From IMG/VR virus record IMGVR_UViG_2896595138_000003: a stretch of 21,651 bases of DNA. One strand, given 5' to 3'. The notes under the pieces are model-generated. The model was not told where the DNA came from. It did no database searches and worked only from the letters and a program-made list of their open reading frames with translations. The translations under genes and the position numbers were made by a program. The stretch comes from a virus. Lineage: Duplodnaviria; Heunggongvirae; Uroviricota; Caudoviricetes. The number at the start of each line of letters is the position of its first letter. Positions within the stretch are counted from its first letter, which is position 1. Shown in pieces: positions 1-21,651 of the stretch.

Positions 1-163
1 CACAACATCCGAGGACAGCATCGTCCGCCAGCCTACAGAAGTCCGGAAAGCCATGGAAGGTCGTTGGGAGGAGGTACGAATTCTATCATGCAAAAAATAC
101 GTAAAATCGATAACGCCTAGAAATCATTCAATACTCGCACTATCGAAAGTTTACCAGCCAACC

Positions 164-192
164 GCGGCACGTTCCTGCATACGACGTGCCGC
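164..192. other. Stem-loop (8-bp GC-rich stem GCGGCACG/CGTGCCGC, 13-nt loop) just downstream of the tail-fibre-assembly gene; possible weak terminator
   Basis: Inverted repeat read directly from sequence; only a modest T-rich stretch follows on the plus strand, none on the minus strand. Confidence 0.25.
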
Positions 193-200
193 AGCTTCTG

Positions 201-818
201 TTATTCCACGATAAAATTCCTAACCGAATTCAAATCCTTCAGACTATTCAGCTCTTCCTTCAGCTCCCGCTGACGGCGATAAATCTCGTCATTGCGCTCA
301 ACCTGTGCCTGAGCCATTGCTGCCGCCAGTTCTTCCAGTTCCGGCATCGACAGTTTCACCTGCTGATTATCGGCATCACCCCACGTCATCACGTCCCGTA
401 CAATGTCGGATTTCGCCGCCATTACCACCGGATAAAGGCGGCCCAGTGAGTTGGGGCCAGCATCCCAGATACGACCGTTCCATTCAAACGTGAACGGCTT
501 CGCCTCCTGTTCTGTGCGCCATGCTTCAATTCCCTGACGTCTGGCCTCTCTGGCCGCTTCCAGCATTTCTGGTGTCACAGTGAATGGGGCTATCTCACCC
601 CATTTGCCGCTTTGCAGTTCCTGCCAGATTTGCTGACCCGTCGGAGCGACATCATCAGCGGTGGCTGTGTAGGGGACTGCCTGGTCCCTGTCGTCAAAAA
701 AAACGTCACAGTCTACTGCGCCACTTTCGGTATAACGGGGATTAATGATTTTTTTAATTTCCACAGTGCATTCCTCACGATGTGCGAATAAAAAGCCCAA
801 GCATTGCGCCAGAGACAT
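201..818 (-). CDS. Putative tail-fibre assembly/chaperone protein (second copy), 205 aa
   Basis: ORF immediately downstream of and overlapping the second tail-fibre gene; acidic protein with C-terminal coiled-coil-like region; call is by position and composition, not by a recognised motif. Confidence 0.5.
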   Translation of the reverse strand: MSLAQCLGFLFAHREECTVEIKKIINPRYTESGAVDCDVFFDDRDQAVPYTATADDVAPTGQQIWQELQSGKWGEIAPFTVTPEMLEAAREARRQGIEAWRTEQEAKPFTFEWNGRIWDAGPNSLGRLYPVVMAAKSDIVRDVMTWGDADNQQVKLSMPELEELAAAMAQAQVERNDEIYRRQRELKEELNSLKDLNSVRNFIVE

Positions 819-2038
819 ATGTATCCGGCACCCCGGACAGGGCGCAATATGACCCCGGTAATGAATGCTCTGAACATCCCGTAATGAAATATTGTGGGTA
901 TACTATATGCGTTCCGGTGGGAGTACAGGGCGCTGAAATCCCCACCGGTCCCAGTCGTGAGCCTCTGTATGACCGCCCCCTGACAAGTCTGATGTCTTTA
1001 TCACCGTCAGCTTCTCCCTGGTACGCAGCAATAATCAGCCCGCCAATGTCAGGGTCTCCCCATCTGTTGCGGACAGAGCTCGCCACGATTCTGTAAATAA
1101 TATCTTCTGTGGTTATATTTATTTTCACCCAGTCAGTCAGAAATCCAGATAAGAGCCGGTAGCGGGCGTGATAAATGGGGCCGTTAATGCCGTAAAAAGT
1201 AAGGGATTTGGCTCTGCGCCACGGTTCTATTGTCTCAGGGCGTGCATCAGTCCACCGGATGCTGAGCCCCCTTCAAACCGTGTGTCGGGTATGATGATGC
1301 CGTAGGGGCCAGCAACGGAATATTCACCTGGCAGCGCATTCCTTACCCAGACCAGGAAATCATCCTCAGTGTCAAAACGGACAGTATCTTCATGCAGAAA
1401 AGCACGCCCAAAGCCGAATGCACCGGGTATCGCCAGACGGCCTTTTGTCCGGTCGTAAATGTCGCTCTGTGCTTCCATCGTGGCTGCACTTTTCAGCCCA
1501 GATTATCCCGGGACTTCTGTTGTGCCTTTTCGCCTGCTGCTGCGATTTCAGACAGATGGTTAGCCGTTTTCAGAGTGCCGGTCAGCGCAGCATCAATGTC
1601 ATTTTTGGCCTGTTCTGCTGCGCGGGCATAACCTGCGGCTGCCGCCACATCCTGCGCCGTCTGCTGTGCGTTTCCGGCTGCGGCCCCGGCGCTCTGCTGC
1701 GCCTGCGCCACCATTTCCTCAAAGCGTTTGACGACATCCGGTTTCAGGTCGCCCTCATCAGGAGCAATCAGAAAGTCATTCAGCGTGCCGGGCTTTGAGT
1801 CGTCGTATACAGCAATGTCGCCAACACAGTACTCGTTGCGCCAGTCCTGTTTCAGATACACACCATATTTTCCAGTCCGCGCATGGAAACAGTATTCACC
1901 ATCGTTTCCTGTCATCACATCAGCAACAGTGTGCATCACCACTTCCGGGGTGTTTACCCGGGATTTCAGAATAATCTGGTATCCGGACATGGGGATACCT
2001 GCGCCATCAGTCAGCGCACCTGATATCACTACAGACAT
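775..2038 (-). pseudogene. Phage tail-fibre protein, second copy, frame-disrupted (N-terminal 181-aa ORF 1493..2038, then fragments 1227..1478 and 775..1128)
   Basis: N-terminal ORF is Ala/Gln-rich like tail-fibre shafts; reading frame breaks near 1480-1495 and again downstream; followed by an assembly-chaperone gene. Confidence 0.45.
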
Positions 2039-2061
2039 AGTTTTTCTCGCGATAAATTAAA

Positions 2062-2607
2062 TCAGGAAGAACCTTCCGGAGAGACGGACCATTCAATGGC
2101 GTTGTATGAGGATTTATCAGTGATGGTGCTGAAATCCATCGCCTGCAGCGATTTCGCGTAAATACGACAGGCTTTCAGCTTTTCTTTATCTTCGTCGCTG
2201 ATTAACCCCAGCAGCAGGTCTTCTTCCCATTCCCCTGTCCGGGCACTGACCTGAGCCAGAAGGGCATCACGCTCATCTTCCGCTTTGAGTCTGTAGTCAA
2301 AGACAAATTCATCATTGCGGTAAAACCAGTAACCCGGCGCGGTAATGCGGCGGTTGGCGGTAATATCAGGAACTTCAATAACACTGGCGTTACGGGGTTC
2401 AATGCCTGTCACATCCTTACCGACCCACACCACGCGCCCGTCTCCGGTGTAAACCATTTTTATGGTGTCACTGGCGAAATTCTTCAGCTCTTCATACCAG
2501 TTTTTTCCGTCTTCTGAAAAAAGCCAGGTGACCGAATATCGTTTTGTCATCTGATATTGTTCTGCTGTTTTCGGATTACCCGCAGTAATATTTTTTAAAT
2601 GCAACAT
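2062..2607 (-). CDS. tfa: Tail-fibre assembly protein (Mu U / P2 G family), 181 aa
   Basis: N-terminus MLHLKNITAGNPKTAEQYQ...DGKNWYEE matches the conserved N-terminal motif of Mu U-type assembly proteins; lies directly downstream of the tail-fibre gene. Confidence 0.8.
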   Translation of the reverse strand: MLHLKNITAGNPKTAEQYQMTKRYSVTWLFSEDGKNWYEELKNFASDTIKMVYTGDGRVVWVGKDVTGIEPRNASVIEVPDITANRRITAPGYWFYRNDEFVFDYRLKAEDERDALLAQVSARTGEWEEDLLLGLISDEDKEKLKACRIYAKSLQAMDFSTITDKSSYNAIEWSVSPEGSS

Positions 2608-2660
2608 TGTTAAATACTCGCTACGTTATACCAGGTGCCATTAATCAGTTTTTGCAGTGG

Positions 2661-3812
2661 TCAGTAATACACACCGTCAACGTTATCCGCTGAGTTACGG
2701 CCGGTATCCGATATCGCCATCCCTGACAGCCCGTGTCCCGAAGGTGCGCAAAATCTCCACGAAACGGTGTTACTGCCGGGGCTGTAATACATTTCATGGC
2801 CATACCGTACATCCTGTACCCCCTCTGTTCGATATTTATAGCGGGCATCGAAGTTTCCGTAATTTAACGGAATTACCTGTCCGTTAACAGTGAACACTAT
2901 GCTATTATCCGGGTTTCTCTGGCTGAAAAAATGCCAGCCTGAATCATCAACAAGCTCTGCAACAACAGGCCTGGATGGATTACCCCACAAACAAAACGCT
3001 GCATTTTTCGTGGAGTTGTTGGCGCTGGATAACGTGAATTTTCTGGCAGTTCCGGCCTGAATATTCTTAAAAGCAATAGCCACGCCATTCTGAAAACGAA
3101 ATACATGCTGTCCATTAGCATAAACATCCAGCAGACCATCGCCATTTTGTTTAAACCCGGTATCGTTATCTCCTAAAACGATTGAACTTCCACCTAACGC
3201 ATTCGTCGTACCAATTCCAAGACAACCATTAATGACGGCATTAACCAGAATATTTAGTGTATCCCATTTGAGATTCATCAGGTCTTTAACCCGGCCGCCA
3301 GCGAGGCGGTGTCTCCATTTGAAATATTCATTACCGTTATCCGCCGTTTCAAACCACATGTAGGAATCGGTGTCTGCATCCGAATCATTTTTAAATCCAA
3401 TCTTCGCCCAGTCAGTATTCCGAATCCAGGCGAGGATTGAGTCGTTTTCAAAAGTAAGTCCACCGGACAAGGTATCGCCTTCCTGATGAACATAGCGTTG
3501 ATCTGACTGCTCTTTACTGTAAACCTGAAGATTATCCCGTGCCGTCCCTTTATTCTGAAGGTCTGACAGATTGTTCTTCTGCCGCAGGAATATCCTTTTC
3601 GGATCCTCAAGAAGATTTACCCAGCCCGCACTGTCGGAGCCTTCAGGATCGGTCAGGTTATCGTCTGTGGTATTCAGCCAGACCGCTGTTGTTGCGACTC
3701 CGGCGAGAATGGCTCCTTTTGCATATCCACCAATGGCCCCCGCAAAACCGGCATTATACGTGTACAAACCGCCAGCTTGGGCGAACCGTATTGCTGCGGT
3801 AATATCGTACAT
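2661..3812 (-). CDS. Phage tail-fibre protein (P2 gpH-like distal region), 383 aa
   Basis: Contains motifs typical of enterobacterial myovirus tail fibres ([50 protein letters not shown]); has its own ATG with an AAGGA ribosome-binding site; the frame stays open upstream to the IS110 boundary. Confidence 0.8.
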
Positions 3813-3844
3813 CAGACCGTTAAAATCCTTGCCGTGTGGCGGTA

Positions 3845-4073
3845 CCCCGTTACTTTATTCGTACCCTTATAATGGGGTGTTAGCCAGCCAGACCCGGCAT
3901 GATTACTGCCCCAGTCGTCCATGATCCGGGGGGGGATGTCACCGGGTCTGGTGGGGCGCTGGTAACCGCTAATAGGGGTCAGGTCAGGCACTTTTGCCGG
4001 GACCGTCTGTAACGTGGATGCCGGTACCTGCTCCCCGTGGTTATCTGGTTAACCCATATACAAGGGAGACAGA
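3845..4073 (+). ncRNA. Candidate IS110-type bridge (guide) RNA in the 5' non-coding leader
   Basis: Established knowledge that IS110-group elements encode a bridge RNA in the left-end leader; the leader here is 229 bp, GC-rich with self-complementary segments, and contains a TATAAT at 3868-3873; not verified by structure or model search. Confidence 0.35.
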
Positions 4074-5270
4074 ATGACCGAATCCAGCGATTACGAATCC
4101 GTCCAGGTCTTTATCGGCGTTGATGTCGGTAAAGATACGCATCACGCTGTTGCCATTAATCGTTCAGGTAAACGCCTGTTCGATAAAGCATTACCCAACG
4201 ACGAAAACAAACTCAGGTCGCTAATATCTGACCTGAAACAACATGGTCAGATACTGCTGGTTGTTGATCAGCCAGCTACCATCGGTGCGTTACCTGTCGC
4301 CGTTGCCCGCTCAGAAGGAGTCCTTGTCGGATACCTCCCTGGACTGGCCATGCGCCGCATAGCCGACTTACACGCCGGTGAAGCTAAAACTGATGCTCGT
4401 GACGCTGCCATCATTGCCGAAGCTGCCCGTACCCTGCCTCACGCGCTACGCACGCTGAAACTGGCTGACGAGCAAATCGCCGAACTCTCCATGCTCTGCG
4501 GCTTCGATGATGATCTTGCCGCACAGACAACGCAGGCCAGCAACCGTCTCCGCGGCCTTCTGACCCAGATACATCCGGCACTGGAGCGCGTTCTCGGTCC
4601 GAGACTTGAGTACCCGGCGGTACTCGATCTTCTCCAGCGATATCCCTCACCAGAAAAACTCGCTTCGCTGGGTGAGAAGAAGCTGGCAGCCCAGCTCTGC
4701 AAACTTGCGCCTCGTCTGGGTAAACGCCTTGCAGCAGACATAGCTCAGGCACTGGCCGAACAAACCGTCGTCGTTCCCGGCACGAATGCCGCTGCCGTAG
4801 TACTGCCACGTCTGGCACTCCAGCTCATCACGCTGCGTAAGCAAAGAGACGAGGTGGCGCTTGAGGTAGAACAGCGAGTTCTTGCTCACCCTCTTTACCC
4901 GGTCCTGACCAGTATGCCCGGAGTCGGTGTCAGGACCGCAGCCAGACTCCTCACCGAGGTCGCCTGCCGCGCCTTCGTCTCTGCCGCACATCTCGCTGCT
5001 TATGCTGGCCTTGCGCCGGTAACTCGGCGATCCGGCTCGTCAATACGCGGTGAGCATCCCTCGCGACGGGGTAATAAAGCTCTCAAACGGGCGTTGTTCC
5101 TGTCGGCCTTCGCCGCGCTCAGGGATCCGCTCTCCAGGGCTTACTACACCCGCAAAATGAGTCAGGGAAAACGACACAATCAGGCGCTTATCGCCCTGGC
5201 GAGACGACGCTGCGACGTTCTGTTCGCCATGATGCGCGACGGGACTTTTTATACCCCGCAGGGGTCATAA
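4074..5270 (+). CDS. IS110-family transposase/recombinase (DEDD RuvC-like N-terminus, IS116/IS110/IS902-type C-terminus), 398 aa
   Basis: N-terminal IGVDVGKDTHHAVAI motif and C-terminal MPGVGVRTAARLL helix-hairpin-helix region. Confidence 0.9.
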   Translation: MTESSDYESVQVFIGVDVGKDTHHAVAINRSGKRLFDKALPNDENKLRSLISDLKQHGQILLVVDQPATIGALPVAVARSEGVLVGYLPGLAMRRIADLHAGEAKTDARDAAIIAEAARTLPHALRTLKLADEQIAELSMLCGFDDDLAAQTTQASNRLRGLLTQIHPALERVLGPRLEYPAVLDLLQRYPSPEKLASLGEKKLAAQLCKLAPRLGKRLAADIAQALAEQTVVVPGTNAAAVVLPRLALQLITLRKQRDEVALEVEQRVLAHPLYPVLTSMPGVGVRTAARLLTEVACRAFVSAAHLAAYAGLAPVTRRSGSSIRGEHPSRRGNKALKRALFLSAFAALRDPLSRAYYTRKMSQGKRHNQALIALARRRCDVLFAMMRDGTFYTPQGS

Positions 5271-5442
5271 CATGCTTGACAACTTAATAGGGGCCCCCCG
5301 CTGAGACCGCTGTCATGGTCGTCGGAGGAAAACCTGAATCATACGCAGCATTACCGCTCTCTCTGGTCTACTGTGTCGCCTTGTCCGGGATACGGTTTTT
5401 ATCTCCGGTACTCGCAAAGGGGACCGCCAGCTGGCGGGTTTA

Positions 5443-6047
5443 TCACTGGCCTTCATTACGGGACTCCTTTAAAACTACTGAAACATAAACACCCGGCGGG
5501 GACGGCAGTGCACCCGACGACTGGATAATCGCCAGTTCTGCCGACGAGAGCGCGGACTCAAAGACGTAACTCATCCTCAGCCCGCCATTATTCAGAACAT
5601 AAGCCCGCCGTTTTTTTCCGAACATAAACCTCAGCATCCGGTTAATATCTGGAACGGAACAGTCAGTAATATTCGACATGGCTTTCATCAGGATCAGTCG
5701 CCGGTATATGGCATCAGTCAGGTCAACAGTCCGGGTAACCGATTTTCCGTTGTAAAACGGTGCCTGATTAAACGGGCGGGAATCATCCATTACCGGGGTG
5801 TCCATCCTAGACTCGCTGAAGCCCAGGTAATTAAAATCGTCCTTTACCGTCAGCCGGCGACTGACACCCACAATCTTTCCCCAGACATCAAGACCATACT
5901 TTTCTGCGGTATCGATGTTCCAGATAAGACCATAAAAATCACTGATAAAACTGTCGGGGAGAGCGCTGCGTTAAAGCTGTTAATGAGGGCATTGAGTCGG
6001 GAGCTGGCAGCATACTGCGCAAGCACAGTGGCAGCCACATTCTGCAC
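5443..6047 (-). pseudogene. Phage tail/baseplate protein at the gpI position, frame-disrupted (ORFs 5850..6047 and 5443..5871)
   Basis: Lies between the J-like gene and the tail fibre; two overlapping ORFs in different frames; no recognised motif. Confidence 0.35.
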
Positions 6048-6048
6048 G

Positions 6049-7284
6049 TTATGCCTCCTGGAGTTTCACACTGATATCCGACACATCCAGAACCGAAATC
6101 TCATCTATCCCGAAAGTGACAGCCGTTGTCCATGACGAACCGTCACGGCTCACAGTAAGGCCCAGAATATCAATATGTTCCGGATCGGTTTTGTAAATGC
6201 CGGCATAGTAGCGCCCGGCAGAGACAACAGAGGCAACTCTTGCCCGCAGACCACCATCTGTACCATTAAATGCGTCCAGCACGGATTGCTGTACCTGTCG
6301 GGTAATATCTGAAGGCAGGTAGTCACTTTTTTTCAGCGTCACACTGACATGCAGACTGACGGGTTTGAGTGTCTGCCAGCTGATCACGTATTCAGGATAC
6401 GGCGGATCGTACTCCTTATCTGCAACAGTGAACGTTGTGTTGCCATTCATATCAATACCCGGCGGAGCCTTACGCCAGATGGCCGCCGCGATATCTGCCG
6501 GGCTGCCGCCGTACACGCCAACATAAAGCGAACCGGGTGTTAATGGATACTGACTGACTCCGGCTTTTTGTTCTGTTTTTTTCGGATTATGGGTGACGTA
6601 AACATCCACCACGTTTTCTACCGTGGAGAGTATTTCACCCCGGATGGCTTCCAGAATATTCCGGGCATTACGGGCAACTGAATTACGTCGGCGGTTTTCA
6701 AAGTCCGCACGGGTTTCCTCATCGCTGCCCGGCACACCGGCACGGGCGTTAGTGACACCTGACCAGCCAGGTATTGCCTTATAAATTTTATTCAGCGTCC
6801 CCACAGGACAGCCGACGGGCCGGTGGACAAATTCAGAAATACCGCATCAACCTGCCCTGATGCGCCGATAGTGACGTCTGACTGACATACTTATAACCGG
6901 CCTCATCCTGCGCCATACTGCCCGCCGGGATCAGCGTGCCAACCAGCCCGGTACAGGTCGCTGTTACTGTCGTACCTGTGGCCCCACGGCGCTCCAGGAA
7001 ATAAATCCTGCCTATTGCATCCTGAAAGCGACCACTGGAAAAGTCAGGGTTGATCTGGTTAACGATATACAGCAACTGATCGTTTTTATCCGCAATAATG
7101 GCGCTTTCGCTGGATGCAAGTTGTCCCTGCGGACTGCTCAGACTGGTACTCATGGCCCGCCCAGCGCCGCCGAAAAATCAGCAAGCCTGCCGCTCAGAAT
7201 ATCCGCTTCATCCGGCACATTCAGCCCGCTATCCGAAATCTGTACAGCGGGCACTGCGGTAGAAAAAGATTTATTTTCACTCAT
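6049..7284 (-). pseudogene. Baseplate assembly protein J-like (Mu gp47 / P2 gpJ family), frame-disrupted in two places
   Basis: Three consecutive ORFs (7151..7284, 6833..7153, 6049..6804); the first ATG overlaps the stop of the upstream gene (ATGA), consistent with one ancestral gene of about 410 aa. Confidence 0.6.
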
Positions 7285-7636
7285 AGCAGTACCGTAAAAA
7301 TGTCATTATTGGTATCTGTAATACGCAGCACACCTGTTACTGTCCGGGTTTGATCAGCTGTGACCTGGCAGACAGCGGCGCTCACGGTCGGCAGTTTAAG
7401 TGCTTCCTGTTGCAGAGTGGCATTCACCAGTTGTGTGCCGGGCCAGTGTCCGAGGATGCGTGGCCAGTAAGGTATGCCAGCCGTTGAGTCGTACCAGCAC
7501 TCCCCAGAAAAGTACTGCACGCACACGCCACATCCTGAGCTACCGCATGGGGATTATCAGTAATGGCAAGATTTCCGGTATCATCAAGCAGGATATCCCA
7601 TGTCCCGGTGTCAAGAAGAAGTGATCGTGACTGCAT
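7281..7636 (-). pseudogene. Baseplate protein W-like (gp25/gpW-sized, about 118 aa), frame-disrupted
   Basis: Size and position between the V-like and J-like genes; two overlapping ORFs (7424..7636, 7281..7526). Confidence 0.35.
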
Positions 7637-7648
7637 GTTTTCTCCTGT

Positions 7649-8325
7649 TTACCGGGGTCCCTGCGTGGTTGAGCCGCCGGACTCAACGCCGCCGTGAACG
7701 TGGTTTCCAAAATCAATACCCCCGATGTTCGAACCGCCGGAAAGCCTGGACTGCCCGGTAACGTTAAGCCCCTTACTGACGGCGGTATCGCCGTTCAGCG
7801 CAATTTGTGGTGAGTTAACGGTGAAGCTTTTCGGCGCATTAATCACACCCTCAGGCGCAGATATCTCCACTTTCCAGGGAGATACAATCCGTATCTGGTT
7901 GTCATCAAATACCACAAACTGGACGGGATCACCGTTGAGCACACCACCCAGCCAGATGGCATCAGCATAATTATGGGTACGCTTTGATCCCGGCATCGCA
8001 GCCTGACGCGTGGCTTTTACCGCACTGATATCCCGATCGCAGATGGCAAGAAAACCGATATCCCCCACATGTGGCGGCATAATCACCGCATTACCGCCCC
8101 CTGTAGTCGCCATACGGGAATGTTATAAATCACCTCATGTTCAACCGGGGAACCGTCTGCTGCAACGCCCATTACCATCGGTCGGGCCTCAATAAATCCC
8201 TCTTCCACGGCTACCACCCGTCCCAGAGTGATAAACGCATGACGTCCGAGAAACTGCCGCAGCATAAAGTCCTGTGCATTGATTTCGCTGTTCACGTCTG
8301 TCGGGTTACTGAGTGGTTGTGCCAT
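7649..8325 (-). pseudogene. Baseplate assembly protein V (spike), frame-disrupted by a 1-bp change in a G-run near 8100-8106
   Basis: C-terminal Gly-rich HxH region (GGIDFGNHVHGGVESGGSTTQG) resembles P2 gpV; restoring one G in the run joins ORFs 8083..8325 and 7649..8113. Confidence 0.7.
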
Positions 8326-8424
8326 TTTCTTCAGCCCTCATCATGGTACAGTTGGAACTCCACGGACCGCCCACGGTTCGCGAAGTAATGGTGTGTATCA
8401 CCCCTATGATCGTATAATCGCCCG

Positions 8425-9173
8425 TCATATCAGGCAGTGACGATTCCAGATGCGCTGGCCTGCCAGTAAAGAGATCGGGCAGAATATCGTGGTGGCGCTG
8501 AGTCCGGTCATGGTGTAAACCGGATAGCCAGTCAGTCCGTGATCCGGCGAAATCAGTACCGGCGGAATATTCCGGTTCTGCCCTTTCGGCCAGATGGTGA
8601 CTTTCTCCACATTCCCCAGATCAATGTTAATATCGGCGGCTGAAGCGACATCCAGCATTTGTTGTACAACATTACCGGAAAAATGCGGGTCAGACAGACT
8701 GCGGCTGCCCCCTGGTTTTCAAATCCAAGCCCGACAGTTGACGCCAGCGCACGGATAATATCTGCAACCGCAACATCGCCCTTTGCGCTGAAACCTGCCG
8801 CCGGCTGATTACGCAGATTAAAATGAATCTGTCCTGTCAGAATGAGCGGAATATCCGGCGCCTGGTTGTAGTCGGCGTATGCATCAGTAATATCACCTTC
8901 AAAAATAAGCCGCCCGTCGGCCCACAGCCGCATTTTATTTGCGGTACTCTGCTCCTGTCGCCACACACCGCGCCAGCTTAAATTCGTCATATGCGCCGGT
9001 GACATTCCCCAGATATACAGCGTGATTTGTGTACCAGCCACCCCTCCATATCCGGCAATACTGGCAAAACAGCTTGCGTCGGTAATGGTCAGCATATTGC
9101 CCTGGCCATTACCAAACGTTCGTCCGTCTGAAAGAGTGAACTCCACCGTTATTTTACGTTGTCTGTAGCTCAT
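8425..9173 (-). pseudogene. Phage tail/baseplate protein upstream of gpV (hub-like?), frame-disrupted
   Basis: Real N-terminus with a GAGGAA ribosome-binding site before the ATG at 9173; frame lost after about 155 codons and continued by ORF 8425..8658; family not recognised. The 216 bp between 9174 and the IS66 end holds the 3' tail of a further tail gene cut by IS66. Confidence 0.35.
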
Positions 9174-9389
9174 ATCAGTTCCTCAGGTAACAGCCAGTAG
9201 AGCCGGTATCGGGATCCGAGCCCCGCCAGTCAGGGTCACTATTCCCCTCCGTGTCGGTAAAAAACAGGTCCCCTGAAACGGCAGGTATCCGTACCGGACA
9301 ATCCGGTTATTATTCAGACACAGCACGCCATACAGGCACGGTTCACCATTAACAATGATATCGATATACATCCCGTAGTACGCTGATTC

Positions 9390-10439
9390 GTAAGCGCCCG
9401 AGAAGTACGTAGCGTAAGGATTATTTTACAGACGAGAAGTTCCAGGGCAGCAGTTCATGCACTTGGTTCGACGGCCAGTCATTGAGCTTCTCGATCACTT
9501 CGCGCAACCAGTCCTCCGGCTCCACTTCGTTCTGTTTGCAGGTGACCAGCAGACTGTAGATGATCGCCGCACTTTCTCCTCCCTTGTCTGAGCCGAAAAA
9601 GAGATAATTTTTTCTTCCAACCGCCACCGATCGTAACGCGTTTTCACCGATGTTGTTGTCTATTTCCACCCAGCCGTCACGACAGAACTCGTTCAGCGCA
9701 TTCCAGTGATTCAGGATATAGTCGAACGCCTTCGCCATCTCCGCATGTTTCGACAGCGTTTTCCTCTGCAACTGTATCCAGTCGTACAACGACTGCATCA
9801 ACTGGACGCTTCTGGCTTTTCTGACTGCAAGCCGTTCCTCTGCCGGACTGCCACGTATCTCCGCTTCTATGTCGTATAACTCTGCTATCCGTCTGAGCGC
9901 TTCCTGAGTCATTTCTGTCGGACGGCGCACATCCTCGTCATGGATTTTTCGGCGGGCGTGGGCCAGGCACCCGGCTTCCTTCACCCGGCCCGTTTCGTAC
10001 AGTACGTTATAACCTGCATAGGCATCAGCCTGCAGTACGCCCTGATACTTTGCCAGGTGGAGCTGCGGATGTTCTCCTTTGCGATCTGCCGAATACGCGA
10101 ACCAGACGGCTGCCGGCAGGGATGAACCCGCATTACGATCATCCCTGACGTATACCCACAGACGACCCGTTTTCGTCTTTCCGTTCCCCGGGCCAGTACT
10201 TTCACCGGAGTGTCATCTGCGTGCACCTTTCCTGCCTCCAGAACATAGTCATTCAGCGCTATATACAGAGGACGGAGTTTGTCTGCCATTTCTGATACCC
10301 AGCGCACCATGGTATTACGGCTCAGCTCCACGCCCTGTCGCGCGTATATTTCTGACTGGCGATATAAAGGGATATGTTCCATATATTTGCTGACCAGGAT
10401 CCGTGCAAGTAACCCTGCACTGGCATAACCGCGTTCGAT
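9390..10439 (-). mobile_element. IS66-family element, right-end fragment (terminal GTAAGCG-type repeat plus 3' part of tnpC), cut by IS600 copy A
   Basis: Terminal sequence GTAAGCGCCCGAGAAGTACGTAGCGTAAG at 9391-9419 adjoins the tnpC stop; IS66-family ends characteristically begin GTAAGCG. Confidence 0.7.
9421..10439 (-). pseudogene. IS66-family transposase TnpC, 5'-truncated by IS600 and frameshifted (GGG to GG near 10180)
   Basis: Contains [10 protein letters not shown] and LPWN-type TnpC motifs; frames of ORFs 9421..9984 and 9981..10577 join if one G is restored. Confidence 0.8.
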
Positions 10440-10482
10440 TGAGGTGTACTGGCAATAGCGGACACTACCATTTGTTCTTTTT

Positions 10483-11300
10483 TTAAGCAGCCATCTGATG
10501 ATATTTTTCCCTGAAGGCTGCCGGGGAGATATTCCCCAGACGAGAGTGACGACGCTGACGATTGTAGAAAATCTCAATGTATTCCCGTATTACTGAGATG
10601 GCTTCATCCCGGTTATTAAAACGATAGTGGCTCAGGCTCTCATTTTTCAGCGTTCCCCAGAAGCTTTCCATCGGAGCGTTGTCGTAACAGTTACCTTTAC
10701 ACGACATTGATGTTTTCAGACCAAACTGCTCCTGTATGACCGGTAATCGTATGCGCAGTACTGTGAACCTCGATCAGAGTGGTGGATTAGCCCGGCAGGT
10801 GGGCGCTGGCTCCTGAGCGCCATAAACAGGGCTTTACCTGTCAGCTCTTTTGTCATGCGCTCTCCCATGGCGTAGCCGACAATTTCGCACGTATAAACAT
10901 CTTTGATGCCAGCGAGGTACAACCATCCCTCCTGTGTGGCAACATACGTCAGGTCCGCCACCCAGACCTGATTTGGTGCTGTAGGAGCGAACGTCTGGTT
11001 CAGCAGATTTGGCGCAACTGGCAGATTGTGGTTCGGGTTCGTAGTCGCTCTGAACTTGCGTTTCTGCTTACAGCGTAGCCTTAGCTCCTTACGAAGACGT
11101 GCCAGTCGGTCACGACCAACGATGATGCCATTCTCTGCCAGCTCCGTCTGGAGCCGCCGGGTTCCATATGTTTCGCGAGTGCGGATATGTGCCACCTTAA
11201 TCTCCAGTTTTAGCCGCTCATCACTTTGTTTTCTGTCTGAGGGTTCATGCTGTACCCGGTTGTAATAACCGCTCCTGGATACACCAAATACCTGACACAT
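10483..11300 (-). pseudogene. IS600 OrfB transposase, frameshifted (1-bp deletion CCC to CC near 10740)
   Basis: Direct comparison with intact copies B and C: TGACCCGG there versus TGACCGG here. Confidence 0.8.
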
Positions 11301-11335
11301 CGCTTCAATGGGAAATTGTTGTCGCCATTGTTCGA

Positions 11336-11638
11336 TTAACGCGTATTTTTCAGCGACTCCTGTGCAAAATACGCTGTTGCTTTTTTTAATATATCTCGCT
11401 CAAGGCGAGCTTCATTTAACGCCTTACGCAGTTGCAGAATTTCAGATTCCAGTTCAGCCACCGTGCGGGAACCAGGAGTACCGAGCCCTTTTCTGGCGGC
11501 GGTAACCCATTGTCCTAAAGTGCCTTCAGGAAGGGATAATCGGGAAGCGCCTTCACTGATCGAAAGTTGATTTTCAAGAACCGTTCTGACAGCTTCGGCT
11601 TTGAACTCTTTAGAGTAACGTTGGGTTTTTCTGCTCAT
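11336..11638 (-). CDS. IS600 OrfA (IS3-family helix-turn-helix protein), 100 aa
   Basis: MSRKTQRYSKEFKAEAVRTV...; identical in copies A and C, one substitution in copy B. Confidence 0.85.
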   Translation of the reverse strand: MSRKTQRYSKEFKAEAVRTVLENQLSISEGASRLSLPEGTLGQWVTAARKGLGTPGSRTVAELESEILQLRKALNEARLERDILKKATAYFAQESLKNTR

Positions 11639-11858
11639 TATTAGCTCCTTCTGATGCCATTCTATTTCAGGAAGGAGTGTCCGTTAAACTCAGGCTACCT
11701 CAGGTCTTCCGACGATTCTGTCATTGTTCATTAAGCAAAAGTTTCCATGCTGTTTGTGCTTATTCTAAGCAACCGGGCAGCATCATACGGGGCAATTATG
11801 GCCGCATTACCATACATGCAACTGTACATAGCTGATTACCTGGCTGACACTGAAGTGG

Positions 11859-12453
<595 letters not shown>

Positions 12454-12479
12454 AGGATAATGCGCTCTGAGTTTCCCGA

Positions 12480-12782
<303 letters not shown>

Positions 12783-12855
12783 TGGAGCACCTGTGTTGTT
12801 CTGAGGTGAGCATATCACCTCTGTTCAGGTGGCCAAATTCAGTGTGCCACTTCAT

Positions 12856-12897
12856 TCAAAATAAGAGAAGATAAGCGTAAGGCTGCGAGAGGTGAAT
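12856..12897 (+). pseudogene. Holin 3' remnant (last 14 codons, [14 protein letters not shown]), rest of the gene removed at the IS911 boundary
   Basis: In-frame C-terminal peptide resembling S21-type (class II) holins ends at a TAA overlapping the endolysin start region. Confidence 0.5.
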
Positions 12898-12898
12898 A

Positions 12899-13336
12899 AT
12901 GTCGCCATCATTACGCAAGGCTGTTGCAGTTGCTATTGGTGGCGGGGCTGTAGCTATAGCATCTGTGTTAATCACTGGCCCAGGTAGTAACGATGGTCTG
13001 GAAGGTGTCAGCTACATACCATACAAAGATATCATTGGTGTATGGACTGTATGTCACGGACACACCGGAAAAGACATCATGCCTGGTAAAACGTATACCG
13101 AAGCAGAATACAAAGCTCTCCTGAATAAAGACCTTGCCACTGTCGCCAGACAAATTAACCCGTACATCAAAGTCGATATACCGGAAACAACGCGCGGCGC
13201 TCTTTACTCGTTCGTTTACAACGTGGGCGCTGGCAATTTCAGAACATCGACGCTTCTTCGCAAAATAAACCAGGGCGATATCAAAGGCGCATGTGACCAG
13301 CTACGTCGCTGGACATATGCTGGCGGTAAGCAATAG
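12899..13336 (+). CDS. R: SAR endolysin / phage lysozyme R (GH24) ending at a premature TAG; the ancestral frame continues 19 codons to the TGA overlapping the Rz start
   Basis: N-terminal signal-anchor-release segment ([20 protein letters not shown]); the codon after the TAG reads [19 protein letters not shown] in frame, consistent with a W-to-amber change. Confidence 0.85.
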
Positions 13337-13392
13337 AAAGGGCTGATGACCCGTCGTGAGATTGAGCGTGAAGTCTGTTTGTGGGGGCAGCA

Positions 13393-13890
13393 ATGAGCAG
13401 AGTCACCGCGATTATCTCCGCTCTGGTTATCTGCATCATCGTCTGCCTGTCATGGGCTGTTAATCATTACCGTGATAACACCATTACCTACAAAGAGCAG
13501 CGCGACAAAAACGCAAGAGAACTGAAGCTGGCGAACGCAACCATTACTGACATGCAGCAGCGCCAGCGTGCTGCTGATGCCCTCGATGCTAAATACACGA
13601 AGGAGTTAGCCAATGCGAAAGCTGAAAATGATGCTCTTCGGCGCAAGCTTGATAATGGTGGTCGGGTGCTCGTCAAAGGAAAATGCCCTGTGCCATCCTC
13701 AGCCGAAACCTCCAGCGCCTCCGGCATGGGCAATGATGCCACCGTCGAACTCTCTCCAGTTGCTGGACGAAACGTTCTCGGTATCCGGGACGGAATCATC
13801 AGCGACCAGACAGCATTGAGAATGCTTCAGGAGTACATCAGGATCCAATGCCTTGGGGGTGCCCCTATTAAGTTGTCAAGCATGTTATGA
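13393..13890 (+). CDS. Rz: Rz inner-membrane spanin; last 8 codons and the stop are supplied by the IS110 copy 2 end
   Basis: [29 protein letters not shown]...; ATGA overlap with the endolysin frame; ORF track start 13381 is an upstream alternative start. Confidence 0.8.
13613..13819 (+). CDS. Rz1: Rz1 outer-membrane lipoprotein spanin, embedded in the +1 frame of Rz, 68 aa
   Basis: Lipobox (LIMVVGC) followed by a Pro-rich segment ([16 protein letters not shown]), fully inside Rz. Confidence 0.8.
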
Positions 13891-15081
13891 CCCCTGCGGG
13901 GTATAAAAAGTCCCGTCGCGCATCATGGCGAACAGAACGTCGCAGCGTCGTCTCGCCAGGGCGATAAGCGCCTGATTGTGTCGTTTTCCCTGACTCATTT
14001 TGCGGGTGTAGTAAGCCCTGGAGAGCGGATCCCTGAGCGCGGCGAAGGCCGACAGGAACAACGCCCGTTTGAGAGCTTTATTACCCCGTCGCGAGGGATG
14101 CTCACCGCGTATTGACGAGCCGGATCGCCGAGTTACCGGCGCAAGGCCAGCATAAGCAGCGAGATGTGCGGCAGAGACGAAGGCGCGGCAGGCGACCTCG
14201 GTGAGGAGTCTGGCTGCGGTCCTGACACCGACTCCGGGCATACTGGTCAGGACCGGGTAAAGAGGGTGAGCAAGAACTCGCTGTTCTACCTCAAGCGCCA
14301 CCTCGTCTCTTTGCTTACGCAGCGTGATGAGCTGGAGTGCCAGACGTGGCAGTACTACGGCAGCGGCATTCGTGCCGGGAACGACGACGGTTTGTTCGGC
14401 CAGTGCCTGAGCTATGTCTGCTGCAAGGCGTTTACCCAGACGAGGCGCAAGTTTGCAGAGCTGGGCTGCCAGCTTCTTCTCACCCAGCGAAGCGAGTTTT
14501 TCTGGTGAGGGATATCGCTGGAGAAGATCGAGTACCGCCGGGTACTCAAGTCTCGGACCGAGAACGCGCTCCAGTGCCGGATGTATCTGGGTCAGAAGGC
14601 CGCGGATACGGTTGCTGGCCTGCGTTGTCTGTGCGGCAAGATCATCATCGAAGCCGCAGAGCATGGAGAGTTCGGCGATTTGCTCGTCAGCCAGTTTCAG
14701 CGTGCGTAGCGCGTGAGGCAGGGTACGGGCAGCTTCGGCAATGATGGCAGCGTCACGAGCATCAGTTTTAGCTTCACCGGCGTGTAAGTCGGCTATGCGG
14801 CGCATGGCCAGTCCAGGGAGGTATCCGACAAGGACTCCTTCTGAGCGGGCAACGGCGACAGGTAACGCACCGATGGTAGCTGGCTGATCAACAACCAGCA
14901 GTATCTGACCATGTTGTTTCAGGTCAGATATTAGCGACCTGAGTTTGTTTTCGTCGTTGGGTAATGCTTTATCGAACAGGCGTTTACCTGAACGATTAAT
15001 GGCAACAGCGTGATGCGTATCTTTACCGACATCAACGCCGATAAAGACCTAGACGGATTCGTAATCGCTGGATTCGGTCAT
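13885..15081 (-). pseudogene. IS110-family transposase, copy 2, with a TAG at codon 11 (CAG in copy 1)
   Basis: Direct comparison: GTCCAGGTC in copy 1 versus GTCTAGGTC in copy 2 (15049-15051 on the plus strand); otherwise one L-to-I substitution. Confidence 0.8.
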
Positions 15082-15311
15082 TCTGTCTCCCTTGTATATG
15101 GGTTAACCAGATAACCACGGGGAGCAGGTACCGGCATCCACGTTACAGACGGTCCCGGCAAAAGTGCCTGACCTGACCCCTATTAGCGGTTACCAGCGCC
15201 CCACCAGACCCGGTGACATCCCCCCCGGATCATGGACGACTGGGGGCAGTAATCATGCCGGGTCTGGCTGGCTAACACCCCATTATAAGGGGTACGAATA
15301 AAGTAACGGGG
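15082..15311 (-). ncRNA. Candidate IS110-type bridge (guide) RNA leader, copy 2
   Basis: Same leader as 3845-4073 but differs at three homopolymer runs (C4 vs C3, C5 vs C4, C7 vs C8). Confidence 0.3.
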
Positions 15312-15399
15312 CGGTAATTTTACTCATTATCCTTCAAATCAGATTCTGTTGTCAGAGGAATGGGGGAAGCTGGATTCGCAAGAGCTTTTTATGGGCAGT

Positions 15400-15909
15400 T
15401 TAGCTAAAAAAAGGCAACACGAAGCTAAAACTACCAACATAAAGTGCTGACCAGCTAGCAGCTGAAATCAGACTCACTGTATACACTTTCACTGGATGAA
15501 GTTGCAACATTCCTGCCACCAAAGGAGCAATATAACGCAGCACGGCGATAAAGCGCGAAGTGAAAAGTATTGACACAGAGTTATTTTGCAACTGAAGGCG
15601 AACCCGTTCTATTGTATTGGAACGACTCGATATTATACATGCAAGTTGAGGGATATGCCCAATTATTATACCAAGATGGTAATTAACGATAGTACCGCAC
15701 CATGCGCCACTCATGACCGTGATTCCAGCTTCCCATGGTGAAAGAGTCGTCTTGCTGACTGTAATTATAGTGGCCATCATAATTGATGCTGGTGGCAATA
15801 TCGCCGAAATGAGTAAAGTGGATTTTGTGAACGCTATTATAAAAAGAAGCCCCCATAGGCGATATGGATGAAGTACAAAATAGTTCATCAAAGCATTTAT
15901 CCACTCCAT
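15400..15909 (-). CDS. DedA/YqaA-like (SNARE-associated family) inner-membrane protein, about 169 aa
   Basis: Hydrophobic protein with DedA-like segments (LISAILPPASIMMATI..., NYHLGIIIG); likely ATG at 15909 preceded by AGGAAAG; the ORF track starts one codon earlier on TTG. Confidence 0.5.
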   Translation of the reverse strand: MEWINALMNYFVLHPYRLWGLLFIIAFTKSTLLISAILPPASIMMATIITVSKTTLSPWEAGITVMSGAWCGTIVNYHLGIIIGHIPQLACIISSRSNTIERVRLQLQNNSVSILFTSRFIAVLRYIAPLVAGMLQLHPVKVYTVSLISAASWSALYVGSFSFVLPFFS

Positions 15910-16008
15910 CAATGTCTTTCCTTCTGTGAATTTTTCTTTGCTATTTAACCGTGATACGACTTAATTTAGGCTTAAACACCTTACATTTACAAGGTACTCC
16001 TGTGGGGG

Positions 16009-16029
16009 CCTGCCACGGAGCGTGGCAGG
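16009..16029. other. Perfect 9-bp stem-loop CCTGCCACG-GAG-CGTGGCAGG, with an overlapping alternative pairing ACTCCTG/CAGGAGT
   Basis: Read directly from sequence; sits about 100 bp upstream of the DedA-like gene start; no U-tract, so not a canonical terminator. Confidence 0.3.
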
Positions 16030-16115
16030 AGTGAGTGATGAGGAAGAATTAAAGCAACCTATTGTGACAGGCAGCGATAACAGTAAATCACAGGAAGCAT
16101 AATCATGGCAAAACC

Positions 16116-16145
16116 GTAAGCGCCCCGAGAAGTACGTAGCGTAAG
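16116..16145 (+). repeat. Orphan 30-bp IS66-family terminal fragment, duplicate of 9391-9419, abutting the IS600 copy B left end
   Basis: GTAAGCGCCCCGAGAAGTACGTAGCGTAAG; identical to the copy at 9391-9419 except C4 versus C3. Confidence 0.6.
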
Positions 16146-16209
16146 TGAGGTAGCCTGAGTTTAACGGACACTCCTTCCTGAAATAGAATGGCATCAGAAG
16201 GAGCTAATA

Positions 16210-16512
16210 ATGAGCAGAAAAACCCAACGTTACTCTAAAGAGTTCAAAGCCGAAGCTGTCAGAACGGTTCCTGAAAATCAACTTTCGATCAGTGAAGGCG
16301 CTTCCCGATTATCCCTTCCTGAAGGCACTTTAGGACAATGGGTTACCGCCGCCAGAAAAGGGCTCGGTACTCCTGGTTCCCGCACGGTGGCTGAACTGGA
16401 ATCTGAAATTCTGCAACTGCGTAAGGCGTTAAATGAAGCTCGCCTTGAGCGAGATATATTAAAAAAAGCAACAGCGTATTTTGCACAGGAGTCGCTGAAA
16501 AATACGCGTTAA
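16210..16512 (+). CDS. IS600 OrfA, 100 aa
   Basis: One substitution relative to copies A and C (TVPENQ versus TVLENQ). Confidence 0.9.
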   Translation: MSRKTQRYSKEFKAEAVRTVPENQLSISEGASRLSLPEGTLGQWVTAARKGLGTPGSRTVAELESEILQLRKALNEARLERDILKKATAYFAQESLKNTR

Positions 16513-16547
16513 TCGAACAATGGCGACAACAATTTCCCATTGAAGCG

Positions 16548-17366
16548 ATGTGTCAGGTATTTGGTGTATCCAGGAGCGGTTATTACAACTGGGTACAGCA
16601 TGAACCCTCAGACAGAAAACAAAGTGATGAGCGGCTAAAACTGGAGATTAAGGTGGCACATATCCGCACTCGCGAAACATATGGAACCCGGCGGCTCCAG
16701 ACGGAGCTGGCAGAGAATGGCATCATCGTTGGTCGTGACCGACTGGCACGTCTTCGTAAGGAGCTAAGGCTACGCTGTAAGCAGAAACGCAAGTTCAGAG
16801 CGACTACGAACCCGAACCACAATCTGCCAGTTGCGCCAAATCTGCTGAACCAGACGTTCGCTCCTACAGCACCAAATCAGGTCTGGGTGGCGGACCTGAC
16901 GTATGTTGCCACACAGGAGGGATGGTTGTACCTCGCTGGCATCAAAGATGTTTATACGTGCGAAATTGTCGGCTACGCCATGGGAGCGCGCATGACAAAA
17001 GAGCTGACAGGTAAAGCCCTGTTTATGGCGCTCAGGAGCCAGCGCCCACCTGCCGGGCTAATCCACCACTCTGATCGAGGTTCACAGTACTGCGCATACG
17101 ATTACCGGGTCATACAGGAGCAGTTTGGTCTGAAAACATCAATGTCGCGTAAAGGTAACTGTTACGACAACGCTCCGATGGAAAGCTTCTGGGGAACGCT
17201 GAAAAATGAGAGCCTGAGCCACTATCGTTTTAATAACCGGGATGAAGCCATCTCAGTAATACGGGAATACATTGAGATTTTCTACAATCGTCAGCGTCGT
17301 CACTCTCGTCTGGGGAATATCTCCCCGGCAGCCTTCAGGGAAAAATATCATCAGATGGCTGCTTAA
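16548..17366 (+). CDS. IS600 OrfB transposase (DDE), 272 aa
   Basis: Intact ORF; IS3-family DDE transposase, normally expressed as an OrfAB fusion by -1 frameshifting. Confidence 0.9.
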   Translation: MCQVFGVSRSGYYNWVQHEPSDRKQSDERLKLEIKVAHIRTRETYGTRRLQTELAENGIIVGRDRLARLRKELRLRCKQKRKFRATTNPNHNLPVAPNLLNQTFAPTAPNQVWVADLTYVATQEGWLYLAGIKDVYTCEIVGYAMGARMTKELTGKALFMALRSQRPPAGLIHHSDRGSQYCAYDYRVIQEQFGLKTSMSRKGNCYDNAPMESFWGTLKNESLSHYRFNNRDEAISVIREYIEIFYNRQRRHSRLGNISPAAFREKYHQMAA

Positions 17367-17545
17367 AAAAAGAACAAATGGTAGTGTCCGCTATTGCCAG
17401 TACACCTCAGTGGTGAAATAAAACCGGGCACAACACGAAGGCGCATTTCCGGTATCCATAAAGAGTCGGTCTTGTCTGTTAAATTTAAATGGTGGGAGTG
17501 CGCCTCCGGTTGTAAATAACGACATTGCTGTGTGAAGTACCAGTT

Positions 17546-17587
17546 GGCGGCATCGGTTTAATTGCTGGCTGATGTCCGCCCTTTTTA
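17546..17587 (+). terminator. Candidate intrinsic terminator: 9-bp stem (GGCGGCATC / GATGTCCGCC with one bulge), 16-nt loop, then CTTTTT
   Basis: Read from sequence; the loop is longer than typical, so moderate at best. Confidence 0.35.
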
Positions 17588-17730
17588 AAGTGAATTTTGT
17601 GATGCGGTGAATGCGGCTCAGCGCACGCGGAACAGTTAAAACAGTAAGGAAAATCCCTTATTCCGGCGTTAATTGTTAACTGGTTAACGTCACCTGAAGG
17701 CACCAGGCACCGCATCAACAAAGTTCACTT
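17587..17730. promoter_or_regulatory. Pair of about 22-bp imperfect inverted repeats (AAGTGAATTTTGTGATGCGGTG ... CACCGCATCAACAAAGTTCACTT) separated by about 100 bp, upstream of the Rha operon
   Basis: 20 of 22 positions complementary with one indel; the interval also contains two GTTAAC palindromes. Confidence 0.4.
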
Positions 17731-17752
17731 CGGTGATGAAAGGAAAGAGAAA

Positions 17753-18397
17753 ATGTTGAATGTAGCTATTGAAAACCAGAACGGGTGGAATTATAGTGCA
17801 CCTGCACCTCATAAAACGGGTGCCGGGATTGCTACCCCGAAGTCATTCACGGCGCATAACCGCGCTCAGGCGGTTTTTTTATACGTAATGCACAGCCACA
17901 TTCAAATTATGGTGGGGCGTGCGGGGCAGTCGCAAGACTGGCCGGGTTCCGTGATGACCGGTTGTAGCAACCCTGTACGTCTCACCACCCATGAGATTGC
18001 TACCTCCGGTGGTGAGTTAATCAAATTCATCGCGGAGGCTGCCATCATGGCTACTACCCTTTCTCACCCTTGTGTAACCGTAGAAAACGGTCGCGCTGTC
18101 ACTACGTCTGTTGCGGTTGCAGAGTTCTTCCACAAACGACACGACAATGTGTTACGTGCCATCGCAAATATTGAATGCTCAGATAAATTTACTGCCCTCA
18201 ATTTTGAGGCGAGCGAATACACCGACTCAACCGGGCGCAAACTCCCAATGTACCAAATCACCAAAAACGGCTTCGTTTTCCTGGTTATGGGATTCACTGG
18301 CAAAAAAGCCGCTGCATTCAAAGAAGCCTACATTGCTGAGTTCGACCGCATGGAGGCCGAACTGCGCCAGAATAACCCCCACCTGCTGACAAGATGA
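17753..18397 (+). CDS. Rha-family phage regulatory protein (pRha domain in the C-terminal half); alternative start at ATG 18047 with a GGAGG site would give a 116-aa Rha-only protein
   Basis: Motif KRHDNVLRAIANI...GRKLPMYQITKNGFVFLVMGFTGKKAAAFKEAYIAEFDRME is typical of the pRha domain; the N-terminal 98 codons have no recognised similarity. Confidence 0.7.
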   Translation: MLNVAIENQNGWNYSAPAPHKTGAGIATPKSFTAHNRAQAVFLYVMHSHIQIMVGRAGQSQDWPGSVMTGCSNPVRLTTHEIATSGGELIKFIAEAAIMATTLSHPCVTVENGRAVTTSVAVAEFFHKRHDNVLRAIANIECSDKFTALNFEASEYTDSTGRKLPMYQITKNGFVFLVMGFTGKKAAAFKEAYIAEFDRMEAELRQNNPHLLTR

Positions 18398-18597
18398 TTC
18401 CGGGTGATGGTCGCACTCTGGTTGTTCACTTCGACAAATTCGGCAATGTCGAATTCACCGAAACCGTTCCTGATGGCGCACTGGTCTGTACCCTGGAGAC
18501 TTTCCGGTTTTATCTGGAAAAACAGGGATGGACTCTTGTTAACCGGGGCGCAATTAAAAATATGACTGTGGAACAATTACTCAAAATTCATTGTTGA
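18394..18597 (+). CDS. Hypothetical small protein, 67 aa, translationally coupled to Rha (ATGA overlap)
   Basis: ORF with start overlapping the Rha stop; no recognised family. Confidence 0.5.
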   Translation: MIPGDGRTLVVHFDKFGNVEFTETVPDGALVCTLETFRFYLEKQGWTLVNRGAIKNMTVEQLLKIHC

Positions 18598-18607
18598 GGA
18601 CGCAATA

Positions 18608-18796
18608 ATGGAGACGTTATTACCAAACGTTAATACGTCTGAAGGTTGTTTTGAAATTGGTGTCACTATCAGTAACCCTGTATTTACTGAAGATGCCATT
18701 AACAAGAGAAAACACGAACGGGAGCTATTAAATAAAATATGCATTGTTTCAATGCTGGCTCGTTTACGTCTGATGCCAAAAGGATGTGCACAATGA
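18608..18796 (+). CDS. Hypothetical small protein, 62 aa
   Basis: GAGGA ribosome-binding site 8 nt upstream; its stop overlaps the next start (ATGA). Confidence 0.45.
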   Translation: METLLPNVNTSEGCFEIGVTISNPVFTEDAINKRKHERELLNKICIVSMLARLRLMPKGCAQ

Positions 18797-18984
18797 ATAC
18801 AGTATTTGCACTCGTTCTGACGGTTTTTCTTGTTTCCGGTGAACCGGTTGACATGGTTACTGGCGTATACAGCTCAATGAAAGAATGTATGACTGCCGCA
18901 GCGAAACAGAAAATTCCCGGTGACTGTTATCCGGTCGATAAAGTTATTCACCATGATAATAACGAAATCCCGGCAGGTCTTTAA
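18793..18984 (+). CDS. Small exported or membrane-anchored protein, 63 aa (N-terminal hydrophobic segment, two Cys)
   Basis: MNTVFALVLTVFLVSGEP... signal-peptide-like N-terminus; AAGGA ribosome-binding site; the ORF track extends further upstream to 18739. Confidence 0.5.
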   Translation: MNTVFALVLTVFLVSGEPVDMVTGVYSSMKECMTAAAKQKIPGDCYPVDKVIHHDNNEIPAGL

Positions 18985-19067
18985 AACAGTTCCGTAATAA
19001 ATATCCGGTTTCATTCTTATATGCCAGCAATGGCAGGGGTTCGCTCAACCTTAATTAAGGAGAAAAA

Positions 19068-19194
19068 CATGATTACCAGTTATGAAGCCACTGTTGTAAC
19101 TACTGATGACATTGTTCACGAGGTTAATCTGGAAGGAAAGCGTATTGGCTACGTGATTAAGACAGAAAATAAAGAAACCCCATTCACTGTGTGA
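19068..19194 (+). CDS. Small ORF (41 aa) whose stop codon is formed by the first bases of IS600 copy C; probably 3'-truncated
   Basis: AAGGAGAAAAAC then ATG; the TGA at 19192-19194 is the IS600 terminus TGAGG. Confidence 0.3.
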
Positions 19195-19234
19195 GGTGTA
19201 CTGGCAATAGCGGACACTACCATTTGTTCTTTTT

Positions 19235-20053
19235 TTAAGCAGCCATCTGATGATATTTTTCCCTGAAGGCTGCCGGGGAGATATTCCCCAGACGAGAGTG
19301 ACGACGCTGACGATTGTAGAAAATCTCAATGTATTCCCGTATTACTGAGATGGCTTCATCCCGGTTATTAAAACGATAGTGGCTCAGGCTCTCATTTTTC
19401 AGCGTTCCCCAGAAGCTTTCCATCGGAGCGTTGTCGTAACAGTTACCTTTACGCGACATTGATGTTTTCAGACCAAACTGCTCCTGTATGACCCGGTAAT
19501 CGTATGCGCAGTACTGTGAACCTCGATCAGAGTGGTGGATTAGCCCGGCAGGTGGGCGCTGGCTCCTGAGCGCCATAAACAGGGCTTTACCTGTCAGCTC
19601 TTTTGTCATGCGCTCTCCCATGGCGTAGCCGACAATTTCGCACGTATAAACATCTTTGATGCCAGCGAGGTACAACCATCCCTCCTGTGTGGCAACATAC
19701 GTCAGGTCCGCCACCCAGACCTGATTTGGTGCTGTAGGAGCGAACGTCTGGTTCAGCAGATTTGGCGCAACTGGCAGATTGTGGTTCGGGTTCGTAGTCG
19801 CTCTGAACTTGCGTTTCTGCTTACAGCGTAGCCTTAGCTCCTTACGAAGACGTGCCAGTCGGTCACGACCAACGATGATGCCATTCTCTGCCAGCTCCGT
19901 CTGGAGCCGCCGGGTTCCATATGTTTCGCGAGTGCGGATATGTGCCACCTTAATCTCCAGTTTTAGCCGCTCATCACTTTGTTTTCTGTCTGAGGGTTCA
20001 TGCTGTACCCAGTTGTAATAACCGCTCCTGGATACACCAAATACCTGACACAT
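19235..20053 (-). CDS. IS600 OrfB transposase, 272 aa
   Basis: Intact; differs from copy B at one residue (AMGERMTKE versus AMGARMTKE). Confidence 0.9.
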   Translation of the reverse strand: MCQVFGVSRSGYYNWVQHEPSDRKQSDERLKLEIKVAHIRTRETYGTRRLQTELAENGIIVGRDRLARLRKELRLRCKQKRKFRATTNPNHNLPVAPNLLNQTFAPTAPNQVWVADLTYVATQEGWLYLAGIKDVYTCEIVGYAMGERMTKELTGKALFMALRSQRPPAGLIHHSDRGSQYCAYDYRVIQEQFGLKTSMSRKGNCYDNAPMESFWGTLKNESLSHYRFNNRDEAISVIREYIEIFYNRQRRHSRLGNISPAAFREKYHQMAA

Positions 20054-20088
20054 CGCTTCAATGGGAAATTGTTGTCGCCATTGTTCGA

Positions 20089-20391
20089 TTAACGCGTATT
20101 TTTCAGCGACTCCTGTGCAAAATACGCTGTTGCTTTTTTTAATATATCTCGCTCAAGGCGAGCTTCATTTAACGCCTTACGCAGTTGCAGAATTTCAGAT
20201 TCCAGTTCAGCCACCGTGCGGGAACCAGGAGTACCGAGCCCTTTTCTGGCGGCGGTAACCCATTGTCCTAAAGTGCCTTCAGGAAGGGATAATCGGGAAG
20301 CGCCTTCACTGATCGAAAGTTGATTTTCAAGAACCGTTCTGACAGCTTCGGCTTTGAACTCTTTAGAGTAACGTTGGGTTTTTCTGCTCAT
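20089..20391 (-). CDS. IS600 OrfA, 100 aa
   Basis: Identical to copy A OrfA. Confidence 0.9.
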   Translation of the reverse strand: MSRKTQRYSKEFKAEAVRTVLENQLSISEGASRLSLPEGTLGQWVTAARKGLGTPGSRTVAELESEILQLRKALNEARLERDILKKATAYFAQESLKNTR

Positions 20392-20455
20392 TATTAGCTC
20401 CTTCTGATGCCATTCTATTTCAGGAAGGAGTGTCCGTTAAACTCAGGCTACCTCA

Positions 20456-21651
20456 ACATTCGCATCTGGTTCATGTTTCGAGGAAAACGATGTCGGGAAA
20501 CATTGAAAGGCTGGGAGATTACTAACAGTAACATTAAAAAGGCCGGGAATTTAAGAGCGTTGATAGTTCATGAAATCAGTTCCGGTGAATTTGAGTATTT
20601 AAGACGTTTGCCCCAGTCCAGCACTGGGGCAAAAATGGTGACAACGAGGGTCATAAAAACATTCGGGGAGCTTTGTGATATCTGGACAAAAATTAAAGAG
20701 ACAGAGTTAACAACAAACACAATGAAGAAAACGAAATCACAATTAAAAACACTCAGGATAATAATTTGTGAGAGTACCCCGATATCGCATATTCGTTATA
20801 GCGATATCTTCAACTACCGGAATGAACTGCTGCATGGAGAAACGCTTTACCTAGATAATCCAAGATCCAACAAAAAAGGAAGAACCGTGCGCACAGTTGA
20901 TAACTATATCGCCCTGCTCTGTTCGTTGTTACGTTTTGCGTATCAGTCGGGATTTATATCAACCAAACCATTTGAAGGAGTAAAAAAATTACAGCGAAAC
21001 AGAATAAAGCCTGACCCGTTATCTAAAACAGAATTCAATGCATTAATGGAAAGTGAAAAAGGACAGAGCCAAAACTTGTGGAAATTTGCCGTTTACTCCG
21101 GGCTTCGTCACGGGGAACTGGCAGCTCTGGCGTGGGAGGATGTGGATTTCGAGAAGGGAATTGTGAATGTCAGAAGAAACCTGACGATACTTGATATGTT
21201 CGGTCCCCCAAAAACAAATGCCGGGATCCGGACGGTAACATTACTGCAGCCGGCTCTTGAAGCACTGAAGGAGCAATACAAACTGACCGGGCATCATCGC
21301 AAAAGCGAAATCACTTTTTATCATCGGGAGTACGGCAGAACTGAAAAGCAAAAACTGCATTTTGTTTTCATGCCCAGGGTGTGTAACGAAAAACAGAAAC
21401 CTTATTACTCGGTAAGCAGTTTGGGTGCAAGATGGAATGCAGCAGTAAAACGTGCTGGTATTCGCCGCCGTAATCCGTACCATACGCGACATACTTTTGC
21501 CTGCTGGCTGTTGACGGCAGGAGCGAACCCGGCATTTATAGCCAGCCAGATGGGGCATGAAACTGCGCAAATGGTGTATGAAATTTACGGTATGTGGATT
21601 GATGACATGAACGACGAACAGATAGCCATGTTGAATGCGCGGTTATCGTAG
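20456..21651 (+). pseudogene. int: Lambdoid prophage tyrosine integrase, 5' end (about 14 codons) replaced by IS600 copy C; possibly Rac IntR-like
   Basis: Catalytic-domain motifs (GLRHGELAAL, HTRHTFACWLL, GHETAQMVYEIYG); the first 16 codons of ORF 20407..21651 derive from the IS600 end; the Rac-like assignment is from memory and not verified. Confidence 0.8.

Follow-up and report, generated by a model that had tools for sequence, protein, structure and literature searches.

In a 21,651-nt stretch of viral DNA (IMGVR_UViG_2896595138_000003; the whole of it is called the window here), tail genes lie on one strand and the genes for lysis, an early operon and an integrase on the other, and the question is whether such a locus joins two prophages or is what is left of one. 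The first-pass annotation had read it as a composite, in which two phage lineages were stitched together by IS elements. The window corresponds to CP026845.1:665889-687539, in a chromosome of the Shigella/EIEC type, and is a remnant in the Rac (ttcA) site of that chromosome; what it records is the ordinary decay of a genome rather than the joining of two phage lineages. Very probably a single prophage gave rise to it, by way of three IS-associated deletions and one IS600-mediated inversion.

The window is enclosed by a 25.6-kb island (att to att), which is positioned between uspF-sitABCD and ttcA, the Rac attachment site, and is bounded by a single pair of 26-bp repeats. The chromosomal flanks, ydbK-ompN-uspF-sitABCD on the left and ttcA-dbpA-zntB on the right, are syntenic.

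21726-21751 (window-equivalent), attL, the 26-bp repeat in the 5' end of ttcA, located by repeat search
1-200, spacer between sitD and the tail-fibre genes, an IS-free junction of cargo and tail

An attachment site had been predicted just past the right edge, and an exact direct repeat does lie there, 75 nt beyond the integrase stop codon in the 5' end of ttcA, with its partner between uspF and sitA; no third copy occurred within the window when up to 3 mismatches were allowed. An integrase 98% identical to intR, the repeat at both ends and the syntenic flanks together identify Rac-type integration at ttcA. The sitABCD operon adjoins the window on the left and falls within the att pair, so that the operon sits in a phage- and IS-rich island as in PAI sit. 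From the left chromosomal flank through sitABCD to the fibre genes, the locus is collinear (97.8%) with that of EIEC CFSAN029787, whose prophage is bounded by the same 26-bp repeat, and positions 1-187 are 86% identical to the region downstream of sitD in 042p3, a prophage of EAEC 042.

Tail-fibre and baseplate genes occupy 201-9389 on the minus strand; RMDEC465 proteins served as tblastn queries for the fibre region.

201-818, minus, DUF4376 protein (Pfam, and tblastn with intact orthologues)
778-2038, minus, phage_tail_N fibre protein (Pfam, tblastn)
2062-2607, minus, Caudo_TAP fibre assembly protein (Pfam, tblastn)
2613-3844 and 5294-5436, minus, Gp34_trimer fibre, split by an IS110-family element
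5446-9173, minus, DUF2612 protein, baseplate J, W-like sheath initiator, spike with GpV Apex motif, and hub
ending at 9389, minus, truncated baseplate-plug gene

The Gp34_trimer piece at 2613-3844 encodes the C-terminal 412 codons, and the N-terminus lies from 5294. The fibre region (201-3844) is 94-98.6% identical to EIEC ipaH/sit prophages, and the baseplate module (5294-9389) is 98.95% identical to CFSAN029787 and 98.66% to RMDEC465; every gene of this module is split by G/C homopolymer indels that the sister genomes lack. Pfam, applied to the window and to sister ORFs, and tblastn recovered hub, spike, gp25-like sheath initiator, baseplate J and wedge, so that the myovirus-type part of the original label stands. 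The tail sheath and tube genes have been deleted from the window; the orthologues retain a DUF3383 sheath that is homologous to the annotated sheath of Pantoea phage PA-1.

The P2/Mu-like part of the label was rejected. Myovirus tails of P2 and Mu do share a parts list with this one (GpV Apex spike, W/gp25-like sheath initiator, baseplate J, fibres and fibre assembly proteins), but Pfam returned DUF2612, Sheath_initiator and E217_GP41, not the P2 I and W families, and P2-type matches came down to the Apex motif and a generic Baseplate_J hit below cutoff. P2 and Mu phages were absent from the best 20 sheath matches listed and from the genera tallied; among the matches listed, the nearest phages were PA-1 and temperate phages of Klebsiella and Edwardsiella. 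The tail is thus a contractile-tail baseplate outside the P2 or Mu lineage.

Among cultured relatives of the tail, the isolated phage PA-1 (OQ847583.1) is the nearest (baseplate 67% in nucleotides, sheath 52% in amino acids). Its integrase lies opposite the late genes, in an N/cI/cro/O/Nin layout, and class II holin, lysozyme and Rz are followed by terminase, sheath, hub, spike, wedge, J and fibres; it is nevertheless a distant relative, with another host and an acyltransferase cargo.

The lysis genes lie in a block at 11703-16145 (4443 bp) that is exactly bounded by inverted IS600 copies.

11703-11850, plus, 148-bp fragment (ydaT end, ydaU start) of a Rac/042p3-type early-right operon
12855-12899, plus, last 45 nt only of a class II holin gene (Pfam)
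12899-13393, plus, Phage_lysozyme endolysin of RrrD/P21 type (PF00959)
13393-13860, plus, Rz (PF03245), its 3' end cut by an IS110-family element
13613-13819, plus, Rz1 (PF06085), embedded in Rz
15400-15912, minus, DedA/VTT-domain membrane protein (PF09335), a moron downstream of Rz

The cassette (12855-13860) is 99.2% identical to RMDEC465 and VL40 and 98.8% to CFSAN029787, and is oriented opposite to the tail. It is inactive; codon 146 of the endolysin has changed from TGG to a TAG stop. The endolysin is 98.2% identical to a protein named RrrD by PGAP, and its N-terminus (20 residues, not shown) was read; from its likeness to P21 R, it is presumably of the SAR type. DedA is identical (100% of amino acids, tblastn) to an RMDEC465 protein and adjoins Rz and terminase genes in contigs of relatives (L004, L018 and L027); in L018, the identical DedA is joined to the relatives' terminase/portal module. 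In all intact relatives, holin, endolysin and Rz/Rz1 are co-oriented with the structural genes. The lambdoid arrangement, with the cassette upstream of terminase and co-oriented with the structural genes, is absent from the window as found and appears once the block is flipped.

To the right of the block, a remnant of the pL operon and an integrase gene are on the plus strand.

17411-19191, plus, pL-operon remnant
17411-17730, plus, DNA like the sieB-kilR intergenic region
17753-18597, plus, Ash/Rha gene (Pfam)
17804-17880, plus, isrK-like RNA (Rfam)
17905-17992, plus, C4-like RNA (Rfam)
18608-18796, plus, DicB (Pfam)
18793-18984, plus, DUF1482 protein (Pfam)
19069-19191, plus, first 41 codons of a Rac-type 'phage protein'
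20456-21651, plus, intR-type tyrosine integrase, its stop codon the last codon of the window

Rha is 96% identical to VL40, 93% to RMDEC465 and 84% to CFSAN029787, and the pieces flanking it are 88% and 97.7% identical to 042p3; a 67-aa ORF that follows is the C-terminus of Rha. The integrase is 98.1% identical to intR of E300010 and 042p3 and 98.9% to that of CFSAN029787. It had been noted that the window ends on the integrase stop codon, which is correct, but the ORF start at 20407 falls in IS600 sequence and codons 1-13 are missing; the Arm-DNA-bind_2 match (Pfam) begins at profile position 11. The cI/cro immunity region, replication genes and a Q-type late regulator have been deleted from the window, save for the 148 bp of ydaT/ydaU, and all are present in RMDEC465 and in the same-locus orthologue CFSAN029787.

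The module identities and strands had thus been described correctly, as Pfam and tblastn bear out: the tail on the minus strand, and the holin stub, endolysin, Rz/Rz1, Rha/DicB operon and integrase on the plus strand. Their opposition had been taken as the sign of a composite. In the normal lambdoid layout, tail genes are opposite to the integrase and pL genes, and here the integrase lies beside attL and is transcribed toward it, preceded on its own strand by Rha, DicB, DUF1482 and the stub of the 'phage protein'. The lysis cassette alone departs from this layout.

Insertion sequences account for 8775 bp (40.5%) of the window: two IS110-family elements, two ISSfl3 remnants, three IS600 copies and an IS911 remnant. 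They separate the modules, and the expectation of IS elements at the module junctions was borne out at every one.

3845-5293, plus, IS110-family element with a 398-aa DEDD transposase (PF01548/PF02371)
9390-10439, minus, ISSfl3 (IS66-family) remnant, the tnpC-proximal inverted repeat and 3' part of tnpC, cut by IS600 copy A
10440-11702, minus, IS600 copy A (name from PGAP), left bound of the inverted block
11851-12854, minus, IS911 remnant with an internal deletion (OrfA/OrfB translations)
13856-15311, minus, second IS110-family copy, a simple insertion at the 3' end of Rz
16116-16145, plus, 30-bp ISSfl3 stub abutting IS600 copy B, with the same tnpC-proximal end as at 9390
16146-17409, plus, IS600 copy B, right bound of the inverted block
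19192-20455, minus, IS600 copy C, bridging a deletion of about 4.2 kb

The two IS110-family copies are 99.6% identical and mutually inverted. The one at 3845 is a simple insertion in the fibre gene, its flanks (3844/5294) being contiguous in contig L002 (15150/15153); those of the second are contiguous in L004 (15005/15009). The ISSfl3 remnant at 9390, whose end was compared with that of a full copy, is 99.8% identical to full ISSfl3 copies and bridges a deletion of about 16 kb, sized against CFSAN029787, from the baseplate plug to the small terminase. The IS911 remnant (99.3-99.4% identical to IS911 in L029) cuts the holin gene short and spans the deletion that separates it from ydaU. IS600 copies A and B are 99.6% identical and in inverted orientation, and A compared with B and C gave 99.6-99.8%. 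No target-site duplication was found around any of the three IS600 copies, which is consistent with adjacent deletions, nor around the unit formed by the block and its two IS600 copies.

Comparison with known prophages and phages placed the anomaly in that block. EIEC CFSAN029787 (NZ_CP011416.1, 4672043-4720401) carries at the same locus a near-intact 48.3-kb prophage, which shares with the window the sitABCD cargo, tail fibres and baseplate (95-99%), the lysis cassette (98.8%), a Rha operon and intR (98.9%). It differs in that its lysis genes are co-oriented with the tail, in the absence of DedA and DicB/DUF1482, and in a Rha of no more than 84% identity; nothing in it corresponds to the ydaT/ydaU fragment. 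Matches of the window along CFSAN029787 lie at 22893, 27794, 44845 (running back to 43847), 57539, 58985 and 63226, in monotonic order and at 84-99% identity; among the non-IS segments with a counterpart, only the lysis segment is reversed and the rest are collinear.

The prophage 042p3 (ROD21), the intact sit phage at the Rac site (ttcA) of EAEC 042 (PMC2808357), shares intR (98.1%), sitABCD at the tail end, essD-rrrD-Rz (90.9%) and ydaT/U (98%) in the same gene order, but has a lambda-like non-contractile tail (tube, tape measure, L, K, I, J, Lom), a P22-type capsid, and trkG instead of DedA. Against it, ydaT/U (L015, 11302-11449) and the lysis genes (18768-19553) form independent segments that are both reversed in order and strand, and the other segments are collinear. 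The ydaT/ydaU fragment lies on one strand and all the other 042p3-like segments on the other; with respect to the integrase it is inverted, in the same sense as the lysis genes.

The Rac prophage of E. coli K-12 and its relatives agrees with the window in its type of integrase and its attachment site, and in the fragments of sieB-kilR and of the 'phage protein'; the window has Rha, DicB and DUF1482 in place of kilR and ydaE, and a late region of another type. The EIEC ipaH prophages (RMDEC465, VL40 and O121 ipaHa) share lambdoid early and lysis modules and the contractile-tail morphogenesis family, including the same holin-rrrD-Rz-DedA unit (99.2-99.6%) and pL-operon Rha (93-96%), but have their own integrases and att sites, ipaH cargo rather than sit, and the canonical lysis orientation. 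In the RMDEC465 ipaH3 prophage, with syntenic yebY/pphA flanks, the tail is 98.7%, lysis 99.2%, DedA 99.6% and Rha 93% identical to the window. The baseplate also matches an EIEC prophage at yfhL-yfhH (ipaHb), the lysis and integrase genes of which are dissimilar to those of the window.

The genes' identities, the locus with its att pair, the agreement in order with intact relatives and the place of the IS600 copies at the block's edges are observed; the recombination event that follows, and the order of events, we infer from these sequences. The ancestor would have been a lambda-organised, temperate, contractile-tailed phage in the Rac attachment site (ttcA), beginning with attL, intR and xis, then a pL operon with Rha and DicB among its genes, the immunity region, genes for replication, a Q-like gene and tRNAs, and continuing with a class II holin, an endolysin of RrrD type, Rz/Rz1, DedA, terminase, head, contractile tail, fibres, the sitABCD cargo and attR. 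After integration, IS110-family elements, ISSfl3, IS911 and IS600 would have colonised it. One deletion, of about 16 kb, would have run from the baseplate plug to the small terminase; a second, of about 12.7 kb, would have extended from the 5' end of the holin gene across the early region and left 148 bp of ydaT/ydaU in place; and a third, of about 4.2 kb, would have taken recE, xis and what lay between them, along with the first 13 codons of the integrase gene. Homologous recombination between the inverted IS600 copies at 10440-11702 and 16146-17409 would then have flipped the 4443-bp block, with its ydaT/U fragment, IS911 remnant, lysis cassette, IS110 copy, DedA and ISSfl3 stub.

The lysis genes would point with the integrase and away from the tail because the block was flipped between IS600 copies; flipped back, it is collinear with both CFSAN029787 and EAEC 042p3. 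The breakpoints, set against those two prophages, coincide exactly with near-identical inverted IS600 copies. Since IS600 target-site duplications are absent, the reciprocal exchange of flanks expected of an inversion cannot be demonstrated, and the IS600 SNPs are uninformative on it. An un-inverted block was not found in this lineage, all three genomes of which share the inverted state. Because the same ISSfl3 end occurs at both 9390 and 16116, two ISSfl3 copies and extra events are needed.

IS-mediated inversions are very frequent in Shigella (PMC8072062). The island is of the known, unstable 'PAI sit' kind. In a review that summarises Fisher et al. 2009 (PMC7545054), PAI sit is described as rearranged and unstable, variable in size and orientation, with sitABCD beside phage genes and many IS elements, as here; the insertion sites listed there are aspS/yecN, whereas the window's site is ttcA (Rac). 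A broader reading, which we regard as doubtful, is that the Shigella/EIEC sit/ipaH prophages form one coherent, uncultured lineage with lambda-type regulation and lysis and a PA-1-like contractile tail, delivering different virulence cargo (sitABCD, ipaH variants) at one post-fibre position by way of interchangeable integrases, and that in living populations the lysis block between its IS600 copies could still be active as a unit that inverts or is mobilised.

The block could instead have been imported into the one resident prophage from a paralogous ipaH-type prophage at another place in the chromosome, by IS600 recombination or as an IS600 composite transposon, whose architecture the inverted IS600 on both sides resembles. 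The block is closer to ipaH prophages at other loci (99.2-99.6%) than to the same-locus orthologue (98.8%), which also lacks DedA. It nevertheless holds a ydaT/U fragment of Rac/042p3 type, which is absent from the ipaH prophages and which falls, upon flipping, 2.3 kb from its canonical neighbour; the IS600-block-IS600 unit has no target-site duplication, and a simple in-place inversion fits both order and orientation. Import is therefore considered improbable.

Still less likely by a clear step is that two unrelated prophages, one with the myovirus-type tail and one with the lambdoid lysis, Rha and integrase genes, were joined by IS elements or tandem integration. The opposite strands of tail and lysis genes, an IS at every junction, and the unlike lysis and integrase genes of the ipaHb prophage speak for it, but there is one att pair, with no third att, and the flanks are syntenic; the same tail, lysis cassette and intR occur within one near-intact prophage at this locus (CFSAN029787), the sit/tail junction is IS-free, the tail is opposite the integrase as is canonical for lambdoid phages, and the odd block is bounded by IS600. 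The module combination recurs within single genomes in RMDEC465, in the VL40 and O121 ipaHa prophages and in the isolated phage PA-1, so that relatives with it do exist, in an orientation that differs and that an inversion explains.

That the inverted orientation is an assembly error across 1.26-kb IS600 repeats is scarcely credible, despite the many homopolymer indel errors in the source assembly, as the layout recurs in two other assemblies, the independent JARKNR010000001.1, which matches at 99.8% identity along 14.5 kb that include both IS600 copies, and CP026877.1, which has the same arrangement bar one further deletion.

The window was placed by exact-protein look-ups at CP026845.1:665889-687539, in a genome (the source genome) that we take to belong to a Shigella reference set. 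To the right of the integrase lie ttcA, dbpA, ynaL, zntB and dgcM, and to the left of the fibre genes sitDCBA, uspF, ompN and ydbK; both sides correspond to those of the Rac locus in E. coli. The first-pass annotation had predicted an attachment site beyond the right edge, and the site is real: an exact 26-bp direct repeat (AAGAAAGAACAATACAACCTGAACAA) is located 75 nt past the integrase stop, within the 5' end of ttcA, and a second copy between uspF and sitA, the pair enclosing a 25.6-kb island. A third copy was absent from the window with up to 3 mismatches allowed, and tandem integration was rejected on that ground. The entire window is therefore enclosed by a single att pair, and the chromosomal genes on either side are syntenic. 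A literature search found no paper naming the accessions. The island is the sitABCD island ("PAI sit"), put here in the Rac (ttcA) site; PAI sit is described as unstable, rich in phage genes and IS elements, and differing in size and orientation between occurrences (PMC7545054).

The genes and strands described in the first-pass annotation agree with the ORF listing, Pfam and annotated relatives; its P2/Mu label for the tail does not hold, the tail lying outside both lineages.

Phage genes and IS600 copies of the window
201-9389, minus strand: tail-fibre and baseplate genes (DUF4376, phage_tail_N, Caudo_TAP, Gp34_trimer fibre, DUF2612, baseplate J, sheath initiator, spike with GpV Apex motif, hub, truncated plug gene)
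10440-11702, minus strand: IS600 A
plus strand: class II holin gene, only the last 45 nt left
plus strand: RrrD/P21-type lysozyme gene, TGG to TAG at 13334-13336 (codon 146 of 165)
plus strand: Rz gene with embedded Rz1
16146-17409, plus strand: IS600 B
plus strand: Ash/Rha gene, DicB, DUF1482
19192-20455: IS600 C
plus strand: tyrosine integrase gene, stop codon at the window end; its ATG at 20407 is inside IS600 sequence, the real gene running from 20456 with 13 codons missing

Between the modules lie two IS110-family copies, two ISSfl3 stubs (1050 bp and 30 bp), the three IS600 copies and an IS911 remnant, in total 8775 bp or 40.5% of the window. IS600 A and B are inverted relative to one another and 99.6% identical.

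At this very locus, the EIEC strain CFSAN029787 has a near-intact prophage of 48.3 kb with the same 26-mer at its ends. In the window's orientation, sitABCD (plus strand) stands at the left and is followed on the minus strand by the late genes (fibres, baseplate, tape measure, sheath, head, portal, terminase), then Rz, rrrD, holin, tRNAs, a Q-like gene, replication genes, ydaT and a cro-like gene; the right part, on the plus strand, comprises a cI-like gene, ydfB/C, Rha, YdaE, a RecE fragment, Gam, xisR and the Rac-type integrase gene intR, then ttcA. A tail opposite in strand to the integrase and pL genes, taken in the first-pass annotation as an anomaly, is simply the lambda layout.

Identity of window segments to CFSAN029787, with relative strand
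Left flank, sit and fibres: 97.8%, plus
3084-3844: 95.0%, plus
5294-9389: 98.95%, plus
12855-13853 (lysis): 98.8%, minus
Rha: 84%, plus
Integrase and right flank: 98.9%, plus

The match positions along this prophage (22893, 27794, 44845 to 43847, 57539, 58985 and 63226) are monotonic, and the lysis segment is the sole reversed one. Against 042p3, the published intact sit phage of EAEC 042 at ttcA, which has a lambda-like tail (PMC2808357), two independent pieces were reversed in order and strand, namely 148 bp of ydaT/ydaU (11703-11850) and the lysis genes; all remaining pieces were collinear. The reversed pieces all fall within one block, 11703-16145, whose ends match IS600 A and B to the base.

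Recombination between inverted repeats flips the DNA between them. On these alignments we consider it probable that the window represents one prophage with an in-place inversion, in which recombination between IS600 A and IS600 B would have flipped the block. Turned back, the order would read baseplate, ISSfl3 remnant, IS600, ISSfl3 stub, DedA, IS110, Rz, R, holin stub, IS911 remnant, ydaU/T, IS600, sieB-kilR intergenic DNA, Rha, DicB, 'phage protein' stub, IS600, truncated intR and attL; this would be the canonical order apart from three deletions, which measure about 16, 12.7 and 4.2 kb and are spanned in every case by IS elements, to which the first-pass annotation had rightly given a role. 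IS-mediated inversions are abundant in Shigella genomes (PMC8072062). Mechanistically, nothing in the island is new.

Several findings weaken the in-place inversion. No target-site duplication was found at any of the three IS600 copies, so that exchange of duplications was uninformative as proof of inversion, and with just six variable sites the IS600 copies were likewise uninformative in a comparison of SNP mosaicism. Exact-protein look-ups for an un-inverted allele in the same lineage found only genomes of the same layout, the inverted state being common to all three genomes with the island. It is unlikely that the block was brought in through IS600 from a paralogous prophage resident in the chromosome, yet this reading keeps some weight because of the missing duplications, the shared inverted state, a marginally closer match of the block to the ipaH prophages than to the CFSAN029787 orthologue, and the differences of that orthologue, which lacks DedA, DicB/DUF1482 and a counterpart to the ydaT/ydaU fragment and has a divergent Rha; against import, the ydaT/U fragment within the block is of Rac type.

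The same modules occur together elsewhere. In the EIEC strain RMDEC465, a 53-kb prophage lies between yebY and pphA, which are neighbours in K-12. From the integrase side it runs int, xis, RecE, YdaE, Rha, ydfC, cI/cro, replication genes, a Q-like gene and tRNAs, and on the late side class II holin, rrrD, Rz, DedA, terminase, DUF1073 portal, DUF3383 sheath, baseplate, fibres, DUF4376 and ipaH3; identity between it and the window is 96.5-98.7% for the tail, 99.2% for the lysis genes, 99.6% for DedA and 93% for Rha. The ipaHa prophages of VL40 and O121, also EIEC, share this architecture, and a metagenomic contig joins an identical DedA protein to the same terminase/portal module. Among isolated phages, Pantoea phage PA-1 comes nearest in its tail (baseplate 67% nt, sheath 52% aa); it is regulated in the lambda manner, carries class II holin/lysozyme/Rz and has its integrase in the opposite orientation. 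Judged by sequence comparison, the window's combination of modules is thus not foreign, four lines showing it in single genomes. A true composite of two prophages, as the first-pass annotation had proposed in reading two lineages joined by IS elements, is very improbable in the face of these genomes, the one att pair, the syntenic flanks and a sit/fibre joint free of IS. Late modules on opposite strands are, where IS elements abound, no proof of two phages: one IS-bounded inversion within a single prophage suffices. The question is settled by comparing the locus with its counterpart in a less decayed strain, and the importance beyond annotation is small.

The window belongs, in decayed form, to a type of lambda-organised prophage with a contractile tail that also carries ipaH at other EIEC sites. 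Shigella/EIEC prophages with sit cargo and those with ipaH cargo are thereby linked to a single type without a close cultured representative. Identity with the EIEC ipaHb prophage (yfhL-yfhH) was rejected: the tails are alike, but lysis, Rha and integrase genes have no DNA or protein similarity. For the tail (5294-9389; 31657-33141 of L035, the CFSAN029787 sequence), the phage collection contained no close isolated phage, PA-1 being best, followed by Klebsiella and Edwardsiella temperate phages, and the type appears uncultured. The VL40 ipaHa prophage (NZ_CM177011.1 1609651-1662443; pieces L007, L004 and L006) lies between non-syntenic neighbours, gyrA-yfaA next to its integrase end and ybhB-bioA next to its ipaH end; recombination of two related prophages, as part of a large chromosomal rearrangement, is the probable cause.

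All baseplate genes are split by frameshifts, as are the N-terminal-domain fibre gene, Rha, orfB of IS600 A and the sit genes next to the window. Compared with CP026877.1, a second genome with the island, almost all indels are of 1 nt in G/C homopolymers (1267, 1497, 5436, 5956, 6817, 7156, 7502, 8097, 8477, 8708, 9221, 9270, 9372, 9397, 10190, 10740, 18376 and the flanks), the source being shorter in 29 of 35; they occur also within the housekeeping flanks and in sitA-C, ydbK and ttcA, and the phage ORFs are intact in sister genomes. Sequencing or assembly errors, rather than biological pseudogenisation, thus probably account for the frameshifts seen in the tail genes, in Rha and in IS600 A, a warning for many "frameshifts" of this assembly. 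The real lesions are IS insertions and truncations, deletions and the endolysin nonsense codon; the last, unlike the homopolymer frameshifts, is on sequence agreement a real inactivating mutation, because JARKNR010000001.1, the third island genome, encodes an identical 145-aa product. That the block's orientation is an assembly error is scarcely credible, because this independent assembly is 99.8% identical across both IS600 A and B.

The source genome shows each of sitA, sitB and sitC broken into two or three ORFs (11673-14264 of L011, the region left of the window), but all are intact in CP026877.1, CFSAN029787 and draft contigs; the splits are likely a homopolymer artefact, and therefore no loss of Sit function can be inferred from this assembly. 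CP026877.1 lacks 2.46 kb (window 11824-14287), from inside the IS911 remnant to inside an IS110 copy, with the entire lysis cassette; this shows continuing decay of the same island. JARKNR010000001.1, otherwise 99.8% collinear with the window, has an extra insertion of ~1.3 kb with an IS3-family transposase (L031 2909-4240) at window-equivalent 7153, inside the baseplate J gene.

The tnpC-proximal end of ISSfl3 (GTAAGCGCCC(C)GAGAAGTACGTAGCGTAAG) is present at 9390-9419 and again, in the same orientation, at 16116-16145, the two being cut by an IS600 after 1050 bp and 30 bp, respectively. Two ISSfl3 copies must therefore, as read from these ends, once have flanked deleted structural genes. A reading in which the 30-bp stub at 16116 and the 9390 remnant were opposite ends of one element, which a flip would rebuild, was rejected, as a full ISSfl3 copy shows both to be tnpC-proximal. 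The IS110-family copies (3845-5299, plus; 13856-15311, minus) are inverted, 99.6% identical and separated by 8.5 kb from baseplate to Rz, a ready substrate for further inversion; past inversion through them was rejected, both being simple insertions with contiguous flanks, and a flip would break the fibre gene. An IS911/holin junction apparently common to the window and EIEC O121 was merely a neighbouring IS911.

In the annotated Rha ORF, within its 5' 'Ash' portion, Rfam matched the isrK Hfq-binding RNA (17804-17880, plus; 64.8 bits) and C4 antisense RNA (17905-17992, plus; 79 bits), and a terminator-like hairpin is located at 17858-17875. The matches suggest an RNA-controlled antirepressor module like P1 immI or Gifsy-1 IsrK, and that the annotated ORF start may be over-extended. 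A DedA/VTT membrane-protein moron (15400-15912, minus), found in the window and the ipaH prophages, lies between Rz and terminase; its position is taken in CFSAN029787 by an unrelated hypothetical gene (L035 43041-43637) and in 042p3 by trkG, and this is a variable moron slot.

Follow-up and report, generated by a model that had tools for sequence, protein, structure and literature searches.

The window analyzed here, a stretch of 21,651 nucleotides, carries at positions 201-6047 the distal genes, those for host recognition, of a decayed prophage of the myovirus type. We are highly confident that it represents the native tandem tail-fibre cassette of this decayed prophage, in which fibre 1 has been split by an insertion sequence (IS) and cut by two nonsense mutations, the frameshifts of fibre 2 are most likely artefacts, and the two fibres are separate proteins rather than alternatives exchanged by an invertase. 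As a discovery this carries little weight: the finding is ordinary and already known, and prophage genes broken by IS elements are commonplace in genomes of the Shigella type. Its lesson lies elsewhere. What passes for an intact open reading frame (ORF) is an inner piece of a gene, the seemingly disrupted gene is probably whole, and IS junctions and the homopolymer errors of long-read assemblies can invert a reading made from sequence alone.

The tandem cassette and its counterparts in other phages

The ORF list of the window contains four co-directional minus-strand genes, in the order fibre 1, Tfa-type chaperone, fibre 2 and DUF4376 protein, and Pfam and PHROG matches name all four as well as the IS transposase. 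An earlier note on this DNA had described two fibre/chaperone pairs in tandem and in the same orientation, which is borne out. The source genome (GCA_002950375.1, CP026845.1) is Escherichia/Shigella-like and IS-rich, and the prophage occupies the Rac/uspF chromosomal site. Upstream of the cassette are a baseplate J gene and a DUF2612 baseplate-wedge gene (5443..6047, minus strand; PF11041, E = 1.5e-40). The latter has a 201-aa orthologue in the prophage L001 of an EIEC strain, natively overlaps the start of fibre 1 by 14 nt and is broken here by a 1-nt homopolymer deletion at 5956. Downstream of the cassette are sitDCBA and then uspF. IS elements are abundant across the window, and some, other than the one described below, truncate the tail module upstream of the cassette. 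In Rfam, the sole matches were C4 and isrK, both distant from the locus, and the 5' region of the IS adjoining the cassette matched no family.

The gene that follows fibre 1 (Tfa; 2062..2607, minus strand) begins 2 nt past the native fibre 1 stop and encodes an intact protein of 181 aa, in agreement with the Mu U-like chaperone proposed in the earlier note. It matches phrog_136 (1e-58) and the Caudo_TAP family (PF02413, 4e-25), which includes lambda Tfa, Mu U and P2 G, scoring 88.8 bits (cut-off, 22.1) over profile positions 2-131 of 131. It shares 177 of its 181 residues with the L001 protein and 159 with gp68 of pPE4.

The order fibre 1/Tfa/fibre 2/DUF4376, without an invertase, is also found in phiP27 (L54-L57, next to attR), vB_Apl-pPE4 (gp67-70, next to the integrase) and Rac-SA53 (tail1-tail4, next to attB and uspF). 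The window displays both characters of the phiP27/Rac-SA53-type cassette: by Pfam and PHROG matches, the genes run on one strand from fibre 1 to Caudo_TAP, fibre 2 with its phage_tail_N domain and DUF4376, and they are placed after baseplate wedge genes at the prophage end marked by att, integrase or cargo. phiP27 (NC_003356), an Stx2e phage, matches the window in its four genes, their order and their orientation, with 84-88% nucleotide identity to the window over chaperone 2, the ends of fibre 2 and chaperone 1, and with a fibre 1 C-terminal motif common to both. It differs from the window in having a Mu-like baseplate, another fibre 1 N-terminus (332 aa), no sit cargo and uninterrupted genes; a literature search on P27 fibres found no functional study of L54 or L56. 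In Rac-SA53, an Escherichia phage integrated at the same chromosomal site as the window's prophage, attB and uspF come right after tail4. Both Rac-SA53 and pPE4 have the cassette behind baseplate J and a wedge gene of about 200 aa; they differ from the window by other fibre 1 N-terminal domains, a longer fibre 2 (667 and 1061 aa) and the absence of both IS and sit.

The EIEC prophages L001 (RMDEC332) and L010 (RMDEC465) are orthologous to the window at 95-99% nucleotide identity, including the DUF2612 and baseplate genes, and unlike in the window, nothing interrupts their fibre 1 (410 and 466 aa) and their fibre 2 is intact (422 and 470 aa). L001 carries sitABCD and uspF at the same place as the window's source, whereas L010 has ipaH3 as cargo instead of sit, and an IS4 in its Tfa gene. 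The uninterrupted orthologues with the window's fibre 1 N-terminus are EIEC prophages, not proven viable phages, and the complete phages with the tandem order (phiP27, pPE4 and Rac-SA53) have fibre 1 N-termini unlike the window's. Among 5426 complete E. coli genomes, 103 contain the Tfa-to-fibre-2 junction at 80% coverage or more.

The presence of the tandem locus in complete phage genomes shows that the arrangement is native, and it is already known, catalogued and annotated in public phage genomes. The co-directional layout, which the earlier note had presented as a contrast with Mu and P1, is no oddity. We also considered that two prophages might have been fused by an IS-mediated deletion, joining a myovirus fibre/Tfa end to a lambdoid end with stf, chaperone and sitABCD in an accidental order. 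The lambda Stf-type N-terminal domain of fibre 2 and the many IS elements of the window would fit such an event, as would the sit operon, since lambda-like coliphages often carry sitABCD as a moron (PMC6969025). However, the same order, with a 23-nt spacer between Tfa and fibre 2 and no IS between the pairs, is found in phiP27, pPE4 and Rac-SA53, three phages devoid of the sit operon, and the order also recurs in many E. coli prophages. A fusion is thus very improbable, and it was rejected because the Tfa-to-fibre-2 junction is conserved in complete phages. An ancient recombination, older than the source genome, may have built the native cassette.

An ISEc20-like element within fibre 1

An ISEc20-like element of the IS110 family occupies positions 3849..5293 on the plus strand, as delineated by the break of colinearity with L001, by transposase domains and by near-identity to ISEc20. 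The transposase (4074-5270) is of the DEDD type, with matches to PF01548 (5.6e-49) and PF02371 (9.4e-22), and is preceded by a 5' non-coding part of 225 nt (3849-4073). Compared with copies annotated as 'IS110-like element ISEc20 family transposase', it shows 99.6-99.7% identity over the full length of the element. Colinearity with the uninterrupted L001 prophage ends at 3848/5294, which corresponds to about codon 54 of its 410-aa fibre gene. The target is a G8 run (C8 on the plus strand) coding Ala-Gly-Gly, at codons 53-55 of fibre 1. The two junctions share a 2-nt (CC) overlap and at most this CC is repeated at the target; because the junctions are in a C-run, the boundaries 3849-5293 are uncertain by 2 bp. 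An IS110 element next to the fibre ORF had been recognized in the earlier note, correctly as to adjacency; its distance of 33 bp is to be replaced by 36 bp from the IS to the ATG, as alignment with uninterrupted relatives indicates. A 1-nt deletion at 3864 in the source assembly is contradicted by an independent short-read contig.

All seven ISEc20 copies that we inspected are located in C-runs, in the form CCCC-IS-C(A/C)CCCCC, and display the IS110 trait of sequence-specific insertion without long duplication. A literature search returned nothing on the target preference of ISEc20. The element inserted sequence-specifically in the G8 tract and so parted the anchor-coding 5' end of fibre 1 from the rest of the gene. 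The tract codes for a conserved Gly-Gly of the fibre anchor, an example of how the prophage gene in which an IS110 element lands can be determined by the target preference of the element and not by selection.

On either side of the IS, fibre 1 persists as a 5' fragment with codons 1-54 (5294..5456, minus strand, ATG at 5456), identified by alignment with L001 and L010 after removal of the IS, and a distal part with codons 55 to 466 approximately (2610..3848, minus strand), identified by DNA and protein alignment with the same orthologues. The ORF at 2661-3812 (383 aa; phrog_454, a tail-fibre PHROG, 4e-74) corresponds to residues 67-449 of the 466-aa gene. Its start is the internal Met67, and 66 N-terminal residues are missing from it: the uninterrupted orthologues of 466 and 410 aa begin 66 codons 5' of ATG 3812, where they overlap the DUF2612 baseplate gene. 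At its other end, a CGA>TGA substitution at 2661-2663 (R450*) deprives fibre 1 of its last 17 conserved residues and leaves 16 native codons untranslated (2613-2660) before the native TAA stop (2610-2612). L001, L010, pPE4 and P27 all conserve the missing C-terminal sequence, RPLQKLINGTWYNVASI. The 5' fragment has two lesions of its own, Q30* (CAG>TAG, at 5367-5369) and a -1 homopolymer deletion at 5436. With the IS removed, the window gene can be aligned over its entire length with L010, the closest allele, and it is this alignment that reveals Q30*, R450* and the -1 frameshift.

The R450* TGA and the IS junction both recur in the sister genome CP026877.1 and in a short-read contig of independent origin (L005; DRR015919). 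This contig and the window do not differ at positions 1697-3866, a segment spanning the IS junction. Q30* and the -1 frameshift of the 5' fragment are present in the source assembly only.

The N-terminal domain of fibre 1 is widespread, as at least 59 sequenced phages have fibres in which it is conserved from residue 1-7 onward; the distal half has about 81% nucleotide identity to P2 gene H. No unbroken frame leads from this conserved anchor to the conserved C-terminus, the gene being interrupted by the IS in codons 53-55, Q30*, R450* and the -1 deletion. The earlier note's view of fibre 1 as intact thus does not hold, with 66 N-terminal residues missing from the ORF, codons 1-54 beyond the IS and the final 17 residues cut off by the TGA. 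Its caveat that the ancestral N-terminus might have been longer proves true, and the IS does cut fibre 1 off from the upstream genes. Of two observations that the note had set against its own reading, a shared start codon in orthologous fibre genes and a tandem locus in intact phages, the second was made in phiP27, pPE4 and Rac-SA53 and the first was not: orthologues do not start at ATG 3812, and the IS therefore truly truncates fibre 1. A promoter and terminator scan of positions 1-4100 found fewer promoter-like sites than in shuffled sequences and, at the end of the IS, none that points outward, and gives no support to an independent expression of the 383-aa ORF.

Comparison with invertible fibre loci

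Pairs of fibre and Tfa-type genes are also known from Mu (S/U, S'/U', gin), P1 (cin) and e14 (stfP-tfaP/tfaE-stfE/pinE), where one locus yields two receptor specificities. However, the sets in these systems are in opposite orientation, share one constant N-terminal part and are accompanied by inverted repeats and an adjacent serine invertase, none of which is found in the window. Using PinE in tblastn searches of the window, of 7.3 kb on its left and of five related loci, we detected no Pin/Gin-type invertase, while the K-12 e14 positive control worked. No resolvase domain occurs among ORFs of at least 90 aa, and a search of 1-3848 for gix/cix-like inverted repeats gave only two 16-nt pairs with 88% complementarity, which is the chance level. 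The absence of an invertase stated in the earlier note therefore stands, including in the region to the left where the note had suggested a search.

With the invertase absent in and beside the window, and with an open 383-aa ORF whose ATG is 36 bp from the IS, one might regard fibre 1 as intact and merely parted from its operon by the IS, and the double set as an unusual invertase-free alternative to the Mu/P1 switch or as the wreck of one. This is already contradicted and can hardly be correct: the ORF covers residues 67-449 of 466, with its 5' end beyond the IS and the conserved last 17 residues missing; the tandem order is native in complete phages and in about 100 E. coli genomes; and there are no gix-like inverted repeats. 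Furthermore, the N-terminal domain of fibre 2 (PF08400) is complete and belongs to that gene, with no constant part shared with fibre 1, so that fibre 2 is not an alternative C-terminal cassette. Because each fibre has its own N-terminal anchor, we interpret the two as separate fibres and not as Mu-style alternatives.

In its native state, the module is read from the late tail operon in the order baseplate J, DUF2612 wedge, fibre 1, Tfa, fibre 2 and DUF4376 chaperone, with the cargo (sitABCD here) and then the attachment site after the cassette. Fibre 1 combines an N-terminal anchor that is conserved with a distal half resembling P2 gpH, and fibre 2 combines a lambda Stf-type N-domain with a distal half of its own. 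As each gene has its own attachment domain and its own downstream assembly factor, we infer that both fibres are made together in intact relatives, with no swapping of C-termini by an invertase as in Mu, P1 and e14.

More tentatively, and with less than even confidence, we may hypothesize that intact phiP27/Rac-SA53-like cassettes place both fibres on one contractile-tail virion, the Stf-type N-domain of fibre 2 docking on the baseplate, on fibre 1 or on a retained Tfa (a branched fibre). Such virions would be constitutively specific for two receptors, a counterpart of Mu and P1 that does not switch, and the cassette could move between unrelated baseplates by exchange of the fibre 1 N-terminus alone. 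To this idea the dead cassette of the window adds one more copy and nothing further.

Fibre 2, its putative chaperone and homopolymer deletions

Fibre 2 (775..2038, minus strand) is a fibre gene complete in itself, has a lambda Stf-type N-terminal domain (PF08400, 9e-70, residues 1-132) and matches phrog_2636 at both ends. The gene downstream of it (201..818, minus strand) matches phrog_1141 (6e-88) and carries a C-terminal DUF4376 domain (PF14301, 2e-15; 57.6 bits against a cut-off of 25, residues 88-192). Its true start is probably the GTG at 764, giving 187 aa, rather than the ATG at 818: the orthologues P27 L57, Rac-SA53 tail4 and pPE4 gp70 start at the position of V19 in the window, and a ribosome-binding site, GAGGAA, coincides in part with the stop codon of fibre 2; the probable start follows that stop after 11 nt. 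A second fibre/chaperone pair had thus been rightly seen in the earlier note, with the difference that this chaperone belongs to DUF4376 and not to the Mu U/Tfa family (PF02413).

A PDB sequence search with the DUF4376 protein returned no meaningful match (best E = 0.15). Based on its domain and its position directly downstream of fibre 2, we consider it a putative fibre chaperone. The family has experimental support in this role in other phages: two distant DUF4376 members, V22 gp27 and, in CJIE1, the gene that comes after the H-fibre, are required for fibre function (PMC7289586, PMC7882524). In the host-recognition module of the Alteromonas myovirus V22, gp27 is directly downstream of the fibre that needs it (PMC10579305, PMC7289586). 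As in the window, the V22 module has a DUF2612 baseplate gene followed by more than one fibre gene (short, central and tail fibre gp26); it differs by other fibres, with no detectable close sequence relationship and no Caudo_TAP chaperone reported.

The frame disruption of fibre 2 pointed out in the earlier note is present in the window, where the gene is spread over three frames by 1-nt deletions within C/G runs at about 1267 and 1497; a further deletion, of 3 nt at 1141, leaves the frame unchanged. When the two 1-nt gaps are filled, an uninterrupted fibre-length frame results, with the same stop as the 422-aa orthologue. Both deletions are seen in this assembly only. In comparison with relatives, almost every 1-nt indel falls in a homopolymer, with few exceptions a G/C run, and in the vast majority of cases it is the source assembly that lacks the base; such deletions break sitA, sitB, sitC and nearly every tail gene there. 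The sister genome CP026877.1 shares the IS and the 383-aa ORF with the window, but its fibre 2, of 421 aa, is intact. In view of this error pattern throughout the source assembly and of the intact sister gene, the fibre 2 frameshifts are probably a homopolymer assembly artefact.

Pseudogenes are frequent in IS-rich Shigella-type genomes, and the two frameshifts could instead be real, strain-specific mutations of a true pseudogene. Lesions outside homopolymers do exist in this prophage, namely the nonsense substitutions in fibre 1 and a 4-nt deletion at 6878 in baseplate J. We nevertheless consider a true pseudogene unlikely. Both lesions are 1-nt deletions in C-runs, of the type seen in sitA, sitB, sitC and nearly every tail gene, and the short-read data disagree with one such deletion, that at 3864; the 83-aa fragment of fibre 2 is found in no other assembly, and the sister genome with its intact fibre 2 is only 9 substitutions in 8.6 kb apart from the window's source. 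Two homopolymer differences between these genomes are insertions in the window's source, so that either assembly may err at a given site. The sister genome is also intact in sitB, sitC and sitD, and its sitA is called at 271 aa, against 296 aa in other relatives.

Gene content and order of the fibre cassette

Gene identities for window 201-6047 were assigned from the ORF list and family scans. On the minus strand lie a DUF2612 baseplate-wedge gene (5443-6047; PF11041, 1.5e-40), a 383-aa tail-fibre ORF (2661-3812; phrog_454, 4e-74), a 181-aa Caudo_TAP assembly protein, Tfa (2062-2607; PF02413, 4e-25), a second fibre with the lambda Stf 'prophage tail fibre N-terminal' domain, spread over three frames (775-2038; PF08400, 9e-70), and a DUF4376 protein (201-818; PF14301, 2e-15). 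The transposase of an IS110-family element (4074-5270; PF01548 and PF02371) lies on the plus strand. The coordinates and gene calls of the earlier note are therefore essentially right. Its main observation is partly confirmed, and its interpretation is supported in part: the N-terminus is truncated, as suspected, but the tandem layout is no oddity.

We found the same four genes (fibre 1, Tfa, fibre 2 and the DUF4376 gene), in the same order and without an invertase, at the end of three phage genomes: phiP27 (L54 fibre, L55 Tfa, L56 fibre, L57, then attR), vB_Apl-pPE4 (gp67-gp70, then integrase) and Rac-SA53 (tail1-tail4, then attB and uspF), whose chromosomal site, Rac/uspF, is also that of the window prophage. 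A 551-nt probe for the Tfa-to-fibre-2 junction was detected at a coverage of at least 80% in these three phages and in 103 of 5426 complete E. coli genomes. The tandem fibre/chaperone order is thus native and already catalogued, not unusual relative to Mu and P1. Fibre 1 N-termini vary by baseplate type and the distal parts and chaperones are common; such combinations are the usual mosaicism of fibre genes. P2 gene H has about 81% nucleotide identity to the distal half of fibre 1.

In e14, retrieved for comparison (stfP-tfaP, inverted tfaE-stfE, pinE), the invertase pinE adjoins the fibre genes and the second fibre/Tfa set is inverted, whereas the window cassette has all its genes in one orientation and, as first noticed, no invertase. 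Two further defining features of e14 are absent: flanking inverted repeats and a shared constant N-terminal fibre part, the latter since fibre 2 brings an anchor domain of its own. The cassette encodes a pair of complete fibres rather than a single fibre whose two tips can be switched.

The second downstream gene encodes a DUF4376 protein and not a Mu-U-type Tfa. In Alteromonas phage V22 (gp27) and in Campylobacter CJIE1 prophages, fibres depend on members of this family for their function, and the domain has been described as a relative of the conserved TfaMu C-terminus (PMC7289586, PMC10579305, PMC7882524). One PHROG, phrog_11571, matches both window chaperones over different parts, which fits a modular relationship between them. 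From family and position, we infer that the DUF4376 protein would be the chaperone of fibre 2; its translation probably begins at GTG 764 rather than ATG 818.

Interruption of fibre 1 by ISEc20

Fibre 1 had been read as intact, with the IS element upstream of it; neither reading holds. Apart from the IS, the window follows the orthologous prophage of EIEC strain RMDEC332 (L001) colinearly: 3084-3848 corresponds to L001 14921-15685, and 5294-9389 to 15684-19794. Colinearity is interrupted at about codon 54 of a gene annotated as a 410-aa 'phage tail fiber protein', which has a 14-nt overlap with the DUF2612 gene. The closest allele, of 466 aa, is found in the prophage of EIEC RMDEC465 (L010). 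Aligned after removal of the IS, the window gene is of this 466-aa type with four lesions: the IS itself, within a G8 run at codons 53-55 (Ala-Gly-Gly); a CAG>TAG change at codon 30; a C-run at codons 7-8 short by 1 nt; and a CGA>TGA change at codon 450, with loss of the C-terminus RPLQKLINGTWYNVASI, which is kept in L001, L010 and pPE4 gp67 and slightly diverged in P27 L54.

ATG 3812 is the internal Met67, and the start of the 383-aa ORF maps to PHROG profile position 64-67. The N-terminal 130 residues of fibre 1 form a conserved domain: at least 59 sequenced phages of Aeromonas, Klebsiella, Pseudomonas, Pantoea and others have fibres that match it from residue 1-7 at 40-52% identity. Both the IS junction and the TGA were seen again in two independent sources, a short-read contig (L005, from DRR015919), which shows no difference from the window over 1697-3866, and the sister genome CP026877.1. 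Given the IS and the nonsense and frameshift lesions, with junction and TGA reproduced, we conclude that fibre 1 is a pseudogene. Among complete chromosomes, only that of the source assembly (GCA_002950375.1, CP026845.1) has the 383-aa ORF, in a region identical to the window.

Seven ISEc20 copies were examined: two in the window, four from chromosomes or pINV plasmids of E. coli, and that of the sister genome, whose site matches that of the first window copy. All lie in C-runs of the form CCCC-IS-C(A/C)CCCCC, the window sites being 3841-3848/5294-5299 and 13855-13861/15308-15315. The insertion point in fibre 1 is a C8/G8 run, and the position of the IS is thus explained by target preference. 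In the 5' non-coding part of ISEc20 (window 3849-4073; 151-377 in a clean copy, L006), where no Rfam match was found, folding and inspection place C5 and G8 segments on opposite sides of one stem; by inspection, AAUAGGGG has the sequence of the right end of the IS, and GUAACG is complementary to its left end. A bridge-RNA-guided IS110 recombinase, as in the IS621 system, would need such target- and IS-end-matching segments. This RNA looks like a putative bridge RNA, with guides that would match the poly-C/G target and the IS ends.

The second ISEc20-like copy (13862-15307, minus strand; 99.6% identical to the first) has a truncated transposase ORF of 306 aa and adjoins lysozyme and Rz lysis genes (12899-13890).

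Fibre 2 and probable errors in the source assembly

Compared with L001, fibre 2 shows substitutions and an in-frame deletion of 3 nt, and it lacks one nucleotide in each of two C-runs, at 1267 and 1497; once those two bases are filled in, a full-length frame without internal stop results. The 83-aa middle fragment is found in no other assembly. The sister genome, with the same IS insertion and 9 substitutions in 8.6 kb, has an intact fibre 2 of 421 aa. The stretch 5294-9389, otherwise 98.9% identical, is missing one nucleotide at each of eleven sites, all of them G/C runs, and six further 1-nt deletions lie in homopolymers of the left flank, five of them G/C, several breaking sit genes. Accordingly fragmented in the source gene calls are sitA, sitB and sitC; CP026877.1 has full-length sitB, sitC and sitD, its sitA being called at 271 aa versus 296 aa in other relatives. 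At site 3864, the short-read contig contradicts the window's homopolymer deletion. The C-run deletions behind the reported disruption of fibre 2 do exist in the assembly, but the disruption is probably an artefact.

Compared with close relatives, CP026845.1 shows more than 20 single-base homopolymer deletions, nearly all G/C, across the window and its 7.3-kb left flank (L004); among the genes they break are sitA, sitB and sitC, baseplate J and the DUF2612 gene. Many apparent pseudogenes of this assembly may be assembly errors. Unlike the homopolymer indels, a 4-nt deletion in baseplate J (6878; one copy of the CTGA CTGA tandem gone) looks like a genuine frameshift.

A decayed prophage

Upstream of the cassette, the tail module ends at about 9390, cut by an IS66 fragment, so that no virion could be made from the window's content. 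The dual-fibre cassette, a known one, survives here only as a dead copy within a decayed prophage. In the E. coli collection, the nearest relatives are strains of enteroinvasive type that carry pINV. Left of the window, CP026845.1 has sitDCBA, uspF, ompN and nifJ.

The sitABCD genes are prophage cargo between cassette and uspF (L004 13813-18265); the RMDEC465 sister prophage has ipaH3 at the equivalent place (L010 1076-2791). IS content in the window comprises two ISEc20-like copies, three 1264-bp IS3-family copies, the IS66 fragment (9421-10577) and one further IS3-type element (11859-12818), the last two truncating the tail module. The 1264-bp copies (10440-11702, 16146-17409 and 19192-20455) are more than 99.6% identical, and two form an inverted pair flanking an antirepressor region. 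There, an ORF for Ash and Rha antirepressor domains has isrK (64.8 bits; 17804-17992) and C4 antisense RNA (79 bits; 17753-18397) at its 5' end, which makes this a control region of P1/P7-type, immunity-I-like character amid prophage debris. A 414-aa tyrosine integrase ORF with Phage_integrase and Arm-DNA-bind_2 domains (20407-21651, plus strand) extends to the window's last base.

What the first reader, a model, noticed from the sequence alone, without database searches (positions are those of the whole stretch)
3845..4073. IS110-family element with a 229-bp 5' leader: candidate bridge RNA, two copies at different targets
Two near-identical 1451-bp IS110-family copies (3845-5295 plus strand; 13861-15311 minus strand) have no terminal inverted repeats and no target-site duplications. 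Each has about 229 bp of non-coding leader before the DEDD recombinase and only about 25 bp after it. Established knowledge: IS110-group elements such as IS621 encode a bridge RNA in exactly this left-end leader, which base-pairs with both target and donor DNA. Seen in sequence: the two insertion sites (33 bp upstream of the tail-fibre ATG; last codons of Rz) both have a C5-C6 tract immediately to the right of the element. Inference: the leader encodes the guide RNA that specified these sites. The second leader copy is at 15082-15311.
Basis: partly seen in the sequence, partly recalled or inferred. Interest (0 to 1): 0.55.

Follow-up and report, generated by a model that had tools for sequence, protein, structure and literature searches.

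The report
ISEc20 element encoding a bridge RNA
The two repeats are copies of the catalogued insertion sequence ISEc20/ISSfl4, and the leader before its recombinase gene encodes the family's "bridge RNA" guide, which pairs with the element's own ends and with poly-C insertion sites; the reading is correct, but it is an ordinary case that has already been predicted in print.

Summary
Two about 99.5% identical IS110-family copies lie at 3848-5293 (+) and 13862-15308 (-). They are ISEc20/ISSfl4, found in 1460 of 5426 complete E. coli genomes. Durrant et al. 2024 (Suppl. Table 5) already list a bridge RNA in the left end of this IS cluster.

I tested the claim independently.
- A covariance model built only from 43 non-enterobacterial relatives hits both leaders at about 148-150 bits (E about 1e-30).
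- The fold has a 5' hairpin and two stem-loops with internal loops; 25 of 44 pairs show compensatory changes.
- Loop 2 carries AUAGGGG, identical to the right-end terminus, and GUAACGUG, the complement of CA+CGTTAC at the left end.
- Loop 1 carries CUGCCCC(C)A and a G run. The G run complements the C tract that abuts the right end in both copies and in nearly all 49 related insertions examined.
- Guide variants covary with right ends or flanks in some relatives.

Corrections:
- Copy A interrupts the tail-protein gene at about codon 55; it does not lie upstream of it.
- Copy B's recombinase has a stop at codon 11.
- Both sites match the guides well only on their right half.

Transcription and activity were not testable. 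Novelty is low.

The parts
3846..3847 (+). Copy A, left copy of the 2-nt core (CC here; CA in the family's guide design)
   Evidence: The 2 nt before CGTTAC are CC in 44 of 49 related insertions.
3848..4073 (+). Copy A left end (LE, 226 nt), starting CGTTACTTT. It holds the -10-like hexamer TACTTT at 3851-3856.
   Evidence: Alignment of 8 ISEc20 copies and of 45 relatives. Junction promoter analysis.
3863..3878 (+). Bridge RNA 5' hairpin (ACCC-UUAUAAU-GGGGU). The stem is one C shorter than canonical.
   Evidence: Helix 1 has compensatory changes in 6 of 8 pairs.
3887..3952 (+). Stem-loop 2, the target-binding loop. Outer stem 3887-3897/3942-3952 and 3900-3903/3938-3941; inner hairpin 3914-3925.
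   Evidence: helix 2: 99.1% paired, 7 compensatory pairs. Lies within CM hit 3880-4037.
3906..3913 (+). Left target guide, CUGCCCC+A here and CUGCCCC+CA in canonical copies. It has the same sense as the left target plus core.
   Evidence: Matches the empty rtcB site GACTGCCCCACCCCCC. Its variable bases track the flanks across relatives.
3928..3935 (+). Right target guide. G8 here, GGGGGGUG in canonical copies. Complement of core plus C tract.
   Evidence: The right flank is CA/CC plus a C run in most of the 49 insertions. The variant in L080 is compensated in its flank.
3954..4035 (+). Stem-loop 3, the donor-binding loop. Outer stem 3954-3968/4022-4035; inner hairpin 3982-4004.
   Evidence: Helix 4 is 97% paired with 8 compensatory pairs. 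Helices 5 and 6 are also supported.
3972..3980 (+). Left donor guide, AUAGGGG+UC. Identical to the last 7 nt of the right end.
   Evidence: TAATAGGGG occurs only at the two right ends and the two leaders (expected 0.06). ATAGGGA occurs in both guide and right end in six relatives from two host phyla.
4009..4016 (+). Right donor guide, GUAACG+UG. Complement of CA+CGTTAC (core plus first 6 nt of LE).
   Evidence: Invariant in 45 relatives. Left junctions reading CACGTTAC occur in L027 and L087.
4074..5270 (+). Copy A recombinase gene, 398 aa, intact
   Evidence: Pfam PF01548 at 5.6e-49 and PF02371 at 9.4e-22. NCBIfam NF033542, 'IS110 family RNA-guided transposase', 237.8 bits.
5271..5293 (+). 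Copy A right end (RE, 23 nt). Holds the -35 hexamer TTGACA at 5276-5281 and the terminus ATAGGGG.
   Evidence: TTGAC[AG] is conserved in the right ends of relatives. Joined RE+CA+LE gives TTGACA-17-TACTTT.
5294..5299 (+). Copy A right core (CC, 5294-5295) and the C tract of the target's right half (5296-5299)
15082..15308 (-). Copy B left end. Left core CC at 15309-15310.
15118..15275 (-). Copy B bridge RNA core (stem-loops 2 and 3). LTG 15241-15249, RTG 15220-15226 (G7), LDG 15175-15183, RDG 15139-15146. The 5' hairpin is at 15277-15293.
   Evidence: CM hit of 149.6 bits, E 1.6e-30. Motif coordinates.
13885..15081 (-). Copy B recombinase gene with a TAG stop at codon 11 (15049-15051); probable pseudogene
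13862..13884 (-). Copy B right end (-35 TTGACA at 13874-13879). It is followed by core CA (13860-13861) and C5 (13855-13859).

Best explanation
Both repeats are copies of ISEc20/ISSfl4, a member of the IS110 group of the IS110 family. Its 226-nt left end encodes a bridge RNA of about 175 nt, running from roughly 3860 to 4037 in copy A.

The RNA has a 5' hairpin followed by two stem-loops, each with an internal loop.
- The first loop is the target-binding loop. Its 5' side, CUGCCCC-CA, has the sense of the left target plus core. Its 3' side, GGGGGG-UG, complements the core plus a C tract.
- The second loop is the donor-binding loop. Its 5' side, AUAGGGG, equals the end of the right end. Its 3' side, GUAACG-UG, complements CA-CGTTAC, which is the core plus the start of the left end.

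By analogy with IS621, the DEDD/Ser recombinase bound to this RNA would pair the circular junction ...ATAGGGG-CA-CGTTAC... with a target of the form (nCTG)CCCC-C[A/C]-CCCCCC and exchange strands at the 2-nt core.

A sigma-70-type promoter (TTGACA in the right end, 17 nt, TACTTT in the left end) exists only when the ends are joined. The RNA would therefore be made mainly from the excised or tandem form.

Shown here: identity of the element, the conserved fold with covariation, guide-to-end identity and complementarity, complementarity to the C tract, and guide-flank and guide-end covariation.

Inferred, not shown: transcription, protein binding, the exact core and crossover position, and that the present copies are active.
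For: - Identity: megablast gives 99.6% identity to 'IS110-like element ISEc20', present in 1460 of 5426 E. coli genomes. Pfam and NCBIfam assign it to the IS110 family, the latter as an 'RNA-guided transposase'.
- Published prediction: Durrant et al. 2024 Suppl. Table 5 has the row 'ISSfl4 | Detected Bridge RNA End LE | IS110 | ISEc20;ISSfl4'.
- Relatives: 80 related loci were fetched and 45 non-redundant leaders align.
- Structure counts: 95.1% of cells are paired, against 27-50% with slid partners. 25 of 44 pairs have compensatory changes, against 7-11 slid. The covariation score is 0.346, against 0.12 or less. None of 500 shuffles reached these values.
- Covariance model: R1, built without any enterobacterial sequence, hits 3880-4037 (+) at 148.1 bits and 15118-15275 (-) at 149.6 bits.
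- Donor guides: TAATAGGGG is found only at the right ends and in the leaders. CACGTTAC is the complement of 4009-4016. ATAGGGA is present in both guide and right end in Duganella and Herbiconiux elements.
- Right target guide: right flanks begin CA or CC followed by a C run in most of the 49 distinct insertions. In L080 the guide GGGGUGUG faces the flank CACACCCC.
- Left target guide: the empty rtcB site is GACTGCCCCACCCCCC. The variable bases of this guide match the cognate flanks better than permuted ones, p about 1e-4 overall and 0.0016 when stratified by host group.
- Promoter: the junction promoter is conserved across the family.
- Architecture: the fold matches the IS621 description.
Against: - No transcript, binding or recombination data exist for this element or its clade in the searchable literature.
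- Rfam 15 gives no hit at either threshold.
- The recombinase is only 33% identical to IS621 over 116 C-terminal residues, so the mechanism is carried over from a distant relative.
- The left half of site A matches the left target guide at only about 3-4 of 9 positions.
- The flanks of both window copies differ from relatives' empty sites by 1-3 bases near the core.
- Length bookkeeping at four sites is off by -1, -1, -1 and +2.
- The integrated copy A has no promoter-like site by the tool's criteria. The junction -10 hexamer TACTTT matches the consensus at only 3 of 6 positions.
- Copy B's recombinase is truncated, and homopolymer lengths in the window's guides look unreliable.
Confidence: 0.9

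Rival explanations
1. The leader is only a cis-acting 5' region. It would supply half of the junction promoter and a structured UTR that controls recombinase translation, and target choice would be made by the protein alone.
For: The -10-like hexamer lies in the left end. In minimum-free-energy folds the 3' strand of stem-loop 3 can pair with the Shine-Dalgarno region. The z-score of the single-sequence fold is modest, -2.0 to -2.2.
Against: A UTR role does not explain four observations:
- Loop 2 repeats the right-end terminus exactly and complements the left-end start.
- A G-to-A change in that loop is mirrored in the right end in two host phyla.
- Loop 1 complements the flanking C tract in almost all insertions.
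- The invariant segments are the unpaired ones, while the stems vary with compensation.
For IS621 the RNA is required for recombination in vitro.
Confidence: 0.04
2. The RNA gene is real, but these two copies are decaying relics. On this view their positions were not set by full guide-target matching. They would be half-match (right-half only) insertions, or would reflect later rearrangement, and the present guide sequences did not specify them.
For: - Copy B has a stop at codon 11.
- Copy A has G8 in place of GGGGGGUG, and both copies are short by a base in several homopolymers.
- Site A matches the left target guide poorly, and the flanks differ from relatives' empty sites.
- The surrounding prophage is riddled with IS600 copies and pseudogenes.
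- Half-match insertion is documented for IS621.
Against: Both right halves match the right target guide at 7-8 of 8 positions. The left junction of site B matches the left target guide region well. The G8 variant also occurs in L014 and L038, so it is a real allele. This reading refines the main explanation rather than replacing it.
Confidence: 0.35
3. The match between the G run in the leader and the C tracts at the junctions is a by-product of poly-C/poly-G slippage or assembly error at the element's ends, not of guide pairing.
For: Poly-C tracts at these sites vary between strains: C7 against C16-G-C6, and CCCCACCCCCC against CCCCGCCC. The window shows several one-base homopolymer shortfalls.
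Against: The C tract is present in empty sites before insertion. It is seen in independent assemblies from three phyla. The interrupted variant in L080 is mirrored base for base.
Confidence: 0.02

Closest known systems
ISEc20 / ISSfl4 (named insertion sequences, IS110 family; names as used by NCBI annotation and in Durrant et al. 2024 Suppl. Table 5)
   Same: The window copies are this element. They are 99.3-99.6% identical over the full length to copies annotated 'IS110-like element ISEc20 family transposase'. Suppl. Table 5 of Durrant et al. 2024 records a bridge RNA detected in the left end for this cluster.
   Different: Copy A carries the G8 allele of the right target guide and an Ile-to-Leu change. 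Copy B has Q11stop. Several homopolymers are one base short. I found no paper in the library that describes the guides, the core or the poly-C target of this element.
IS621 bridge RNA (Durrant et al. 2024; Hiraizumi et al. 2024)
   Same: - The RNA sits in the left end, with a 5' hairpin and two stem-loops with internal loops.
- The 5' sides of the loops have the sense of the left target or left donor (7 nt plus core). The 3' sides complement the core plus the right target or right donor.
- Loop 1 is variable and loop 2 is conserved.
- The promoter is split across the RE-LE junction.
- RNA length is about 175-180 nt.
   Different: - The recombinase is only 33% identical, and only over the C-terminal domain.
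- The core is C-A/C rather than C-T. Here the first core position is constant and the second varies, the reverse of IS621.
- The target is a poly-C tract rather than a REP element.
- The right target guide and right donor guide each span 8 contiguous nt.
- The two target guides (a C run and a G run) are complementary to each other.
IS110 of Streptomyces coelicolor and actinobacterial relatives (ISAar2/17, ISSer1, ISSgr1)
   Same: They fall in the same protein cluster in a supplementary table of Durrant et al. 2024 (their supplementary file 4). Relatives 73-81% identical, with alignable leaders, occur in Microbacteriaceae and Burkholderiales.
   Different: Their hosts differ. Their RNAs were not examined individually here, apart from the loci fetched.
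IS1111-group elements (also called seekRNA elements)
   Same: They have a DEDD/Ser recombinase and an RNA guide with target and donor segments.
   Different: In IS1111 elements the guide lies in the long right end and there are subterminal inverted repeats. Here the left end is long (226 nt) and the right end short (23 nt).

Membership tests
IS110 family, IS110 group insertion sequence | [quoted passage not shown] | tested here: met
   E 5.6e-49 over residues 14-168, covering the full profile.
IS110 family, IS110 group insertion sequence | C-terminal Tnp domain (PF02371) with the conserved catalytic Ser | tested here: met
   E 9.4e-22. SGSS aligns with the SGSS of IS621 in BLASTP. PDB matches to IS621 and ISCro4 transposases cover residues 276-392.
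IS110 family, IS110 group insertion sequence | Long left non-coding end, short right end, no long terminal inverted repeats, no target duplication beyond a 2-nt core | tested here: met
   LE is 226 nt and RE 23 nt. The ends are not inverted repeats, judged by eye.
IS110 family, IS110 group insertion sequence | Sequence-specific insertion | tested here: met
   49 distinct insertions share the junctions ...CC-CGTTAC and ATAGGGR-CA/CC, in most cases followed by a C run.
Bridge RNA (IS110-type guide RNA) | [quoted passage not shown] | tested here: met
   RNAalifold. Pair counts with controls. A CM built from distant relatives hits both copies.
Bridge RNA (IS110-type guide RNA) | Match to the published IS621-derived covariance model | not tested
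   That model is not available here. Durrant et al. report detection in the left end for ISSfl4/ISEc20. Rfam 15 returned no relevant hit.
Bridge RNA (IS110-type guide RNA) | Second loop pairs with the donor: 5' side equals RE end plus core (bottom-strand pairing), 3' side complements core plus LE start | tested here: met
   AUAGGGG equals the RE terminus, and 9 nt are identical in ISEc20. GUAACGUG complements CACGTTAC. G-to-A covariation is seen in six relatives from two host phyla. As in IS621, the second core position of the left donor guide is not matched.
Bridge RNA (IS110-type guide RNA) | First loop pairs with the target: 5' side equals left target plus core, 3' side complements core plus right target | tested here: met
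   The right half is strongly supported (compensated variant in L080). The left half is supported by the empty rtcB site and by permutation tests. For the two window sites the left half matches only weakly (A) or moderately (B).
Bridge RNA (IS110-type guide RNA) | Promoter reconstituted across the RE-LE junction | tested here: inconclusive
   TTGAC[AG]-17/18-TAC[TC][TA]T is conserved in reconstructed junctions, but the -10 is weak (3-4 of 6). No natural circle junction was recovered. The tandem arrays have a 5-6 nt spacer.
Bridge RNA (IS110-type guide RNA) | Transcribed, bound by the recombinase and required for recombination | not testable with these tools
   No expression or biochemical data are available.

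The most novel reading that the evidence does not exclude
The ISEc20 clade may be a natural test case for how bridge recombination proceeds in vivo.

Its guides specify a CA core, but most targets are plain C runs with a CC core. The origin of each junction's core can therefore be read from the sequence. In 49 distinct insertions from three phyla, the left junction carries CC and the right junction CA in 37 cases. The reciprocal pattern (left CA, right CC) was never seen.

A two-strand exchange with a 2-nt stagger, followed by replication, should give both patterns equally. The bias fits top-strand-only insertion completed by replication, as proposed from experiments in 2025-2026 preprints.

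In addition, the left and right target guides are homopolymeric and complementary to each other. This may allow the register to slip within poly-C tracts, and may allow repeated insertion into the same tract. Tandem arrays of two and at least three copies exist in E. coli SMN152SH1 and SMN197SH3.
Probability: 0.35. Interest if true: 0.4.

Novelty: already known. Interest (0 to 1): 0.2.

Why it matters
For annotating this window it matters little. It is a named insertion sequence with the RNA guide expected of its family, sitting in a decayed Shigella/EIEC-type prophage.

The work does add a base-level guide map for the ISEc20/ISSfl4 clade, which I did not find in the searchable literature:
- core C-A/C;
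- target (CTG)CCCC-CA-CCCCCC;
- donor junction ATAGGGG-CA-CGTTAC.

This map explains why the element is found next to poly-C tracts, why it has a low copy number in E. coli, and why it forms tandem arrays. The clade is also widespread and naturally varied across Enterobacteria, Burkholderiales and Microbacteriaceae. Its mismatched donor and target cores leave a readable footprint of which strand is transferred.

Tried and rejected
- Rfam at both gathering and E-value thresholds gave only chance hits in the element.
- Searching the supplements of Durrant et al. for the guide sequences themselves found nothing. Only the table row naming ISSfl4/ISEc20 was found.
- My first model had the element starting at CCCCGTTAC with a CC or CT core. 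I dropped it once the right ends of relatives showed ATAGGGG-CA-C6 and both 3'-side guides were seen to end in UG.
- My first permutation test used a faulty flank-trimming rule and was redone (then).
- A metagenome scan for RE-N(1-6)-LE junctions of the Burkholderia-type element returned four unrelated chance matches.
- A search for RE-LE junctions in E. coli found tandem arrays with 5-6 nt spacers (CACCCC or CCCCC), not circle junctions. The donor junction is therefore still inferred.
- Exact reconstruction of the crossover from occupied and empty site pairs failed. Poly-C lengths differ between strains and the counts are off by -1, -1, -1 and +2.
- Promoter scans of integrated copy A and of the L013 junction found nothing at the tool's thresholds.
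- The prophage backbone has no close match in the phage collection.

Full report
OBSERVATION

The window holds two inverted copies of a 1.45-kb element. Each has one long ORF. In copy A this is 4074-5270 (+), 398 aa. The product has the DEDD_Tnp_IS110 domain (PF01548, 5.6e-49) and the Transposase_20 domain (PF02371, 9.4e-22). It also scores 237.8 bits against NCBIfam NF033542, 'IS110 family RNA-guided transposase'.

The copies differ at seven positions:
- three one-base length differences in C or G runs of the leader;
- C/T at 4104, which turns Gln11 into a stop in copy B;
- C/A at 4548;
- C/A just outside the right end.

A C tract abuts the right end of both copies. The motif C[AC]CCCC occupies 17 of 43302 positions in the window, so two such junctions by chance have a probability of about 1.5e-7.

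IDENTITY

Megablast against complete E. coli genomes gives 99.3-99.6% identity over the full length to copies annotated 'IS110-like element ISEc20 family transposase'. These occur in 1460 of 5426 genomes, with a median of one copy.

In Durrant et al. 2024 (PMC11208160), Supplementary Table 5 has the row 'ISSfl4 | Detected Bridge RNA End: LE | IS110 | clustered elements ISEc20;ISSfl4'. The element is therefore catalogued, and a left-end bridge RNA has been predicted for it by a covariance model in print. I found no paper that describes its guides, core or target.

INDEPENDENT TEST OF THE RNA

A scan of one genome per species returned 80 loci. These comprise ISEc20/ISSfl4 copies in Shigella flexneri and transposases 73-81% identical in Burkholderiales, Microbacteriaceae and others. 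Their leaders align throughout. I kept 45 non-redundant leaders.

RNAalifold gives a 5' hairpin and two long stem-loops, each with a large internal loop and a small inner hairpin. I then left the loop segments unpaired and counted pairs.

| Measure | Named structure | Partners slid 1-3 columns |
|---|---|---|
| Cells forming a standard pair | 95.1% | 27-50% |
| Pairs with a compensatory change | 25 of 44 | 7-11 |
| Covariation score | 0.346 | 0.12 or less |

None of 500 shuffles reached the observed values.

A covariance model built from 43 relatives, with no enterobacterial sequence, hits the window at 3880-4037 (+) with 148.1 bits and at 15118-15275 (-) with 149.6 bits, E about 1e-30. The only other matches are weak antisense echoes at the same places.

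The architecture matches the published description for IS621-type bridge RNAs: a 5' stem-loop, then two stem-loops with internal loops, the first loop variable and the second conserved.

GUIDES

The invariant, unpaired segments are the informative ones. In canonical ISEc20 they read as follows.

Loop 2, the donor-binding loop:
- The 5' side contains AUAGGGG, identical to the last 7 nt of the right end. In ISEc20 nine bases, TAATAGGGG, are shared. This 9-mer occurs in the window only at the two right ends and the two leaders, against an expected 0.06.
- The 3' side contains GUAACGUG, the exact complement of CA+CGTTAC. CGTTAC is the start of the left end, and the segment is invariant in all 45 relatives.
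- In four Duganella elements, a Rugamonas element and a Herbiconiux element, the guide reads AUAGGGA and the right end also ends ATAGGGA. This is a covariation between the RNA and the donor.

Loop 1, the target-binding loop:
- The 5' side is CUGCCCC-CA.
- The 3' side is GGGGGG-UG, the complement of CA-CCCCCC.
- In 49 distinct insertions with both junctions readable, the right flank begins CA in 42 and CC in 6, followed in most cases by a C run.
- In L080 the guide variant GGGGUGUG faces the flank CACACCCC.
- An empty allele of the rtcB site used by ISEc20 in E. coli reads GACTGCCCCACCCCCCTCGAG. This is the designed target apart from one C.
- The three or four variable bases at the 5' end of the left guide match the bases upstream of the C run in the cognate left flank better than permuted pairs do. 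For three bases the score is 92 against 73.2 +/- 4.75 (p about 1e-4). When stratified by host group, p is 0.0016. Host composition could still inflate this somewhat.

Both 3'-side guides end in UG and the left target guide ends in CA. I therefore place the core at C-A, the donor junction at ATAGGGG-CA-CGTTAC and the target at (nCTG)CCCC-CA-CCCCCC. This follows the IS621 rule that all guides include the core. As in IS621, the left donor guide does not match the second core base.

PROMOTER

All relatives keep TTGAC[AG] 12-13 nt before the end of the right end, and TAC[TC][TA]T starts 3 nt into the left end. Joined through CA, these form a sigma-70-type promoter with a 17-18 nt spacer. In ISEc20 it reads TTGACA-17-TACTTT.

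The -10 is weak, and the tool's stricter rule finds no promoter in integrated copy A. This fits the IS621 picture: a promoter rebuilt on excision and only weak expression from integrated loci. It remains a consensus-level inference.

THE TWO SITES IN THE WINDOW

Empty sites exist in EIEC-like E. coli.

Site B reads AAATTACCGC-TA-CCCCCC-AAGG. The CTA is the complement of the lysis (Rz-like) gene's TAG stop codon. The right half matches the right target guide at 7-8 of 8 positions. The left half matches at about 5 of 7.

Site A lies inside the tail-protein gene. Intact homologues read ...TAVSAG|GIPPHGKDF at about codon 55. The right half of site A matches at 7 of 8 positions and the left half is poor.

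Both insertions therefore look like right-half matches. Half-match insertion is documented for IS621.

The flanks do not reassemble exactly into the relatives' empty sites. At site A, T, A and T are replaced by C. At site B, T is replaced by C and one C is missing. At four sites, the C counts are off by -1, -1, -1 and +2 from what a CAC donor junction predicts.

Poly-C tracts at these sites vary between strains: C7 against C16-G-C6, and CCCCACCCCCC against CCCCGCCC. The window itself is one base short in several homopolymers relative to canonical copies and to an intact homologue. I could not resolve the exact crossover.

STATE OF THE COPIES

Copy A has an intact recombinase and the G8 allele of the right target guide. 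This allele also occurs in S. flexneri L014 and in an Enterobacterales MAG, L038. Copy B's recombinase stops at codon 11. Its RNA region and ends are intact, so it could only move with help in trans.

MECHANISTIC SIDE RESULT

Across the 49 insertions, the left and right cores are distributed as follows.

| Left core / right core | Insertions |
|---|---|
| CC / CA | 37 |
| CC / CC | 6 |
| CT / CA | 2 |
| CA / CA | 2 |
| GC / CA | 1 |
| CC / TA (L043; its right end is probably mis-assigned) | 1 |
| CA / CC | 0 |

If both strands were exchanged across a 2-nt stagger and the heteroduplex were then replicated, CC/CA and CA/CC should be equally common. The one-sided pattern is what top-strand insertion followed by replication would leave. 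This model was proposed experimentally for another IS110 element and for IS621. An alternative is that CA is simply never exchanged.

E. coli SMN197SH3 and SMN152SH1 carry tandem arrays of at least three and of two ISEc20 copies, separated by CACCCC or CCCCC. This is as expected if the C tract left on the right of a copy remains a usable half-site.

VERDICT

The thing itself is a known insertion sequence with a guide RNA that has already been predicted. The mechanism is inferred by analogy from a recombinase only 33% identical to IS621 in its C-terminal domain. No expression or activity data exist for this clade.

Noticed in passing
window 10440-11702 (-), 16146-17409 (+), 19192-20455 (-): Three copies of IS600 (IS3 family, 1264 bp, 99.8% identical to annotated IS600). 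The orfA and orfB frames of the middle copy match the IS3 transposase model.
   Followed up: partly
window 17753-18397: Rfam hits to isrK (17804-17880, 64.8 bits) and C4 antisense RNA (17905-17992, 79 bits) lie inside the mechanical ORF 17753-18397, whose C-terminal part (residues 106-207) matches a Rha-family phage regulator. This is an immI-like immunity module of the kind I recall from P1/P7, lying between two IS600 copies.
   Followed up: no
window 5296-5470 (-) and 2661-3844 (-): Besides the IS insertion, the tail-protein gene has a frameshift after MKASDKP (C4 in relatives, C3 here) and an in-frame stop (ATQ*TRE). Several differences from relatives are one-base shortfalls in C or G runs, so homopolymer lengths in this assembly are doubtful.
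   Followed up: partly
L017-L088: Transposases 73-81% identical to ISEc20, with fully alignable left ends, occur in Burkholderiales (Paraburkholderia, Duganella, Trinickia, Cupriavidus) and in Actinobacteria (Microbacterium, Cryobacterium, Leucobacter). This suggests spread of one IS clade across phyla.
   Followed up: partly
L013 and L015 about 2020-2050; L051 about 2010-2040: In S. flexneri SFBU1023, 'E. coli' ECMA0423 and Cupriavidus laharis, the right end is followed by CA+CGTTAC..., which resembles the element's own left-end start. No second bridge RNA follows. This may be a donor-like half-site or a remnant of a tandem copy.
   Followed up: partly
L097 (E. coli SMN197SH3 chromosome) and L098 (plasmid pO177B1 of SMN152SH1): Head-to-tail tandem arrays of at least three and of two full ISEc20 copies, with a period of 1452-1453 bp. 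The junctions read ATAGGGG-CACCCC-GTTAC or ATAGGGG-CCCCC-GTTAC.
   Followed up: partly
L091 versus L092 (terD-upstream site); L089 versus L090 (rtcB site): The poly-C target tracts are polymorphic between strains: C7 against C16-G-C6, and CCCCGCCC against CCCCACCCCCC. They may be hypervariable tracts, or possibly footprints of earlier insertion and excision.
   Followed up: no
window 4028-4067: In minimum-free-energy folds, the 3' strand of stem-loop 3 (CUGCUCCCC) can alternatively pair with the recombinase Shine-Dalgarno region (AAGGGAG). This may link the RNA fold to translation.
   Followed up: no
window 5300-10400: The prophage backbone between the two ISEc20 copies has no close DNA match among 50,697 phage records. 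The only hit covers 7% of the query at 73.6% identity. Empty-site homologues occur in only 9 of 5426 E. coli genomes for site A and 6 for site B; several of these genomes also carry plasmids of 260-297 kb that hold ISEc20 copies.
   Followed up: no

Follow-up and report, generated by a model that had tools for sequence, protein, structure and literature searches.

Between a hairpin with a run of T residues and the start of a long ash/rha reading frame, the virus-derived DNA analysed in the current work (21,651 nt, referred to as the window) contains two arms of ≈22 nt which are inverted copies of each other and lie ≈100 bp apart. The question raised by this arrangement is whether the arms act as DNA or as RNA, and what either would do for the neighbouring genes. 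The initial, sequence-only reading of this locus had placed three explanations side by side, these being twin operator sites, a large RNA stem enclosing the 5' leader, and the terminal repeats of a miniature transposable element.

The terminator and the arms in the window

The elements of the locus are listed below, with the evidence from which each was obtained given in brackets.

17492-17586, + strand: homologue of KilS, the DicF-related sRNA of the Rac prophage, ending at the terminator (alignment with MG1655 kilS, b4833)
17546-17586, + strand: G+C-rich terminator hairpin (17546-17580) and T-run (sequence, terminator scan, minimum free energy fold, covarying relatives)
17588-17609, + strand: 5' arm of helix P1 (repeat search, fold, RNAalifold consensus, pair counts)
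17610-17707, + strand: core enclosed by P1, including a GAAU junction (RNAalifold consensus, pair counts, 42 homologues)
17708-17730, + strand: 3' arm of helix P1, with A17717 bulged (repeat search, fold, RNAalifold consensus, pair counts)
17741-17755, + strand: Shine-Dalgarno sequence AAGGA (17741-17745) and ATG at 17753, the start of the long ash/rha frame (open reading frame list)

The hairpin is formed by the arms GGCGGCATC (17546-17554) and GATG-T-CCGCC (17571-17580), which are followed by a C and then by TTTTT (17582-17586). It is also reported by the terminator scan, and the minimum free energy RNA fold lengthens it to 13 pairs. In relatives of the locus, hairpin and T-run are preserved through compensatory changes, for example GGTGGC...GCCACC as opposed to GGCGGC...GCCGCC.

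When positions 17492-17586 were aligned with MG1655 kilS (b4833), 86 of the 103 aligned columns were found to be identical, including the first 43 nt of the alignment, and the T-run coincides with the 3' end annotated for KilS, which aligns to 17586 (alignment A1). KilS is an sRNA derived from the 5' UTR of kilR and verified by northern blot, and a discrete, Hfq-associated KilS RNA of ≈98 nt has been shown only for E. coli K-12 (PMC8175672). In its permissive mode, Rfam places the DicF model (RF00039) at 17531-17581 with 28.6 bits (E 4e-4), which is below the gathering score of 48; for comparison, the same model scores 76.7 bits on dicF of the Qin prophage and 39.1 bits on Rac KilS. The layout is that of a DicF-type RNA, with a 3' hairpin and U-run, in a lambdoid early-left operon and upstream of the division-inhibitor gene dicB. 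Because the hairpin is aligned with that of KilS, whose 3' end is the T-run, it is, as judged from the sequence, the intrinsic terminator of a prophage sRNA of the KilS/DicF type. Its first description as merely terminator-like was therefore borne out by the alignment with the 3' ends of both KilS and DicF.

The left arm starts one base past the T-run. The arm sequences are AAAGTGAATTTTGTGATGCGGTG (17587-17609) and CACCGCATCAACAAAGTTCACTT (17708-17730), and pairing of 17588-17609 with 17708-17730 gives 22 bp, consisting of 21 Watson-Crick pairs and U17595-G17723, with A17717 bulged; an ungapped repeat search splits this pairing into two pieces. The earlier estimate of 22-bp arms complementary at 20 of 22 positions was thus about right, while the second arm, which had been placed ≈20 bp before the ribosome-binding site, was measured to be separated by ≈10 nt from the Shine-Dalgarno sequence and by 22 nt from the ATG. 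Among local inverted repeats with arms within ≈200 nt, this pair is the top-scoring one in the window, its score of 17.5 exceeding the best-of-window score of all 30 dinucleotide shuffles (mean 13.15, sd 1.35, maximum 15.5). The RNA fold of 17585-17732 has an energy of -58.3 kcal/mol (z = -7.0), and none of 200 shuffles folded as well.

The enclosed domain and its homologues

Relatives of the unit were gathered by pattern scans of viral contigs and of genome contigs. On genome contigs the core pattern produced mostly chance matches in G+C-rich genomes, and matches were kept only if a second motif was present within 260 nt. The resulting alignment (A2) contains 42 distinct sequences, each with both core motifs, originating from E. 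coli, Shigella flexneri, E. albertii, E. ruysiae, Citrobacter, Lelliottia, Pantoea and prophage contigs. On A2, the consensus fold predicted by RNAalifold has five helices, namely P1, formed by the arms, and the following four helices of the core.

17612-15/17622-25, + strand: P2
17628-31/17662-65, + strand: P3, enclosing a variable hairpin
17666-73/17683-90, + strand: P4
17693-97/17703-07, + strand: P5

Across A2, 95.2% of the cells are paired, as compared to 31-43% when the partners are slid by one to three columns, and 22 of the 38 pairs have changed on both sides; none of the five measures used was attained in any of 500 shuffles. For P1, 13 of the 18 scored pairs are compensatory and 95.9% of the cells are paired, over 19 distinct arm haplotypes; one of these, CAACAGACCTTGCAATGCAGTG / CACTGCATTGCAAGGTCTGTTG, bears little likeness to the arms of the window, yet is fully paired. 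P3, P4 and P5 each covary through compensatory changes. The pairing that is not Watson-Crick allows the strand to be distinguished, as the P1 cells in question are G-U on the + strand in 66 cases and A-C in 9, and therefore the structure has been selected in RNA of the + strand, on which dicF, kilS and the downstream genes are encoded. When seven homologues were folded individually, P1 was predicted with high probability for each of them. The arms therefore form helix P1 of a domain with five helices in the + strand RNA, and of the three initial explanations it is the large RNA stem enclosing the 5' leader that is supported by the covariation and the G-U bias. A duplex of ≈20 bp or more is retained in 38 of the 42 homologues, the remaining four being distant ones with a P1 of only ≈9-10 bp, which is too short for RNase III. 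In A2 the core is near-invariant and the arms are the variable part; since the core is this constant while the four distant P1 helices are so short, it probably does more than supply a cleavage stem.

It had been proposed at the outset that related genomes be searched for further copies of the unit. The unit is conserved, the region being matched by megablast in 4665 of 5426 complete E. coli genomes, and among the matches listed many span only 17544-17727, that is, almost exactly the unit of terminator and arms. Many of the E. coli matches listed also begin and end at 17544 and 17727. MG1655 contains two homologous places, dicF-dicB in Qin and kilS-kilR in Rac. In the relatives that were examined, this 184-bp unit is always located between a DicF/KilS-type terminator and a small prophage gene (e.g. 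dicB or kilR). In most copies the left arm follows the DicF/KilS-type T-run so directly that a separate promoter could not be accommodated, and the leader unit is reached only by read-through of the sRNA terminator. On the other side, a start codon with a Shine-Dalgarno sequence follows the right arm at 14-48 nt across relatives, the genes found there (loci of the comparison being given by their L-numbers) being as follows.

dicB: 14 nt after the right arm
kilR: 19 nt after the right arm
ash/rha frame: ≈22-23 nt after the right arm (window, L001, L015, L077, L153)
hydrophobic peptide of 36-38 aa (L031, L036, L084, L224)
other small open reading frame (L072, L125, L140)

The unit is consequently a leader element of small prophage genes, those that have been characterised being cell-division inhibitors. 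It behaves as a conserved linker between variable flanks (a DicF-type or KilS-type 5' part before it, and dicB, kilR or rha after it), and may serve as a recombination joint in prophage mosaicism. The peptides of 36-38 aa (L031 at ≈9950, L036, L084 and L224), such as MIREHEVPAWHRFCIKVALLVVAVAWVSFEFCWGAS, follow divergent copies of the leader, where they replace dicB or kilR, and look like small membrane toxins.

In comparison with Qin dicF-dicB, a base-for-base alignment is obtained through the terminator, the T-run, the two arms and the core (83% identity over the unit), the order of sRNA, terminator, P1-closed domain and ribosome-binding site is the same, and the 3' end generated there by RNase III, a position taken from a secondary citation, maps into the left arm. 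The two loci differ in that the sRNA of the window is of the KilS type rather than DicF (28.6 versus 76.7 bits), with a loop and 5' sequence unlike those of DicF, in that the bulged A of the window P1 is absent from the Qin P1, and in that the next gene in the window is the ash/rha frame, dicB lying ≈880 bp further (18608-18796). The sRNA region of Rac kilS-kilR (Bar et al. 2021, PMC8175672) is the closest, with the same terminator, P1 arms and bulged A; sieB lies upstream in the intact relatives. The window departs from Rac in its terminator loop and in the variable hairpin of P3, kilR is replaced by the ash/rha module, and the upstream flank is cut at 17409 by an insertion sequence (see below).

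The enclosed domain is matched by a second RNA family. Rfam aligns STnc100 (RF02076) to 17593-17722 with 29.2 bits (E 2e-4, model positions 22-154 of 206), and thus falls short of the gathering score of 47. In this alignment, the inner portions of the arms correspond to the stem that closes the STnc100 consensus, whereas model positions 155-206, the terminator part, are unmatched, the right arm being followed instead by the ribosome-binding site and ATG. The window carries the motifs GGUGAAU (17606-17612) and CACCNGGAGGCACCNGGCAC (17691-17710), and it shares with STnc100/PasD the order of the helices, the closing stem GGUG...CACC, the GAAU junction and the terminal hairpin CACCNGGAGGCACCNGG. 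Unlike STnc100, the leader has a P1 of 22 bp instead of ≈7-8 bp, a different P2 sequence, and neither a promoter nor a terminator of its own. Canonical STnc100 copies are situated in the late region, near Q, tRNA genes, stx and lysis genes, whereas the leader is in the early-left region beside DicF/KilS, and every tested member of the leader class matches the model below threshold, at 28-37 bits (E 2e-4 to 0.035), as opposed to 77-132 bits for canonical copies. A search of the literature retrieved no paper linking STnc100 with DicF. Canonical STnc100 copies were also seen in tandem arrays, with four copies in ≈1.1 kb (L012, 2265-3380) and four pattern matches in ≈4 kb (L090), and those in L005 (8044-8560) and L012 are located beside clusters of tRNA genes. 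A put-type antiterminator as in phage HK022 (putL/putR) was considered and rejected, as the immunity region of HK022 (24000-32000) has no STnc100-type Rfam match; the core motif is likewise absent from that interval at up to three mismatches.

The IS copies and the rha module beside the unit

The surroundings of the unit in the window comprise the following elements.

16146-17409 and 19192-20455, in inverted orientation: two IS3-family copies of 1264 bp each, 100% complementary to each other
17753-18397, + strand: long open reading frame with the Pfam domains Phage_ASH (residues 14-104) and Phage_pRha (residues 117-201)
17769-17797: promoter-like site TTGAAA-17-TATAGT, fitting an isrK start at 17804
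17804-17880: isrK, inside the long frame (Rfam, 64.8 bits, above threshold)
17905-17992: C4 antisense RNA, inside the long frame (Rfam, 79 bits, above threshold)
18608-18796: dicB (Pfam DicB, 135.8 bits)

The two 1264-bp copies, which we take to be IS600, bracket a prophage fragment of 1782 bp. The left copy, whose end at 17409 precedes the 5' end of the KilS-like sequence by 83 nt, has removed sieB together with any early-left promoter, and read-through transcripts may be rare in the copy of the unit present in the window. IS copies are likewise present in a related Shigella flexneri locus (L153), which matches the fragment with 89% identity.

The rha module meets the upstream DNA at a mosaic joint between ≈17727 and 17802. 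Within 17791-18003 of the presumed Rha frame, isrK and C4, both of which pass the Rfam thresholds, overlap Phage_ASH, which passes that of Pfam, and either the Ash-like frame, or the isrK/C4 RNAs, or both may be real. The better start for rha is the ATG at 18047, located after GGAGG (18034-18038), with the Rha domain beginning only at residue 117 of the long frame. Two short sequences, GGATTGCTAC upstream of C4, situated inside isrK at a below-threshold c4-a1b1 match, and AGATTGCTAC just downstream of C4, are both complementary to the C4 loop GTAGCAACCC, the sites being 17826-17835, 17964-17973 and 17994-18003. This layout is like that of immI in phage P1, GGATTGCTAC and AGATTGCTAC resembling the b1 and b2 target sites. 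Finally, dicB is parted from its usual leader, as the isrK/C4/rha module and a 67-aa open reading frame (18394-18597) lie between the P1-closed leader and dicB.

Proposed processing of the leader and its meaning

The reading that we consider probable is that the terminator of a KilS/DicF-type sRNA is followed by a leader stem, closed by P1 and cut by RNase III, in the early-left operon of a lambdoid prophage of the Rac/Qin type. According to this proposal, transcripts ending at the hairpin and T-run of 17546-17586 would constitute the KilS/DicF-type sRNA, while in RNA that reads through, 17588-17609 pairs with 17708-17730, and P1 closes a conserved five-helix domain of ≈140 nt, a distant relative of the prophage RNA STnc100/PasD. 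RNase III would then cut P1 and thereby part the sRNA from the downstream message, as at the homologous spacer between dicF and dicB in Qin. By such a cut, the sRNA would be released carrying a short extension at its 3' end, and the downstream mRNA would gain a new 5' end ≈35 nt before its start codon, just ahead of the ribosome-binding site.

A duplex of 22 bp corresponds to about two helical turns, the usual minimum for RNase III. For a stem expected to have at least ≈20 bp, P1 provides 22 bp with one G-U pair and one bulge. Stems processed by RNase III are found in the lambda N leader, at the early intercistronic sites of T7 and on the flanks of 16S and 23S rRNA. As in the window, a long duplex is formed in these systems by distant segments of one transcript and is placed between functional units, and cutting separates the units and reshapes the downstream 5' leader. 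The window differs from them in that there is no sequence relationship, in that its cleavage is one that we infer, and in that a conserved five-helix fold is enclosed by the stem.

The second line of evidence comes from Qin, where the 3' end of the 72-nt form of DicF is reported, by way of a secondary citation, to be made by RNase III (PMC5069750). On the annotated coordinates of dicF (1649382-1649434), a further 19 nt leads to 1649453, which corresponds to L003:1954, to column 20 of A2 and to U17600 of the window; the putative equivalent of the 72-nt end is thereby located in the middle of the left arm, with a precision, given the secondary citation and the annotation coordinates used, of ≈5 nt. 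Because P1 measures about two helical turns and this DicF end maps into its left arm, P1 is proposed to be an RNase III processing stem. In Table S1 of Gordon 2017, position 1649470 in the dicF-dicB spacer is listed as RNase III-dependent, with 0 reads in the wild type versus 26 in the rnc mutant (PMC5371410); this RNA-seq is of coarse resolution, with sites at least 400 bp apart, and the support for Qin amounts to these 26 reads. For Rac, the sole entry of that table (1418510) is upstream of KilS and outside P1. The possibility that the arms are the RNase III site which generates the 190-nt precursor of DicF was rejected, as that site lies upstream of DicF (PMC10448788). According to the same work, upstream dicBF transcripts are undetected in an rnc mutant (PMC10448788).

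Two of the alternatives retain the RNA nature of the unit and assign its function elsewhere. That the STnc100-like core is itself the functional part, as a stable trans-acting RNA or a protein binder for which P1 would be only the closing stem, in line with proposals made for PasD and for STnc100, which is Hfq-associated, appears unlikely to us, and it would be compatible with RNase III processing in the manner of the stems flanking rRNA. The near-invariance of the core next to variable arms agrees with such a role, as do the below-threshold STnc100 matches of all tested leaders and the motifs GGUGAAU and CACCNGGAGGCACCNGGCAC, which are common to the canonical copies; moreover, canonical STnc100 RNAs are expressed, with one copy seen on a northern blot (PMC5331693), and PasD has RIL-seq targets (bioRxiv 10.64898/2026.05.13.724894). 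However, the matches stay below the Rfam gathering score, a promoter has no space between T-run and left arm, the right arm is followed by no terminator, and PMC10448788, PMC8175672 and PMC5069750 report no transcript of the size of the core from the dicF-dicB or kilS-kilR spacers. We deem it quite improbable that the primary role of the stem is translational, the base of P1 being extended by pairing of the C/U tail of the terminator with the purine-rich stretch at the Shine-Dalgarno sequence and a toxic gene being silenced until the stem is cut or melted. The fold of the window does pair CUUUUUA (17581-17587) with UGAAAGG (17737-17743), overlapping the Shine-Dalgarno sequence, comparable extensions are seen in the folds of Qin (with GAGG) and L072, and silencing would suit downstream genes that are cell-division inhibitors or small hydrophobic peptides. 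Yet the extension in the Rac fold involves an AAAA located ahead of the Shine-Dalgarno sequence, with GGAG left unpaired, the folds of L031 and L140 give the Shine-Dalgarno sequence different partners, and the extension pairs are few, weak (U-A, U-G) and taken from predicted folds.

The remaining two alternatives treat the arms as DNA, and the evidence for RNA pairing bears on both. Twin operators, at which a prophage repressor would loop ≈100 bp so as to control the Rha operon, were suggested by the presence of two inverted copies at that distance upstream of a regulatory gene, and a coevolving binding protein could keep both sites alike; the same arms are, however, found beside different repressors, DicA in Qin and RacR in Rac, a DNA site leaves unexplained why arm differences are G-U-compatible 66 times on the + strand and 9 times on the - strand, and covariation in the form of helices (P3-P5) extends to the interior. 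A promoter scan of the + strand over 17200-17760 found none, neither between nor next to the arms, and the rha module is served by a separate promoter-like site (17769-17797) and by C4 antisense control. Because a promoter as well as the isrK and C4 RNAs belong to this module itself, the unit is not to be regarded as an operator of Rha, an idea we consider highly improbable; the placement of the unit upstream of the Rha operon, as first described, holds physically, although functionally the unit belongs to the leader module of sRNA and kil gene. Least probable of all, to the point of being scarcely credible, is a miniature inverted-repeat transposable element of 144 bp. Its terminal inverted repeats of ≈22 bp, typical size and many copies across E. 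coli genomes had made it worth considering, and it is opposed by the single copy in the window, the fixed position of the examined copies, with a DicF/KilS-type terminator preceding and a small prophage gene following them, the left arm abutting the T-run with no duplicated flank, and the lack of an empty site among the relatives. In addition, conservation is higher in the interior than in the variable arms, whereas a transposon would display the reverse. Neither of the DNA explanations offered by the sequence-only reading is thus supported.

Taken as a whole, the feature is most likely the end of a KilS/DicF-type sRNA joined to the processed leader of the next gene, and neither a Rha operator nor a mobile element. 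This arrangement is largely known from the dicF-dicB and kilS-kilR leaders. What is new is a covariation-backed, long-range helix of 22 bp beneath the decades-old RNase III site at the 3' end of DicF, a covarying P1 that is common to Qin, Rac and many other prophage leaders, and an enclosed domain that is a consistent, below-threshold relative of STnc100/PasD. The latter suggests that the STnc100 family is wider than the Rfam threshold captures, and that it also occurs as a cis leader before prophage cell-division inhibitors. Unless the core has a specific partner, this changes the current understanding little. As a further possibility, which we regard as rather unlikely, the core could be a cis-regulatory fold that binds a protein or small molecule and is used twice per lambdoid prophage, once as the late STnc100/PasD and once, with a long stem, in the early-left operon. 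If this were true, one regulatory fold with two uses would gate toxic small proteins (DicB, KilR and the hydrophobic peptides) in the early-left operon, and two RNA families that are now treated as unrelated would be joined.

Follow-up and report, generated by a model that had tools for sequence, protein, structure and literature searches.

A remnant of the dicB-type early-left operon between two inverted IS600 copies in a Rac-site prophage of Shigella

The 1.78-kb region analyzed here is almost certainly a remnant of the early-left operon (pL-type, "dicBF/kil") of a lambdoid prophage located at the Rac site of Shigella, enclosed between two inverted copies of IS600. The window, that is the whole stretch of 21,651 nucleotides that was analyzed (IMG/VR record IMGVR_UViG_2896595138_000003), derives from a Shigella chromosome and carries a decayed lambdoid prophage of the Rac/Qin type. 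From 5' to 3', the remnant reads as a KilS/DicF-like sRNA, an IsrK sRNA, a C4-type RNA, a frameshifted Rha antirepressor gene, dicB, ydfD and racC', the latter reduced to 41 codons. An earlier note on this DNA, made from the sequence alone, had presented the operon as uncharacterised. The operon is in fact already known: three of its small ORFs are named and have been studied, one is a pseudogene fragment, and the function has already been published. Its genes are well-known ones and the locus is thus ordinary, not new. The discovery value is small, since these are textbook cryptic-prophage genes in a decayed, IS-riddled copy that is typical of Shigella.

The dicB, ydfD and racC genes

The ORFs listed in the earlier note are all present, at 17753-18397 (214 aa), 18394-18597 (67 aa), 18608-18796 (62 aa), 18793-18984 (63 aa) and 19069-19194 (41 aa). 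No family had been recognised among the four small ones. Profile searches of the peptides, which the note had recommended, place three of them in named families (DicB, DUF1482 and RacC) with E values from 1e-23 to 1e-40; the fourth, the 67-aa ORF, gave no Pfam or NCBIfam match in these searches and corresponds to the C-terminus of a Rha-family protein. A plausible ribosome-binding site had also been claimed for each ORF. This holds for the 62-aa (GAGGA), 63-aa (AAGGA) and 41-aa (AAGGAG) ORFs but not for the 67-aa ORF, which is not preceded by any Shine-Dalgarno sequence.

The 62-aa ORF (18608-18796, plus strand) is an intact dicB gene coding for the cell-division inhibitor. Its product matches PF05358 (135.8 bits for a cutoff of 27, E 3.8e-40) and NF049927 (134.6 bits for a cutoff of 100) over positions 1-62 of 62, and 60 of its 62 residues (97%) are identical to K-12 DicB, the substitutions being K2E and Q36H. 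K-12 DicB acts via MinC to block Z-ring formation and division; it also inhibits ManYZ, so that ManYZ-dependent, lambda-like phages are excluded and lambda resistance reaches about 100-fold (PMC6832061). The dicBF operon of K-12 is under repression by DicA, with Rem as the inducing antirepressor, and its transcript is the precursor from which DicF is processed (PMC10448788).

The next gene, ydfD (18793-18984, plus strand), is also intact and encodes a lysis protein of 63 aa that belongs to DUF1482 (PF07358, 80.6 bits for a cutoff of 25, E 7.7e-23) and shares 47 of 63 residues (75%) with K-12 YdfD. It starts at the ATG at 18793 and, as the note had observed, displays a hydrophobic N-terminus (VFALVLTVFLVS) and two cysteines. 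The exact protein sequence is found on 382 contigs, where it is named DUF1482 family protein. As in K-12, ydfD overlaps dicB by 4 bp (ATGA, 18793-18796). YdfD from K-12 binds and inhibits IspG, leading to a division-dependent lysis that is prevented by co-expression of DicB (PMC8835842).

The last ORF (19069-19191, plus strand) comprises 41 of the 91 codons of racC. It covers positions 1-41 of NF007306 (E 1.9e-24) and, with 85.6 bits where the cutoff is 171, is a truncated pseudogene and not a full-length RacC. Its product is identical to K-12 RacC at 39 of 40 residues (98%), and the DNA at 19020-19191 is 95% identical to K-12 Rac. The gene had been described as cut by an IS600 copy, and indeed its TGA stop codon consists of the first three bases of that element (19192-19194). 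RacC has been reported to block the retron toxin RcaT (bioRxiv 10.1101/2020.06.22.160242). The idea that these small genes could be host-takeover, exclusion or anti-defence factors, offered in the earlier note as a guess, agrees with the published work on DicB, YdfD and RacC. As their genes are both broken, the antirepressor and RacC would be non-functional in this strain, and dicB and ydfD would be the sole potentially functional genes of the remnant.

The antirepressor pseudogene

Upstream of dicB lies a pseudogene of a Rha-family antirepressor (18047-18597, plus strand). Its Rha domain scores well above the cutoffs, with 112 bits for PF09669 (Phage_pRha; cutoff 29.9, E 2e-32) and 114.8 bits for TIGR02681 (cutoff 45.95, E 2e-33). 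The frame is however interrupted: compared with five intact homologues, one base is missing between 18376 and 18377, leaving an N-terminal part that stops at 18395-18397 and the 67-aa ORF (18394-18597). In the alignment with the E. coli sequence VL7S7, the junction is AATAAC-CCCCACC here and AATAACACCCCACC there, the missing base following position 18376. In four E. coli genomes, the antirepressor is a single ORF of 283-284 aa ending just before dicB. Likewise, proteins of 281 aa from S. boydii and S. sonnei are 99% identical to both pieces of the window and read the junction as "...RQNNTPPADKMIPGDG...". The single-ORF homologues thus read through the junction, so that the methionine annotated as the start of the 67-aa ORF is internal. 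The two ATGA stop/start overlaps pointed out previously (18394-18397 and 18793-18796) both exist, but only that of dicB and ydfD reflects a conserved coupling, the one between Rha and the 67-aa ORF being a by-product of the 1-bp deletion.

One could assume that the 67-aa ORF is a real gene, namely that the antirepressor has been split and that the ATGA at 18394-18397 couples the separate translation of its C-terminal domain to that of the preceding part. Annotations of 4 contigs, that of S. boydii 5216-82 among them, contain exactly this 67-aa ORF, and its domain fits the C-termini of phrog_995 (a family of Rha-type regulators) and of phrog_2379 (antirepressors); both observations are compatible with this idea. 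We nonetheless consider it very improbable, since the ORF lacks an upstream Shine-Dalgarno sequence, its methionine is internal in every intact homologue and replaced by an isoleucine in strain RMDEC465, and the 99%-identical S. boydii protein is made from one ORF of 281 aa. In addition, other copies of the antirepressor, P0010 and P0011 among them, carry breaks at other positions, caused by another frameshift, by fusion to DicB or by inserted IS elements; breaks at differing places are the pattern expected from pseudogene decay. The 67-aa peptide retrieved nothing from 50,697 phage records by tblastn, and a large search among proteins yielded nothing but pieces of Rha-family members. The 67-aa ORF is thus the C-terminal domain of the Rha-family antirepressor, not a gene. 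An assembly error could in principle account for the frameshift, but the presence of the identical ORF on 4 contigs speaks against it.

These data also bear on the larger proposal of the earlier note, that four small co-transcribed genes form a novel operon whose products would be new factors of host takeover, exclusion or anti-defence. The small ORFs and their overlaps do exist, three of the ORFs have real ribosome-binding sites, and the guessed functional class fits the published roles of DicB, YdfD and RacC. However, every ORF belongs to a named family, two of them have been under experimental study for decades, DicB and RacC are 97-98% identical to their K-12 counterparts, and the fourth "gene" is a frameshift fragment. 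Moreover, in intact related prophages, whose synteny the note had suggested checking, the 67-aa ORF is fused to Rha, which is the kind of finding that the note had itself named as counting against it. This proposal therefore has next to nothing left to recommend it, and we retain the interpretation as a remnant of the known dicB-type operon.

The IS600 copies and the Rac site

A repeat search confirmed that the operon is bounded by two IS600 copies, as had been noticed previously. They form an inverted pair of 1264 bp (16146-17409 and 19192-20455) that encloses 1782 bp, and they are 99.8% identical to each other. The left copy (copy B, plus strand) contains orfA (16210-16512) and orfB (16548-17366); the right one (copy C) lies on the minus strand. 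Their assignment to IS600, of the IS3 family, relies on the 1264-bp length, the orfA/orfB organization, the terminal repeats, and matches in E. coli that are annotated as IS600 family. A third copy is present in the window at 10440-11702.

Copy B separates the operon from its upstream repressor and promoter region, everything 5' of the sRNA being gone. Copy C takes the place of the rest of racC, recE, recT, ralR, xisR and the first ~13 codons of intR; accordingly, positions 197-4641 of the K-12 Rac comparison sequence (L003) are absent from the window. Target-site duplications were sought around both copies and none was found, the outer flanks being AAG and ACA and the inner flanks likewise showing none. 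This indicates IS-mediated deletions and not simple insertions. On the right side, an intR-like integrase gene devoid of its 5' end occupies 20456-21651 (plus strand) and is 95% identical to K-12 intR; at the DNA level, 20456-20651 is 95% identical to intR minus its ~13 first codons. In the contig CP026845.1 (GCA_002950375.1), which is the only one to carry the exact 214-aa product, the integrase ORF (20407-21651) precedes ttcA-like and dbpA genes, i.e. the Rac attachment site.

Two nearly identical inverted IS600 copies on both sides of a 1.78-kb cargo could also evoke a composite transposon mobilising dicB and ydfD. Neither the outer flanks (AAG and ACA) nor the inner ones are target-site duplications, though, and the segment is native in both its orientation and its position relative to intR, ttcA and dbpA; the exact 214-aa product, besides, occurs on a single contig. 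We thus give hardly any credit to mobilisation as a unit, and favor a resident operon trimmed on both sides by IS600.

Since the repressor and the main promoter region are gone, expression of dicB and ydfD would depend on read-through, either from internal KilS/IsrK promoters or from IS600. Such read-through would presumably have to pass two terminators before reaching dicB and ydfD. If it does occur, two intact and toxic genes deprived of their cognate repressor region could alter filamentation or phage susceptibility of the strain.

The comparison with K-12 Rac, whose early-left operon (kilS-kilR-ydaE-racC-recE-recT...xisR-intR) is located at ttcA, shows the same site, with the integrase gene next to ttcA-like and dbpA genes, and three stretches of homologous DNA: the kilS region (17410-17730, 84%), the 5' part of racC (19020-19191, 95%) and intR (20456-20651, 95%). 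The window differs from Rac in having a cassette and dicB-ydfD in place of kilR-ydaE, and IS600 from codon 42 of racC to codon ~13 of intR. The K-12 Qin dicBF operon (ydfABC-dicF-dicB-ydfDE) resembles the remnant by its dicB (97%) and ydfD (75% at the amino-acid level), whose order and 4-bp overlap are unchanged, and by a terminator-bearing sRNA upstream, the leader between this sRNA and dicB being conserved (82% over 198 nt). On the other hand, the window lacks ydfABC, dicA/dicC and the promoter dicBp because of IS600, its sRNA is KilS-like and not a canonical DicF, an 863-bp isrK-C4-Rha cassette is intercalated between the sRNA and dicB, and ydfD is followed by racC' whereas it is followed by ydfE in Qin.

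Other mobile elements are present in the window. Two inverted copies of ~1.46 kb of an IS110-family element, 99.6% identical, are found at 3845-5299 and 13856-15311; one breaks tail/baseplate genes and the other comes after the lysozyme and Rz lysis genes (12899-13890). Positions 231-9389 form a tail-fibre/baseplate cluster of the myovirus type, with 97-98% identity to enteroinvasive E. coli prophages, and this cluster adjoins ipaH in strain RMDEC465.

RNA genes upstream of dicB and the nested cassette

The first element of the remnant is a KilS/DicF-like sRNA (~17492-17586, plus strand) with a Rho-independent terminator (stem at 17549-17576 followed by a T run). The surrounding DNA (17410-17730) shares 84% identity with the kilS-kilR leader of K-12 Rac, and it is this homology to the Rac kilS region that designates the sRNA as KilS-like, KilS itself having been described in PMC8175672. 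With the DicF model (RF00039), the sequence reaches only 28.6 bits against a gathering score of 48, and its hairpin loop does not contain the loop sequence of K-12 DicF. Duplex prediction between the sRNA variants and the ftsZ translation-initiation region was non-discriminating, K-12 DicF itself giving only z = -1.6. Hairpin loops of DicF/KilS-type sRNAs exist in at least three variants within otherwise near-identical leaders (17531-17586 compared with loci L001, L006 and L007). A sub-threshold match to the Rfam family STnc100 (29 bits against a gathering score of 47) was obtained at 17593-17722, in a leader common to Qin, Rac and the window locus. In E. coli (L007-L009), the sRNA-cassette leader also bears, some 30-113 bp 5' of the Rha ORF, an 84-bp pseudogene that RefSeq names "DicB, missing C-terminus".

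Between this sRNA and dicB lies the 863-bp isrK-C4-antirepressor cassette (17728-18590, plus strand), which alignments show to be absent from K-12 Qin and Rac. An imperfect direct repeat of 9 bp marks its two borders (CAAAGTTCA at 17719-17727 and CAAAATTCA at 18582-18590), and K-12 still has the end of the Rha gene, with its final codons and stop, 5' of dicB. The retention of this 3' end suggests that K-12 lost the cassette by a microhomology deletion. Of 5426 complete E. coli genomes, 248 (about 4.6%) have the arrangement sRNA-cassette-dicB-ydfD. In intact E. coli prophages, the order 3' of the CI/Cro-type switch is ydfA-ydfB-ydfC-sRNA-Rha-dicB-DUF1482-exonuclease-xis-int.

The 5' third of the 214-aa "Rha" ORF consists of two RNA genes, one for IsrK and one for an antisense RNA of the C4 type; neither this part nor the 67-aa ORF should be counted as protein-coding. 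The IsrK-type sRNA (17804-17880, plus strand) scores above the gathering score of RF01394 (64.8 bits for 50), aligns with isrK of the Salmonella prophage Gifsy-1 and ends with its own terminator (17858-17880). A putative sigma-70 promoter resembling PisrK (TTGAAA-17-TATAGT, 17769-17797, plus strand) lies 7 nt upstream of its 5' end; promoter calls are here consensus matches, from a scan that gave 3 sites where 2.8 are expected by chance. This promoter aligns with that of Gifsy-1 isrK (TTGACA-17-TATATT), which is required for transcription (PMC4825925, Table 1). The C4-type RNA (17905-17992, plus strand) matches RF01695 with 79 bits for a gathering score of 45. An ATG at 17909, homologous to that of Gifsy-1 orf45, opens a frame fused to the antirepressor ORF.

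The loop of the second C4 hairpin is complementary to two sites. One (18026-18038, plus strand) covers the GGAGG Shine-Dalgarno sequence of the antirepressor, with a predicted duplex energy of -16.5 kcal/mol, and the other (17842-17856) is located inside IsrK. The loop covaries with both sites: six loop types were found in eight loci, among them Gifsy-1 (L010) and loci L012 and L013, with cognate sites at the same positions. In three further phage loci (SfV, TL-2011c and Klebsiella phi13.3), our search pattern did not find the C4 anchors. In published homologues, IsrK and C4 control antirepressor translation by RNA pairing. [quoted passage not shown] By analogy, the pairing predicted here between the C4 loop and the Shine-Dalgarno sequence would follow the logic of P1 immI, and IsrK may be a decoy that titrates a C4-type antisense RNA masking this sequence. 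If true, this reading would recast the published model of Gifsy-1 IsrK in P1 terms. The IsrK paper (PMC4825925) makes no mention of C4 or P1, and the P1-like covariation of C4 with the Shine-Dalgarno site, valid also for the Gifsy-1 locus, constitutes a mildly new side point.

The cassette shares with the Gifsy-1 isrK-orf45-anrP locus (PMC4825925) the promoter, IsrK, orf45/C4 and the Shine-Dalgarno sequence and ATG of the antirepressor (18047 in the window). Fusion of the orf45 frame with the antirepressor, seen in the window, is also noted for S. dysenteriae in PMC4825925. The two loci differ in that the antirepressor N-domain is of the Rha type here (PF09669) and of the ORF6N type in AnrP (PF10543), in that the antirepressor is frameshifted in the window, and in that the cassette belongs to the early-left operon whereas the Gifsy-1 locus lies downstream of Q. 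BLASTP detected no similarity between the Rha N-domain and Gifsy-1 AnrP; C-terminal similarity to AnrP is weak (E 0.02) and supported only through phrog_2379. The occurrence of different N-domains behind the same RNA leader makes this leader a portable module.

With the P1/P7 immI locus (c4-icd-ant), the remnant has in common a C4-family RNA whose loop is complementary to an upstream site and to the antirepressor ribosome-binding site, as well as a co-transcribed cell-division inhibitor. This inhibitor is however DicB, located 3' of the antirepressor, whereas Icd precedes Ant in P1, and the antirepressor is of the Rha type. The nesting of an immI-like cassette between a KilS/DicF-type sRNA and dicB would put three riboregulators on one transcript and leave the genes for division inhibition and lysis 3' of the IsrK promoter. 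By comparison with P1 c4-icd-ant, one would wonder whether the division and lysis genes are functionally coupled to this cassette; we regard such a coupling as conceivable and rather doubtful. We found no paper describing it, and the nested cassette is a second, mildly new side point.

Finally, the Pfam family PF10554 (Phage_ASH) matches aa 14-104 of the 214-aa ORF, and this match spans almost exactly the IsrK promoter, IsrK, its terminator and C4. Copies from E. coli, Shigella, Stx2c and P88 keep the corresponding frame open, and in Gifsy-1 it is closed. For its IsrK portion at least, the Phage_ASH "protein family" looks like translated RNA genes.
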